The notes below the pieces were generated by a model, which saw only the letters and a program-made list of their open reading frames with translations, ran no database searches and was not told the origin of the DNA. Shown here piece after piece: positions 1 to 32,000 of a stretch of 32,000 bases of DNA (position 1 is the first letter of the stretch; each line of letters opens with the position of its first letter). Where the stretch lies: the NCBI GenBank assembly GCA_046497275.1, contig JAWOFX010000142.1:1-32000 (forward strand), written 5' to 3'. The DNA comes from Promethearchaeia archaeon. GTDB lineage: Archaea > Asgardarchaeota > Lokiarchaeia > Sigyniarchaeales > SOKP01. A program made the position numbers and the translations under genes.

Positions 1-417
1 TTATCTTCAGAATTCACACGAATAAAACTTCTCTATCATCTTTTACGAGCAAAATTTTACAAAAATCGTGGAAAATTATCATTAGCCCAAAAAATGCTAA
101 AGATGAGTCTAAAGAATATTGAAATTGACAAAATAGATGAGCAATATCATGAACTATTGTCTGATCTGCTTTTAGAATTATCTGAGTACTATATTCATGA
201 TCGGCAAGATACTAAGAAAGCATTTTATTTTTTGAATAAGACGAAAAACCTATTAAGTAGGAAAACTATTGATGGAATCAAAAGATCAATTCGTTGGAAT
301 CTTTTATCGAGCGATTTTTATTCTTTTCTTGTGGAAAAAAAAGATAAAGCACAATATTATATAAAAGAGACTCAAAAACTAAGAAATCAATTAAGAGTAA
401 TTGGAATTGAAGAATAG
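1..417 (+). CDS. C-terminal part of a helical (TPR-like) protein, 5'-truncated by the window
   Basis: Frame 1 is open from base 1 (LSSEFTRIKLLYHLLRAKFYKNRGKLSLAQKMLKM...), so the ATG at 94 is probably internal. The amphipathic helix pattern is TPR-like. Confidence 0.5.
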   Translation, partial: LSSEFTRIKLLYHLLRAKFYKNRGKLSLAQKMLKMSLKNIEIDKIDEQYHELLSDLLLELSEYYIHDRQDTKKAFYFLNKTKNLLSRKTIDGIKRSIRWNLLSSDFYSFLVEKKDKAQYYIKETQKLRNQLRVIGIEE

Positions 418-576
418 AGATAAATAGATAACGAAGTTCTCATGTCATTAATTTTAACTACTATAAATTTGATTTTATTTTCCCATTTTATTCCCTATAA
501 GAATTTTTAAAGAAAAATTAAAAATCAATTAATTTTTATCAATAATAATTCTTTTAAAACATTTATTTGAACGATT

Positions 577-1836
577 ATGCCAACTTCAAAAGATTTTATT
601 GAGATGGATTTAGAATATGGGGCTCATAATTATCATCCTATTCCAGTTGTAATTTCTAAAGCAAAAGGAGTTTGGGTATATGATCCGGAAGGGAAGAAAT
701 ATCTTGATTGTTTATCCGCTTATTCAAGTCAAAATACGGGCCATTGTCATCCGGAGATTATTAAAGCCTTAAAAGAACAAGCTGAAGTGGTAACTCTTAC
801 TTCTAGAGCATTCCATAATGATATGATGGGACCTTATTTAAAAAAATTATGTGAAATAGTCGGTCCTCATATTAATGATCCTGATAATTCTGGAATTATG
901 GCTTTACCTATGAATACTGGAACGGAGGCAGTTTCAACAGGTTTGAAAGTTACCAGAGCATGGGGATATATTAAAAAAAAGATACCTAAGAATAAAGCCC
1001 ATATTTTAGTATGCAACAATAATTTTCATGGAAGAACTATTACAATAGCAGGTTTTAGCTCTGATATTTCAGCTGTTAGATATTATGGAAATTTCGGTCC
1101 TTATACCCCTGGATTTACAATTATTCCATATGGAGATCCAGAAAAATTAGAAAATCATATAATTGAAAAAGGACCCGAAAATATCGCGGGGTTTCTATTT
1201 GAGCCTATTCAAGGAGAGGCGGGAGTTAGGGTTCCTCCAGAGGGGTATCTTAGAGCAACAAGAGAAATTTGTACAAAATATAATATATTAATGATTGCTG
1301 ACGAAATTCAAACTGGTTTAGGAAGAACGGGAGCTCTCTTTGCATGTGATCATGAGAATGTTAAACCCGATATGTTATTACTCGGAAAAGCCTTAGGGGG
1401 TGGAGTCTATCCCGTATCTGCTGTAGTATCAAATAAGGAAATTATAGGATCAGATGTTATAAAAAAAGGTACACACGGTTCAACATTTGGTGGAAATCCT
1501 TTAGCATGTGCTGTAGCTAGTAAATCATTAGATGTACATATTAATGAAAAATTACCAGAAAGAGCCAAAGAGTTAGGAAAGTATTTTATGAATGGTTTGA
1601 ATCAAATTGCCAAGAAAAATACAAAAATACCCGTTAAGGAAGTGAGGGGGAAAGGTCTTTTAACTGCAATAGAGTTTAAAGAGGATGCTAGAAAAATTGT
1701 TGAAGAACTCAAAGATAATGGAATTCTCGCAAAAGATACTCATTCCACCACTATAAGATTTGCTCCCCCCTTGGTAATTACTAAAGAAGAAATCGATTGG
1801 GCGCTGTCAATCATAGAAAAAGTGATTGTTGTCTAA
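577..1836 (+). CDS. rocD: Ornithine aminotransferase (class III PLP aminotransferase)
   Basis: YGAHNYHPIPVV N-terminus, FHGRT, FEPIQGEAG, ADEIQTGLGRTG, LLGKALGGG (PLP lysine), HGSTFGGNPLA, IRFAPPL. Confidence 0.93.
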   Translation: MPTSKDFIEMDLEYGAHNYHPIPVVISKAKGVWVYDPEGKKYLDCLSAYSSQNTGHCHPEIIKALKEQAEVVTLTSRAFHNDMMGPYLKKLCEIVGPHINDPDNSGIMALPMNTGTEAVSTGLKVTRAWGYIKKKIPKNKAHILVCNNNFHGRTITIAGFSSDISAVRYYGNFGPYTPGFTIIPYGDPEKLENHIIEKGPENIAGFLFEPIQGEAGVRVPPEGYLRATREICTKYNILMIADEIQTGLGRTGALFACDHENVKPDMLLLGKALGGGVYPVSAVVSNKEIIGSDVIKKGTHGSTFGGNPLACAVASKSLDVHINEKLPERAKELGKYFMNGLNQIAKKNTKIPVKEVRGKGLLTAIEFKEDARKIVEELKDNGILAKDTHSTTIRFAPPLVITKEEIDWALSIIEKVIVV

Positions 1837-1857
1837 AAAAATCCAAGATAATATTAT

Positions 1858-2778
1858 TTATTTTTCGTTGCTTTCTAAATAAATATGAGTACCAGCAGTA
1901 TTTTGTAATCCATCAATAATTTTATCAATTGAAGTGATTATGGCTTTTTTACCTCCAGCCTCTAAAAAATTAATCGCTGCTTGAATTTTAGGCCCCATAG
2001 TTCCAGAAGGAAAATGCCCTTCTTTCATATATTTTTTCGCTTTTTTTGTTGATAGTTTAGAAAGATATTGACAATCATCTTTCCCATAATTTAATGCTAC
2101 TTTTTCAACATCCGTGGCGATAAGTAATATATCCGCATTTATTTGTTCCCCTAATTTTGCACTTGCTAAGTCCTTATCAATAACAGCCTCCACTCCATGA
2201 AATGTATGTCCTTCTTTAACAACGGGTATACCCCCACCTCCACAAGCAATCACGATAAAATTTTCTTCCATTAATTTCTTTATTTCCTTCCATTGAATTA
2301 TACGTTTAGGGTCTGGTGAAGGAACAACTCTCCTCCATCCTTTTGCAGTTTTTATATAATTTTTTCTTTTCGTTCTATAAGAGGGACCAATTGGTTTAGT
2401 TGGATTTTGAAACGCTTTATCATTAGGATCTACCTCAACATACGTTAGTACGGTGAGGAAATATTTCTTAAGATCTAATCCTAAATTCATCAATTCTTCA
2501 TCCAGAGTACTTTCAATCAAGAACCCCAATTGACCTTGGGTCTCAGCAACTAGAATTTCAAGAGGCATTTTAGTTACCTCTTCAGTAGCTTCTTGTTGAA
2601 GAAGAAGAGAGCCAACTTGTGGTCCATTTCCATGAGTTATAACTAAGCTATAATCTTTAGAAAGTTTAGCAATTTGTTTAATTGGTTTTCTTAGATTTCT
2701 CTTCATTTCATCAGCTGAACCTTTTTCGCTTGGTTTTATTAACGCATTTCCCCCCAGTGCAACAATTAACGTTTTCAT
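1858..2778 (-). CDS. arcC: Carbamate kinase
   Basis: VALGGNAL, THGNGPQVG, NPTKPIGP, RRVVPSPDP, CGGGGIPV, AVIDKDL, GTMGPKIQAA. Confidence 0.95.
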   Translation of the reverse strand: MKTLIVALGGNALIKPSEKGSADEMKRNLRKPIKQIAKLSKDYSLVITHGNGPQVGSLLLQQEATEEVTKMPLEILVAETQGQLGFLIESTLDEELMNLGLDLKKYFLTVLTYVEVDPNDKAFQNPTKPIGPSYRTKRKNYIKTAKGWRRVVPSPDPKRIIQWKEIKKLMEENFIVIACGGGGIPVVKEGHTFHGVEAVIDKDLASAKLGEQINADILLIATDVEKVALNYGKDDCQYLSKLSTKKAKKYMKEGHFPSGTMGPKIQAAINFLEAGGKKAIITSIDKIIDGLQNTAGTHIYLESNEK

Positions 2779-2817
2779 GGAATCAACTCTAAAAAGAAGA
2801 AATAGTACAAATTATAT

Positions 2818-3759
2818 TTAAAATTTTTCCTTTAGAAAAAGCATTATTGCCTTCTGAACATGTAATCGATTTTCTGCCTGATCGAATACTATTGAATGAG
2901 GTCCATCTATAACTTTCGAAGTTTGTTCATATCCTCGCATAGCAGGAAGACAATTCATAAATATAACGTCAGATTTTGCAGTTTCAATGATTTCTTCATT
3001 AACTTGATAAGGCATGAAAGCATTCTTACGTTCATTTTCTTTCTCAACTGGAATGCCGTAGGACATCCAAGAATCAGTATAAATAACATCTGAGTTTAAT
3101 GCTGCTTTTTTAGCATCGTGTAAAACCCTTACTTTCGCACCTGTATTTTTAGAAATATCTGATATTTCTTTAAGAACAACCTCTTCTGGTATAAAATTCT
3201 TTCCCTCTGGGCATGCAACATCCATTTCCAATCCATATAATGCAGCAGCTCTCATTAGATCATATGTGACGTTGTTAAAACCATCACCAAAAAAAGAGAG
3301 TTTCAATCTATCGATTTTCTCTTTATTTTCTTTTATAGTAAAAAGATCGGAGAGTATTTGGCAAGGATGAGCAAAATCATCTAACATATTAATAACTGGA
3401 ATAGATGCATATTTTGCTAAATCCCAAATATCCTGCCGTTTATAAACTCTTGCTGCGAGGATATGAGCGTATCTAGAGACCACTCTAGCCATATCCTCAA
3501 TAGTTTCTTTCCTTCCTAAAGGAGAATCCTTAATAGAATAGAAAATTGCTTGTCCTCCTAATTCAAACATACCTGTTTCAAAAGATATTCTCGTTCTAAG
3601 GGAAGGCTTCTCGAAGAACATAAGCAAAGTTTGATTTTGTAAAGTATCTTTATATTTTTCGGGATTTTTTTTTATATCTGCTGCTTTTTCAATGATTTGA
3701 TTACATTCTTTTTTATTCAAATCAGTTATTTTTAATAAATTTCTTACCATTTTTTTCAC
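2818..3759 (-). CDS. argF: Ornithine carbamoyltransferase, catabolic/metamonad-like subtype (start GTG 3759 or ATG 3750)
   Basis: KPSLRTR, HPCQ, NNVTYDL, YTDSWMSY, FMNCLPA, ENRLH. Adjacent to carbamate kinase. Confidence 0.92.
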   Translation of the reverse strand: MKKMVRNLLKITDLNKKECNQIIEKAADIKKNPEKYKDTLQNQTLLMFFEKPSLRTRISFETGMFELGGQAIFYSIKDSPLGRKETIEDMARVVSRYAHILAARVYKRQDIWDLAKYASIPVINMLDDFAHPCQILSDLFTIKENKEKIDRLKLSFFGDGFNNVTYDLMRAAALYGLEMDVACPEGKNFIPEEVVLKEISDISKNTGAKVRVLHDAKKAALNSDVIYTDSWMSYGIPVEKENERKNAFMPYQVNEEIIETAKSDVIFMNCLPAMRGYEQTSKVIDGPHSIVFDQAENRLHVQKAIMLFLKEKF

Positions 3760-3807
3760 ATCTGATTTTGTAGAATATTAATAATACTATTTTTATTTTT
3801 ACTTTTT

Positions 3808-4974
3808 TCATTTTAGCTTTTCTTTTTGAGAAAAGTCTCGATCTAAAGAGAAATCTTCTAAAATGGTTCTTGATTTTGAATTAAGTTTTTTTCCACTTAT
3901 CATATCGGCTAATAATTCACCTAAACTTGGTCCTAACATAAATCCTTGACCACATAATCCTATTGCATTAATATATCCACGTGGTCCAGCCTTACCTATT
4001 ATTGGATTTCCATCTGGCGTCATCGGATAAAGCCCTCTCCATGTTCTCCTTATTTTCACATAATTTAAACGAGGAAGTAATCGTATTAAACGCTTTGAAA
4101 CCTGAGGAAGAAAGGAACTTGTTTCTCGTTTATCTGTTCCTAATATGGGAGGATCTGGGGTGATACAAAAAATAATTTGACCCTCTTTTGTTTGATAAAA
4201 GTAAGAATTCTGTGAATCGCCAAAAATTGGGTCTTTAATCGGTGTAAGATCCACAACCATAGTAGAGAAAAAAGGTTTTACTGGTTCAGTAATTCCTGCT
4301 TCATGGGATTCTGGAATAACTGGGACATCTAAGCCGACCATCCTTGCGATATATTTCGCAAAAGCTCCAGCCGCATTTATAATATAATCAGCTTTATAAG
4401 ATTGATGTTCTGATTTTACTTCAATTTTTTCATTATTATTGGTAATAATATCTATAACTTTTTCATTGAAATGAAATACAGCTCCTAATCTCACAGCTTC
4501 CCTATAAAACGCATTTAAAGCCAATAAGGGAGATGCATGACCATCTTCAGGGCTGTAGGTCCCTCCTATAACATAATTGTTATTAATTCCAGGAATTAGT
4601 TCCTTAATCTTTTCTCTATCAATATGATTAATAACAAGTCCATGTTTTTTTTGTTTTTCAACCATTTCTATAAGAAACTTATTTTCTTCCTCATCAGATG
4701 CAACAAATGTATATCCTCCTTGTTCCCAATCTATTTCATCACTATATTTTTTTTTCCAAGATGAAAATATTTCAATAGAACGTTGAGATGCCCAAATTTT
4801 GGATCTATGAGAGTGTGTTGCTCTTATTCCACCAATAGCATGTTTATTATCTCCTTGTGCGACAGATGGTAGGGCTTCAAGAACTAAGGTTTTAAGCCCA
4901 TTTTGAATACATCGTAATGCAGTAGGTACACCAATTGATCCTGCTCCAATTATTATAACATCATACTCATCCAA
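3808..4974 (-). CDS. FAD-dependent amine/amino-acid oxidoreductase (DAO family; proline dehydrogenase beta / sarcosine oxidase beta-like), TTG start
   Basis: IIGAGSIG dinucleotide fold, IINAAGA, WRGLYPMTPDGNPIIG, GLCGQGFMLGP. Adjacent to an alpha-like partner gene. Confidence 0.8.
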   Translation of the reverse strand: MDEYDVIIIGAGSIGVPTALRCIQNGLKTLVLEALPSVAQGDNKHAIGGIRATHSHRSKIWASQRSIEIFSSWKKKYSDEIDWEQGGYTFVASDEEENKFLIEMVEKQKKHGLVINHIDREKIKELIPGINNNYVIGGTYSPEDGHASPLLALNAFYREAVRLGAVFHFNEKVIDIITNNNEKIEVKSEHQSYKADYIINAAGAFAKYIARMVGLDVPVIPESHEAGITEPVKPFFSTMVVDLTPIKDPIFGDSQNSYFYQTKEGQIIFCITPDPPILGTDKRETSSFLPQVSKRLIRLLPRLNYVKIRRTWRGLYPMTPDGNPIIGKAGPRGYINAIGLCGQGFMLGPSLGELLADMISGKKLNSKSRTILEDFSLDRDFSQKEKLK

Positions 4975-4979
4975 GAATT

Positions 4980-7067
4980 TTAGCCTCCCTCCTCTGCATC
5001 TTCTTTAAATCCAGCAAAATATTTCATTGGAACTTCCATATTTATAGGACGAATTGTTCCCTCAATAATATCCTCCTTCGAAAAACCTTCATCAAGATAA
5101 AGTTTTTCAATAAGTGGTTTACATGTTTTTCCTCCACATGCCCCTAAACTAGCTCTTGTAAGGGCTTTCAATTCATTAATATCAGTGACTCCCAATTTGA
5201 TCCATTTTCTAATCTCCCCTGCACTCACACGTTCACAACGACACACAATAGCTTCATCAGGTAAATGTGGTTTATTATACACTTTAAGTGGTTTATGATG
5301 AACGTCTGGATATTTAGTTATACCAACTGCGCTTTTGGCAATATTTTTGGGAAGTTTAATGCTGACAAGTTGAGTATGGGGATATTTTTTGAGAATTTTT
5401 ACGTTATTAATTTTAAATTTCCCTAATTCACCTTTGTTTGACATTACTGTTATAATATCATTTTTATCTAGTTTTGAAGCACCCATTTCATAAGCAAAAG
5501 TTACTATTGGGTTTTGTTTATCTTTGCGATAATCAATTAAAGTAATCGCCAATCCTGGACAAACTGCGACACATTCACCGCAACCTAAACATTCTTTTTC
5601 ATCTTTAAAATAAGGTAATTCTGTAATTAAATTATCTTTAGTTGCGATCTGATTTTGAGGGCAAACTGTAGTACATGGATTACAAGGGATTTTCTGGTTA
5701 CAATGAAAAATTGGAAAGACACCAGTTTCTTTTTTGATTGTTTTTGTTTGAATAGGATCTGGAGGTCTTTTACCAATAATTTCAGCTTTTTTATACATTT
5801 CTTCAATATCTTCTTTGATTTCAAATCCCATATCTTTTAAAATTTTTAATCCTTCAATTTTTCCTCTGTATATTGCTGATGATGCTTCAGCTATTTCTTG
5901 AGCATCTCCGGCAATCCAAGCTTTTAATCCAAAATCTTTTGCTTTAAGATAAAATTCATTAATAGGAATTAACCCAACTGCGATTAATATTGTATCACAT
6001 TCAAAGGTTTTTTCACTCGTATCTATCGGGTTCCATTTCTCATCCAATCCTGCTATAGTAATAGATTCAACTTTATTATTGCCATTAGCAGATAAAATTG
6101 TATGACGGGTATAAATAGGGACTCCTAAATTTCTTAATTTATCTTCATGAACTTTATATCCACCACATTTGGGCATAGCTTCAATTAATCCAACTACTTC
6201 TATGCCTGCTTGTAATGCGTGATAACCCGCTATTAATCCAACATTACCTCCTCCAACAATAAAAATTTTTTTTGATGGTTTTACCAGATCACGATTGACC
6301 AACGTCTGGAATGCTCCGGCACCATAAACTCCTGGTAGGGTATCACCGGGAAAGATGAGCATTTTTTCACGTGCTCCAGTAGCTATTAATATATGATCTG
6401 ATTTGACTAGATAGTAAATCCCCCCATTTTTCAAAATTCCTACTTTTCCATCACTAAACACAGCAAGAGCAAGACTATTAATCCAGATATCAACATTATC
6501 ATAAGCATTTATTTTTTCATTGAGAATGCTGGCAATTTCAATCCCTCTTTTTCCTGCATATACATCCTCTTGTGAGCCAAAGAATTTATGTGTCTGAAGA
6601 ATTAATTTTCCCCCTAATTGTGATTTGTCATCAACGATTATTATTTTAATTCTCTGTTTAGCTAACACATTAGCCGCGGATAATCCAGCAGGTCCTCCAC
6701 CAACAATCAAAACCTGAGTTTCCAAAGTTTTGGGGTTTTTAAATTCCCCGAATTTATTAGATAATGGGATATTTGGTAATCCTTCGCAAGATTCTATATG
6801 CATTCCTTCTCGAATCTTTGTCATACAAGCTTTTTTTGGAACATCATCAACTAATATGTTACATTGAGCACATTGCCCGTTTGCGCAAAAAATACCCTGA
6901 GGTGAATTATCTTTAATATGATGTCCAAATATATGAATATCATTCATTATTAATGCTGAAGAAATTACCATATCTTCAAAAGCAGTATATTTCTTTCCGT
7001 TGAAATAAAATTTAATTGGGTTTCTTTTCGGTATATCCAATATTGGATGATCTTTAATATAATTCAT
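4980..7067 (-). CDS. Multidomain FAD/NAD(P) oxidoreductase with N-terminal [2Fe-2S], 2x[4Fe-4S] and C-terminal BFD-like [2Fe-2S] (proline dehydrogenase / sarcosine oxidase alpha-like fusion)
   Basis: FCANGQCAQC..C; VGGGPAG and VGGGNVG; ATGARE; CNQKIPCNPCTTVCP and CLGCGECVAVCP; CRCE...GACGGKTC. Confidence 0.8.
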   Translation of the reverse strand: MNYIKDHPILDIPKRNPIKFYFNGKKYTAFEDMVISSALIMNDIHIFGHHIKDNSPQGIFCANGQCAQCNILVDDVPKKACMTKIREGMHIESCEGLPNIPLSNKFGEFKNPKTLETQVLIVGGGPAGLSAANVLAKQRIKIIIVDDKSQLGGKLILQTHKFFGSQEDVYAGKRGIEIASILNEKINAYDNVDIWINSLALAVFSDGKVGILKNGGIYYLVKSDHILIATGAREKMLIFPGDTLPGVYGAGAFQTLVNRDLVKPSKKIFIVGGGNVGLIAGYHALQAGIEVVGLIEAMPKCGGYKVHEDKLRNLGVPIYTRHTILSANGNNKVESITIAGLDEKWNPIDTSEKTFECDTILIAVGLIPINEFYLKAKDFGLKAWIAGDAQEIAEASSAIYRGKIEGLKILKDMGFEIKEDIEEMYKKAEIIGKRPPDPIQTKTIKKETGVFPIFHCNQKIPCNPCTTVCPQNQIATKDNLITELPYFKDEKECLGCGECVAVCPGLAITLIDYRKDKQNPIVTFAYEMGASKLDKNDIITVMSNKGELGKFKINNVKILKKYPHTQLVSIKLPKNIAKSAVGITKYPDVHHKPLKVYNKPHLPDEAIVCRCERVSAGEIRKWIKLGVTDINELKALTRASLGACGGKTCKPLIEKLYLDEGFSKEDIIEGTIRPINMEVPMKYFAGFKEDAEEGG

Positions 7068-7103
7068 TTGAAATTCTACAGCTCATCTCTAAAAAGTAAT
7101 ATA

Positions 7104-9284
7104 TTATTGGTAAGGAGATATAATTTCTAAAACATCTTTAAAATCTATATTTAATTTTTTAACAAACTCTAAGGTAGGACATCCTTTATTATTCCATCCT
7201 CTTTCTTTATAGACTGCATCTTGTAAAAGACTATATTGCTTTTCACGATATTCTCGCAAAACTTTTATTTTTTCTTCAACAGATCTCCCCTCTTTTTCAA
7301 ATCCTAAATCTTTGAGTTGAGAATCATATCGTTCTTTACGACTGTTATATTCTAAAGGAGTAACTGGTCCCATTGACCTATACGGAAGATTTGAATCATG
7401 TTTTCGAAGTCCTTTCCCTTGACGAATATTAAAGATTCTTTGGAAATTATACACTCTCTCTGACATCCGAATAAGATCTTCTGATGTTGATTCTCTGCCA
7501 GTTACCGCTGAAAAATACTCTGCATACCATTCGATATGCTTTGGGATGGTTGCCCTTACCAAGGCTCCGGTATCTTCGTCCTTGATGGGATTATCCGCAT
7601 TATCTGGGGGGACAATATCATTCCACGGGAGCTTGCACAATCCGCACAATCCAAACCATGTACGCCAATAAGGAAAAAACTTAAGAGCAATTGCCTTATC
7701 CTCAAAAGTTGGGATAGTATTACGGACCATATCCTCAAAGATTAACCATGCCTCGTCATGTTGAGGTCCCTTATTAGTTAAACCATACCCTCCTTGCTGA
7801 GCTAATGATTCTTTAGTAACATATTCTGAAAATTCTAATCCTTTATGTTCCATTCCAATATCGTGTAAAAATTGAGGATCTGCATCATACTTCTCTGAAA
7901 AATATTTTTTCATATATTTTATTCCTTTTCCAACGATAACACCAAATCCGTCTCCTCTTGCCATCTGATGAATCAATTCTAAGGCAGATTCGGCATTTCC
8001 AAATTCTAGATTTAATCCCCCCGTTTTTTCTTCGTTTAGGATTCCATTTTCAAAACATTCCATAACAAATGCTATCCCTGTACCCACAGATATAGTATCT
8101 AATCCATAAGTATCGCAATAGAAATTTGCCTCAAGAACCCATTTAGGATCCCATACTCCCCAATTTGATCCACAACCCGCTATTGTTTCATATTCTGGTC
8201 CATCAACTATAACGTTTTGACCTTTAAATGGACCTGTACGAACCATATAGCCTTCGGAATAATGTGAACAACTCACTGTACAGCCTATCCAACATCCATC
8301 CGCCCCTTGTTTCCCAGAATATATTTTTTTCCATACATCACTCGCATATGGAAAATTTTCTTCTTCTGTTTCTTCATATGCTCCAAATCTAAAATTCTCT
8401 GTAGGTAATAAATCCGTTGCTCTCATGATTTCAGGAAGATGCCCCGTTCCAATTTCTCTCATTCGATTTTGATTTGGATCGTTTTTTACAATTTCTTTAT
8501 TATGTTTTTTTCCAAATTCACGCGCTCGTTCCAGATCATCTGGATTATTCGATTTTACACTCACATTAGGAGCTCGACAAACTATTGCTTTGATTTTTTT
8601 ATCAGCAAATACTGTACCTATGCCTCCTCTGCCAGCTTGCTTGCTAGAAGCCCATTCTCTAGAATTTGTATACCAAGAAAAATTCAACATCCCCCAATTG
8701 GAATGTTTAGCTGCTGGACCTGTACTGACTACCGATATTTGGTTTTTTTCTTTTTCACTTTTCGCATATTTTTTAGTTAACTGTTGCGTTAAAAGGTGTG
8801 AATATTCTGAAAGATTTTCTCCATCCTTAACCTCTTCAATTCTGATAATATGATCAATTCCATCGATATAAATTATAACCTCTTTATCTGCTTTCCCTTG
8901 AATTTCTAATGCGTCAAATCCAGAGAATTTTAAGTAGGGTCCAAAATAACCTCCTACATTACTATCAATAATTATGCCTGTTAGTGGTGAGATTGTAGTC
9001 ACTATTGACTTACCAGACCCTGGATAAAAAACACTTCCCCCTAAAGGTCCCGAGGATATACATATTTCATTATCAAGGCTATTCCACTTTACAATTTCGT
9101 CTTTTGGCAGACTGTTCCACATTAACCATAAATCAAATCCCTTCCCTCCGATGAAAACCTCTTTCATTTTTTCGGAGACAGGTTTTATTTCTATTTGGTT
9201 AGTTGAGAGATTAATATATAATGTTTGATTAACGTATCCCTTCTTGATTTCATTAAATGTATAACTTATGTTATTCTTAATCAA
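7104..9284 (-). CDS. aor: Aldehyde:ferredoxin oxidoreductase family (W/Mo-pterin), TTG start
   Basis: FIGGKG, GPLGG, SPLTG..DSNVGG, QAGRGGIG, KKIKAI, DGPEYET, DTYGLDTIS, KGLEFSEY, NKGPQHD, GLCKLPW. Confidence 0.88.
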   Translation of the reverse strand: MIKNNISYTFNEIKKGYVNQTLYINLSTNQIEIKPVSEKMKEVFIGGKGFDLWLMWNSLPKDEIVKWNSLDNEICISSGPLGGSVFYPGSGKSIVTTISPLTGIIIDSNVGGYFGPYLKFSGFDALEIQGKADKEVIIYIDGIDHIIRIEEVKDGENLSEYSHLLTQQLTKKYAKSEKEKNQISVVSTGPAAKHSNWGMLNFSWYTNSREWASSKQAGRGGIGTVFADKKIKAIVCRAPNVSVKSNNPDDLERAREFGKKHNKEIVKNDPNQNRMREIGTGHLPEIMRATDLLPTENFRFGAYEETEEENFPYASDVWKKIYSGKQGADGCWIGCTVSCSHYSEGYMVRTGPFKGQNVIVDGPEYETIAGCGSNWGVWDPKWVLEANFYCDTYGLDTISVGTGIAFVMECFENGILNEEKTGGLNLEFGNAESALELIHQMARGDGFGVIVGKGIKYMKKYFSEKYDADPQFLHDIGMEHKGLEFSEYVTKESLAQQGGYGLTNKGPQHDEAWLIFEDMVRNTIPTFEDKAIALKFFPYWRTWFGLCGLCKLPWNDIVPPDNADNPIKDEDTGALVRATIPKHIEWYAEYFSAVTGRESTSEDLIRMSERVYNFQRIFNIRQGKGLRKHDSNLPYRSMGPVTPLEYNSRKERYDSQLKDLGFEKEGRSVEEKIKVLREYREKQYSLLQDAVYKERGWNNKGCPTLEFVKKLNIDFKDVLEIISPYQ

Positions 9285-9363
9285 AATAAATCACATTTTT
9301 TAAAAAATACTTGCTAATTATCAATTCTAATATAATATTTTATTGGTTAAATAGAAAATGTAT

Positions 9364-10701
9364 CTATTTAAGATATTCTTTGATAAAGTCTTCTAAAATA
9401 TCTTCAATTGTTGGTTCTCTAGTAGATTCTATATCGTAATCAACCTTCAGAATAGGTTTATTATGATTGATAAGTTTTTTAAGATCTATAGGGCTAGCGT
9501 TTATTATAAAATCACATTTTGCTTTATTTAAAGTTTCTTCTAAGTCTGAGATCTGATCATCATTATATCCCATAGCGGGTACGACTTCTTCGATCTGTGG
9601 GAAATTTTCAAAAACATCTTTCATTGATCCACTTAAATATGGTTTTGGATCAATAATCTCAGCCCCCGCGTTTTTAGAGGCGATATAACCTGCTCCAATA
9701 GACATTTCCCCATGAGTCAATGTTGGTCCATCCTCTACTACAACCACTTTTTTCCCCTTTATATCATGAGTATTATCAAGACTTACTACAGAATCTGTAT
9801 ATATTCGTATGGCATTGGGATTTACTTCATCTAAATTTTTTTCTACAATCTTTACATCTGCTTGCTTTGCAGAATTCATTTTATTGATTATAAATACATC
9901 CGCGTCTCGAGCATTTACCTCACCTGGATGATAGCGTATTTCATGACCTGGTCTTAGAGGATCAACAACAATAAATAATAAATCTGGATCATAAAACGAA
10001 ATTTCGTTGTTTCCACCATCAAAGACAATAACATCAGCCTCTTTTTCTGCTTCACGAATTATTTTTTCATAATCAACTCCAGAATAAATAACCAAACCCT
10101 GTTGTAAATATGGTTCATATTCTTCTCTCTCCTCTATAGTGCAATCATATTTATCTAAATCTTCATATGTTTCAAATCTCATAACATTTTGTTGAATTAA
10201 ATCACCATAAGGCATTGGTTCCCTGATTGCCACAATTTTATATCCCTTGCTATTTAAATACCTATATACGGCTCTTGAAACTTGACTTTTTCCGCATCCC
10301 GTTCTAACAGCACAAACTGAAATAACGGGCTTTCTTGCTTTAATTTGTGTAAATCGTTCGGAAATAAGACGAAAGTTTGCTCCTGCAGAAAGTGCTCTTG
10401 AAGCAATATGCATAAGATTTACGTGAGAAATGTCAGAATATGCAAAAACAGCCTCATCTATTTGTTTCTTACTTATAAAATCTTCTAAATTATCCTCTGA
10501 AATCATTGGAATGCCTTTCGGATATAAATCACCCGCTAATTCAGATGGATAAAATCTCTGCGTTTCTTCTGTTGTTCCAACATTTTGCTCACCAGCAATA
10601 GTAAATGCTAAAACCTCGTAGTCTTCATTATTTTTGAAAATAGTATTAAACACATGAAAATCATACCCTAAAGCTCCGATGATTACAACTTTTTTTCTCA
10701 A
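9364..10701 (-). CDS. arcE: Arginine synthetase (ArcE) / cDPG-synthetase-like P-loop protein, TTG start with SD GAGGT
   Basis: DFH.FN, YPSELAGDLYPKGIP, FAYSD, AVRTGCGKSQ, PMPYGDL, CTIEEREEYEP, DGGNN, PGHE..YHPGE, VEDGPTLTHG, PAMGY. Clusters with OTC and carbamate kinase, and no arginine deiminase is in the cluster. Confidence 0.8.
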   Translation of the reverse strand: MRKKVVIIGALGYDFHVFNTIFKNNEDYEVLAFTIAGEQNVGTTEETQRFYPSELAGDLYPKGIPMISEDNLEDFISKKQIDEAVFAYSDISHVNLMHIASRALSAGANFRLISERFTQIKARKPVISVCAVRTGCGKSQVSRAVYRYLNSKGYKIVAIREPMPYGDLIQQNVMRFETYEDLDKYDCTIEEREEYEPYLQQGLVIYSGVDYEKIIREAEKEADVIVFDGGNNEISFYDPDLLFIVVDPLRPGHEIRYHPGEVNARDADVFIINKMNSAKQADVKIVEKNLDEVNPNAIRIYTDSVVSLDNTHDIKGKKVVVVEDGPTLTHGEMSIGAGYIASKNAGAEIIDPKPYLSGSMKDVFENFPQIEEVVPAMGYNDDQISDLEETLNKAKCDFIINASPIDLKKLINHNKPILKVDYDIESTREPTIEDILEDFIKEYLK

Positions 10702-10980
10702 TTAACATAACCTCTACTTAGTATTCTTAATTTGCTCATCATATTAAATTCATACTTTTTTATTAAAATTTTTAATTCTATGAGGGAAAGAATACCCATT
10801 TAATAGATTTAAAGATCAAAAACATTGAAATTTATCCGAGAAAAACAGATAGGGGAATTGATCGCGAATTAGGGTTCTAATTAGAGATTATATCACTCTT
10901 AAAATGATATTTACTATAAATTCTCCTTAGTAAATCATTCAATAAACTAAATAGATATATAGGAATAGATTTAAAAAAAA

Positions 10981-11184
10981 TTATTTTTTATACTTCGATC
11001 TTTTTGCTCCAATTGAGTCTGGTTGGCCACCATACTTCCCTTTTTCAATGCGTTTTTCATACAATTCTCGATAACGCATTCTTGGAGGCTTTTTTGGAGT
11101 TGAATTTACGCCCGTTTTTTCAATCTTTGGGGTTTGCATTTTGACTTTTCCTGCTTTTGTTAAACTTCCGTGTGAACCTGGCAT
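10981..11184 (-). CDS. rps30e: Ribosomal protein eS30 (standalone, no ubiquitin-like fusion)
   Basis: SHGSLTKAGKVKMQTPKI signature. SD GAGGT upstream. Confidence 0.93.
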   Translation of the reverse strand: MPGSHGSLTKAGKVKMQTPKIEKTGVNSTPKKPPRMRYRELYEKRIEKGKYGGQPDSIGAKRSKYKK

Positions 11185-11374
11185 ATGTTTAACCTCGTTT
11201 TCTTTTTTTTATTATTTAATTGTTTCTTAAATTTATTTCTAATATAAATAGCAATCTTAAACACTTAAATTTTAGGATTATGGTTTAACTAAAAACTGGA
11301 CTCCATTCATTTTAATTAAAATTGTAGGGATATTTAAATAATAATATCATAATGATTGAGAAGTTCATACCAAA

Positions 11375-11548
11375 ATGAAAAATGTAAAAGAAGAATCTAA
11401 GAAAAAAAATATTGAAAAAGTGATGTTTGGCGAAGATACAATGAATTGCTTCGCTTGCGGGGAAAAACTATCTTTAAAAGATACAGAAGCTGAGCGCTGT
11501 CCATATTGTGGCACAGAAATAAATAAAAAGGATATTAAAACACAATGA
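11375..11548 (+). CDS. 57-aa zinc-ribbon protein (absent from ORF track)
   Basis: MKNVKEESKKKNIEKVMFGEDTMNCFACGEKLSLKDTEAERCPYCGTEINKKDIKTQ*, with CxxC...CPxC. Confidence 0.7.
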   Translation: MKNVKEESKKKNIEKVMFGEDTMNCFACGEKLSLKDTEAERCPYCGTEINKKDIKTQ

Positions 11549-11635
11549 GCTTATTAATTAATATTTATAAGGAATAAAAATTTAATTCCAGCAATTTATT
11601 TATTTCTTAGAGAATAAAAAATTTTTGAAGCAAAA

Positions 11636-12145
11636 ATGAGTGTCGACTCCCCAGATACAGTAGGAAAAAGGTTAAGCTACGCATGCATTTTATCCTTGAT
11701 ATTATTAAGTATATTTTTAATTCTTTTGGTCTTCCAATTATTTTGGGCAATTTTATTCTTAATGTTCATAGCCCCACTTATAATGCTAGGACTAAATAGG
11801 TATTTTTTCCGCCCAGAAATTAAATGTCCTCGATGTAATGCCACCGTAAGTTCTTATAGTGATCGCTGCAGTCATTGTGGATTCCAATTAATAACTAAAT
11901 GTCCTAAATGTGGAGCTTCTATGAGATATAATGATGAAGTGTGTAATAATTGTGGTTATTCAATTAAAAAATTGATAATTCCTGAAAATGTTGAGCTTAA
12001 TTTTGAATATAAGGAAAATGATTCTCAAAAACCTCAAAAAAAAGTAATGGAGACTCGTTTCACCTTTTGTCCTCATTGCGGATCCAAACTTAATGAAAAT
12101 CAGCAGAATTTACGGTATTGTGAGTACTGTGGGAACAAATTGTAA
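11636..12145 (+). CDS. Membrane-anchored multi-zinc-ribbon protein
   Basis: Two N-terminal TM segments followed by six CxxC motifs (CPRC, CSHC, CPKC, CNNC, CPHC, CEYC). Confidence 0.8.
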   Translation: MSVDSPDTVGKRLSYACILSLILLSIFLILLVFQLFWAILFLMFIAPLIMLGLNRYFFRPEIKCPRCNATVSSYSDRCSHCGFQLITKCPKCGASMRYNDEVCNNCGYSIKKLIIPENVELNFEYKENDSQKPQKKVMETRFTFCPHCGSKLNENQQNLRYCEYCGNKL

Positions 12146-12164
12146 CAGAGAAGAACATAAAATA

Positions 12165-13364
12165 TTAATCATGACTCTTTAATCTCTCCTCAATAAAATT
12201 TAATTGCTGGATCATCCACGATTTAAATTTAATAAAATCTGAGATAGGAGGAATTGAATTATGATTTGACAAATCTTTCTGTTTTTCAGAAAGAACTGAA
12301 TTGATGTCTCTATTTTTTAAGGACTCTTGGCTTTTTTGTTTATATTTACTTTCATTATTTATAATTTTATCAATGAAGTTGCTTTGAACTCCGAGTTTGT
12401 GTAAAATTGTTTGGAAATCCGCACGTTCTTTTTCTGAGAGCTCTCCATTCTTATTAAGGGTATCTTTCCATTGAATAAGAAAGTCTTTAGGAAATCCTTC
12501 AGACCAGTGATGCCTTCGCAAGTAATTATAGAGTCTGCTGGGTGTAAATAATTCACTGAGTTCTAAATTACTCGGATTCACATTACTCGTCCGATATTCA
12601 TCGAGTTGGGTGATAAAGACTTGAAATAGATGTTTATTCTGTGATTGGATAATGTCAAATTCGTTGGTAAAATCGAGTGCTGTAGTATCTTCTGCCTTAG
12701 ATTGTAGACGGGAACCTTTTATGGAATCACCATCATTTGTATCTTCAGGAAGAATAATGTTATAATAGTTCTCGGTGAATTCAATCACCCGTTCTTGTTC
12801 TTGTAGAGTATATGCACTTGCGATCTCCTCAATATTGAGAGATTCGGGATTTGAATTCATAGCAATATAAATCTTGTTGGCAGTATTTTTAATCTCTTGA
12901 AGAGCGTCTCTGAGCATACTATAATTCTTTGCGAGTGAAAGGATCATCCTTTCCATTGTGAGATCTACATTCTCGAAATCATAATTAAGAAATTTAGTAG
13001 ATTTTTTATTATAAAAGACGAAATTACTATGGGTGGATTCGATAAGATCAGTTGCATTTTGAGTAATGTTAAGGATTGCATGAGCGTTCTCAAGATCTAG
13101 AAGCTGTTTCGCCTTCTTTTTATTAAGATTATAGATGAGGTGATAATTTGGAGTGTGAGAATAGGACTCTGCGTCGCTCCTAATCATCTCTCGGATATTA
13201 TAAAGAGCAGTTGCTTCCAAGTCTATAAGGTTGTAGCCGACGGTAAATATCTCTAAGGTTCTTAGATGTTTAAGATCTACATGCGGAAATATTACAATAT
13301 TTTTTTGTTTAAAAAAGATCAAATGCAAGAACTCGGGTGTGAGAAAATCATACTCTGTGTCCAT
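12165..13364 (-). CDS. Hypothetical protein
   Basis: 399-aa ORF with a T-rich TATA element 19 nt upstream. No motif recognised. Confidence 0.75.
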   Translation of the reverse strand: MDTEYDFLTPEFLHLIFFKQKNIVIFPHVDLKHLRTLEIFTVGYNLIDLEATALYNIREMIRSDAESYSHTPNYHLIYNLNKKKAKQLLDLENAHAILNITQNATDLIESTHSNFVFYNKKSTKFLNYDFENVDLTMERMILSLAKNYSMLRDALQEIKNTANKIYIAMNSNPESLNIEEIASAYTLQEQERVIEFTENYYNIILPEDTNDGDSIKGSRLQSKAEDTTALDFTNEFDIIQSQNKHLFQVFITQLDEYRTSNVNPSNLELSELFTPSRLYNYLRRHHWSEGFPKDFLIQWKDTLNKNGELSEKERADFQTILHKLGVQSNFIDKIINNESKYKQKSQESLKNRDINSVLSEKQKDLSNHNSIPPISDFIKFKSWMIQQLNFIEERLKSHD

Positions 13365-13383
13365 ACTTGATAAAGAGGATAGG

Positions 13384-13400
13384 TATTTAAAAAGAAAAAA
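13384..13400 (-). promoter_or_regulatory. T-rich/TATA element, spacing variant TTTTTTCTTTTTAAATA
   Basis: 19 nt upstream of ATG 13364 in a divergent intergenic region. Confidence 0.55.
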
Positions 13401-13431
13401 GTAAGAGAAGAATCATAAAAAAACTCTTCAC

Positions 13432-13446
13432 CTTTTTCTTTATATA
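13432..13446 (+). promoter_or_regulatory. T-rich/TATA element CTTTTTCTTTATATA (1 mismatch)
   Basis: 23 nt upstream of a small ORF at 13470. Confidence 0.5.
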
Positions 13447-13554
13447 TCTAAAAATTACAAAATAGTGCTATGATTTCAAAACAAACTTATATATATAAAA
13501 ATCAAGTTCTTACTAACGTTGTCTTTATTTCATTTTTATAGTTAAATTTATAAA

Positions 13555-13569
13555 TTTTTTCTTTATATA
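13555..13569 (+). promoter_or_regulatory. T-rich/TATA element TTTTTTCTTTATATA (exact)
   Basis: 68 nt upstream of ATG 13638. Confidence 0.65.
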
Positions 13570-13637
13570 ATTCGAATCTCTTACTTATGATATCAAGATT
13601 CCTCTTGTGTAATGAGGGAATGGAGAAGTTTTGAGAA

Positions 13638-13934
13638 ATGAAGTGTGAATATTGCAAGAAAATTTTTCCCAGATCGAGCAAAAGGAGAGTGCGACATAGA
13701 AATACGCAAAGTTCTAATGGATCACTCAATTTTTGCTCGAAGAAATGCTATGAACAATGGCTTCAAGAGATCAAACACACCAATCTCCATTATTACGTAG
13801 TATGGAAAGTAATTGCTTTTTTTGGAAATTTTAAGTTTCGCAAACAGCTCATCCAAAGCGAAGGTATCATACCCGATCTTGGGCTCCCTAAAGATAATTC
13901 TCACTTTGCGCTTAACCTACAGGATGAATTTTAA
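13638..13934 (+). CDS. TRASH/MYM-type zinc-finger protein
   Basis: MKCEYCKK...NFCSKKC (CxxC...FCSxxC). Confidence 0.65.
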   Translation: MKCEYCKKIFPRSSKRRVRHRNTQSSNGSLNFCSKKCYEQWLQEIKHTNLHYYVVWKVIAFFGNFKFRKQLIQSEGIIPDLGLPKDNSHFALNLQDEF

Positions 13935-14081
13935 ATAGTCTCTATGATGATCCCATATTTTGGGCGAATGAGAGATATAAGAAGAATATGTGGAAAAATA
14001 TCAACGAGGGAGAATTCATCATTGTGTACCTTAATCAAGGAGAATAATTCATAAGGTAAAAATAAAAGAAGAATAAAATTA

Positions 14082-14735
14082 TTAAGAAAAATTGAACAAA
14101 TTGAACAGCACTTGACCCAATAAATCCCGAAAGGTCTCAGCAACATTTTGTCCAGTGAGAGCAATCACGGGATACACAACGAGCGTTCCATCAGCATATT
14201 CTTCCTCTTTTGGAAGTCCTAATTGCTTCTTAAACTCATCAATATTTATCTTAGTCTGAATATCGCGCTTATTGAGTTGGATTATGTAGGGTATGCGTCG
14301 AGGGCTTGCAAAACTCAGCAACTCTCGGAAACTCCTTTTATTCTGCTCTAAAAGTTCTGGCTGAGAATCAGCAACAAACATGATCCCATCGGCACCTTCT
14401 AGTACATACTCTCTTGTAGAGAGAAAGCGCTCTTGCCCTGTGCAAGTAACTACATGCACGATGATTATATACTCTTGCGTATTAATGGTAGCTTCAAAGG
14501 AAAGAAACATAGAATCCTGCCATAGAGTTCTACCGTCTTTAGTTTCAATAGAATAACCTTTAGTGACTCTGTGACTGTCAAATTTTTCTTTAAGACGAAG
14601 GAAGTTGGTGGTTTTGCCCGATTCCCCAGGGCCCCAATAGACGATCTTTAATTGGATCATATTGCCAAGAATCACCCCCCCTGTATTAGTATGGATACTA
14701 TCATACTCCGATTCTTCGATTTCATTTCTGAGCAT
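14082..14735 (-). CDS. mglA: MglA-family small GTPase (alternative start ATG 14660)
   Basis: LKIVYWGPGESGKTTN (G1), RTLWQD switch I, TCTGQ (MglA-type G3 without Asp), ADGIMFVADSQ, NKRD (G4), ALTGQNV (G5). Confidence 0.88.
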   Translation of the reverse strand: MLRNEIEESEYDSIHTNTGGVILGNMIQLKIVYWGPGESGKTTNFLRLKEKFDSHRVTKGYSIETKDGRTLWQDSMFLSFEATINTQEYIIIVHVVTCTGQERFLSTREYVLEGADGIMFVADSQPELLEQNKRSFRELLSFASPRRIPYIIQLNKRDIQTKINIDEFKKQLGLPKEEEYADGTLVVYPVIALTGQNVAETFRDLLGQVLFNLFNFS

Positions 14736-14753
14736 TGGTATGTATTCACCCCC

Positions 14754-15302
14754 TCAATCTAAAGAAATTATTTTATTACCGAATATTTCACTTTTTAGTA
14801 TCTTAATGTGTTCTTTCAGCTCTTTTTCGTTCATCTTTAAAGTACTTTTAATCGAACCTGAGTTTTCGATTTCCTTTTTAATTTTCATTGCGAAGCGTTG
14901 CATTTGTAAGACTGCTACGCCGATATTCACTTCATTATCCGATAGAAGGATGATGAGAACCTCTCGCTTTTCTTGTTGATTAAGCTCTACGTTGGTAATT
15001 GACTTAACAAACAATCGTAGATTATTATAGATAATAGAAGCACGATCCAAATAATCAGCATCGAAAAAATCTTGTCCTTGTCGCGCAACACCATAAAGCG
15101 CCGCACCAATGGAAGAGAGGTCCCAATAATTCAGATTTCTATCAAATCGCGAATCGACTGCGATAATTTTAGCATCTTGATCAACCGCGATGAGGCCATA
15201 TACGTACCCCTTTCGAGTAAGCGTGCCATAGCTATTTCGAATCTCGTCTAAAATAGTACTAATACTGTTCTTATACAAAACTTTTGGTATGGTAATGGTC
15301 AT
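14754..15302 (-). CDS. mglB: Roadblock/LC7 (MglB-like) protein; likely start ATG 15302 (MTITIPK) rather than 15398
   Basis: Roadblock pattern (GLIAVDQDAKIIA...LSSIGAALYGVARQ...VLIILL...NIGVAVLQMQR) directly upstream of mglA. The promoter motif lies inside the longer ORF's first 32 codons. Confidence 0.7.
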   Translation of the reverse strand: MTITIPKVLYKNSISTILDEIRNSYGTLTRKGYVYGLIAVDQDAKIIAVDSRFDRNLNYWDLSSIGAALYGVARQGQDFFDADYLDRASIIYNNLRLFVKSITNVELNQQEKREVLIILLSDNEVNIGVAVLQMQRFAMKIKKEIENSGSIKSTLKMNEKELKEHIKILKSEIFGNKIISLD

Positions 15303-15353
15303 ATATGTTATTATTCCATTTTTTAATTGATTAGAAGAAAAATAGAATAAAAC

Positions 15354-15368
15354 TATATAAAGAAAAAA
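15354..15368 (-). promoter_or_regulatory. T-rich/TATA element TTTTTTCTTTATATA (exact)
   Basis: 51 nt upstream of mglB ATG 15302. Confidence 0.65.
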
Positions 15369-15394
15369 CATATTCAAGAAACAGTAAATTTTCC

Positions 15395-16330
15395 TCAAAA
15401 CATTTTTAAGATTGATTTTTTAGTAAAATGAAGTTCTTTTCTCTTATTATAATCATTCTTTTCGATAAAAATACTCTTTAATTTAATAAGCATTCCATTT
15501 TCAATGATGCGGAGAATCTCGATTGCCTGCATTCCCCATACCAATACATTGATAGCTCCAGTCTCATCGCTTATCATAAATTTCAATAAAAAGGATTTGT
15601 CTCCATCTTCAGAATCAAATTCTTTCAACTCATCTATCTTTACTATGCCTGAGATTTCTTTTACAAATCCATCCTTCTGATACAGATCTCGTATTTTTAA
15701 TTCTTCCTGAGCCTCTCTTGAAGAAAACTCATTTTTTCTGGCATTAGATACCTCAATTTTTTGCAATTCCACTTTTATTTTTTTAGGAATATTATCAGGA
15801 TTTAATTGTACCTTTCCTTGTTTTGAGAGATGCACTTCTAACCGATCTTTCAATCCTTTCTTACAATAGCAATTTATAACTCTAATAATTGTTCCGATCT
15901 TGAAAAATTCAGTCTGCATAATCTTGGTATGATCATCCCAAAGCACGATTTTGGTAGTTCCTGAGGTATCTGATATCAAAAACGAACCAACATTACCTGA
16001 AGTACCGTCTTTTCGCATGAATTCATTTATGGGAAAAATACGTTTAATCTTTCCCAACAGAACAATATTTGAAAGATTTTCACGTAGATCCGATATGAGG
16101 ATTATAAATTCATTATAATCAATTTCTTGATTTGCTTCTTCGTAGAGTTCAGGATCGATTTGAGCTGACCGAATCTCGATCCCATTTTCTTTTGCGATGA
16201 GGAAAAGAGCGCCTTGAGGAGTTATAAATCCCTTAAACTCAAGTTCTTTGCGTTTTAGTTCCTCTTTTATCTCTTGTTCTGATAGTCCTGCTTCGGTCAG
16301 TTTTTGGTATACATCTTGGGCATCACTCAT
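15395..16330 (-). CDS. rpa: RPA/SSB-like OB-fold single-stranded DNA-binding protein
   Basis: N-terminal helical domain (GFITPQGALFLIAKENGI), OB1 (NIVLLGKI...F.RKDGTSGNVGSFLISDTSG..KIVLWD), OB2 (LKFMISDETGAINVLVWG). Confidence 0.85.
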   Translation of the reverse strand: MSDAQDVYQKLTEAGLSEQEIKEELKRKELEFKGFITPQGALFLIAKENGIEIRSAQIDPELYEEANQEIDYNEFIILISDLRENLSNIVLLGKIKRIFPINEFMRKDGTSGNVGSFLISDTSGTTKIVLWDDHTKIMQTEFFKIGTIIRVINCYCKKGLKDRLEVHLSKQGKVQLNPDNIPKKIKVELQKIEVSNARKNEFSSREAQEELKIRDLYQKDGFVKEISGIVKIDELKEFDSEDGDKSFLLKFMISDETGAINVLVWGMQAIEILRIIENGMLIKLKSIFIEKNDYNKRKELHFTKKSILKMF

Positions 16331-16931
16331 TTTTTTTTAATACACCTTTTTCAATCATTATATTTTTAGTACGATAAAAGGCATAGGCAGAACAATCCAT
16401 AAGCACTCGGATATTTTGCATTAACAAATTTTTTGTAGATAAAGGATCGTTCAAATCAGTGAGATAGATAACTATCGCAAGTTGCGTGGATATTCGTGGC
16501 CAAAAACTCGCAATTTGGAAAAATTGCTGAAGAATTTTCAGGTTAGTTTTTGCTCGGGGATAATCGAATACTGGAGCCAATTTATAGACTTTATGTAAAT
16601 AGATTCTTACTTTGGAATAAATACGATTCTGTTTATATCTCCACTGGATATGCGATCTTTTCCAAAATTTTCTAAAGTAATAAAACTGAGCAAAAAATTT
16701 TTCTATTATGTCCCTAACCAGAAACTCTTGAATATTGGATTCTTCAGAGATTTGACGATAAGTATCATCAGAAAGCATATCTAGCAGAACCGTCTCATCT
16801 CCGTCTTTAGTAATTGGATGACCTCGAAAAAGCGTCTTTAATACTTTCTGCCTAATCTTTCCGAAATATAAAGAGTATTTTAACTCATGGGCAGTTTTTT
16901 CCTTAATGGTTATACTAAATACATTGGTCAT
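16323..16931 (-). CDS. Hypothetical protein, possible HTH plus TFIIB/cyclin-like C-terminal repeat
   Basis: Overlaps the rpa start by 8 nt (operon). LAIVIYL...CSAYAFYRTKNI loosely resembles the TFB repeat end. Confidence 0.55.
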   Translation of the reverse strand: MTNVFSITIKEKTAHELKYSLYFGKIRQKVLKTLFRGHPITKDGDETVLLDMLSDDTYRQISEESNIQEFLVRDIIEKFFAQFYYFRKFWKRSHIQWRYKQNRIYSKVRIYLHKVYKLAPVFDYPRAKTNLKILQQFFQIASFWPRISTQLAIVIYLTDLNDPLSTKNLLMQNIRVLMDCSAYAFYRTKNIMIEKGVLKKNE

Positions 16932-16990
16932 GACTTGAACGCAAAAACTTTTTCATTCCTATTATTTTTGGATTTTTAACATATTGAGAA

Positions 16991-17005
16991 TATTTAAATA
17001 AAAAA
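16991..17005 (-). promoter_or_regulatory. T-rich/TATA element TTTTTTATTTAAATA (1 mismatch)
   Basis: 59 nt upstream of ATG 16931. Confidence 0.55.
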
Positions 17006-17067
17006 TAGAATGAAAATTTTAATGGAATGATTTTGAATGTAGGAGATTCATTTAAGAGAAATTTTTT

Positions 17068-18165
17068 TCAAAATATCATATCCAATGTCTTTTGAACGGT
17101 GCTAGGACGATTCAAATCATACTGAAAAAATCGTAAGCATTCGTAAAAGTTCTCATTAAGTTTTTTTGAATGCTTTTCTACTCGTTCTGGGTTTAAATGA
17201 TGATCCTTGCATAATAACTTAAAAATTCTCATTTTATCAGGTGGATTCCAACATAAATAATCAAATGAATCTAATACTTCAGGTAAAAGGAAAATTTTCC
17301 GAACTTCTGAAATAAGATCTCGGTCTAACTTTGAAAAGTCAAATTCATTGTGCTTTTTCGATTTTATTTTCTCGATAGTTTGATATTTTTTAATTAATTT
17401 GAGTGCTGTTTTAGGCCCGATTCCTTTAATACCTTGGAAATAATCAGTCTCAAGCATAAATGCGAGATCAACTAGTTGAAAGCGATCAATTCCTAACAAT
17501 TCTAAATTATGTTGTATATCTATTACCAATGGAACTAAACGAGTATATGTCCATTTATTTTGCACTTTTCTCCTCAGAGATTTTGATAAGTTTTGAATTA
17601 GAAATGGGCACCCAAACAGCAATGAATCAAAATCCTGCGAATTAGAAAAGTTAGCGATACCTTTTTTGACTAAGTGGGCACATTGCGATTCTGCTGAGGC
17701 GGGCGATTCGACTACGGGAACCCCAATCGCATGAAGAAGCTCTTTCGATTCTTTCATGATATTCGGCCATAAGTATTCTTTTGAAAGAGCGATAGTCCTT
17801 GCTAATTCTCTATTTCCGCTATTTATAGCATTTTTATATCGCTTTTGGGTGAACAAAAAATCATTAAGTTGATTTTTAGTAATTTTTCGCTTTAGTGGAG
17901 AAACTCTGCCATCAAAACAAAAAATTGGAAGGATGTTTTTGCTGTAATAAAATTTGATCCTGTAGAGAATTCCGTATAAATGAGAAATGACTCGTTGCGT
18001 ACGATCAAGAATTAAATTAGTTTCTGTATTTAATGTTGGATTTTTATGGCTGAAGTTGAGCAATCCCATGATTATGTTCGGTGCATCAACAGAAATTATT
18101 TTTCCCTTTAATTCTTGGAAAGTAATTTTTCTTCGCTGAATAATAGGATCTAATTTGATTCCCAT
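17068..18165 (-). CDS. fen: Flap endonuclease FEN1/XPG-family paralogue with C-terminal PIP box
   Basis: ISVDA, SHLYG, FCFDG, SAESQCAHL, SQDFDSLLFG, ETDY, GIKGIGPKTALKLI (H3TH), QKTLDMIF. Confidence 0.88.
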   Translation of the reverse strand: MGIKLDPIIQRRKITFQELKGKIISVDAPNIIMGLLNFSHKNPTLNTETNLILDRTQRVISHLYGILYRIKFYYSKNILPIFCFDGRVSPLKRKITKNQLNDFLFTQKRYKNAINSGNRELARTIALSKEYLWPNIMKESKELLHAIGVPVVESPASAESQCAHLVKKGIANFSNSQDFDSLLFGCPFLIQNLSKSLRRKVQNKWTYTRLVPLVIDIQHNLELLGIDRFQLVDLAFMLETDYFQGIKGIGPKTALKLIKKYQTIEKIKSKKHNEFDFSKLDRDLISEVRKIFLLPEVLDSFDYLCWNPPDKMRIFKLLCKDHHLNPERVEKHSKKLNENFYECLRFFQYDLNRPSTVQKTLDMIF

Positions 18166-18185
18166 AGATTTTTTATTAAATATAG

Positions 18186-18201
18186 AAATAAAAAGAAAAA
18201 A
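18186..18201 (-). promoter_or_regulatory. T-rich/TATA element, variant TTTTTTCTTTTTATTT
   Basis: 20 nt upstream of FEN1 ATG 18165 in a divergent region. Confidence 0.45.
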
Positions 18202-18375
18202 TAGAAATATAAGAAATATATTTTATTTATAAAATGCCAATTGGCGTTAATTTCAACAATTAAAGCATCTATCTAACTAAATTAGAGTTAATTCATTAAA
18301 ATCATTATTTAAGGGGATTTTTTCATAGATGCTTAAATTCGATATTAATCGTATTAAATTTTATCCAAAAAAAAA

Positions 18376-18390
18376 ATTTTTCTTTAAATA
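18376..18390 (+). promoter_or_regulatory. T-rich/TATA element ATTTTTCTTTAAATA (1 mismatch)
   Basis: 56 nt upstream of ATG 18447. Confidence 0.6.
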
Positions 18391-18446
18391 AAGTCAAAAT
18401 GTTGTATCTTTATATTAATAAAATATTCTATAATGAGGGAACATTA

Positions 18447-18809
18447 ATGGGAGAAGATATAGTGTTTTATGATGAACCTGGCAGGAGTAAAAAATATGTA
18501 AAAATCATATTTATTGGGATCTTAGCATTTATTGCAATCTATTTTCCACTTTTCGGAAATAATCTGCGGTATCAGATCGGAGGGATGCTTGATACACTCT
18601 TTAATTTTATTGGGATTATCTGCTTGTTCTTAGGGGGAATAAATATTGCCATCGGATTTTTAGGACTAGTTGCAAAAAAATTCTATTTGGGAAATGTGGT
18701 CATAGGGGCACTCTTACTGTGGATAGGATGTTGGCTTACAGGGATTGTGATAAATTTATTCGGAGTAATTTTTGGCGGCTCCGAAGTTTCTAATCCTGGA
18801 TATCATTAA
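18447..18809 (+). CDS. Small 3-TM membrane protein (possibly VirB2/CedA1-like pilin); likely start ATG 18447 rather than 18399
   Basis: GAGG SD precedes 18447, and ATG 18399 is only 8 nt from the TATA element. Gly-rich hydrophobic helices with an AKK loop. Confidence 0.65.
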   Translation: MGEDIVFYDEPGRSKKYVKIIFIGILAFIAIYFPLFGNNLRYQIGGMLDTLFNFIGIICLFLGGINIAIGFLGLVAKKFYLGNVVIGALLLWIGCWLTGIVINLFGVIFGGSEVSNPGYH

Positions 18810-18815
18810 AATTAG

Positions 18816-18865
18816 TCTTTTTCTTTTTTTCTAATTTAATCTAATTGTAACAAGAGAGAAAAAAA
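18816..18865. terminator. Bidirectional T-tract terminator region between convergent genes
   Basis: TCTTTTTCTTTTTTTCT after the + gene stop and an A-run complementary tract for the - gene. Confidence 0.4.
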
Positions 18866-18888
18866 TAGTGTATTTATGAATTTTGAAT

Positions 18889-19113
18889 TTAAACACCTAT
18901 TCGAAAATATCTCATCCCTGTTTGGAGTCCACAAACTGCAATTAAGAGTATAGAAATGCCTAACACAAAGTACATACTACTCCTTTTATAACGTGGAAGG
19001 GTCATCATTCCGAGTACTCCGATGATAAGCCCTAGCACCCCCATGATCGAGCCGAAAGCGATCAAAAACTCTATTGCTTCTCCAATCATATCAAAATAGT
19101 TATTATAAATCAT
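18889..19113 (-). CDS. 74-aa two-helix membrane protein (pilin-like candidate)
   Basis: FLIAFGSIMGVLGLIIGVLGMM-TLPRYKRSS-MYFVLGISILLIAVCG: two hydrophobic helices with a basic loop. Confidence 0.7.
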   Translation of the reverse strand: MIYNNYFDMIGEAIEFLIAFGSIMGVLGLIIGVLGMMTLPRYKRSSMYFVLGISILLIAVCGLQTGMRYFRIGV

Positions 19114-19137
19114 AATGTACTAATATTCTGTTAAATC

Positions 19138-19152
19138 TATATAAAAAAAAAA
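19138..19152 (-). promoter_or_regulatory. T-rich/TATA element TTTTTTTTTTATATA (1 mismatch)
   Basis: 24 nt upstream of ATG 19113. Confidence 0.5.
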
Positions 19153-19188
19153 TTAATAGTTTTTATCTTGGAAGTTTTATTATTGCTA

Positions 19189-19203
19189 TTTTTTCTTTAA
19201 ATA
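19189..19203 (+). promoter_or_regulatory. T-rich/TATA element TTTTTTCTTTAAATA (exact)
   Basis: 33 nt upstream of TTG 19237 and 45 nt upstream of ATG 19249, in a divergent region. Confidence 0.7.
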
Positions 19204-19236
19204 GCCAAACATATTCACTTCATTAAATATAGTTAT

Positions 19237-19587
19237 TTGAAAAAAAATATGCGACAAATTGAAGAAATAGGGATCTGTCCTAATTGCGACTGCTCGTTAA
19301 TGATTTATAAGACTTCAAACTATAAGCGGTTTGTTAAGTGCGAAATTTGTGGCCATTCCTACCCTCTTCCCAAACGAGGGCATATTGATAATTCAGCACT
19401 TATATGTCCCTTGCGAGGGTATCCTATTTTAATTGTTCAAAAACGAGACAGTAAAGCATATTTCTGGACAGATAGACCATGTTTTAGCTGCGTCCATATG
19501 GGCACATGCGAGCCTGTCAAGCAATTAGAAGAAGAATTTACTGAATTGGGAGTGTATGGATATGATCAAGCAGGGCAAAACACATAA
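19237..19587 (+). CDS. Standalone topoisomerase-IA-type zinc-ribbon repeat protein
   Basis: CPNCDCSLMIYKTSNYKRFVKCEICGHSYPLP.....CPLRGYPIL...FWTDRPCFSC resembles archaeal topo IA C-terminal Zn ribbons. Confidence 0.7.
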   Translation: MKKNMRQIEEIGICPNCDCSLMIYKTSNYKRFVKCEICGHSYPLPKRGHIDNSALICPLRGYPILIVQKRDSKAYFWTDRPCFSCVHMGTCEPVKQLEEEFTELGVYGYDQAGQNT

Positions 19588-20569
19588 ACACAATCTCCCT
19601 ATTATCATTAGCATTTTGTGTATACTAAGTTTATGCTATCTCCTATCACTTCCTCAGCACGATCCCAATTCACCTGTAATAAAAGGATCTGACTTTCTTT
19701 CTGATGATGATCTTTTAATTGATAAAGTCTATACATTTCATTCTGGCTCCCCAAGTTTAATTATCACTAATCTTACCTTTGAGAGAGAATTCACCTATAA
19801 TATTAAGATGGCAGTGGTGACTGATGAGCACGAGTGCCATATGGAAGTGAATTTATTTGATCCAGAGGGTGATCTCTACGAACTGTTTAGTTCGCAGGAG
19901 CCAATGACATATGATGAGTATTTTGACATCCCTTTTGGTGCGGCACTCAGCGGAGTCTATAATCTCAATTTCACGAAATTGGATGGTCCTAATCTGAATA
20001 TCCATATTATCATTCGGAAGGGAGAATTATGTTTTCGGGAATTTGTGTCAGGAGATGCGAATCATGTCTATGAAATACGGAAATTTGCTCGGATTCCTTC
20101 CGGTAAATCATATCGTCCCTATTATTATTTTAAAGATCAATGGTGCTATCACATCTATCTCTGCAGAGTCTCTCCCATCAGCGCAAATCGGTCAAACCAA
20201 ATAAATTTAGACCATAATGTGGTGGATCCTTCCGTAGAGGGAATTTCTTTTCCCATCTATACTAATCATTCATTGGGACAGATTTGGGACCCACGCAACT
20301 ATGAATTTGGCACGGCAATGGCGGGTGAATATCTGTTAAATTTTACTTTTTATCAAGATCCCGAGTTTATTAATGTGATGTTTTTGATAACCGATGAAGG
20401 ACGATTAGCAGCGGGAGAAGATGCAGGCTCTATCAACGAAACTACTGCTCCAACACCTATTATGTGGGTTCCTCTGGAAGCGCAAGTAGGGATATCTCTA
20501 GGAGTAGGAGCATTAGTATTAGTAGGTCTTATAATTATGATCTATACCAAACGACACTCTAATATTTAA
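19556..20569 (+). CDS. Secreted, C-terminally membrane-anchored protein with two tandem beta-sandwich repeats
   Basis: N-terminal hydrophobic signal. Repeats DPEG...FGAALSGVYNLNFT and DPSVEG...FGTAMAGEYLLNFT. C-terminal TM followed by KRH. Confidence 0.7.
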   Translation: MDMIKQGKTHKHNLPIIISILCILSLCYLLSLPQHDPNSPVIKGSDFLSDDDLLIDKVYTFHSGSPSLIITNLTFEREFTYNIKMAVVTDEHECHMEVNLFDPEGDLYELFSSQEPMTYDEYFDIPFGAALSGVYNLNFTKLDGPNLNIHIIIRKGELCFREFVSGDANHVYEIRKFARIPSGKSYRPYYYFKDQWCYHIYLCRVSPISANRSNQINLDHNVVDPSVEGISFPIYTNHSLGQIWDPRNYEFGTAMAGEYLLNFTFYQDPEFINVMFLITDEGRLAAGEDAGSINETTAPTPIMWVPLEAQVGISLGVGALVLVGLIIMIYTKRHSNI

Positions 20570-20665
20570 TTCTTTTTTTCTCTATTTTTTAGATAAAAAG
20601 TAATTTTAATTATTTTATTAATAGAATTAGATGAAAAAAAATAAAAAAGAGATAGTAAAAAAGGA
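20570..20665. terminator. Bidirectional T-tract terminator region
   Basis: TTCTTTTTTTCTCTATTTTTT after the + gene stop and A-runs at about 20634-20662 for the convergent radA. Confidence 0.4.
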
Positions 20666-20676
20666 TAATTCAATTT

Positions 20677-21897
20677 TTATAGGTTTTGGGCGTAATTTTG
20701 CCACTCTTCTATCATCGATTTTGAGATTCCACTGACTTTTTCAGCTAAATCCTTGGGATCTTTATCCAGTAAGTCATCAATTGTTTCAATTCCATGTTCT
20801 TTTAGAGTATTAAGGGTTCCTTTCCCTATTCCTTTGATATCTGTGAGAGAAGGAGTGTTTCCTTGGTTGATCTCGTCATTATTATCATCATCATTATCTT
20901 CATATAATTCTTCAATTTCAAAGTCTAATCCTTTTCTATTAGGAATTTCCACTTCTTCGGAATCCGCAACACCTGCATGTGTGATAAAGAATTCACACTC
21001 TTCTGGGGGAAGATCGGGTGCATCTACGATCACTGCTCTTCTTTTGAGTGAACTATTTGCAGAGAATCCTTTCGTCTTAAACATAATACGGAAATGACAC
21101 CCATGTGCGACGATATTTCCGCCAATCGCATCATCCGCAGAAAACATACCTTTCATCTGTGTGGCTACTTGGTTGGTAAGCAGAACTGCAGCATTATATG
21201 TCTCTGCGATCCGTGATAATCCATGAATCATATTGTTGAGAACGCATTGTCGTGAAGCAAGCATTCCAATCCCGACATATTCCGCTCGCAAAAGTGCCAT
21301 TAAACTGTCAAGGATTATTAAACGCACATTACGAGTTTCACAGAGTGTTTCTGCCTTAAGAATCATCTGATCTTGATGGTCAGAACTATAGATCCTGGCG
21401 TGAAATATCTTAGCAAGAACTTCTTCAGGATCCAAATTAAATCTAAGTGCGATACGTTTAATTTTACTCCGTGAAAAGGTATTTTCAGTATCAATATAGG
21501 CAACAGAGCTTTCTAATCCTCCTTTCTCCTTCGGAAGCTGGATTGTTACAGCGATTGTATGTGCTAAATTTGTCTTTCCGGATTTAAAGGGACCATATAC
21601 TTCAGTGAGCTTTCCTGTCTGCATCCCCCCTCCAAGGATTCGATCTAATTCAGAAGATCCTGTGGTAAACATTTCGATATGTTCGTCGATTTCAGCAGCA
21701 GGAATAAATTCAGTCATTCCAAGTGTGTTCCTCGCATTCCAGATAAGTTTTTTGGCTGTTTTATCCCCAAGTCCTTTGATATCTGCCACCAATTTTTGTG
21801 ACGACATGGCAAGCATTTCGGCAGTAGAAATACCACTTTCTCGTAAAAGCTTAATATGACGAGAATTAATTCCTTTAATCTGGCTTAAATCTGATAT
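20677..21897 (-). CDS. radA: RadA/Rad51-family recombinase paralogue with an extra C-terminal HhH domain; likely non-AUG start (ATA 21897), ORF-track start 21816
   Basis: TTGSSELDRILGGG, GPFKSGKT, AYIDTENTF, LIILDS, RAEYVG, TNQV, IGGNIVAH, VDAPDLP. The N-terminal HhH continues 27 codons upstream of 21816. Confidence 0.88.
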   Translation of the reverse strand: MSDLSQIKGINSRHIKLLRESGISTAEMLAMSSQKLVADIKGLGDKTAKKLIWNARNTLGMTEFIPAAEIDEHIEMFTTGSSELDRILGGGMQTGKLTEVYGPFKSGKTNLAHTIAVTIQLPKEKGGLESSVAYIDTENTFSRSKIKRIALRFNLDPEEVLAKIFHARIYSSDHQDQMILKAETLCETRNVRLIILDSLMALLRAEYVGIGMLASRQCVLNNMIHGLSRIAETYNAAVLLTNQVATQMKGMFSADDAIGGNIVAHGCHFRIMFKTKGFSANSSLKRRAVIVDAPDLPPEECEFFITHAGVADSEEVEIPNRKGLDFEIEELYEDNDDDNNDEINQGNTPSLTDIKGIGKGTLNTLKEHGIETIDDLLDKDPKDLAEKVSGISKSMIEEWQNYAQNL

Positions 21898-21950
21898 TGT
21901 GTTTTACACCTCCTGTGCATAATTATATTATTAAAATTACAAGCTCATCA

Positions 21951-21965
21951 TATATAAAGAAAAAA
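21951..21965 (-). promoter_or_regulatory. T-rich/TATA element TTTTTTCTTTATATA (exact)
   Basis: 53 nt upstream of the proposed radA start. SD GGAGGTG at 21907-21913. Confidence 0.7.
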
Positions 21966-22081
21966 TAAAATGTCTAATTATTAAACAATCAAACACATTT
22001 TAAACGAGAAATTAAGTGGTAAAACTTAGAAAAATTAAATTTTAAAAGTTATCTTGAAAAAAAGGAGAAAAAAATAATAAA

Positions 22082-22450
22082 CTATGAAAGGATTTCTCTT
22101 AATCGAGAAATATATTCTTTGGGAGTGATTCCGTGAAGAAACGCTGCATGCATCATACGAATATTAATCTCTTCTACTTGCGTTTTCATACTCTCCCCCT
22201 CTATTCCTAAGCTTTTAAGTATAATTGGAAGTGAGAATTCTTCTTTAGGATACTTTCCAAAATGACCACCATATGCAAGAAACATATTTAAAATCAAATT
22301 AATATCAGCCTTTGAAAAAATTCTTCGACAATTTTCACATACTGGGATGTAAAGAATCTTAGATTGATAAACTGAAGAGGGATTGTTAATAATATGGTGA
22401 CAAATTCCACATCGAAGGGGATAATTATTATTTTTCGCTAATGAGTTCAT
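22082..22450 (-). CDS. Small zinc-finger protein
   Basis: CGICHH...PVCENC motif pair. Confidence 0.7.
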   Translation of the reverse strand: MNSLAKNNNYPLRCGICHHIINNPSSVYQSKILYIPVCENCRRIFSKADINLILNMFLAYGGHFGKYPKEEFSLPIILKSLGIEGESMKTQVEEINIRMMHAAFLHGITPKEYISRLREILS

Positions 22451-22471
22451 ATATGATAGTGTATATAGACT

Positions 22472-22486
22472 TATTTAAAGAAAAAG
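22472..22486 (-). promoter_or_regulatory. T-rich/TATA element CTTTTTCTTTAAATA (1 mismatch)
   Basis: 21 nt upstream of ATG 22450, a leaderless spacing. Confidence 0.6.
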
Positions 22487-22514
22487 ATCTTTACTTCATT
22501 AGATTAAATCGTTA

Positions 22515-23234
22515 TCAAGTGTTAGGAAGGATGTTTATTCCTTTTTGCCGCAAGAGATATTCATATGAAGTGGATTTTGTATCGGTGTGAAATTTTATAA
22601 AATATTTTTTTTGAAATTGATCTTTTTGTAAAGCAATATTTAGGCCATTCAATCTACTGAATAGCTGATCATTGAACATTACTGTCCTATCTTGGGTAGG
22701 ATCATAAGAAACCTCATGGATAAGGATTAAAATAATCTTATTATACTCGCAAAAAAAGATTAGAGGAATAATAGTAGAATCGAAAAAATCATCGAGAATC
22801 GCAACTTTATCGTTGATCAGATGAAATTGTGATAATTCAAATCGTAAATGGTGAGAGATATTATCAATTACAAGAATTCTAGTTTTTGGGGGTATTCTCA
22901 ACGCGCCATCTGAAATACCGGCTAATATCTTATTTTGCTCATAATAATCAAAAGGAGGGTGGATTTTTGGAATGATAAAGATATGGTCAAAAAGAAAGGT
23001 TAAGAGTCCTTGATCATTTAAATATAAACTCTTTAATCGTTTTTTTGGGAAAGTTTCGCTAGCTTGAACCCATACACTTACATTTTGTGCTTTTTCGTGG
23101 TGACTAAGAAAGATAGAGATAAATTGAAGCGCCAAGGTAGTTTTACCTGTTCCTGCTTTGCCGTAAATATTAATAAATGAAAAATGATCTAAGATATTTT
23201 GCAATATTTCTGTATTCGTATCATATTTATTCAT
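22515..23234 (-). CDS. RecA-superfamily paralogue (RadB/Rad55-like, no N-terminal HhH)
   Basis: INIYGKAGTGKTTLALQF Walker A, WVQASETFPKKRL (cf. YIDTEGTFSPERL), ILVIDNI Walker B. Confidence 0.75.
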   Translation of the reverse strand: MNKYDTNTEILQNILDHFSFINIYGKAGTGKTTLALQFISIFLSHHEKAQNVSVWVQASETFPKKRLKSLYLNDQGLLTFLFDHIFIIPKIHPPFDYYEQNKILAGISDGALRIPPKTRILVIDNISHHLRFELSQFHLINDKVAILDDFFDSTIIPLIFFCEYNKIILILIHEVSYDPTQDRTVMFNDQLFSRLNGLNIALQKDQFQKKYFIKFHTDTKSTSYEYLLRQKGINILPNT

Positions 23235-23602
23235 AAATCTTCACTCTCTAATAGCTTTAACACTTCTTGTTTGATCTGTTCTACCTCATCAATACTGTTT
23301 TGAGAATCATCATTAGAGTTGCTTGATTCTTGAGAATTATGTATGTCTCCTGTATTTAATTGCTCAAGCATTAAAAATGTGAGTAGTGAATCACTCATCA
23401 CATTCTGACTTGAACGGGATTTTCGAAAAGAAAAATATCCCGTTGTCTTAGCCCCTGAAGATGATTTCTTTCTTGCCCGTAAAAACAAAAACAGCCCAAT
23501 ACCAATTCCTAAAACAAGTAATGAGATGGTTGGATCTTTATTATAGAACATAATAAAAACTAATACTAATGTTAAATAGCAAAATGCCTTCATACTCACC
23601 AC
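23231..23602 (-). CDS. Small 2-TM membrane protein with polar/acidic tail
   Basis: Two N-terminal hydrophobic segments. Overlaps both neighbours (operon). Confidence 0.65.
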   Translation of the reverse strand: MVSMKAFCYLTLVLVFIMFYNKDPTISLLVLGIGIGLFLFLRARKKSSSGAKTTGYFSFRKSRSSQNVMSDSLLTFLMLEQLNTGDIHNSQESSNSNDDSQNSIDEVEQIKQEVLKLLESEDL

Positions 23603-24333
23603 TGCCCTCGTTCAATTTTTTGTGATTTTTTCTTTTTCGGAGAATGGCGTCTACGATATAGTTCAGAGGATCTAATGGAAGATCCTTGTTTTGAGATTTT
23701 TAATCTAATGTATTCAATAATTTTTCGTATTCCAATGAATGAATATTTGAATATATAATATCCAATCCCAATCAGTATATAAAAGAGAAAGCTGTAATAA
23801 TAGGGAATGATTATATACCAACTAGCCGAATATACAATCAGTGTTGAAAAAAGGACTAATCCAATTTGGTAGATGGAATAGCGAGGATCGTTATTAAATA
23901 CTCTCCCTATGTTATATATATCTGTACCTGAGGGTGAAGATCCTATTAAAAAAGAAACCAAACAAAATGCGGCAATAACTCTATAAATATCCTCAAAAGC
24001 AGGTGAAAGAAAAACGAATAAACAATAAAATGCTAAATAACTAATAATAAGTAATGGAGCTATCCCTGTTAAAAAGGATTGAAGAAAAGTCATACGTTTA
24101 AAATCTTTTAGTTCTACACTTCCATTTAAGCGTCTATAACTAACTTTAAAACGACCAGGGGTTCCGCCGGTTATCAAAAGCATTACAAAATGACTGAGTT
24201 CATGTATAAAGATTCCAAGCACTCCTAAAATTTTAACGATAACCGTAAGTTTGCGATTTTTATTATATATTAAGTATCTTACTAATAAGCCTGACGTAAA
24301 TACGATCGGAAATAAGATAAGATCTTCAAACAT
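23596..24333 (-). CDS. M50-like membrane zinc metalloprotease
   Basis: GIFIHELSHF (HExxH) within a TM segment, multiple TMs, SPSGTD candidate third-ligand motif. Confidence 0.75.
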   Translation of the reverse strand: MFEDLILFPIVFTSGLLVRYLIYNKNRKLTVIVKILGVLGIFIHELSHFVMLLITGGTPGRFKVSYRRLNGSVELKDFKRMTFLQSFLTGIAPLLIISYLAFYCLFVFLSPAFEDIYRVIAAFCLVSFLIGSSPSGTDIYNIGRVFNNDPRYSIYQIGLVLFSTLIVYSASWYIIIPYYYSFLFYILIGIGYYIFKYSFIGIRKIIEYIRLKISKQGSSIRSSELYRRRHSPKKKKSQKIERGQW

Positions 24334-24354
24334 AATGCTAAAATAAGCTTAGAT

Positions 24355-24369
24355 TATATAAAGAAAAAA
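24355..24369 (-). promoter_or_regulatory. T-rich/TATA element TTTTTTCTTTATATA (exact)
   Basis: 21 nt upstream of ATG 24333 in a divergent region, a leaderless spacing. Confidence 0.7.
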
Positions 24370-24801
24370 TAATAGTATAAATGATGGATATAGAAAATGT
24401 ATGAGTTATGAATAGATTAAGATTTGTTAATCTTATTAAATAAATAATTATAACATTTACCAGTGCTACAAATTTTTGAAAATTATAAGGAAAACATTTA
24501 CCTCGAGTTAGATCGCTCTAAATTTTTATGAAAAGAATCCTTTTCTCATTTTCAAGAGGGGTAGTCTAGATTAAGTGATCTGCAAGTTTTTATTTGAGAA
24601 TTCTTTATATTTTTATCTGTAAACAAAATTAAGAACCATTTATATTATATATAAAAAATGTTCAACTGTTCTATAAATCTGATTATAATTTTCTAAAATT
24701 TATTCAATAACAGTAATATTTAAAAAGACTACTCCCACTCTCTTCTATCTTAAGTTAATTTGAAAACATGATCAAAAAAATAGAAAAAGTGTTCAAAAAG
24801 T

Positions 24802-26061
24802 ATGGCATCACAAGATTATCCTAAAAATTTTTCAGTGGGAGATTTAGACTTAGAATGTGAAATATGTCATTCTTCAGAAATTAAAGAGACAGAGCAAGGT
24901 TATGTATGTGCTGATTGTGGGCTTGTATTAGAAATTCAGAAAATGGAATATCATCATCCATACAAAGAGGAGCGAATACAGCACGCAGTATTAGACAGAA
25001 CTCAAATTGGTAATACGCGTGAACGGTATCAAAATCAATTCTCGCGAAAATTTCATAAACTCAATAAAATAAATCATACTTCATCACGGGAAGATCCCAT
25101 ATATATGAGAGCAAAAGTAGAGATTTCCAGACTCATTAATGGACTTGAAATGTCGTCTAATATCAAGCGAAGTATACTAGAAAAGTATAAAAATGCACGG
25201 GATGAACTTGCTTCGGGTACAAAATTTCGCAATCCCGATAAATTAGTCCCTGGAGTGATGTACTATCATACAAAGATGAATGGCCAGCCGCTTGATGAGT
25301 CACAACTTCTGGATGTTTCAAAATTAGATAAAAAAGATTTTAATCGTCTTAAATTGAAGATTGGTGAATTTATGCCGGAATATTATTCACGTGATCGAAA
25401 AGAATACATTTCTAATCGCATAATGCAAATTCGTGAAGAATTTGAACTTGATATGGGCTTTTATCATAAAGCACAAGCGATACTTGAAAAATTATGGGAG
25501 GAAATTAAATGTACGAAAGATGACGTCGTGGCGGGGTTAGTAGGTTCAATAGTTGCATTATGCCACTATCAAGATGAAGTGAATGTAAATTCTATTTGTA
25601 AAGCCCTTCACATTCAAATGAGCACTATACAGTCTCAAGTAAAACGCAGAATCATTGATCAATTTCATGTACCAGGATTTCAGAGCTTAGTACGCTCTGC
25701 TGATCTATTAAAAAAAATCATGGTGAAATTAGGATTTTTCACAAAAAAAGATGCTGGAGTCTCAAAATTCTCAAAAAAAGATGAAGAAAAGAAAAATGGG
25801 CAAAACGAAGATGAAAAATATTTGGATTCAGAGATAGTATATATCGAATTACCGAAAGTGATGCCAGATACTCATTCTAGTCAACCTTTTGATCATTCCA
25901 TATTCGCTGTACGAGATGAAAATTCGTGTGATCCTACTATCCTCACGATTTCGCTCTTATATAGCCTAAAACAAAAACCGCAAAAAGCACAAAAACAAAA
26001 GATTAAATTCGAAATATCTCGCTACCACTATCCAAAAGGTCCCCCGATTTTGTATTGTTAA
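24802..26061 (+). CDS. tfb: Atypical transcription factor B (TFB/TFIIB) paralogue
   Basis: Zn ribbon CEICHS...YVCADCGLVL, two cyclin-like repeats, no recognisable B-reader (EWRAF), about 100-aa C-terminal extension. Confidence 0.82.
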   Translation: MASQDYPKNFSVGDLDLECEICHSSEIKETEQGYVCADCGLVLEIQKMEYHHPYKEERIQHAVLDRTQIGNTRERYQNQFSRKFHKLNKINHTSSREDPIYMRAKVEISRLINGLEMSSNIKRSILEKYKNARDELASGTKFRNPDKLVPGVMYYHTKMNGQPLDESQLLDVSKLDKKDFNRLKLKIGEFMPEYYSRDRKEYISNRIMQIREEFELDMGFYHKAQAILEKLWEEIKCTKDDVVAGLVGSIVALCHYQDEVNVNSICKALHIQMSTIQSQVKRRIIDQFHVPGFQSLVRSADLLKKIMVKLGFFTKKDAGVSKFSKKDEEKKNGQNEDEKYLDSEIVYIELPKVMPDTHSSQPFDHSIFAVRDENSCDPTILTISLLYSLKQKPQKAQKQKIKFEISRYHYPKGPPILYC

Positions 26062-26158
26062 GTTTTATGAAGTTCAGGAAAACTTAAATAATCCTGATCT
26101 AGTGTTTCAAGGTTTTTTTAATTTTTGTTTCTATACGAGATTTTTAATTGATTATCTG

Positions 26159-26173
26159 TTTTTTCTTTAAATA
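26159..26173 (+). promoter_or_regulatory. T-rich/TATA element TTTTTTCTTTAAATA (exact)
   Basis: 50 nt upstream of ATG 26224. Confidence 0.65.
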
Positions 26174-26223
26174 CTCTGAGGAGAAGGGAATCACAATAAA
26201 ATAATTATACAAGTATAATTTTT

Positions 26224-29200
26224 ATGACAAAACCAAAATTTTCTAGAAAACCGCTATTAATAATAACAGTTTTAGTATGTTGCTTTTTAATATCTTCTTT
26301 AAACTTCAAACCAAAAAGAGAACAGATAAATGGAGAATTCAGAGAAAATATTCACCCTTCTGGAGATATGAACAATTATGATTTTATTTCTACAGTGATG
26401 GATGACTTAACCAATATATATGGAGAATATGGATATTTTCCTACATATTATGAACCTTCTATTCAAAGCACATATTTTGCACTTCAAAGTTATTTATCAT
26501 TAGGCAGAATAAGTGATCTCAATGAAACAGAGATTATATCCTTTCTAATAGATCATTATGATACAGAGCAAGGATATTTTATTGATGACTATGCGATTCG
26601 GTATTTGGATACTGATTTTGAGGCATTTTATCTTCCTTTAAACACTTTACTGGAAGTAAACTGCTATGCGCTTCTCTCTTTAAAAATCCTTAACCGATTA
26701 GATTTGATCAACAATCAAAGTTTTATTGATTTTATTTGGAGTTGTTTTAATTCTGATGAAGGCGCATTTATAGGACAACCATATGATGTAGATCTTCATC
26801 CTAAATTCAAAATTCCTACATTAGATAATACCTATTATGCAGTGAAAATACTTGATCTCCTACTCGATACTTGGGATGAATATTATCCTCAAAGATCTCA
26901 ATTAATTACGTTTATTGAAGATTGCCAAACATTTATCACAAAAGAAGCGCAATATGGAGGATTTAAGAATGATCTGGTAAGCGGGTTTAGTTCATTGAGA
27001 ATAACAGATCCAAATATGCTCTCCTCGTTTTATGCATTGGAGACTCTTAATACTTTCAATGCGTTGGAAGCCATTAATATTGACGCTTTCAATCAATTCT
27101 TGAAAGATCTATACAATATAGAAAATTTCTTTTTTGAATTATCATGGTTTCCTGACCTTCCTACTCATGGCAGACCATTTGCAACCAGTATTGGATTATC
27201 TCTCTCATTGCTCACTGGTTATAACGAAATCAATGAAATGGGAATAGTTAATTATCTAAAAAGTATTCGCAACAATATTGGAGTATGGAAGAGCTCAATA
27301 AATGATCTCCAATTTGAATTGATTGATACATTCCAAGTACTTCGCTCTCTATATGACTCGAGGCATATTAATGATTTCACAAATGGCGAGAAGGATGCGA
27401 TTGCAGATGGACTTGAACATTTTAAGAGTTACCAGAGTTATTGCAATACACCCACCGATTATATGAGTATATCTGCTCTTTCATCCATAGCAAAATCATT
27501 CAAAATTTTTAATAGAGAAACAGATTTAGAGATCCAAGAATTATTTGTGTATTTGCGTGATGCATATATTAGTGATCCTGAAAATGAACCGCGAAGTTTT
27601 TATGGATATACAAATATGGATGCTAAATATTTATTTTTCAGAATCTATCCTATTGAATATTACAATTTGGGAACTTATTCTTCTCTGGAATATATAGATT
27701 ACTTATTTAATCATAAATTCGTTTATCAGGCCCTTACAGCTTTAAAAGATTTATACAAACTAGATGATTTTGACACTTTCTATGCTCTTAATGAATTGCT
27801 TGATCAAACAGTTTTAGCACAAATTATTAATCCCAATTCAGATAAATTTGGAGCATTTCTTCCTAATTCTCTTTTACTTAATTTTGATCAAGATCTTCAA
27901 GACAAAACGGTATTTTTAGAGCAATCATTTTATGCGATTCGTACTATGGAATTACTTAGAGATTATTTGGAATTAGGATCCTTAGAGGAATTATTATTGG
28001 ATTCTGAGGCTTTAAAAGTATATATATTTAATACTTTTGAGGCACCGGGATCTTATTGCTATTCCATGCCCCGTGCGACCAGTGACGTGAATATCATTCT
28101 TAAAAACACTTATTATGCTAGTTATATAATGAAATCTCTTGACTCATTTACACAAGATACGCAAAAAATCAAGAATTATATTATGGATCATCTTGACTAC
28201 AATGATATTGAAAACATTTATTATTCTTATCTCCTCGATCAATTGTTAGAGTTAGATATAGAATTTCCTATTGAATCAGTCCAGGCTTTAATCCAGGAAC
28301 TTTATTGCGAGGATTTGAATTGTTTTTATCTAACTACAGAAAAAAATAAGATTAATCAACAGATACTATATTGGATCTGTGATATGGCTAAAAATGATAA
28401 ATACCGTTATAACATTAATTTCGATGATGTTATTCTCTTGGATTCATATTCTATGATCACTGTAGAAATACAAAATCTTATCTTAAATAGCATTGGTCAA
28501 TATGGTTCTCTCAAGTTCGAAAGTGACCAATTGGGGGAATATGCCTTTACTGAATTTGGTGAAGGAGTGTTCCGATGTAATGTTTTTGTGCCATTTGATG
28601 TTTCTAATTATCCTACAATTGAAGGAAATATCTCGCGCTATGAATTTTCTACGAAACAAGAGGTGATTCCTATTAGTTTTAACACAACTTATGAACTCTT
28701 CTCAGAGATTAACTTCTTAGAAAATGCTAATACAATCAATATTGAAATTAACTGTTCATTGAATATCGCCTCAGGAAGTAGAAATTTACCAGATGGAGAA
28801 TCATTTATGCATATTTATCATGAAGGAGAATATATTGCCACAGATAGTCTCTCGTATCAACAAAACGGTGATTATACAAAGTATTTTTTAGAGTATGAAT
28901 ATACTCAGTTCGGAAACTATTCTTTTGAATTATACGTGAATGATGGCCTTAACGAAAGCGATCATTTCATTGGAAAAATTATGACACAACATAGCTACCA
29001 ACTGATCTCTGAAGTGTCAATTTCCCGCATTAACACTACCATTAATTTTATTATCAACGCGTCTATGATGGTGGAAGGGAGTGAAATCCAACCATTCTCA
29101 TACGGTTCAGCATTTTTAAAAATATATAGAGAAGGTACTTATATTCAACAAAAAAATTTTATTGGAGAAGACCGCGACACTTATACTCATTTTGAGACTA

Positions 29201-29466
29201 CATATATGATGATCCAAACAGGAAATTATTCATTTGAACTTTATCTTGATGATGGATTGAATCCAAGCCAGAATCTGATCTACGAATATTTTACCTCCTA
29301 TGGAAATGAACCACAAGATCCAACCGATCCACAACCCAATGGAACAAATGAACCTCAAATTCCACTAATTCTTTTCTATCCTATCATACTCCTCCCCTTA
29401 TTTGGATCCTCTGGAGCAATTGCATTTACATTTCTGAAGAAAAAGCAACTGAAAACTCTAAAATAA
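26224..29466 (+). CDS. Large cell-surface protein: prenyltransferase/squalene-cyclase-like repeats, two Ig-like repeats, Pro-rich linker, C-terminal TM
   Basis: Signal peptide. Repeats such as GAFIGQP..PTLDNTYYAVKIL, GGFKND..SSFYALETL and GAFLP..LEQSFYAIRTM. GNYSFELY.(N/D)DGLN occurs twice. EPQDPTDPQPNGTNEPQ linker, then TM and KKK. Confidence 0.75.
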   Translation: MTKPKFSRKPLLIITVLVCCFLISSLNFKPKREQINGEFRENIHPSGDMNNYDFISTVMDDLTNIYGEYGYFPTYYEPSIQSTYFALQSYLSLGRISDLNETEIISFLIDHYDTEQGYFIDDYAIRYLDTDFEAFYLPLNTLLEVNCYALLSLKILNRLDLINNQSFIDFIWSCFNSDEGAFIGQPYDVDLHPKFKIPTLDNTYYAVKILDLLLDTWDEYYPQRSQLITFIEDCQTFITKEAQYGGFKNDLVSGFSSLRITDPNMLSSFYALETLNTFNALEAINIDAFNQFLKDLYNIENFFFELSWFPDLPTHGRPFATSIGLSLSLLTGYNEINEMGIVNYLKSIRNNIGVWKSSINDLQFELIDTFQVLRSLYDSRHINDFTNGEKDAIADGLEHFKSYQSYCNTPTDYMSISALSSIAKSFKIFNRETDLEIQELFVYLRDAYISDPENEPRSFYGYTNMDAKYLFFRIYPIEYYNLGTYSSLEYIDYLFNHKFVYQALTALKDLYKLDDFDTFYALNELLDQTVLAQIINPNSDKFGAFLPNSLLLNFDQDLQDKTVFLEQSFYAIRTMELLRDYLELGSLEELLLDSEALKVYIFNTFEAPGSYCYSMPRATSDVNIILKNTYYASYIMKSLDSFTQDTQKIKNYIMDHLDYNDIENIYYSYLLDQLLELDIEFPIESVQALIQELYCEDLNCFYLTTEKNKINQQILYWICDMAKNDKYRYNINFDDVILLDSYSMITVEIQNLILNSIGQYGSLKFESDQLGEYAFTEFGEGVFRCNVFVPFDVSNYPTIEGNISRYEFSTKQEVIPISFNTTYELFSEINFLENANTINIEINCSLNIASGSRNLPDGESFMHIYHEGEYIATDSLSYQQNGDYTKYFLEYEYTQFGNYSFELYVNDGLNESDHFIGKIMTQHSYQLISEVSISRINTTINFIINASMMVEGSEIQPFSYGSAFLKIYREGTYIQQKNFIGEDRDTYTHFETTYMMIQTGNYSFELYLDDGLNPSQNLIYEYFTSYGNEPQDPTDPQPNGTNEPQIPLILFYPIILLPLFGSSGAIAFTFLKKKQLKTLK

Positions 29467-29504
29467 ATTTTTTTCACCTTTTCTTTTTCTGATTTTTTCT
29501 TTTT

Positions 29505-30194
29505 ATGCAACTTCATTCTAATCTAATAGAGAATATTATGAATTATTCTGACTTTTTAGATAAGGATGAAAAAGAGTACTCCAAAGATCTGAATACAAGA
29601 TCTACCACCCAAAAATCAACGATATATGAGACCATCCACACTATTCTCAAAATTCTTAACATTTTTCATGGTAATTATGACAAGAAGCTTAACCTCGAAA
29701 AATTATTTAATAAGATTAGTATTCCTGTCCAAGAGAGAGAAGATTATCTCAGACTTATTCTGGAATTTCAAGCCCTCTTTCATACTACTTTCTACACTCA
29801 TTCGCTTGAAGTAAAAGAAATCAATTCAACTATGTATCTTGTCTGTAGACATTTTAAAAATGCCTTACAAAATAATCCAAAAAAAAGTCAGGACCCTAAA
29901 CAAATCACAATCTCATCTCGCGATCTCTCTTTATTAAATGATATTGTCTATATGTTTACTAATATTAAGCGTGGGAGGGGGTTTGATCTCAAAGAAGACT
30001 CTTCAGAAATCGTAAAAGGAATAAAAAGATTACGAAAAAATCACCCTTACATTTTTTTTTCGAATGGTCATGGATATATATATCCTACAGAGTTTGGTGT
30101 CAAATTAGGGCAAAAAACTAATACTTATTTAAAATGTAATCGCCCTATTGACACATTTATTATCGAGGATTGTACAATTACAATTGAGGAATAA
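29505..30194 (+). CDS. Hypothetical protein, possible winged-helix (start may be ATG 29538)
   Basis: 229-aa ORF. GYIYPTEFGVKLG resembles a wHTH wing end. Confidence 0.6.
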   Translation: MQLHSNLIENIMNYSDFLDKDEKEYSKDLNTRSTTQKSTIYETIHTILKILNIFHGNYDKKLNLEKLFNKISIPVQEREDYLRLILEFQALFHTTFYTHSLEVKEINSTMYLVCRHFKNALQNNPKKSQDPKQITISSRDLSLLNDIVYMFTNIKRGRGFDLKEDSSEIVKGIKRLRKNHPYIFFSNGHGYIYPTEFGVKLGQKTNTYLKCNRPIDTFIIEDCTITIEE

Positions 30195-30213
30195 GGATGA
30201 GCGAATGTATTGA

Positions 30214-30228
30214 TTTTTTCTTTTAATA
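30214..30228 (+). promoter_or_regulatory. T-rich/TATA element, variant TTTTTTCTTTTAATA
   Basis: 45 nt upstream of hef ATG 30274. It could also be the terminator of the upstream gene. Confidence 0.5.
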
Positions 30229-30273
30229 TATATGTTTTATAGTTTCACTACTCTTAATAGGATATGATTGTTA

Positions 30274-32000
30274 ATGAGTCATTCCCAAGAAAATATGTTG
30301 CCATTGCAAATAAAAAGTACTTATCTTCACGAGGATAAGATAGAACCTCGGAAGTATCAAGTCGATATTGCCTTACAATGCATAGCAAAAAACTCGCTGG
30401 TGGTCATTCCTACAGGGCTTGGAAAAACAATCATCGCCATCTTAGTTGCTGCTAAAACTTTAGAGATATCTCCACCAAGTAGTAAAGTAATTATAATGGC
30501 TCCCACTCGACCATTAATTAACCAACATTACGAAACATTCCTTCAATTTTTTACAATACCAGAAGATCAATATGCTATTTTGACGGGAAAAATTTCTCCT
30601 GACGATCGTCCTAAAGAGTTTCGATCCCATAAAATGCTATTTTTTACTCCGCAAACGTTACGGAATGATTTAGTGTCTGGCAATTATTTGTTAGATAATA
30701 CAAGTTTACTAATCTTTGATGAGGCACATCACGCTTCTGGGGATTATCCCTATACGATGATTGCAGATCTGTATGAAACGCAAAACCCAGATGGGACCAT
30801 CTTAGGATTAACTGCCTCTCCGGGATCTTCTCAACAAGCGATAAATGATCTCTGTCTAAATCTCCATATTCCTTCCAACAATATCCATATTCGTAAACGC
30901 AAAGATGTCGATGTCAAAGGATACATAAAACCGATGGATATTTATAAGATCGGAGTAAATTTGACCTCACTTATGGAAGATGTAAGAAAAGTATTATATA
31001 TGATCTTAGAAGAGCGACTTCGGTATCTTTCCCAATTAGGATTTTTAAAGGTCCACACAGACAAATTATATGAAAAAATCATTCGAAAAGATCTTCTAGA
31101 ATTGAATCGAAAGTTACTGGCAATCATTCAAGGGGATGGAGAAAAGACGGGAGCCTATAAATCCTTATCTATCAACGCTCAAGGACTCATTTTGTATCAT
31201 ATGTTGGAATTAGTGGAACAGCAAGGCTTAGATGTATTGCTCAAGTATTTGGAAAAACTCCAGAAAGATGCTCATAAGAAAAATAGTTCTAAAGCAAATC
31301 GAATTTTAGCAACAGATCCCCGAATTCGAAGAATTGATTTAGAACTGCGAAAACACTATGAATTTGAGCCTAACAGCTTATTGCATCCGAAACTGAAAGT
31401 ATTGAAAAGTGTGCTTTCTGATGAATTTAGTAAAAACCCAGAATCAAAAATATTAGTATTTGTAAAGCTTCGAGCTTCCGTAAAAAATATCGTAAAAAAA
31501 TTAGAATCTTCTCAAACTATACGACCTGTACGATTTGTAGGACAAGCAACAAAATCTGACGATGATAAGGGACTTTCCCAAAAAAAGCAAATCGAGATTT
31601 TGGATAAATTCAAGCAAGGAATCTTTAATGTATTAGTGAGTACCAATGTGGGAGAGGAAGGCTTGGATATTGCCGAATGCGATTTAGTGATCTTTTATGA
31701 TGTGGTCGCCTCTGAAATTCGTCTTATTCAAAGAAAGGGACGAACAGCGCGTCATCGTGAAGGAAGAGTGATCATTCTCTACTGTCGCAATACGAATGAT
31801 GAAGTCTATTTACAGATTGCGATGAATAAGTTAAAACGTATGCAGAGAAATCTGCAAAATCCGCAAACGAAGAAAAAGAGTGAATTTTCTCGTTTTACCG
31901 TTAAAAAAGGATCTGAATTAGAAAAGGAAGTGAAAGGAAGAACCCAAAAGAAGCAATTTAATTTGGTTGATTTTGTCAATACACAAGAACAAGAAAATCA
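30274..32000 (+). CDS. hef: Hef/FANCM-type SF2 helicase, 3'-truncated by the window (absent from ORF track)
   Basis: Frame 1 is open to the end: EPRKYQ (Q motif), VIPTGLGKT, APTRPL, FDEAHHASG, LTASPG, HPKL, STNVGEEGLDI, IQRKGRTAR. Confidence 0.92.
   Translation, partial: MSHSQENMLPLQIKSTYLHEDKIEPRKYQVDIALQCIAKNSLVVIPTGLGKTIIAILVAAKTLEISPPSSKVIIMAPTRPLINQHYETFLQFFTIPEDQYAILTGKISPDDRPKEFRSHKMLFFTPQTLRNDLVSGNYLLDNTSLLIFDEAHHASGDYPYTMIADLYETQNPDGTILGLTASPGSSQQAINDLCLNLHIPSNNIHIRKRKDVDVKGYIKPMDIYKIGVNLTSLMEDVRKVLYMILEERLRYLSQLGFLKVHTDKLYEKIIRKDLLELNRKLLAIIQGDGEKTGAYKSLSINAQGLILYHMLELVEQQGLDVLLKYLEKLQKDAHKKNSSKANRILATDPRIRRIDLELRKHYEFEPNSLLHPKLKVLKSVLSDEFSKNPESKILVFVKLRASVKNIVKKLESSQTIRPVRFVGQATKSDDDKGLSQKKQIEILDKFKQGIFNVLVSTNVGEEGLDIAECDLVIFYDVVASEIRLIQRKGRTARHREGRVIILYCRNTNDEVYLQIAMNKLKRMQRNLQNPQTKKKSEFSRFTVKKGSELEKEVKGRTQKKQFNLVDFVNTQEQEN

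Follow-up and report, generated by a model that had tools for sequence, protein, structure and literature searches.

An arginine synthetase-type gene cluster of Lokiarchaeia with an inserted proline-dehydrogenase-like pair and AOR-family gene

Described pathways and enzymes closest to the locus

Arginine synthetase was first described in 2024. Asgard archaea are the closest prokaryotic relatives of eukaryotes and are thought to be syntrophic amino-acid fermenters.

In Thermococcus kodakarensis, the arginine synthetase pathway comprises ArcE (TK2200, the characterized ArcE), an ornithine carbamoyltransferase (OTC; TK0871), a carbamate kinase (CK; TK2158), and an ornithine aminotransferase (OrnAT; TK2101), and the ArcE/OTC/OrnAT route was shown genetically to feed proline synthesis (PMC11032458). 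The known holders of ArcE already include Lokiarchaeota, and arcE lies near arcB and arcC in some genomes (PMC11032458). The Lokiarchaeia locus described here has the same four enzyme families, no arginine deiminase (ADI), and an ArcE-like P-loop protein of LpxK-like fold that is remote from cyclic 2,3-diphosphoglycerate synthetase (cDPGS). However, the four genes are dispersed in T. kodakarensis, where ornithine goes to proline, whereas here they form one cluster with a Giardia-like catabolic OTC, into which a proline-dehydrogenase (PDH)-like pair and an AOR-family gene are inserted. With the arcABC (arginine deiminase) pathway, the locus shares clustered genes and an OTC and CK that give ornithine and one ATP, but it has no ArcA. 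Because the first step would be catalyzed by an unrelated, ATP-forming enzyme instead of ArcA, two ATP per arginine are expected; the two substrate-level phosphorylations proposed in a preliminary description of this DNA indeed follow from the published pathway (PMC11032458).

The inserted genes have described relatives as well. The dye-linked L-proline dehydrogenase of T. profundus is of the four-subunit alpha-beta-gamma-delta type (PMC4575208), and relatives in the heteromeric DAO family include opine dehydrogenase (which yields L-arginine and a 2-oxo acid), D-hydroxyproline dehydrogenase, and HCN synthase (PMC4575208). FOR, a member of the AOR family, has glutarate bound in its crystal and is believed to take C4-C6 semialdehydes (reviewed in PMC12096430), thereby providing a precedent for semialdehyde substrates.

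Gene content and the catabolic core

The window (the whole stretch of DNA that was analyzed, 32,000 nucleotides) belongs to a Promethearchaeota/Lokiarchaeia archaeon (Asgard, Loki-type), in agreement with the earlier suggestion of a probable Asgard archaeon. Open reading frames and family scans recovered all seven contiguous genes of the preliminary description in their places:

577-1836, plus strand: ornithine--oxo-acid (delta) aminotransferase, OAT (TIGR01885, 532 bits; cut-off, 378)
1858-2778, minus strand: carbamate kinase, CK (TIGR00746, 374.5 bits; cut-off, 358.25)
2818-3759, minus strand: catabolic-type ornithine carbamoyltransferase, OTC (TIGR00658, 363 versus a cut-off of 281; NF001986, 365 versus 306)
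3808-4974, minus strand: DAO-family FAD flavoprotein, catalytic beta subunit, amine/imino-acid dehydrogenase by homology (PF01266, 211 bits)
4980-7067, minus strand: fused alpha+gamma+delta subunit, FeSFAD, 695 aa (Fer2_4/Pyr_redox_2/2x[4Fe-4S]/BFD domains)
7104-9284, minus strand: AOR-family tungsto/molybdopterin oxidoreductase, 726 aa, "AOR-726" clade (AFOR_N and AFOR_C)
9364-10701, minus strand: arcE-like gene, candidate arginine synthetase (ATP-forming arginine deiminase), 445 aa, TTG start

The six minus-strand genes are separated by gaps of 5-79 bp, OAT is convergent with CK, and an Rfam search of positions 1-14000 found no RNA families. All seven genes were matched at ≥99% by contigs of four metatranscriptome runs from two studies. 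Some of these contigs bridge AOR and FeSFAD or DAO and OTC, which does not in itself prove a single transcript; among the pieces listed, coverage is lacking for the arcE/AOR spacer (about 9250-9410), positions 1-450, and most of 12151-13500, and they are uninformative on transcript ends and DNA carry-over.

The 445-aa ArcE-like protein has no Pfam or NCBIfam match. It shares 74-79% identity with Loki/Promethearchaeota proteins labelled "GTPase" or "cyclic 2,3-DPG synthase," and family members 40-54% identical to it, with the family name "GTPase," are found in Lokiarchaeota, Thermoproteota, Desulfurococcales, Virgibacillus, Bacillus, and Caldisericia. A scan of the genome collection gave 80 named loci of the family, 0 of them from Thermococcales, and cluster look-ups of 20 diverse representatives returned almost only metagenome proteins. 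Residues 135-139 form a Walker A motif, GCGKS. The closest folds to the AF2 model (pLDDT, 93.5) are M. fervidus cDPGS, with 17% identity in the structural alignment, and then LpxK (4EHY; Foldseek E value of 2e-8 and TM-score of 0.65, normalized by target), and phmmer aligned the protein with M. fervidus cDPGS over 123 residues (E value of 9e-4). cDPG itself is known solely from hyperthermophilic methanogens (PMC10690619). Because the family, its "GTPase" name, its occurrence in Lokiarchaeota, the remote link to cDPGS, and the LpxK-like fold all agree with the published account (PMC11032458), the ArcE identity is supported: the protein appears to be a member of the ArcE (TK2200) family, with orthology suggested at the level of the family, and is a candidate arginine synthetase. 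Its distinctness from true cDPGS is likewise supported. The ArcE-like identity given in the preliminary description thus stands, while the cDPG synthetases that it named as the neighboring family proved to be only remotely related.

The top PDB match of the cluster OTC is the catabolic Giardia enzyme (3GRF), and its SLRTR, SYG, and NCLP motifs are variants common to the Giardia-type clade; the putrescine carbamoyltransferase model gives 272 bits, under its cut-off of 500. ADI (PF02274) is missing not only from the cluster, as claimed earlier, but also from the genome, which is 98.9% complete. The genome encodes ArgG and, separately on contig C79, an N-acetylornithine carbamoyltransferase. The lack of ADI, the presence of ArgG and of a separate carbamoyltransferase for arginine synthesis, and the Giardia-like OTC argue for a catabolic direction of the cluster. 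Carbamate kinase is a single-copy gene in the genome.

Comparison across Asgard genomes, suggested earlier as a check, revealed a conserved neighborhood. Of 400 Asgard genomes, 296 carry ArcE, and arcE-OTC-CK-OAT is found throughout the class. The short form without an insert is the commoner layout in the class and is that of the complete Loki genomes; in the cultured-type complete genomes G135, G138, and G143, the AOR gene, the PDH pair, and arcE-OTC-CK-OAT are widely separated from one another. In the long form, the AOR, the fused FeSFAD, and the DAO gene are inserted between arcE and OTC (genera g1, g2, g8, g12, and g13, plus g15 of a second family), and OAT adjoins CK in both forms. At least 57 Loki-type genomes have arcE and AOR within 5 kb on one contig, and the recurrence of the order arcE-AOR-FeSFAD-DAO-OTC-CK-OAT in other genomes indicates that it is not due to chance. 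Several sister genomes have a flavodoxin gene between arcE and AOR, and two have an NAD-type aldehyde dehydrogenase (ALDH) gene inserted between CK and OTC. Other insertions in sister genomes (an amidohydrolase, a cation efflux protein, a GTPase, a histidine kinase, TPR proteins, an Na/H exchanger, ThiC, and a GIY-YIG protein) look unrelated. We regard the core cluster as a further case of the known pathway and the AOR/FeSFAD/DAO insert as its new part.

The flavoenzyme pair and the AOR-family gene

Both chains of the flavoenzyme pair have their top PDB matches in P. horikoshii L-proline dehydrogenase: the DAO subunit matches the beta subunit 1Y56_B (4e-45; next, dimethylglycine dehydrogenase at 7e-25), and the fused protein matches 1Y56_A, the PH1363 alpha subunit of PDH1. 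By domain, the fused subunit has 2Fe-2S, FAD, NAD(P), 2x[4Fe-4S], and BFD 2Fe-2S sites, and three of its segments (residues 4-416, 447-585, and 607-685) align, respectively, with the alpha, gamma, and delta proteins of 484, 170, and 98 aa that other Asgard genomes encode in separate genes. The DAO gene immediately follows the fused-subunit gene at all of the loci examined (31/31). The likeness to Thermococcales PDHs (P. horikoshii PDH1, 1Y56) thus consists in a DAO-type beta subunit, a Pyr_redox_2-type alpha subunit, and, in the other Asgard genomes, separate alpha, gamma, and delta genes (484, ~170, and ~100 aa). Unlike them, Loki-type genomes have alpha, gamma, and delta fused into 695 aa, and identity to the solved enzyme is low, the beta subunit being just ~30% identical to any characterized enzyme. 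Judged by homology, the pair is probably an archaeal heteromeric L-proline-dehydrogenase-type complex, composed of a DAO beta subunit and alpha/gamma/delta redox subunits. No other proline dehydrogenase was found in the host genome. A supposed prolyl-tRNA synthetase gene near the pair in family f16 turned out to encode glycyl-tRNA synthetase.

Gene context, namely a Pro_dh neighbor of the pair in other Asgard families and the lack of another proline dehydrogenase in the host genome, makes proline a possible substrate of the flavoenzyme, although we lean slightly against it. Alternatively, the complex may act on another N-substituted amino acid: an opine (e.g., octopine or nopaline), which would free arginine for ArcE; a sarcosine-type compound, which would supply formaldehyde to the AOR; or D-proline or hydroxyproline. 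The known substrates of the heteromeric DAO family (opine, D-hydroxyproline, and HCN enzymes; PMC4575208) speak for such an activity, as do the NCBIfam scores of the pair, every one of which is far under its cut-off. Moreover, three other Asgard families have a canonical PutA-type Pro_dh gene at most 3 kb away from the pair, and a second L-proline dehydrogenase would be redundant in them. The opine, D-hydroxyproline, and HCN enzymes resemble the pair in belonging to the heteromeric DAO family with 2Fe-2S and Pyr_redox_2 subunits, but they are bacterial, three-subunit, and more distant in sequence, and their products are not aldehydes (PMC4575208). Matches to Agrobacterium-type plasmids are weaker than those to haloarchaeal homologues (1e-28 versus 7e-45), both chains are nearest to the P. 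horikoshii enzyme, and an opine substrate would leave the AOR unexplained. We consider a substrate of this kind quite unlikely.

The AOR scores under the cut-off of every NCBIfam equivalog (NF007354, 109 bits versus 868; GAPOR, 42 versus 1300). Its PDB matches are P. furiosus AOR (1aor; 1e-55; 192 bits over partial length) and then FOR (1b25; 2e-46), with which it shares the family, the catalytic Glu and His, and the pterin motif; GPEYE, DTYGLD, and the [4Fe-4S] motif are also present. It differs from them in being ~120 aa longer and in the spacing of the first three cluster cysteines, CxxxCxxxC instead of CxxCxxxC. It falls outside the characterized subfamilies (AOR, FOR, GAPOR, WOR5, and the E. 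coli YdhV type).

A second explanation of the insert is that the AOR is a general Asgard aldehyde:ferredoxin oxidoreductase, placed in the cluster by co-regulation with amino-acid fermentation or by history, with the semialdehyde going to an ALDH, to ProC, or to neither. Several observations favor it. (i) The AOR-726 clade is widespread (230/400 Asgard genomes), and stand-alone AOR-726 proteins, ~70% identical, occur in lineages without ArcE, OAT, or the PDH-like pair (e.g., genera g6 and g11); of the 89 genomes of families f31-33, which have the stand-alone form, none has OAT and one has FeSFAD. (ii) In-cluster and stand-alone forms are mutually exclusive, and a single AOR-726 copy per genome, inside or outside the cluster, suggests one shared, more general activity. 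(iii) Twelve AOR paralogues exist in the genome, and Asgard AORs have been described as multicopy and mostly unclassified (PMC11291895). However, in-cluster AORs do not group with stand-alone AORs from their own genus (a monophyletic origin of that genus's AORs was rejected, p-AU of 6e-5) and constitute a lineage of their own that was inherited with the cluster across genus boundaries. In addition, an independent linkage exists in genus g35, where a second AOR, 31% identical, is located beside a split PDH-like operon, and most genomes with the cluster lack the candidate ALDH. A general AOR is, in our opinion, rather improbable. In genera g7, g9, and g11, the stand-alone AOR is three genes away from ProC; this proximity was given no weight because the genes there alternate in strand and include mevalonate-pathway kinases.

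A possible route from arginine and proline to glutamate

We are evenly divided on whether the cluster represents the arginine synthetase pathway with an extension at the glutamate-semialdehyde/P5C node. By homology to characterized enzymes, the ArcE, OTC, CK, and OAT steps are very probable: ArcE would convert Arg + ADP + Pi to citrulline + ATP + NH3; the catabolic OTC would convert citrulline + Pi to ornithine + carbamoyl phosphate; carbamate kinase would use carbamoyl phosphate + ADP to form ATP + CO2 + NH3; and OAT would convert ornithine + 2-oxoglutarate to glutamate 5-semialdehyde, in equilibrium with P5C, and glutamate. Together, the DAO and fused Fe-S/flavin subunits would act as an L-proline dehydrogenase, through which proline enters the same P5C pool, and the AOR would oxidize the open-chain semialdehyde to glutamate with transfer of electrons to ferredoxin; flavodoxin is a possible AOR acceptor in several sister genomes. 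Each arginine would yield low-potential reductant as well as two ATP from substrate-level phosphorylation.

What happens to the semialdehyde is the critical point. No P5C dehydrogenase equivalog was found among the three Aldedh genes of the genome: one is ProA, and the other two give 295 and 177 bits on NF002852, whose cut-off is 648. The in-cluster type of ALDH is present in just 15 of 135 genomes of the family, and hence most cluster-bearing genomes need another oxidizer. We know of no AOR that oxidizes glutamate semialdehyde and of no biochemical precedent for ferredoxin reduction by this oxidation, and no paper found in literature searches connects an AOR with either glutamate semialdehyde or proline dehydrogenase. 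Oxidation of the semialdehyde to glutamate by the AOR is suggested by gene context and is, to us, a little less probable than its contrary.

A third explanation is that arginine is converted to proline as in T. kodakarensis: OAT would make P5C and ProC would reduce it, for biosynthesis or as an electron sink, and the AOR and the flavoenzyme would lie outside the carbon flow from arginine. This route has genetic proof in T. kodakarensis (PMC11032458), ProC is present in the genome, and the insert-free short form is commoner in the class, including the complete Loki genomes. On the other hand, ProA and the adjacent kinase, both encoded in the genome, would already supply proline from glutamate, so OAT is not needed for it; a proline-oxidizing type of enzyme within the cluster opposes net proline synthesis; and the insert, with the ALDH in two genomes, has been kept in the cluster across seven genera. 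We judge this explanation unlikely.

The "complete Arg/Pro-to-Glu module" of the preliminary description therefore holds in part. The path from arginine via ornithine to glutamate semialdehyde is well supported; completeness is not: the T. kodakarensis route ends in proline, and the AOR clade is common in Asgard genomes without ArcE, OAT, or the PDH-like pair. As a tentative and in our view rather doubtful proposal, the in-cluster AOR may be a glutamate-5-semialdehyde:ferredoxin (or flavodoxin) oxidoreductase, which with the fused PDH would take ornithine and proline to glutamate independently of pyridine nucleotides.

The affinity of the OTC to Giardia-type catabolic enzymes is relevant to how the eukaryotic arginine pathway arose (PMC5052871). 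More generally, a conserved cluster with RNA-library matches offers a testable scheme in which arginine and proline serve as sources of energy and reductant. Its confirmation would assign a physiological substrate to one of the many unassigned Asgard AORs and would add a ferredoxin-linked enzyme that takes the place of P5C dehydrogenase. In that event, these Asgard archaea would gain two ATP from arginine fermentation together with low-potential electrons for hydrogen or formate production, and electrons from the aldehyde step might help drive unfavorable proline oxidation via the Fe-S subunit with its NAD(P) site.

The arginine cluster and its ArcE-like protein

Open reading frame (ORF) calls and family scans confirmed all seven genes of the contiguous set proposed in the preliminary description. 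We refer to the three genes between arcE and the ornithine carbamoyltransferase (OTC) gene as the insert.

Genes of the cluster in the window, minus-strand genes in reading order
9364-10701, minus strand: ArcE-like protein, 445 aa; no Pfam or NCBIfam match; first
7104-9284, minus strand: AOR-family protein, 726 aa; second
4980-7067, minus strand: iron-sulfur flavoprotein, 695 aa; Fer2_4, Pyr_redox_2, two [4Fe-4S], and BFD domains; third
3808-4974, minus strand: DAO-family flavoprotein; fourth
2818-3759, minus strand: OTC, above the NCBI curated equivalog cutoff; fifth
1858-2778, minus strand: carbamate kinase (CK), above the NCBI curated equivalog cutoff; sixth
577-1836, plus strand: ornithine aminotransferase (OAT), above the NCBI curated equivalog cutoff; convergent with CK

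The six minus-strand genes are separated by spacers of 5 to 79 bp, and the nearest relatives of all seven proteins come from Promethearchaeota/Lokiarchaeota assemblies. The cluster had been described as lacking arginine deiminase (ADI), and indeed no member of the ADI family was found in it or elsewhere in the genome (188 contigs, 98.9% complete). Upstream of arcE lie a 67-aa ORF (10981-11184, minus strand) that reads in translation as ribosomal protein eS30-like, a 57-aa zinc-ribbon-like ORF with two CxxC pairs (11375-11548, plus strand), and a gene for a 169-aa double zinc-ribbon protein (11636-12145).

The cluster is present in RNA libraries: all seven genes have matches of ≥99% identity among contigs of four metatranscriptome libraries, which come from two salt-lake studies. 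Single contigs run from AOR into the flavoprotein gene, across DAO and OTC, and over the convergent ends of OAT and CK; such contigs attest presence rather than a single transcript, and DNA carry-over is possible. The eS30-like ORF (10981-11184) is also covered.

The characterized ArcE is TK2200 of Thermococcus kodakarensis, whose predicted fold is LpxK-like (4EHY); its homologs had been labeled GTPases or hypothetical proteins, are spread over many groups that include Lokiarchaeota, sometimes have arcB and arcC nearby, and resemble cyclic 2,3-diphosphoglycerate synthetase (cDPGS) only remotely (PMC11032458). The window's protein fits every family property given there. Its relatives at 74 to 79% identity are named “GTPase” or, by the NCBI pipeline, “cyclic 2,3-diphosphoglycerate synthase.” A library-wide search returned 408 clusters at E < 1e-30, with full-length relatives 32 to 54% identical, and a genome scan with a profile built from seven non-Loki representatives found relatives in named Desulfurococcales, Bathyarchaeia, Virgibacillus, Bacillus, Sporosarcina, Caldisericia, and Calditrichaeota, several of which also appear in PMC11032458. 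Methanothermus cDPGS matches the protein with an E value of 9e-4 across 123 residues only. The structure model (pLDDT 93.5) has cDPGS (17% identity) and then LpxK (4EHY) as fold matches, and a Walker A motif is found in the sequence. Naming, taxonomic spread, fold, and the remote cDPGS match support the ArcE-like identity at the family level. A full-length family member 46% identical to the window's protein was also found in the ichthyosporean eukaryote Creolimax fragrantissima (EukProt; P0132); a few eukaryotic homologs are mentioned in PMC11032458.

The genome encodes argininosuccinate synthetase, and its second transcarbamylase is scored as an N-acetylornithine carbamoyltransferase, so that arginine synthesis is served by separate enzymes. 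The best solved relative of the cluster OTC is the catabolic Giardia OTC (3GRF), ahead of the Pyrococcus enzyme, and its motifs (2818-3759, minus strand) are SLRTR, SYG, and NCLP instead of the usual STRTR, SMG, and HCLP. This Giardia-type affinity agrees with an older tree that placed the Lokiarchaeum OTC with the metamonad clade; that paper also remarks on the lack of a known ADI in Lokiarchaeum (PMC5052871). By the reasoning of PMC11032458, ArcE would run catabolically and, with CK, would yield two ATP per arginine. For the part from arginine to ornithine, with its two ATP, the cluster adds a new member to an already known pathway. ArcE, OTC, and CK are linked to OAT in T. kodakarensis as well, but there the route leads to proline.

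Conservation of the insert and its flavoprotein pair

ArcE was found in 296 of 400 Asgard genomes. The neighborhood proved to be conserved, as a synteny check suggested earlier now shows: among 40 arcE loci retrieved, the order arcE, AOR, fused flavoprotein, DAO, OTC, CK, OAT occurs in the window's family and in genus g15 of a second family, and by compared coordinate tables arcE and AOR lie ≤5 kb apart on one contig in 57 genomes. Three complete genomes (4.36, 6.03, and 4.32 Mb), one further genus (g9), and one further family (f7) have the insert-free order arcE, OTC, CK, and in insert-free loci OAT follows CK wherever the contig extends. Other Asgard classes have arcE (about 53% identical) without these partner genes. 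By genus, presence or absence of ArcE, OAT, and the flavoprotein pair coincides. Unrelated genes often interrupt the cluster between units, yet no such insertion separates the fused-flavoprotein gene from the DAO gene.

Genes for an isocitrate/isopropylmalate dehydrogenase and a protein with CoA-ligase/citrate-synthase domains lie upstream of arcE in genera g2 and g15 (loci L016, L017, and L024), and the dehydrogenase family also occurs near a stand-alone AOR in family f16 (L060-L062); these neighbors may reflect 2-oxoglutarate supply for OAT, or chance. In many assemblies, arcE lies no more than a few hundred bases from a contig end (e.g., G252:C159, G266:C288, G236:C28, G222:C138, and G212:C21), which suggests that a repeat or variable stretch beside the cluster breaks assemblies.

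For both flavoproteins of the insert, the best solved relatives are the two chains of Pyrococcus horikoshii L-proline dehydrogenase (1Y56). Other Asgard families encode the same system as four genes (about 484, 170, 100, and 386 aa); since the 695-aa protein aligns in order with the first three, it is an alpha-gamma-delta fusion. Glycine motifs for FAD and NAD(P) are retained in the fusion, as are an N-terminal and a BFD-type 2Fe-2S site and two [4Fe-4S] sites. Opine dehydrogenase, which yields arginine, belongs to the wider family, as do D-hydroxyproline dehydrogenase and HCN synthase (PMC4575208); plasmid-borne bacterial relatives match the pair less well than archaeal ones. A PutA-type Pro_dh gene lies ≤3 kb from the pair in three other families, in three different arrangements, which points to proline metabolism, although two proline dehydrogenases side by side would need explaining. 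No PutA-type enzyme was found in the window's genome. At G163:C2, 9009-12272 (L086), a genome search gave a single 1,087-aa open frame over both proteins, whereas the ORF call gave two genes (694 and 391 aa); beta-lactamase/Pab87-type peptidase and MFS transporter genes flank this locus.

Spread and inheritance of the AOR

The window's AOR, one of twelve paralogs in its genome, retains catalytic and cofactor motifs but falls in no characterized subfamily. It is about 120 aa longer than characterized members, and the first three Cys residues of its [4Fe-4S] site (residues 331-339) are spaced CxxxCxxxC, compared with CxxCxxxC in Pyrococcus furiosus AOR. Full-length orthologs of its clade (AOR-726) occur in 230 of the 400 genomes, in almost every case as one copy, and extend to genera and families without ArcE, OAT, or the flavoprotein pair, where their contexts are unrelated. 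This wide spread, the cluster-less holders, and the near-universal single copy argue against a role dedicated to the cluster.

In a quick tree of 40 orthologs, one supported group unites 11 of the 16 in-cluster AORs (those beside arcE), namely the ones from genera g1, g12, and g13, with a single stand-alone AOR (G163), while the in-cluster AORs of g2, g8, and g15 branch apart. A second group, with full support, consists of nine stand-alone AORs of the window's family. The window's genus is split between the two groups. Monophyly of the genus's AORs was rejected (p-AU, 6e-5, for a group chosen after the quick tree was seen). The split and this rejection indicate that AOR was inherited with the cluster and not with the genome. 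A second, independent linkage is found in three genomes of genus g35, in which a split proline-dehydrogenase-like operon has another AOR (31% identical) as its neighbor.

The aldehyde step and extension to glutamate

OAT and proline dehydrogenase have a common product, glutamate semialdehyde/P5C. The genome encodes ProA, ProC, and two generic aldehyde dehydrogenases (ALDHs); no P5C dehydrogenase equivalog was found in it. In two sister genomes, CK and OTC are separated by an inserted ALDH that shares 81% identity with the copy on contig C112 of the window's genome, suggesting that aldehyde oxidation is part of the pathway. However, this ALDH type occurs in only 15 of the 135 genomes of the family, turns up in cluster-less genomes as well, and is therefore not the general aldehyde oxidizer, which leaves AOR as the best candidate for oxidizing glutamate semialdehyde/P5C. 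The discoverers of P. furiosus FOR reportedly suggested that it takes part in the breakdown of basic amino acids. For such a substrate, the nearest precedent in biochemistry is this FOR, whose presumed substrates are C4-C6 semialdehydes (PMC12096430). A flavodoxin, encoded between arcE and AOR in five sister loci, is a possible electron acceptor for AOR.

OAT and the proline-dehydrogenase-type pair would thus feed glutamate semialdehyde/P5C, which AOR would oxidize onward to glutamate, reducing ferredoxin. Among readings of the insert, this extension is the most coherent; it is drawn from gene context alone and is weakened by how widely the AOR clade occurs independently of the cluster. Of the complete Arg/Pro-to-Glu module with two substrate-level phosphorylations and ferredoxin reduction proposed in the preliminary description, the cluster is confirmed and the predicted conversion of arginine to ornithine with two ATP is well supported; the glutamate and ferredoxin steps come from gene context. 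The novelty lies in the insert, conserved and co-inherited, which joins a fused proline-dehydrogenase-type enzyme with an AOR.

Follow-up and report, generated by a model that had tools for sequence, protein, structure and literature searches.

What does it mean for an archaeon to carry divergent copies of recombination genes, interspersed with membrane protein genes and a TFB-like gene, under a promoter of their own? The question is raised by a 32,000-nucleotide stretch of a Promethearchaeota/Lokiarchaeia (Asgard) genome, referred to here as the window, for which an initial annotation proposed an alternative-TFB regulon linking recombination to cell contact or DNA exchange. Here, we describe a computational analysis of this locus, of the promoter element that its genes share, and of its occurrence in related genomes.

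Extent and gene content of the island

The genes lie in one island of approximately 36 kb, comprising C13:12165-36408, contig C42, and C158:22.6-29.9 kb (Table 1). Beyond the window the island continues to C13:36408 (Hel308) and then into contigs C42 and C158, the latter contributing an E1-like ThiF gene. These two contigs overlap by 191 nt, and their placement after Hel308 on C13 is based on synteny with genome G006.

The island includes a second set of DNA-recombination genes, with extra, divergent paralogues of RadA, FEN1, RPA, and Hef. All four had been recognised in the initial annotation and are borne out by Pfam domain matches, and a genome search confirmed its premise that canonical housekeeping copies of RadA, FEN1, RPA, Hef, and TFB are encoded elsewhere, outside the island. 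The RadA paralogue (PF08423, 240.7 bits) aligns over its full length to Rad51, Dmc1, and RadA from residue 4, with the N-terminal HhH, the Rad51 core, and Walker A and B motifs visible as GPFKSGKT and LIILDS, and possesses an extra C-terminal HhH pair following an acidic linker (HHH_5, residues 324-374). It is 39% identical to the two canonical RadAs, and, unlike the canonical copy, scores at least as high against eukaryotic Rad51/Dmc1 as against archaeal RadA. The FEN1 paralogue contains XPG_N and XPG_I (E 3.6e-19) with the H3TH motif, and its best PDB matches are archaeal FEN1 (188 bits); the canonical FEN1 is on C156. The RPA-like protein is 42% identical to the canonical 575-aa RPA on C34. 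The Hef paralogue, an SF2 helicase with paralogues on C156 and C59, is 42% identical to the Hef on C156; no ERCC4 nuclease domain was detected in it, its C-terminal 142 aa have no Pfam match, and a genome search found ERCC4 only on C156 and C71.

Several other assignments stand in part. The RadB-like protein is a P-loop protein, with a weak blastp match to RadA (E 2e-5); the topoisomerase-type Zn ribbon and the M50 protease reduce to a Zn-ribbon protein and an HExxH membrane protein whose family matches are sub-threshold. For the proposed MglA/MglB pair, the GTPase has Arf, Ras, and Roc matches, and the partner, which has no Pfam match, resembles Roadblock clusters in language-model (Atlas) features only. 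The proteins described as pilin-like and adhesin-like are membrane or surface proteins, none of which has a family match. The 229-aa protein modelled as tandem winged-helix domains resembles the folds of ScpB, MukE, and Nse3 only weakly (E 3e-3 to 4e-2). No function could be assigned to approximately half of the island proteins, and the term recombination therefore covers only the recognisable part.

Table 1. Genes and promoter copies of the island within the window, in order of position
Feature	Position	Strand	Evidence or remark
399-aa protein, function unassigned, first island gene	12165-13364	-	No family or fold match; adjoins GTPase in G006 and G020
Variant promoter of 399-aa gene, T6C then TTTTTAAATA	13384-13400	-	Motif search
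Motif copy ahead of only a 23-codon ORF	13432-13446	+	Motif search
Motif copy upstream of 98-aa Zn-ribbon gene	13555-13569	+	Motif search
98-aa Zn-ribbon gene	13638-13934	+	Sub-threshold Pfam DUF7576 match
Small Ras/Arf-type GTPase, operon with Roadblock-like gene	14082-14735	-	Pfam Arf E 3.4e-10, Ras E 1.8e-6; also Roc
Putative Roadblock-like protein	14754-15302	-	Atlas features Roadblock/LC7 0.91-0.95; no Pfam match
Motif of GTPase/Roadblock operon, inside 3' end of RPA-like gene	15354-15368	-	Motif search
RPA-like OB-fold protein, second in unit after 202-aa gene	15395-16330	-	Pfam OB-fold matches
202-aa protein, function unassigned, first in unit with RPA-like gene	16323-16931	-	
C-to-A motif variant before 202-aa/RPA-like unit	16991-17005	-	Motif search
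FEN1 paralogue	17068-18165	-	XPG_N and XPG_I domains
Variant motif of FEN1 paralogue	18181-18201	-	Motif search
Motif of next small membrane protein gene	18376-18390	+	Motif search
Small membrane protein, convergent with 18889-19113	18447-18809	+	Hydrophobic helices in translation; no family match
Small membrane protein, convergent with 18447-18809	18889-19113	-	Hydrophobic helices in translation; no family match
All-T motif variant of gene 18889-19113	19138-19152	-	Motif search
Motif ahead of 116-aa Zn-ribbon gene	19189-19203	+	Motif search
116-aa Zn-ribbon protein	19237-19587	+	Zn_ribbon_Top1 E 1e-3, below cut-off
337-aa membrane-anchored protein, after 116-aa Zn-ribbon gene	19556-20569	+	
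RadA paralogue, ~406 aa	20677-21897	-	Rad51 domain E 1.9e-71
Motif of RadA paralogue	21951-21965	-	Motif search
122-aa Cys-rich protein	22082-22486 (unit including motif)	-	
Motif of 122-aa Cys-rich gene, 22 nt before ATG	22472-22486	-	Predicted leaderless transcript
RecA-superfamily P-loop "RadB-like" protein, last gene of HExxH operon	22515-23234	-	Generic P-loop matches only; weak blastp to RadA and RadB
123-aa membrane protein, middle gene of HExxH operon	23231-23602	-	
HExxH membrane protein, first gene of its operon	23596-24333	-	Sub-threshold DUF3267 (zincin) E 3e-4
Motif of HExxH operon	24355-24369	-	Motif search
Divergent TFB, 419 aa	24802-26061	+	Profile and fold match to TFIIB; own promoter without motif
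Motif ahead of 1080-aa surface protein gene	26159-26173	+	Motif search
1080-aa surface protein, N- and C-terminal hydrophobic segments, alpha/alpha-toroid domain	up to 29466	+	Prenyltrans E 6e-15
229-aa protein, modelled as tandem winged-helix domains	29505-30194	+	Model pLDDT 75
Motif of Hef-type helicase gene	30214-30228	+	Motif search
Hef-type helicase paralogue	30268 to C13:32430	+	DEAD, ResIII, Helicase_C domains

The shared promoter and the island TFB

The claim that more than ten units on both strands share one unusual promoter is upheld by the motif search. The 14-mer TTTTTCTTTWWATA occurs ten times in the window, compared with 0.06 expected from shuffles (largest shuffle value 1), and all ten copies, on both strands, fall between 13433 and 30228; variant copies precede four further units, and the motif heads nearly all transcription units of the island, at least 12 in number. 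It precedes no metabolic gene in the 1-11 kb region of the window, and Hel308 has a different promoter here. Over the whole genome, the strict 15-mer occurs no more often than its reversed control does (19 copies versus 20), and the signal is therefore one of localisation rather than total count: 12 of the 19 copies are in the joined island (8 on C13 and 4 on C42/C158), whereas the cluster contains 0-1 copies of each composition-matched control. The T6C element of this motif abuts the TATA box without a spacer, at the position where the BRE normally sits. Conservation extends beyond the search pattern to a purine 6 nt after the TATA box and to TTAA at +20 to +23. This is a dedicated, non-generic promoter class.

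The motif is retained upstream of orthologues of the 122-aa Cys-rich gene (25/32), the 116-aa Zn-ribbon gene (17/23), the RadA paralogue (22/33), and the FEN1 paralogue (7/12), and also precedes orthologues of the 1080-aa gene. In the HExxH operon it is kept before the first gene in 23 of 44 orthologues, compared with 0/45 and 1/35 for operon-internal genes. Although present here before Hef, it precedes only 2 of 37 Hef orthologues, and it precedes none of the 69 orthologues of the TFB-like gene.

That the cluster encodes a BRE-variant TFB is likewise supported. The 419-aa protein is, as judged from its predicted structure, a true TFIIB-fold protein. It has a Zn ribbon, two cyclin folds and, between them, a shortened B-reader; an additional beta-rich region at the C terminus ends in a conserved GPP. 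All 8 orthologues compared keep the four Zn-ribbon cysteines, and the Pfam Zn_Ribbon_TF match (E 1.9e-4) falls short of the curated cut-off. Pfam TFIIB (PF00382) fails to detect the protein; a profile search against PDB sequences matches only TFB/TFIIB, in the first cyclin repeat (E 4e-4), and the best 38 Foldseek matches of the model are all TFIIB, TFB, or Brf. Superposition on 1d3u_B covers both cyclin folds (TM 0.70, rmsd 3.7 over 196 columns). Two regions differ from nine canonical TFBs. The B-reader/B-linker is approximately 20 residues shorter and lacks the RAF...G.P...GL.T block, so the protein may perhaps be incapable of initiation alone. In addition, the BRE-recognition helix, TE(V/T)T(L/I/V)R.R in 9/9 canonical TFBs, is replaced by a family-conserved MST(I/V)QSQ in island TFBs, which suggests an altered promoter specificity.

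We infer from these features that the island TFB probably reads the island promoter. In the sister-family genome G038 the island is diverged, with the motif T8-GC-TTTTATAA and the TFB helix ASTVYSH; this co-variation of helix and motif comprises two lineages, and the TFB-motif link is correlative. A different arrangement, in which T6C is read by another island protein (the DUF1922 Zn-ribbon/wH, tandem winged-helix, or Zn-finger protein) acting as an activator beside canonical TFB, with the TFB-like protein in some other role, would suit the shortened B-reader, the several candidate DNA binders conserved in the island, DUF1922 among them, and the separate A(N)TTTC element that Sulfolobus UV promoters need upstream of the BRE (PMC5817253). 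We consider it unlikely, since the element abuts the TATA box exactly at the BRE position without a spacer, the rewritten and conserved part of the TFB is the BRE-reading helix, and helix and element both differ in G038.

Taken as a regulon, the island is rather probably a programme for recombination or repair that its dedicated TFB can switch on. The TFB gene would itself be expressed from an ordinary promoter, and its product, together with the single TBP, would bind the motif promoters and recruit RNA polymerase; activation of the TFB gene would therefore turn on the whole island at once, in the manner of an alternative sigma factor. The products would supply homologous recombination and the processing of branched DNA with a second, specialised group of proteins, comprising the RadA paralogue with its C-terminal HhH2, the RadB-like P-loop protein, the RPA-like OB protein, the FEN1 paralogue, and the Hef translocase beside Hel308, along with the putative GTPase/Roadblock pair, membrane and surface proteins, and many unassigned proteins.

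Distribution, descent, and possible roles

The island has been kept along with its motif and its TFB-like protein at 76 Promethearchaeota loci; the synteny check that the initial annotation called for finds cluster and motif conserved in Lokiarchaeia. These loci, 1.2 Mb in total, contain 131 motif copies versus 3 for the reversed control, and the 1080-aa surface protein gene adjoins the TFB-like gene in 50 of the 76. Five genomes of the same family (93-99% complete) without a close homologue of the island TFB have neither the RadA paralogue nor an excess of the motif, and presence is patchy even within one genus. The island is conserved but dispensable.

Patchiness, flanks that differ between genomes G000 and G006, additional pairs of TFB-like and 1080-aa genes in some genomes, and a promoter class complete with an initiation factor of its own might suggest a mobile element, whether virus, plasmid, or ICE, that has integrated or been domesticated and has its own transcription factor and promoters. 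This is very improbable. No integrase, capsid, terminase, Rep, or virion genes, tRNA target, or flanking/att repeats were found at the island, nor was any relative found in IMG/VR or phage records, and the island resides on chromosomal contigs of up to 998 kb. Furthermore, the RadA paralogue is 76-81% identical across genome pairs in which canonical RadA is 78-81% identical; the two divergences track each other, in keeping with vertical inheritance with losses. The possibility raised at the outset, of a virus or plasmid with a generic promoter, finds no such signature, and the promoter is non-generic. No defence signature was found at the island.

For the suggested coupling to cell contact, competence, or DNA exchange, we found no support. 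The recombination paralogues do share their regulation with at least six membrane or surface proteins and the putative GTPase/Roadblock pair, a dispensable island is what a facultative programme would leave, and a response to DNA damage involving DNA exchange is already known to run under a TFB paralogue (PMC6101591, PMC6101594). A programme of SOS, competence, or parasexual type, with contact or uptake carried out by the membrane and surface proteins, is nevertheless doubtful: the scan of the island proteins, and of those in the extension in G006, turned up no pilin signal, no ATPase for secretion or pili, no translocase of the FtsK/HerA/VirB4 type, and no Ced homologue, and the membrane proteins match no family.

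A cell-cycle-phase regulon, in which a cyclic TFB drives a post-replicative wave of recombination or chromosome resolution, seems quite unlikely. In S. acidocaldarius, division genes are transcribed cyclically under TFB2 (bioRxiv 10.64898/2026.09.06.749720), and the GTPase/Roadblock pair, the tandem winged-helix protein with its weak kite-like matches, and the E1-like ThiF gene would be in keeping with such a role; against it, no division or replication gene with the motif was found, and absence from the five nearly complete related genomes fits poorly with a core function.

Comparison with known regulons

We likewise infer, conditionally, inducibility and a role in recombination for the switchable programme favoured here, and its gene content invites comparison with the eukaryotic set of RAD51/DMC1 duplicates, FANCM, HELQ, and the FEN1 family. 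As judged from sequence, there is in both an extra Rad51-family recombinase beside the housekeeping ones, and a putative Hef/FANCM-type helicase without a detectable nuclease domain adjacent to a Hel308/HELQ-type helicase; unlike in the eukaryotic set, the island FEN1 paralogue is closest to archaeal FEN1 and not to GEN1 or EXO1. It is conceivable, at long odds, that Lokiarchaeia use a facultative, TFB-switched recombination programme, in concert with surface and membrane proteins, to exchange or homogenise genomes between cells or between chromosome copies; the extra Rad51-like recombinase, with the nuclease-less Hef and Hel308, would in that case represent an archaeal forerunner of the eukaryotic meiotic/Fanconi-type toolkit. 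Like bacterial alternative sigma factors and the SOS regulon, the island would place dispersed repair genes under one dedicated factor or signal through a shared element; the machinery, however, is TBP/TFB/RNAP, of archaeal-eukaryotic type, and no LexA-like repressor was identified.

The Sulfolobales TFB3 DNA-damage response, which includes Ups pili and Ced import (PMC6101591, PMC6101594, PMC5817253), resembles the island in tying a TFB paralogue to DNA-repair-related and membrane genes over many transcription units, and in having a short T-rich promoter element ending in C (A(N)TTTC there, where the promoters need it, and T6C here). No Ups or Ced homologues were recognised in the island. TFB3, a truncated co-activator, lacks the DNA-binding cyclin core, whereas the island TFB keeps both cyclin folds with a changed BRE-reading helix. 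In Sulfolobus the element is upstream of the BRE, at -44 to -39, whereas T6C occupies the BRE position itself. S. acidocaldarius TFB2 is, like the island TFB, a full-length paralogue with a cyclin core and a distinct promoter set. In TFB2 promoters, BRE and TATA are similar but differently spaced, whereas in the island the BRE position is rewritten; tfb2 targets itself, unlike the island TFB gene (motif in 0/69); and TFB2 targets are division genes, compared with recombination paralogues in the island. In our reading, the island regulon belongs with regulons of this TFB3/TFB2 type.

Extent and gene content of the island

The MAG that contains the window (C13:1-32000) comprises 188 contigs and 3.85 Mb at 30% GC, and the titles of related contigs name Promethearchaeota or Promethearchaeia, i.e. 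Lokiarchaeia. Ordinary metabolic genes occupy 1-11 kb, and gene character changes from 12165 onward, where an island of recombination genes begins. About half of the island proteins have no assignment: an Atlas search with the 399-aa protein gave nothing usable, and NCBIfam and PDB sequence searches with the 1297-aa and other unassigned proteins gave no matches. The model of the 229-aa protein consists of two winged-helix domains, whose best structural matches, all weak, are the kite subunits of SMC complexes MukE, ScpB and Nse1/Nse3.

Features of the island and related loci (window positions unless a contig is named; genes outside the window are from crude ORF calls)
Feature	Location	Coordinates
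Unrelated amino-acid catabolism cluster: class-III aminotransferase, carbamate kinase-like, OTC, FAD/Fe-S oxidoreductases, AOR	left of island	577-10701
399-aa protein, no assignment	first island gene	from 12165
Extra motif copy	island	13432-13540
Small Zn-ribbon protein (98 aa)	island	
Ras/Arf-type GTPase and Roadblock-like partner	island	
RPA-like OB protein	island	
FEN1 paralogue	island	17068-18165
Small membrane proteins and Zn-ribbon protein	island, between FEN1 and RadA paralogues	
RadA paralogue with extra C-terminal HhH pair	island	21816-21925 (-), region of the start
RecA-superfamily P-loop protein	island	
HExxH membrane protein (zincin)	island	
TFB-like protein	island	24802-26061 (+)
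1080-aa surface protein with alpha/alpha-toroid domain	island	
229-aa protein	between surface protein and Hef	29505-30194
Hef-type helicase	island, right end of window	
DUF1922 Zn-ribbon protein, small ORFs, Hel308 helicase	C13 past window	
HhH protein, membrane protein, 309-aa and ~1300-aa unassigned proteins, ThiF/E1-like gene, three unassigned genes	joined C42+C158	
Canonical RadA, first form	C46	C46:23986-24705
Canonical RadA, second form	C56	C56:2698-3414
Near-motif copy and 683-aa protein	C71	C71:29050-32037
Extra TFB-like pairs in the same-genus genome G006 (L043, L044)	G006:C7	148-188 kb

The island extends past the window onto two further contigs. The last 191 bases of the C42 reverse complement are identical to the start of the C158 reverse complement, and these contigs are one locus split by assembly. 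In G006, counterparts of the C158 and C42 genes sit within the cluster or directly after Hel308, and by this synteny the joined piece continues from the end of C13. Overlap and synteny together give an island of about 36 kb that holds 12 of the 19 strict motif copies found in a genome-wide scan. A reading in which the motif-bearing genes of C42 and C158 formed a regulon separate from the cluster was rejected, as they lie in the same physical island. In both genomes the genes bordering the island are of housekeeping type (in G000, the genome of the window, arginine catabolism and H+-PPase; in G006, DHQ synthase and others), and no integrase was found.

The initial annotation had left room for the cluster being part of a virus or plasmid, and the searches argue against this. 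PHROGs gave no meaningful matches for 10 island proteins, IMG/VR and phage records held no relative of the TFB-like protein, and scans of the window for Rfam families, tRNAs and long direct repeats found none. A defence island was likewise rejected: PADLOC found no partner genes from any known defence system, and Hef and Hel308 resembled SF2 helicases only in a generic way (HamB or Cas3 type).

Island paralogues and their canonical counterparts

The recombination genes of the island are extra copies. Canonical FEN1 and a Hef with ERCC4 lie on C156, a 575-aa RPA on C34, two forms of RadA (67% identical) on C46 and C56, and nine canonical TFBs elsewhere in the genome. Of the two canonical RadAs, one has 443 aa and a Cys-rich, acidic extension at its N-terminus. 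Each of the five relatives examined retains both types, so a set of two housekeeping-type RadAs plus RadB is present in Lokiarchaeia of this family whether or not they have the island. The island RadA shares 39% identity with either canonical form, and protein searches with it returned Lokiarchaeal orthologues only. Its scores against yeast Rad51, Dmc1 and Pyrococcus RadA are about the same, whereas a canonical copy clearly favours archaeal RadA in the same comparison; the likeness to eukaryotic Rad51/Dmc1 is a lead, drawn from scores rather than phylogeny. The coding sequence of its conserved N-terminal HhH lies 5' of the first ATG. The gene in G006 and G020 begins at an in-frame GTG that closely follows a Shine-Dalgarno sequence, and in G000 the same GTG is directly followed by TAA (GTG TAA AAC ACA ATA). 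This reflects either a start at a near-cognate codon or the downstream ATG, a misassembly or a nonsense mutation.

The FEN1 paralogue most resembles archaeal FEN1. Aligned by eye, it has Ser at the position of human FEN1 E158 (ASAES versus SEAEA), and the remaining acidic active-site positions appear retained. No ERCC4 domain was detected in the island Hef.

The TFB-like protein is a tenth TFB, missed by Pfam TFIIB; the genome encodes a single TBP. A profile of eight orthologues matches only TFB/TFIIB among PDB sequences (E 4e-4), and its AlphaFold model (mean pLDDT 62, core 77-88) resembles TFIIB, TFB and Brf, with a TM of 0.70 to P. woesei TFB across both cyclin repeats. In a joint alignment, the recognition helix TE(V/T)T(L/I/V)R.R is common to all nine canonical TFBs, unlike the conserved MST(I/V)QSQ(V/I)K of the island family, whose B-reader region is also shortened. 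The family has some 110 additional aa at the C-terminal end, for which beta strands are predicted at low confidence, with an invariant G-P-P close to the C-terminus.

The shared promoter element and its conservation

At least 12 transcription units on both strands are preceded by TTTTTTCTTTAWATA or close variants, as the initial annotation had recognized in calling the shared promoter unusual. The window contains 10 copies of the 14-mer TTTTTCTTTWWATA, where dinucleotide shuffles predict 0.06, and the motif is absent before all genes of the left catabolism cluster. Eight of the genome's strict 15-mer copies lie on C13 beyond 12 kb, where seven composition-matched words (reversed, C moved, C replaced) occur 0-1 times each. 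Genome-wide the 15-mer is no more frequent than its reversed control (19 versus 20), so the signal is the concentration and orientation of copies, not their abundance. Sites outside the island (C11, C14, C88 and C162, with C47, C75 and C90 falling within crudely called ORFs) are no commoner than control words.

A generic BRE was not definable from the neighbours of TTTAWATA, the AT-rich background being too noisy. Alignment of 131 motif instances from 76 related loci revealed conservation beyond the search pattern, namely a purine at 6 nt and TTAA at 20-23 nt downstream of the TATA box. These features place a predicted start about 22 nt after the box, which identifies TTTAWATA as the TATA box and puts TTTTTTC, relative to that predicted start, at the BRE position (about -36 to -30). 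In two units the ATG coincides with this position, which predicts leaderless transcripts.

Two further copies are noted here. The extra copy in the island precedes only a 23-codon ORF that starts 23 nt after its TATA box; it may be the promoter of a small RNA or peptide, or a second one for the 98-aa Zn-ribbon gene. On C71, the near-motif copy CTTTTTCTTTAAATA precedes a 683-aa multi-Zn-finger protein (DUF4379) and is itself closely preceded by a gene for a stand-alone XPF-type ERCC4 nuclease (an open frame of 253 aa).

The initial annotation had called for an examination of synteny in Lokiarchaeia, and both gene order and motif prove conserved. They are retained in G006, G020 and G004, and across most of the 76 TFB-like loci in Promethearchaeota MAGs the core order is RadA paralogue, 122-aa gene, P-loop gene, membrane gene, zincin, TFB-like gene, 1080-aa gene, 229-aa gene, Hef, DUF1922 and Hel308. 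These loci hold 131 motif copies versus 3 of the reversed control, recurring at the same operon-first genes across orthologues. The TFB-like gene itself has an ordinary purine-BRE type promoter, with the motif upstream of 0 of 69 orthologues. The exact motif is enriched in island-bearing genomes of family f1 and is without enrichment in two closed genomes of the sister family f2. In one of these (G038) the island has diverged (RadA paralogue 64%, TFB-like protein 24% identical); its units share T8-GC-TTTTATAA, and the TFB helix reads ASTVYSH.

Five f1 genomes (93-99% complete, two of the same genus) have no close island-TFB homologue, island RadA or motif excess. Where the island is present, island RadA and canonical RadA have diverged equally (76-81% versus 78-81% identity), which is consistent with vertical descent and wholesale loss of the island; absence from a MAG could also reflect binning loss. 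In some genomes, extra TFB-like genes are paired with paralogues of the 1080-aa protein, sometimes with a GTPase, away from the main island (in G006, and at L073 and L139), and G004 and G017 have 6-7 TFB-like matches each.

A dedicated promoter class and its relation to known regulons

Taken together, the reading we favour as probable is a dispensable, conserved recombination and repair island with dedicated, jointly switched promoters. The island's own TFB would read the element at the BRE position, and the units would be switched together. Alternatively, an activator other than this TFB might read the element; with the T-tract at the BRE position and an altered recognition helix in the island's TFB, we regard this as unlikely. 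Under the favoured model, transcription would start 22 nt past the TATA box, promoter use would be TFB-specific, and the island would be expressed as a whole or not at all. If correct, this would be the first Asgard example of a promoter class set apart by its BRE position and matched with a TFB paralogue of its own, a sigma-factor-like switch made of eukaryote-type initiation machinery. The set is compact, conserved and dispensable, comprising about 30 predicted co-regulated genes, and, in the archaea most closely related to eukaryotes, surrounds extra Rad51-, FANCM-, HELQ- and FEN1-type proteins. We found no paper on this island or motif.

The initial annotation had likened the cluster to the TFB3/Ups/Ced regulon of Sulfolobales. 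As regulatory logic the analogy is reasonable; its cell-contact and DNA-exchange half found no support. None of the scanned island proteins, those of the G006 extension included, matched a recognisable pilus, secretion or DNA-translocase family. A cell-cycle role, resembling that of TFB2 in Sulfolobus cell division, appears improbable. The elements also differ in position: Sulfolobus UV promoters carry an A(N)TTTC element located upstream of BRE (PMC5817253), whereas the T6C element of the island lies at the BRE position itself.

Follow-up and report, generated by a model that had tools for sequence, protein, structure and literature searches.

A T-rich element abutting the TATA box and a divergent TFB paralogue share an accessory gene island in a Loki-type Asgard archaeon

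The main finding of this study is that an accessory gene island in a Loki-type Asgard archaeon carries both a sharply defined 15-nt motif, TTTTTTCTTTAWATA, upstream of its genes and a gene for a very divergent homologue of the transcription factor TFB. We hold with moderate confidence that the motif is the core of a specialised promoter class, which the island TFB paralogue would read as part of a two-step switch. That this paralogue is the reader we infer from the sequence evidence set out below.

Results

A preliminary description of the window (the whole 32,000-nt stretch of DNA analysed) had reported exact copies of TTTTTTCTTTAWATA at 13555(+), 15354(-), 19189(+), 21951(-), 24355(-) and 26159(+). 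All six were recovered, against 0 expected from 100 dinucleotide-preserving shuffles. At up to two mismatches the window holds 19 matches (3.75 ± 1.9 expected; no shuffle attained 19), among them every one-mismatch and spacing-variant site listed in that description (13384-, 13432+, 16991-, 18187-, 18376+, 19138-, 22472- and 30214+). The whole genome (3.85 Mb) has 14 exact copies, 10 of which lie within one gene island broken by the assembly over three contigs (fragments C13, C42 and C158), and the probability that at least six of the 14 fall inside the 16.8 kb from 13384 to 30228 is 2e-11. Off this contig, four copies are found on C42 and C158, where the genes are those of the same island in a relative. 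One further site was found at 29493(+). The original estimate of a regulon of about 18 kb ending at 30228 was too small: copies also lie past the window end at 32949(+) and 33758(-), which brings the motif-bearing region to about 24 kb on this contig, and in a contiguous relative it covers about 39 kb.

Outside the island the picture is different. The first 12.3 kb of the window contain two weak two-mismatch matches, at 504(-), the one seen earlier near 503-517, and at 12332(+). No motif precedes the neighbouring housekeeping genes for an aminotransferase, carbamate kinase, OTCase, AOR and S30e in the scan at up to two mismatches, in agreement with the earlier reading. Among 300 promoter-positioned TTTAWATA boxes of the genome, TTTTTTC is the sole over-represented upstream 7-mer, and those copies lie in the island. 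In this genome TTTTTTCTTTAWATA does not serve as a general promoter. The island and its motif sites are as follows.

12165 to 32000, either strand: part of the island in the window, about 20 genes
13384 to 13398, minus: TTTTCTTTTTAAATA variant, 19 nt upstream of the ATG of a 399-aa gene (12165-13364)
13432 to 13446, plus: one-mismatch motif, 23 nt upstream of a 23-codon ORF (13470); divergent partner of 13384(-)
13555 to 13569, plus: exact motif, 68 nt upstream of a 98-aa DUF7576 gene (13638-13934)
15354 to 15368, minus: exact motif, immediately past the RPA-like gene's stop codon; 51 nt to the orthologue-supported start (15302) of a 182-aa gene, with an Arf-like GTPase gene
16991 to 17005, minus: TTTTTTATTTAAATA variant, 59 nt upstream of the 202-aa / RPA-like operon
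18187 to 18201, minus: two-mismatch variant, 21 nt upstream of the FEN1-like gene; leaderless
18376 to 18390, plus: one-mismatch motif, 56 nt upstream of a small membrane protein gene (orthologue-supported start, 18447)
19138 to 19152, minus: one-mismatch motif, 24 nt upstream of a 74-aa membrane protein gene (18889-19113)
19189 to 19203, plus: exact motif, upstream of the Zn-ribbon protein / 337-aa operon; kept in five genomes, at 34-36 nt
21951 to 21965, minus: exact motif, upstream of the RadA-like gene; kept in four genomes
22472 to 22486, minus: one-mismatch motif, 21 nt upstream of a 122-aa gene; leaderless
24355 to 24369, minus: exact motif, 21 nt upstream of the 245-aa / 123-aa / AAA-ATPase operon; leaderless
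26159 to 26173, plus: exact motif, 50 nt upstream of a gene for a 1080-aa alpha-alpha-toroid protein; kept in four genomes
29493 to 29507, plus: TTTTTTCTTTTTATG variant, 30 nt to the orthologue-supported start of a 229-aa gene
30214 to 30228, plus: one-mismatch motif, 45 nt upstream of a 720-aa Hef-like helicase gene

The geometry of these sites is that of promoters. All 17 copies on the contig point toward a start codon, as the preliminary description had held for strand. Its range of 19-68 nt before starts resolves into two groups when distances from the motif end are measured to starts backed by orthologues, a leaderless one (19, 21, 21, 21, 23 and 24 nt) and a leadered one (30, 45, 45, 50, 51, 56, 59 and 68 nt); it fails at the RadA-like gene if counted to the first ATG, 134 nt from 21951(-), and holds for a likely ATA start at 21897 (53 nt). 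Across 64 sites in five genomes, a pyrimidine occupies +21 after the TATA box at 48 and an A occupies +22 at 49, and the A is kept at 39 of the 48 motif sites that have no nearby ATG; downstream of ordinary TATA boxes there is no such signal. This pyrimidine-A step fits transcription starts, predicted here from sequence, and not 3' ends, and lies within the 20-25 nt at which a start had been expected. In three leaderless genes the predicted start coincides with the A of the ATG (for the FEN1-like gene, at 18165). Relative to the predicted starts the TTTAWATA box occupies -29 to -22, matching archaeal TATA placement, centred about 26 nt upstream.

Conservation singles out the same nucleotides. 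At orthologous promoters of other genera (up to five genomes) the 15 motif nucleotides are 82-97% identical and the flanks 33-46%, and only those 15 are conserved at the same genes in other Loki-type genera, an outcome that favours the regulon on the very point, conservation in Lokiarchaeia, that had been proposed as a check. The 8-mer TTTAWATA is invariant or nearly so across all copies, and variants proper to single promoters are conserved between genera as well: the A variant at 16991(-) recurs at the 202-aa / RPA-like operon in G006 and G005, and at the 229-aa gene, where relatives have TTTTTTCTTTTTATA for the TTTTTTCTTTTTATG variant at 29493(+), a TTTTTATA variant is kept in G006 and G020. 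The small membrane protein gene starting at 18447 has its motif 57 nt upstream in G006, and the G020 orthologue of the 399-aa gene has an exact motif 74 nt upstream.

The promoters depart from the norm immediately 5' of the TATA box. The canonical archaeal BRE is A-rich and abuts this box (PMC7289017). At the motif promoters no A-rich element was found 5' of the TATA box on either strand, and the BRE position is taken by TTTTTTC, with a zero and invariant spacing. It could be argued that no dedicated factor is needed to explain this, a T-tract joined to a perfect TATA box being simply a strong, rigid core promoter that doubles as an oligo-T terminator in a compact and highly expressed island. 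Oligo-T tracts terminate archaeal transcription, about 9 of the 17 contig copies lie 10-120 nt past the stop of a same-strand gene on the ORF map, and a small excess of the motif over a reversed control (19 versus 8 in five genomes) is retained in genomes without the TFB-like gene. We nevertheless regard this explanation as improbable. Seven or eight of the 17 copies (eight had been counted initially) stand in divergent intergenic regions with no upstream gene to terminate, the single C of the T-rich half is kept at its constant place in 13 of 16, the word keeps to the island and is not scattered across highly expressed housekeeping genes, and variants proper to single promoters recur from one genus to another.

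The preliminary description had suggested an alternative TFB or a dedicated activator. For the former the island provides a concrete candidate, whose gene is accompanied by motif clusters in at least nine genomes.

24802 to 26061, plus: TFB/TFIIB paralogue, 419 aa, with zinc ribbon, two cyclin folds, an MSTIQSQVK recognition helix and an extension of about 110 aa at the C-terminus
24719 to 24754, plus: upstream element of its gene, a TTTAAAAAG box and, after it, a block shared by seven loci

All 45 sequences compared keep its four zinc-ribbon cysteines (C19, C22, C36 and C39). The match to PF08271 (E 1.9e-4) falls short of Pfam's cut-off, PF00382 gives no Pfam match at E 0.01 or better, and a profile search retrieves the Pyrococcus TFB core (1d3u_B and 1ais_B, E 6e-5). 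The AF2 model of the core (pLDDT about 90) superposes on 1d3u_B, from Pyrococcus TFB, with Z 17.4 and rmsd 3.0 Å over 197 of 201 residues; Brf1 and Brf2 chains are also among the structural matches (Z 12.7-15.7). The C-terminal extension is modelled with low confidence, and no similarity to Brf extensions was detected in it. The predicted structure thereby confirms the product as a very divergent TFB/TFIIB homologue with a two-cyclin-fold core. Where all nine canonical TFBs of the genome have TEVT(L/I/V)R(S/N)R.K in the BRE-recognition helix, the paralogue has MSTIQSQVK, and this rewritten helix is among the best conserved stretches of its family (M273 and S274 in 45/45, Q279 in 44/45). The genome has a single TBP gene alongside these nine TFBs and the island paralogue, so promoter selectivity must lie elsewhere than in TBP. 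The B-reader RAF motif, present in all nine, is absent from the paralogue in the alignment, and its linker is about 20 residues shorter than theirs; the paralogue might thus be insufficient for initiation by itself and could work jointly with a canonical TFB, as Sulfolobus TFB3 does. Its own gene has no T-rich motif upstream in any of seven loci and carries instead the TTTAAAAAG box and a block with the consensus AAACTCCTWCC ... CTTAAG. With this distinct conserved element in place of the motif, the circuit would be a two-step cascade.

These features bear on a second explanation, in which another DNA-binding protein, an activator or repressor at the BRE position, reads TTTTTTC and an ordinary TFB initiates. 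The paralogue lacks a canonical B-reader, the island has a number of small, conserved zinc-ribbon proteins, and in Sulfolobus the promoters induced by damage contain a T-rich hexamer, ANTTTC, to which Orc1-2 binds (PMC6061795). Candidates for the part would be one of the island's zinc-ribbon proteins (116 aa, DUF1922, DUF7576) or a damage regulator resembling Orc1-2. The Orc1-2 box is located elsewhere in its promoters and requires an A; the motif word here, TTTTTC, has T at position 1 and abuts the TATA box. The T-rich element here joins the TATA box directly, at the very place where TFB binds, an ordinary TFB would need to tolerate a pyrimidine-rich BRE, and the rewritten yet highly conserved recognition helix would be left unexplained. 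We therefore consider a reader other than the TFB paralogue unlikely.

Motif and paralogue also travel together. Of 90 exact copies in G006, G020, G024, G016 and G019, 40 share a contig with a TFB-like gene, and further paralogous islands with such a gene also hold motif clusters. The contiguous relative G006 has 19 copies in 39.4 kb, with 0 in the 19 kb to the left and 0 in the 12 kb to the right. Co-localisation is partly circular, since most comparative loci were located through the TFB-like gene and only the motif counts made pattern-first are unbiased. In G002, where no TFB-like gene was found, exact motifs stand at the ThiF, 387-aa and 417-aa genes; the contig that carries them starts inside the island. 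Among TFB-like copies with variant helices there is no clear matching change in the motif.

Within the window the island encodes paralogues of RPA, FEN1, RadA and a DEAD helicase, an Arf-like GTPase, an AAA ATPase and many proteins of unknown function; it reaches the contig end, including the DUF1922 gene and a Hel308-like helicase, and its products further include membrane proteins, an E1-like enzyme and a HerA/FtsK-type ATPase. It is patchy within one genus and multi-copy in some genomes, its left flank varies between genomes and assemblies break inside it. TFB genes are on record from viruses and mobile elements of Asgard archaea (bioRxiv 10.1101/2021.07.29.453957), and the island could in principle be an integrated element or provirus that brought its own TFB and promoters rather than a host regulon. 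We give this little credence: no integrase, capsid or terminase was seen and Pfam scans returned no integrase, 18 of the 20 island proteins scanned have no PHROG match (the AAA ATPase at 22515-23234 has two, both marginal, E 4.4e-4), IMG/VR contigs contain no relative of the TFB-like family and there is no tRNA gene in the window. Moreover, identities of the RadA-like (75-80%) and Hel308-like (70-74%) proteins are about those of the neighbouring housekeeping AOR (69-77%), and a rearranged island is present in other families of the order. There was likewise no indication of an anti-phage defence system: PADLOC returned generic SF2 helicases only (HamB, Cas3 and PbeA) for two island helicases, four marginal matches for the AAA ATPase (best E 1.6e-4) and none for the other seven proteins tested.

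Discussion

Several known systems resemble the proposed one in part. In Sulfolobales, the DNA-transaction genes of a DNA-damage regulon, which includes DNA import (Ced, HerA/VirB4-type ATPase) and pili, are governed by a TFB paralogue together with a short T-rich word in their promoters, and the factor gene is induced first (PMC6101594, PMC6061795). The likeness to the proposed circuit lies in these features. However, TFB3 is truncated and works with TFB1, whereas the island TFB retains both cyclin folds as well as the zinc ribbon. The reader of ANTTTC is Orc1-2 and not a TFB, and ANTTTC does not adjoin the TATA box, unlike the island element in the BRE position. The Sulfolobus acidocaldarius TFB2 cell-cycle regulon offers a full-length TFB paralogue that occupies a defined promoter set and drives a transcription wave, but TFB2 and TFB1 promoters are reported to have near-identical TATA boxes and similar BREs and to differ mainly in spacing (bioRxiv 10.64898/2026.09.06.749720), whereas the island promoters stand sharply apart in the sequence at the BRE position and the targets cluster around the factor gene. 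The many TFB paralogues of haloarchaeal genomes are thought to confer promoter selectivity, according to work cited in PMC7289017. A multiplicity of TFBs is common to both cases, with nine canonical ones and the island one here. To our knowledge, haloarchaeal selectivity is combinatorial with several TBPs and has no crisp paralogue-specific BRE, in contrast to the one TBP and one sharply defined motif of this genome. Bacterial and phage alternative sigma factors, and TFBs encoded by archaeal viruses and elements, offer a parallel in that a gene cluster comes with an initiation factor of its own and a private promoter to match, but the island factor has a TFIIB fold and the island shows no evidence of being a virus or mobile element. 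Finally, Brf1, Brf2 and Rrn7/TAF1B combine a zinc ribbon, two cyclin folds and a C-terminal extension and serve a separate promoter class; the resemblance is architectural only, and archaea have one RNA polymerase.

In our preferred model, TTTAWATA would be the TATA box bound by the single TBP, and the island paralogue, replacing the nine ordinary TFBs, would read the T-rich half as a T-rich BRE and recruit RNA polymerase to about 20 promoters, where transcription would begin at the A 22 nt past the TATA box. These promoters would govern expression of the accessory island, about 40 kb with genes for recombination and DNA handling, including a second RadA, RPA, FEN1, Hef-like and Hel308-like helicases, the HerA/FtsK-type ATPase, the E1-like enzyme and membrane proteins. 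Where a same-strand gene stops a short way upstream, the T-run would probably serve as its terminator too. An inducing signal would turn on the TFB paralogue, whose binding would in turn activate the whole island. If this is true, a Loki-type Asgard archaeon, among the closest relatives of eukaryotes, would possess a sigma-factor-like switch.

Results

The promoter motif and its distribution

The preliminary description of this region proposed that a shared noncanonical promoter, the 15-nt element TTTTTTCTTTAWATA in which a T6C run is fused to a TTTAWATA TATA box, defines a regulon of about 18 kb ending at 30228 and is read by an alternative TFB or a dedicated activator. All six exact matches in the window were found where that description had placed them, and dinucleotide-preserving shuffles give an expectation of none. 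A search allowing up to two mismatches yielded 19 matches vs. 3.75 expected, including every near-copy already described and one more. Only 14 exact copies exist in the whole genome (a 3.85-Mb assembly of 188 contigs), and the probability that at least 6 of the 14 would lie within the same 16.8 kb is ~2e-11. In the first 12 kb, the motif precedes none of the neighboring housekeeping genes, which encode an aminotransferase, a carbamate kinase, OTCase, oxidoreductases, AOR, and ribosomal protein S30e. However, the proposed end and extent of the cluster proved too narrow, as copies continue beyond the window, which ends 32 kb into a contig of 36.4 kb (C13), and on two other contigs (C158 and C42). 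The additional copies on C13 are as follows.

29493 (+), near-copy at up to two mismatches
32949 (+), contig position past the window end, one-mismatch copy
33758 (-), contig position past the window end, one-mismatch copy

Alignment of 16 copies from C13 delimits a conserved block of exactly 15 nt; the position immediately 5' of it is weakly biased toward A. The copies share only these 15 nt and are therefore not fragments of a repeat, which rules out a repeat or a mobile-repeat remnant. Nor is the element the general promoter of this genome, as judged from 300 promoter-positioned TTTAWATA boxes: the bases 5' of these boxes are just slightly A-rich, and TTTTTTC is the sole over-represented upstream 7-mer, with 9 occurrences vs. 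no more than 2 for any other. A canonical BRE is A-rich and abuts the TATA box (PMC7289017); in the motif, all seven BRE positions are occupied by T6C, and the canonical order is found on neither strand.

When starts are placed using orthologues, there is a start codon downstream of every copy. The distance from motif end to start codon is 19-24 nt for six genes (399-aa, 23-codon ORF, FEN1-like, 74-aa, 122-aa, and 245-aa operon) and 30-68 nt for the remaining genes apart from the RadA-like gene, whose first ATG is 134 nt away. Pooling 64 copies from five genomes reveals an A at +22 after the TATA box in 49 of the 64 and a pyrimidine at the position before it in 48 of the 64; the A is kept in 39 of the 48 copies without a nearby ATG, and no such peak is present at ordinary TTTAWATA boxes of the same genome. 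This putative initiator signal is the strongest internal evidence that the motif functions as a promoter. The TATA box would lie at -29 to -22 relative to the predicted start, which is the usual geometry in archaea, and in the three leaderless genes with the shortest gaps transcription is predicted to begin at the A of the ATG itself. Predicted start positions include 24333, 22450, 18165, 26195, and 21929. Two of the downstream genes call for further detail.

13470-13541 (+), 23-codon ORF starting 23 nt past the motif copy at 13432, which would therefore be leaderless; a second, exact copy 85 nt farther on, ahead of a DUF7576 gene, makes these tandem promoters
21816-21914 (-), in-frame coding sequence for the N-terminal HhH part (ISDLSQIKGINSRHIKLLRESGISTAE) of the RadA-like protein, 5' of the first ATG, with no ATG, GTG, or TTG downstream of the preceding stop
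21897, ATA codon of the RadA-like gene, with a strong AGGAGGTG 9 nt 5' of it

The last two features suggest that the RadA-like gene uses a noncanonical ATA start, 53 nt from the motif.

The motif, described from one genome, is conserved at the same promoters across genera. Island gene order is maintained in five family members (G006, G020, G004, G005, and G008) with protein identities of 30-80%, and the same orthologous promoters carry the motif: 49-59 nt upstream of the 202-aa/RPA operon, 21-24 nt for the FEN1-like gene, 34-36 nt for the zinc-ribbon gene, 128-155 nt for the RadA-like gene, 37-60 nt for the toroid protein gene, and 21 nt for the 245-aa gene. Orthologous intergenic regions aligned on the motif are 82-97% identical within the 15 nt vs. 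33-46% outside, which is the chance level for that base composition. Even promoter-specific variants recur in different genera: TTTTTTATTTAAATA precedes the RPA operon, and TTTTTTCTTTTTATA precedes the 229-aa gene. In a different family of the order, the closed genome G038 has a rearranged island (loci L045-L047, G038:C1:1715000-1774999) with the RadA-like protein (66%), the TFB-like protein (24%), and a neighboring 1069-aa protein. Several promoters of that island (family f2) display T8-10 GCT TTTATAAA ~22 nt 5' of the ATG, possibly a sister form of the motif with a related T-run-C-TATA design.

Extent and nature of the island

Motifs in the window precede second copies of genes that handle DNA. 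Their products are an OB-fold protein resembling RPA, a nuclease of the FEN1/XPG type, a RadA/Rad51 recombinase that carries an additional HhH domain at its C terminus, and a Hef-type DEAD helicase, and each has a housekeeping counterpart elsewhere in the genome at 30-45% identity. Other island genes encode an Arf-like GTPase, an AAA ATPase, small membrane proteins, small zinc-ribbon proteins, a protein of 1080 aa that includes a prenyltransferase-like toroid segment, and, at the contig end, a Hel308-like helicase. On C158, exact copies are found before a 417-aa gene and before a divergent 387-aa/ThiF/E1-like pair, adjoined by a HerA-like ATPase, while C42 has one exact copy before a 234-aa gene. 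In the nearly closed relative G006, orthologues of the C158 and C42 genes lie with those of the window genes in one contiguous island of 39.4 kb with 19 copies at up to one mismatch, flanked by 19 kb (left) and 12 kb (right) with no motif. Because G006 keeps these orthologues together, we assign 10 of the 14 exact copies to a single island, split by the assembly into three pieces. Assembly breaks in two genomes fall near the start of the Hel308-like gene and inside the HerA-like gene (contig ends C13:36408, C42 of 4.3 kb, C158:29901, and G002:C43:1), a pattern that may reflect differences between strains, paralogous repeats, or coverage that is uneven across the island.

For the island proteins without an assigned family, Pfam, PDB sequence search, and a protein atlas gave only ATPase and toroid leads, the large ATPase being of HerA/FtsK/CedB type according to the atlas (score 0.90, a lead only). 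One gene pair is retained in all versions of the island, including that of the most distant family (G031).

14082-15302 (-), Arf-like small GTPase paired with a conserved 182-aa protein

These may be a GTPase and its partner in a recombination island. With a second RadA, RPA, and FEN1, a pair of helicases, an ATPase of the HerA/FtsK/CedB type, membrane proteins, and an E1-like enzyme, the gene set suggests a role in recombination and perhaps in transferring DNA.

Integrase, capsid, or packaging genes were not seen in the island. PHROG profiles matched none of 18 of the 20 island proteins scanned, with two marginal matches for the AAA ATPase; PADLOC returned only generic helicase and marginal AAA ATPase matches, and IMG/VR contigs contain no relative of the TFB-like family. 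A virus or defense reading was rejected, as these three resources yielded nothing specific. Vertical descent with losses fits, because the core enzymes diverge between genomes about as much as the neighboring AOR (RadA-like 75-80% and Hel308-like 70-74% identity vs. 69-77%), and, given its patchy occurrence in multiple copies and the breaks in its assembly, the island may also be mobile. TFB genes have been described in Asgard viruses and mobile elements (bioRxiv 10.1101/2021.07.29.453957). We consider it very unlikely that the island represents a mobile element bringing promoters of its own, a reading that would be compatible with the mechanism favored in the Discussion.

A candidate reader and its linkage to the motif

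The island encodes a TFB-like protein.

24802-26061 (+), gene for a 419-aa TFB paralogue
24719-24754 (+), TTAAAAAG-like box directly followed by a conserved AAACTCCTWCC ... CTTAAG block, upstream of that gene

Although Pfam yields only a weak match to the TFIIB zinc ribbon, a ten-homologue profile matches the Pyrococcus TFB core (E 6e-5). A structure model from 45 homologues (pLDDT near 90 in the core) can be superposed on TFB as it occurs in the Pyrococcus TBP-TFB-BRE/TATA complex (chain 1d3u_B; Z 17.4, rmsd 3.0 A, 197/201 residues), and its leading structural matches are all TFIIB, TFB, or Brf chains. Together, these results identify the modeled protein as a true TFB-family member with a zinc ribbon and two cyclin folds. 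The layout is Brf-like, since these domains are followed by a C-terminal extension (~110 extra residues, poorly modeled, with a conserved KGPP at the end). Relatives are confined to Lokiarchaeota/Promethearchaeota metagenome genomes (the database names of the homologues), mostly annotated as hypothetical. The 3.85-Mb genome has nine canonical TFB genes (contigs C34, C1, C136, C31, C47, C178, C51, C124, and C44) and a single TBP gene (C172), a large TFB expansion.

In alignments, the paralogue lacks the B-reader motif of the nine canonical TFBs and has a shorter linker; because the B-reader is missing, a TFB3-like helper role is possible. The BRE is read by a helix-turn-helix in the second cyclin fold (PMC7289017). 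The recognition helix is MSTIQSQVK in the paralogue vs. TEVT(L/I/V)R(S/N)R.K in all nine canonical TFBs, with glutamine substituting for both arginines, and it ranks with the most strongly conserved segments in the family (M273 and S274 in 45/45, Q279 in 44/45). The predicted complex of TBP with the TFB-like core (residues 95-312) scored 0.01 in a run without controls and weighs neither for nor against their pairing. Of the two readers originally proposed, the alternative TFB has gained a candidate with a changed helix; a different regulator docking on T6C is retained as an unlikely rival. Copies with QSR (G006 C1, G006 C11b, and G022 C58) have few or no motifs nearby, and no alternative promoter word was found near them, while motif clusters are still present with QAQ, QGQ, and NYQ.

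Two of the QSR copies in G006 (loci L031-L034) have near-duplicate surroundings with almost identical intergenic stretches and no T-rich motif cluster nearby; an element that carries a TFB and is repeated or mobile may account for them.

G006:C1:138793-139986 and G006:C11:280289-281206, TFB-like copies with helix MSTIQSRVK, one of which has an internal TAA

A search of 24 other genomes of the family detected close homologues of the paralogue in 17, often in multiple copies; counting every match at E ≤ 0.001, the number is 21. Further paralogous islands that include a TFB-like gene (G024 C50, G024 C49, G014 C102, G023 C174, and G006 C7) have 7-13 motif copies per 20 kb, a linkage that is partly circular as most comparative loci were picked via the TFB gene. 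When motifs were found first, by pattern search, 40 of 90 exact copies in five genomes from five genera were on a contig with a TFB-like gene. At genome level, the ratio of motif to reversed pattern is ~2 with or without the TFB-like gene because background scales with AT content; such counts do not discriminate, and therefore clustering alone is informative. Genes for the TFB-like protein, the island-type RadA, and the Hel308-like helicase are either all found or all missed, and none was found in G001, G002, G009, and G010 (93-99% complete). G002 has the motif without a detected TFB-like gene, and the rest of its island is probably unassembled, since its contig begins within the island.

The motif is never found upstream of the factor's own gene (seven loci of five genomes). 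The AAACTCCTWCC ... CTTAAG block is common to the seven loci and may be an operator or a 5'-leader element controlling the factor; a conserved GTGAT lies 5-8 nt before the ATG. Absence of the motif, together with this different upstream block, suits a cascade in which the factor would be switched on by other means.

Discussion

The reading that we favor, with somewhat better than even confidence, is that TBP would occupy the TATA box of the motif, the island TFB paralogue would read T6C via its altered helix, transcription would start 22 nt downstream of the box, and the T-run would additionally terminate the upstream gene, where present. That the motif is simply a strong promoter-terminator junction needing no dedicated factor seems improbable to us. 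A broader proposal, which we regard as a long shot, is that in Loki-type Asgard archaea a dedicated Brf-like TFIIB factor recognizes a T-rich BRE of its own and thereby activates a complete second recombination set (RadA paralogue, RPA, FEN1, Hel308, Hef, HerA/CedB-type ATPase, and E1-like enzyme).

Bacterial sigma factors read differing -35/-10 boxes, and whether archaeal TFB paralogues choose promoters through differing BREs is still largely an open question; we know of no crisp paralogue-specific BRE for the best-studied cases, haloarchaea and Sulfolobus TFB2 and TFB3. Alternative TFB regulons as such are known: those of haloarchaeal TFBs (cited in PMC7289017) and the Sulfolobus TFB3 regulon with its Orc1-2 box ANTTTC (PMC6101594, PMC6061795), while Sulfolobus TFB2 has BREs reported to be similar to those of TFB1 (bioRxiv 10.64898/2026.09.06.749720). 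In the literature searched, no paper was found to mention the motif for archaea or to report a T-rich BRE or this TFB-like family, and none describes a TFB-specific promoter or a regulon of a TFB paralogue from Asgard archaea. The present case supplies a motif of 15 bp, a candidate reader whose helix change is defined, and ~20 natural target promoters with conserved variants, a testable system for which three recombinant proteins and short DNAs suffice.

The island also includes the second RadA clade previously noted in Asgard genomes (PMC12722695). An accessory recombination island is delimited in the archaea closest to eukaryotes, with a handle on when the set is used. If the broader proposal is true, these organisms would have a programmed "recombination or DNA-exchange mode," with promoter classes divided among TFIIB-like factors, which would prefigure the division of TFIIB-like factors in eukaryotes as well as a specialized recombination programme.

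Follow-up and report, generated by a model that had tools for sequence, protein, structure and literature searches.

Archaea have a single RNA polymerase, and TFB paralogues with regulons of their own occur in Halobacterium and in Sulfolobus (TFB2 and TFB3). We know of no clear case, the papers searched included, of a paralogue in which the recognition helix and the BRE-position sequence of the presumed regulon have both been rewritten, and of none at all for Asgard archaea. A comparable logic is found in bacterial alternative sigma factors, where a specificity subunit turns on a regulon with a distinct upstream promoter element.

Archaeal TFB (P. woesei, 1d3u/1ais) and eukaryotic TFIIB share one domain order, a Zn ribbon followed by a reader/linker, two cyclin repeats and a C-terminal helix-turn-helix (HTH). 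In the second HTH, helix 3 inserts in the major groove at the upstream BRE (PMC8131849). Sulfolobus TFB2, the cell-cycle paralogue, is differentially expressed, is tied to the promoters of a specific regulon and drives cell division genes; its promoters carry a TATA box and a BRE like those of TFB1 at a different spacing, and tfb2 is its own target (bioRxiv 10.64898/2026.09.06.749720). Sulfolobus TFB3 is a variant TFB connected with DNA repair and DNA-exchange genes and with a T-rich A(N)TTTC promoter element; it is truncated, has no DNA-binding domain and acts with the TFB1-TBP-DNA complex, and the hexanucleotide is found further upstream than the BRE, at -44 to -39 (PMC5817253). Brf1 and Brf2 of TFIIIB, and other extended TFIIB-like factors, have a TFIIB-like core with a C-terminal extension and no canonical B-reader.

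The locus described here belongs to a Promethearchaeia archaeon (GCA_046497275.1) with a genome of 3.85 Mb at 98.9% completeness. The window, meaning the whole stretch of 32,000 nucleotides that was analysed, covers positions 1-32000 of one contig (C13; JAWOFX010000142.1), and its proteins have their named homologues in Lokiarchaeota/Promethearchaeota. It encodes a protein with the same domain order as archaeal TFB and TFIIB that differs from them in its recognition helix (MSTIQSQVK), the loss of EW from the B-reader, a tail of about 100 aa ending in KGPP, and a T5C element at the BRE place of the associated promoters. A literature search found no paper describing this TFB-like family.

A full-length, divergent TFB homologue

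The ORF and its parts are as follows.

24802-26061, + strand: TFB/TFIIB-like ORF (P0001, 419 aa), assigned by homology and fold
24856-24918, + strand: Zn ribbon, C19-x2-C22 ... C36-x2-C39, from four invariant Cys and a weak PF08271 match
24940-25026, + strand: reader/linker, residues 47-75, from family conservation and alignment to canonical TFBs
25090-25386, + strand: first cyclin repeat, about residues 97-195, from PDB profile matches and structure matches
25396-25728, + strand: second cyclin repeat with C-terminal HTH, about residues 199-309, from AF2, hhalign and VIA
25618-25656, + strand: HTH recognition helix M273-S-T-I-Q-S-Q-V-K-R..., opposite canonical T-E-V-T-L-R-N-R-Y-K, from hhalign
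25747-26058, + strand: family-specific C-terminal tail, residues 316-419, with a low-complexity linker, about three beta strands and a KGPP end, from the family alignment and low-confidence models

Identity of the protein to archaeal TFB and eukaryotic TFIIB is only 12-19%. Pfam TFIIB (PF00382) does not match it, phmmer found no match in the PDB, and NCBIfam TFIIB (NF001658) returns 19 bits against a cut-off of 384, so that the curated family score is not reached; the Pfam Zn_Ribbon_TF match (PF08271, E 1.9e-4) is under its cut-off. A profile built from 30 homologues finds the first TFIIB/TFB cyclin repeat in the PDB (E about 2e-4), and hhalign of the family profile against the genome's own ten TFBs gives a probability of 99.3% (E 1.4e-19) in an alignment of 279 columns that extends from the ribbon to the HTH. 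The AlphaFold2 model, with a core pLDDT of about 90, aligns by VIA with the P. woesei TFB core taken from its TBP/BRE+TATA complex (1d3u_B) at Z 16.7 and rmsd 3.2 A over 198/201 residues, and Foldseek gives a TM of 0.73-0.74 to 1ais_B/1d3u_B. The full-length profile match and the structure match therefore identify a genuine, full-length and very divergent TFB/TFIIB homologue, which bears out the preliminary description of an atypical TFB at 24802-26061. The Zn ribbon and two cyclin repeats claimed there are likewise present, the former from C19, C22, C36 and C39, each invariant in 30 homologues, and the latter from AF2, Foldseek and VIA. A truncation of the TFB3 type was looked for and not found, both cyclin repeats and the HTH being in place.

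Brf1/Brf2 match the model at Z 12.4-14.8, more weakly than TFB/TFIIB does, and no sequence similarity to the Brf homology blocks, which in Brf1 bind TBP and Bdp1, was detected in the tail. Some members of the family carry the JGI name 'TFIIIB Brf1 subunit/TFIIB'. The tail is specific to the TFB-like family, with a near-invariant KGPP end; Pfam and Atlas searches with it returned no match, and AF2 scores its 10-residue blocks at about 33-61 within the full model and the tail folded alone at a mean pLDDT of 61, with three strands only. A predicted complex of the genome's TBP with the cyclin core (residues 95-315) scored a median of 0.26 against a mark of 0.32, a result that weighs neither for nor against their contact.

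In the reader/linker, the family-conserved EYH[RH]PY and TQIG..ER replace the canonical GPEWRAF and GLSTxIG. Among 30 homologues Y50, P53, G70, E74 and R75 are invariant, and Y54 and T67 are conserved at >=90%. The literal EWRAF is missing, as had been pointed out, but absence of the B-reader is too strong a description, as hhalign places the [RH]-P-Y of (E)YH[RH]PY opposite R-A-F, a retained R-x-aromatic remnant, and TQIG opposite STxIG. Loss of EW is not special in this genome, because 7/9 canonical TFB paralogues also lack it; it is present in only two of the nine, the rest having KRAF, RRAF, RRAY or QRAF. The altered B-reader nevertheless makes initiation competence uncertain.

A rewritten recognition helix

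The HTH string that the preliminary description placed at 25582-25650 is found as 21 residues (261-281) and ends at 25644, the former end being 6 nt too long. By hhalign, canonical T-Q...T-E-V-T-L-R-N-R-Y-K aligns with N-V...Q-M-S-T-I-Q-S-Q-V-K; this agrees with the substitutions proposed earlier (V for Gln, S for Val and Q for Arg) and adds a second Arg that is also replaced by Q. We take the Gln, Val and Arg positions to be individual BRE-contact residues of TFB. Across the TFB-like family the helix reads MSTIQSQVK where canonical TFBs have TEVTxRxRYK, so the conserved BRE-contacting residues TEVTxRxR are not found in the protein though the helix is present in the fold; all nine canonical paralogues of the genome (9/9) retain TE[VT]T[LIV]RxR.

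This helix is the best-conserved segment of the TFB-like family. M273 and S274 are invariant in 30 homologues and T275, I276, Q279 and V280 are conserved at >=90%, against a mean column identity of 40%, and MST[IV]xxQVK persists in the most divergent members (31% identical) and in truncated paralogues. No covariation between helix and motif was seen: residues 277/278 vary (QS, HK, HR, QF, NY) and the motif is the same everywhere. None is obtainable, because helix and motif are both essentially invariant.

A recombination gene island with a shared promoter motif

The TFB-like gene lies in an island of >=20 kb that encodes divergent RadA-, RadB-, RPA-, FEN1- and Hef-like proteins, each with paralogues elsewhere in the genome; the FEN1-like protein scores under its equivalog cut-off. 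Other island genes encode an Arf/Ras-like GTPase, Zn-ribbon proteins, membrane proteins (several small ones and one with DUF3267), surface proteins and a 1080-aa alpha-alpha-toroid protein with a C-terminal anchor. The Zn-ribbon protein at 19237-19587, with 55-67% identity between genera, weakly matches a topoisomerase-type Zn ribbon. Gene order is conserved as FEN1-like, two small genes, RadA-like, Zn protein, RadB-like, DUF3267, TFB-like, 1080-aa protein, 229-aa protein and Hef-like, and >=15 loci in other genera keep this synteny, their proteins being 30-80% identical.

A T-rich/TATA motif marks about 14 of the island's transcription units, which lie between 12 and 33 kb. The motif copies placed in the window are listed by locus.

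30215-30228, + strand: motif upstream of the Hef-like helicase/nuclease (30268 onward)
26160-26173, + strand: motif upstream of the 1080-aa alpha-alpha-toroid membrane-anchored protein (26224-29466)
24355-24368, - strand: motif TTTTTCTTTATATA, 21 nt before the ATG of the divergent operon 23596-24333 / 23231-23602 / RadB-like 22515-23234
22472-22485, - strand: motif 21 nt before the ATG of a 122-aa Zn-finger protein (22082-22450)
21951-21964, - strand: motif upstream of the RadA-like gene (20677-21816)
19190-19203, + strand: motif upstream of the topoisomerase-type Zn-ribbon protein (19237-19587) and a 337-aa membrane protein
18377-18390, + strand: motif upstream of a 136-aa membrane protein (18399-18809)
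18187-18200, - strand: one-mismatch motif upstream of the FEN1-like gene (17068-18165)
16991-17004, - strand: one-mismatch motif upstream of 16323-16931 and the RPA-like gene 15395-16330
15354-15367, - strand: motif upstream of 14754-15302 and the small GTPase 14082-14735
13386-13399 (- strand), 13433-13446 (+ strand) and 13556-13569 (+ strand): three motifs in one divergent intergenic region, 13386-13569

The motif invoked in the preliminary description is real. The window holds 16 sites matching TTTTTCTTTWWATA with <=1 mismatch where 1.5 are expected, a number reached in 0/100 shuffles, and of the 36 exact copies in the 3.85 Mb genome 11 lie on this 36 kb contig, the motif being nearly restricted to the island that surrounds the TFB-like gene. 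A logo built from 66 exact sites, at this locus and 20 related loci, shows T5C abutting an 8-nt TATA, with an extra T upstream; past the TATA end come an A at six bases and TTAA at about 22 nt. With TTTAAATA at -30 to -23, T5C falls at -36 to -31, which is the BRE position, and the geometry of the transcription start is correct. The motif has T at the two places where a strong BRE of Sulfolobus carries A (-3) and A/G (-6) (PMC5817253). Several motif sites stand 21 nt before an ATG, which suggests that transcripts from motif promoters are leaderless.

The T-rich part is not specific by itself, because heptamer enrichment shows T/C-rich words to be generally enriched upstream of genes in this genome; 3.1% of TTTTTCTTT occurrences are followed by WWATA, compared with 1.0-2.8% of control cores. 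Specificity lies only in the fusion of the T-rich part with TATA. Strings of TTTWWATA upstream of ORFs gave a flat profile and no BRE signal, and tRNA promoters yielded no canonical BRE of the genome, ARAGORN having found just 13 tRNAs. Within the window, tRNA and Rfam scans found nothing.

Promoter and transcripts of the TFB-like gene

The gene for the TFB-like protein is the sole exception among the island units in that the T-rich motif is absent from its promoter, which is of a different, canonical-looking type with a purine-rich BRE.

24710-24752, + strand: promoter of the TFB-like gene, with a purine-rich stretch, TATTTAAAAA (24717-24726) and ACTCC, conserved in orthologues

The purine-rich stretch together with A(G/T)ATTTAAAAAG..ACTCC..CTTAG is conserved upstream of the gene in 8 orthologous loci, and the predicted transcription start is at about 24748-24752. 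Contigs from RNA libraries (salt-lake metatranscriptomes, two studies) span 24752-26103; their first positions, 24752 and 24773, are near the predicted start, although contigs cannot prove a start. They cover the TFB-like gene well and its neighbours patchily, a patchiness that is not usable as evidence of absence.

Distribution of the factor, the island and the motif

The TFB-like family was found in 32/40 genomes of one GTDB family (Lokiarchaeia) and in 0/160 genomes from 26 other families of the phylum; additional genera of the former GTDB family have it too, and an exhaustive search returned 334 cluster representatives. Some members are truncated paralogues consisting of the cyclin core without a ribbon (232 aa in g4). 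At syntenic loci, up to 7 exact motif copies are found in 20 kb, where this genome's own motif density would give a background of about 0.2. The preliminary description had named co-occurrence of the TFB clade and the motif across genomes as a check, and factor, island and motif do travel together across >10 genera. It had also named a motif regulon kept by genomes lacking the clade as evidence against the proposal; in the factor-less genomes G135, G141 and G180 the island RadA is absent too and there is no motif excess (60 motif against 64 reversed-pattern control). Absence of the factor is not judgeable in G165 and G156, because the island runs into contig ends there. Over the 31 genomes with a full-length factor match the motif exceeds the reversed-pattern control by about 1.35-fold (958 vs 709), an excess that is confounded because the island itself contributes to it.

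A few genes outside the island also bear the motif in this genome, the single-copy topoisomerase IA gene being one example. Its promoter carries the motif (<=1 mismatch) in 9/21 genomes with the factor and in 0/8 without a detected factor, across 29 scorable orthologous promoters from relatives that are not independent and represent perhaps three loss events. Within one genus, factor-bearing G210 and G216 have the motif with 0 and 1 mismatch, and the factor-less genomes have none (G141, G213) or a copy with 2 mismatches (G135). The motif is missing at topoisomerase IA despite the factor in G215, G019, G030, G208 and both g7 genomes, and a near-motif is found there despite no detected factor in G153 and G147 (92-94% complete). 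Another motif-bearing gene, encoding 683 aa on contig C71, has no orthologues in the family. A second motif cluster of the genome, on contig C158, adjoins the island in other genomes, and the island is therefore larger than the contig shows; as part of this extended island, the cluster was rejected as an independent test of the link between factor and motif.

Some genomes carry several copies of the factor. In G168 a 1.5 kb unit with the TFB-like gene alone is repeated at 90-95% nucleotide identity, four extra copies lying outside the island in unrelated, defence-like contexts. Exact motifs flank each of these units on the outside, with 6 exact copies against 0 for the control in 65 kb.

A candidate alternative initiation factor

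The reading we favour, to which we give about an even chance, is that the product of the ORF serves as an alternative initiation factor of the TFB/TFIIB family, reading the motif together with TBP and recruiting RNA polymerase. TBP would bind the TATA box TTTAAATA, and the second cyclin repeat would set the altered helix in the major groove immediately upstream. There, M-S-T-I-Q-S-Q-V-K, with Gln, Ser and Thr where canonical TFBs have Val, Arg and Arg, would read (T)TTTTTC in the place of the canonical purine-rich BRE, with the Zn ribbon and conserved reader/linker recruiting the polymerase. As the factor's own promoter is of canonical type, making the factor would switch the island on in the fashion of a sigma factor. 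We infer the DNA specificity of the helix, the contacts with TBP and RNA polymerase, and activation rather than repression. The earlier proposal that this TFB recognises the T-rich element and switches on the surrounding genes is thus supported in part, by circumstantial evidence (BRE position, clustering, co-occurrence, the rewritten helix, the factor's own promoter and topoisomerase IA) of which the comparative associations are all confounded, because the factor lies inside the island and another island-encoded regulator would match equally.

Such a regulator forms the chief alternative, in our view rather unlikely: the T-rich element would be read by an island Zn-ribbon or DNA-binding protein (19237-19587, 22082-22450 or 16323-16931) or by one of the nine canonical TFB paralogues, with the TFB-like protein a mere member of the regulon or active elsewhere. 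The island does encode several small conserved Zn-ribbon proteins, the presumed reader of the T-rich A(N)TTTC in the DNA-damage promoters of Sulfolobus is a separate regulator and not a TFB (PMC5817253), the co-occurrence data all fit this explanation equally well, and helix and motif show no covariation. It accounts less readily for an element that abuts TATA at the BRE position, unlike its Sulfolobus counterpart upstream of the BRE, or for the TFB-like gene alone among the island units being free of the motif, as would be expected of a master regulator more than of a regulon member. The canonical paralogues, moreover, all retain the canonical recognition helix, and in G168 extra copies of the TFB-like gene on its own adjoin motif copies in unrelated contexts.

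The altered B-reader and the long extra C-terminal tail would also suit a negative regulator, a decoy that sits on TBP and motif promoters, or on TBP only, fails to bring in RNA polymerase productively and keeps the island silent until it is removed. Truncated paralogues with a cyclin core and no ribbon are in keeping with this, and the good coverage of the gene beside its patchily covered neighbours in RNA-library contigs is a weak hint in the same direction; yet the Zn ribbon and reader/linker are strongly constrained, as expected of a contact with RNA polymerase, the R-x-aromatic remnant is kept, and those TFB paralogues for which regulons are known are positive regulators (bioRxiv 10.64898/2026.09.06.749720), so that we consider a decoy improbable. 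More improbable still is an island that is a mobile element or provirus with its own TFB for its genes, an explanation compatible with the others. TFBs are encoded by Asgard viruses and mobile elements (bioRxiv 10.1101/2021.07.29.453957), housekeeping genes are what the island duplicates as extra paralogues, and some genomes hold several copies of the factor, in the form of a 1.5 kb unit in variable, defence-like contexts. Against this, gene order is conserved over >10 genera with identities that look vertical, the window showed neither integrase nor capsid nor tRNA attachment site, the GC content of the region does not stand out, and the family profile found no relative in 2.9 million viral contigs (IMG/VR).

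The preliminary description cited TFB3 as a precedent for a variant TFB activating DNA-damage and DNA-exchange genes; this holds for regulatory logic only, because TFB3 has no DNA-binding domain and its T-rich element lies upstream of the BRE, whereas here the protein is full length with its HTH and the element abuts TATA. TFB2 is the better precedent, being likewise a paralogue tied to the promoters of a specific regulon; here, unlike in its case, the sequence at the BRE position is wholly different and the factor's own promoter is free of the motif. Bacterial sigma factors have another protein architecture and the factor described here is putatively TBP-dependent, so the analogy concerns mode of working and not family.

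Significance

We tentatively propose, at somewhat less than even confidence, that this Asgard TFB paralogue with a re-specified BRE helix reads a pyrimidine-rich 'anti-BRE' beside TATA and turns on a programme of second-copy recombination proteins (RadA, RadB, RPA, FEN1, Hef) and membrane and surface proteins. If the link between factor and motif is true, it would be a clean example of a TFIIB-family protein selecting promoters in a sigma-like way and would provide studies of Asgard gene expression with a promoter/factor pair. It would also give entry to a conserved island that couples duplicated recombination proteins with surface proteins.

TFB and TBP complement

Besides the TFB-like gene of the island, the genome of the window encodes nine canonical TFB paralogues, located on contigs C34, C1, C136, C31, C47, C178, C51, C124 and C44, and a tenth gene that is divergent. 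It carries a single TBP gene, compared with two or three in its relatives.

C1:38643-39659, the tenth gene, TFB-like and divergent, 338 aa with helix IAEYSIRDHY
C172:65878-66456, sole TBP gene

Copies and shortened forms of the TFB-like family

In genome G168, a unit of ~1.5 kb holding the TFB-like gene alone is repeated in four distinct contexts (loci L051, L052, L111 and L112), with 90–95% nucleotide identity among the copies. Neighboring genes encode AAA_15/AAA_21, NACHT and SMC-like proteins, and no transposase was found among the ORFs checked. Two truncated paralogues occur in the groups of relatives g4 and g7, both of which retain the MST[IV]xxQVK helix.

L116 9708-10322 (G144, g4), 232 aa, cyclin core only, lacking the ribbon and the reader
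L186 9333-10259 (G207, g7), 318 aa, lacking the C-terminal tail

Genes and gaps between ORFs in the island and at its border

Immediately 3' of the TFB-like gene in every syntenic locus lies the gene for a 1080-aa protein (window 26224-29466), which combines a signal-anchor-like N terminus and a C-terminal transmembrane anchor with prenyltransferase-type alpha-alpha-toroid repeats and two repeated beta-rich modules. The RadA-like protein (gene and upstream motif within window 20677-21964) carries a helix-hairpin-helix module C-terminal to its ATPase core (Pfam HHH_5, residues 324-374). Its alignment to RadA models begins only at model position 27-32. Between the T-rich motif (T5C abutting TATA) and the first downstream ATG of the gene there are 134 nt, so translation may actually begin closer to the motif or at a non-canonical codon.

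The divergent intergenic region of the window at 24334-24801 (468 nt) far exceeds the space required by its two promoters, and neither Rfam nor ARAGORN returned a match within it. At 10702-11635, where metabolic genes meet the island, ~930 nt lack any ORF of at least 80 aa, and neither a tRNA nor an Rfam family was detected there.

Motif copies beyond the contig of the window

Exact copies of the motif also occur elsewhere in the same genome, including at two loci on other contigs.

C172:141156-143456 (L012), topoisomerase IA gene, present once in the genome and not part of the island, one motif copy 88 nt upstream
C158:22628-27006 (L011), second motif cluster with three copies, of which two are arranged back to back

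The topoisomerase IA motif is kept in many, although not all, genomes with the TFB-like family. The C158 cluster precedes genes for a ThiF/E1-like protein and two uncharacterized proteins. In other genomes, homologues of a 387-aa protein of this cluster are encoded 10–40 kb away from the TFB-like gene, so the C158 cluster is probably a continuation of the island.
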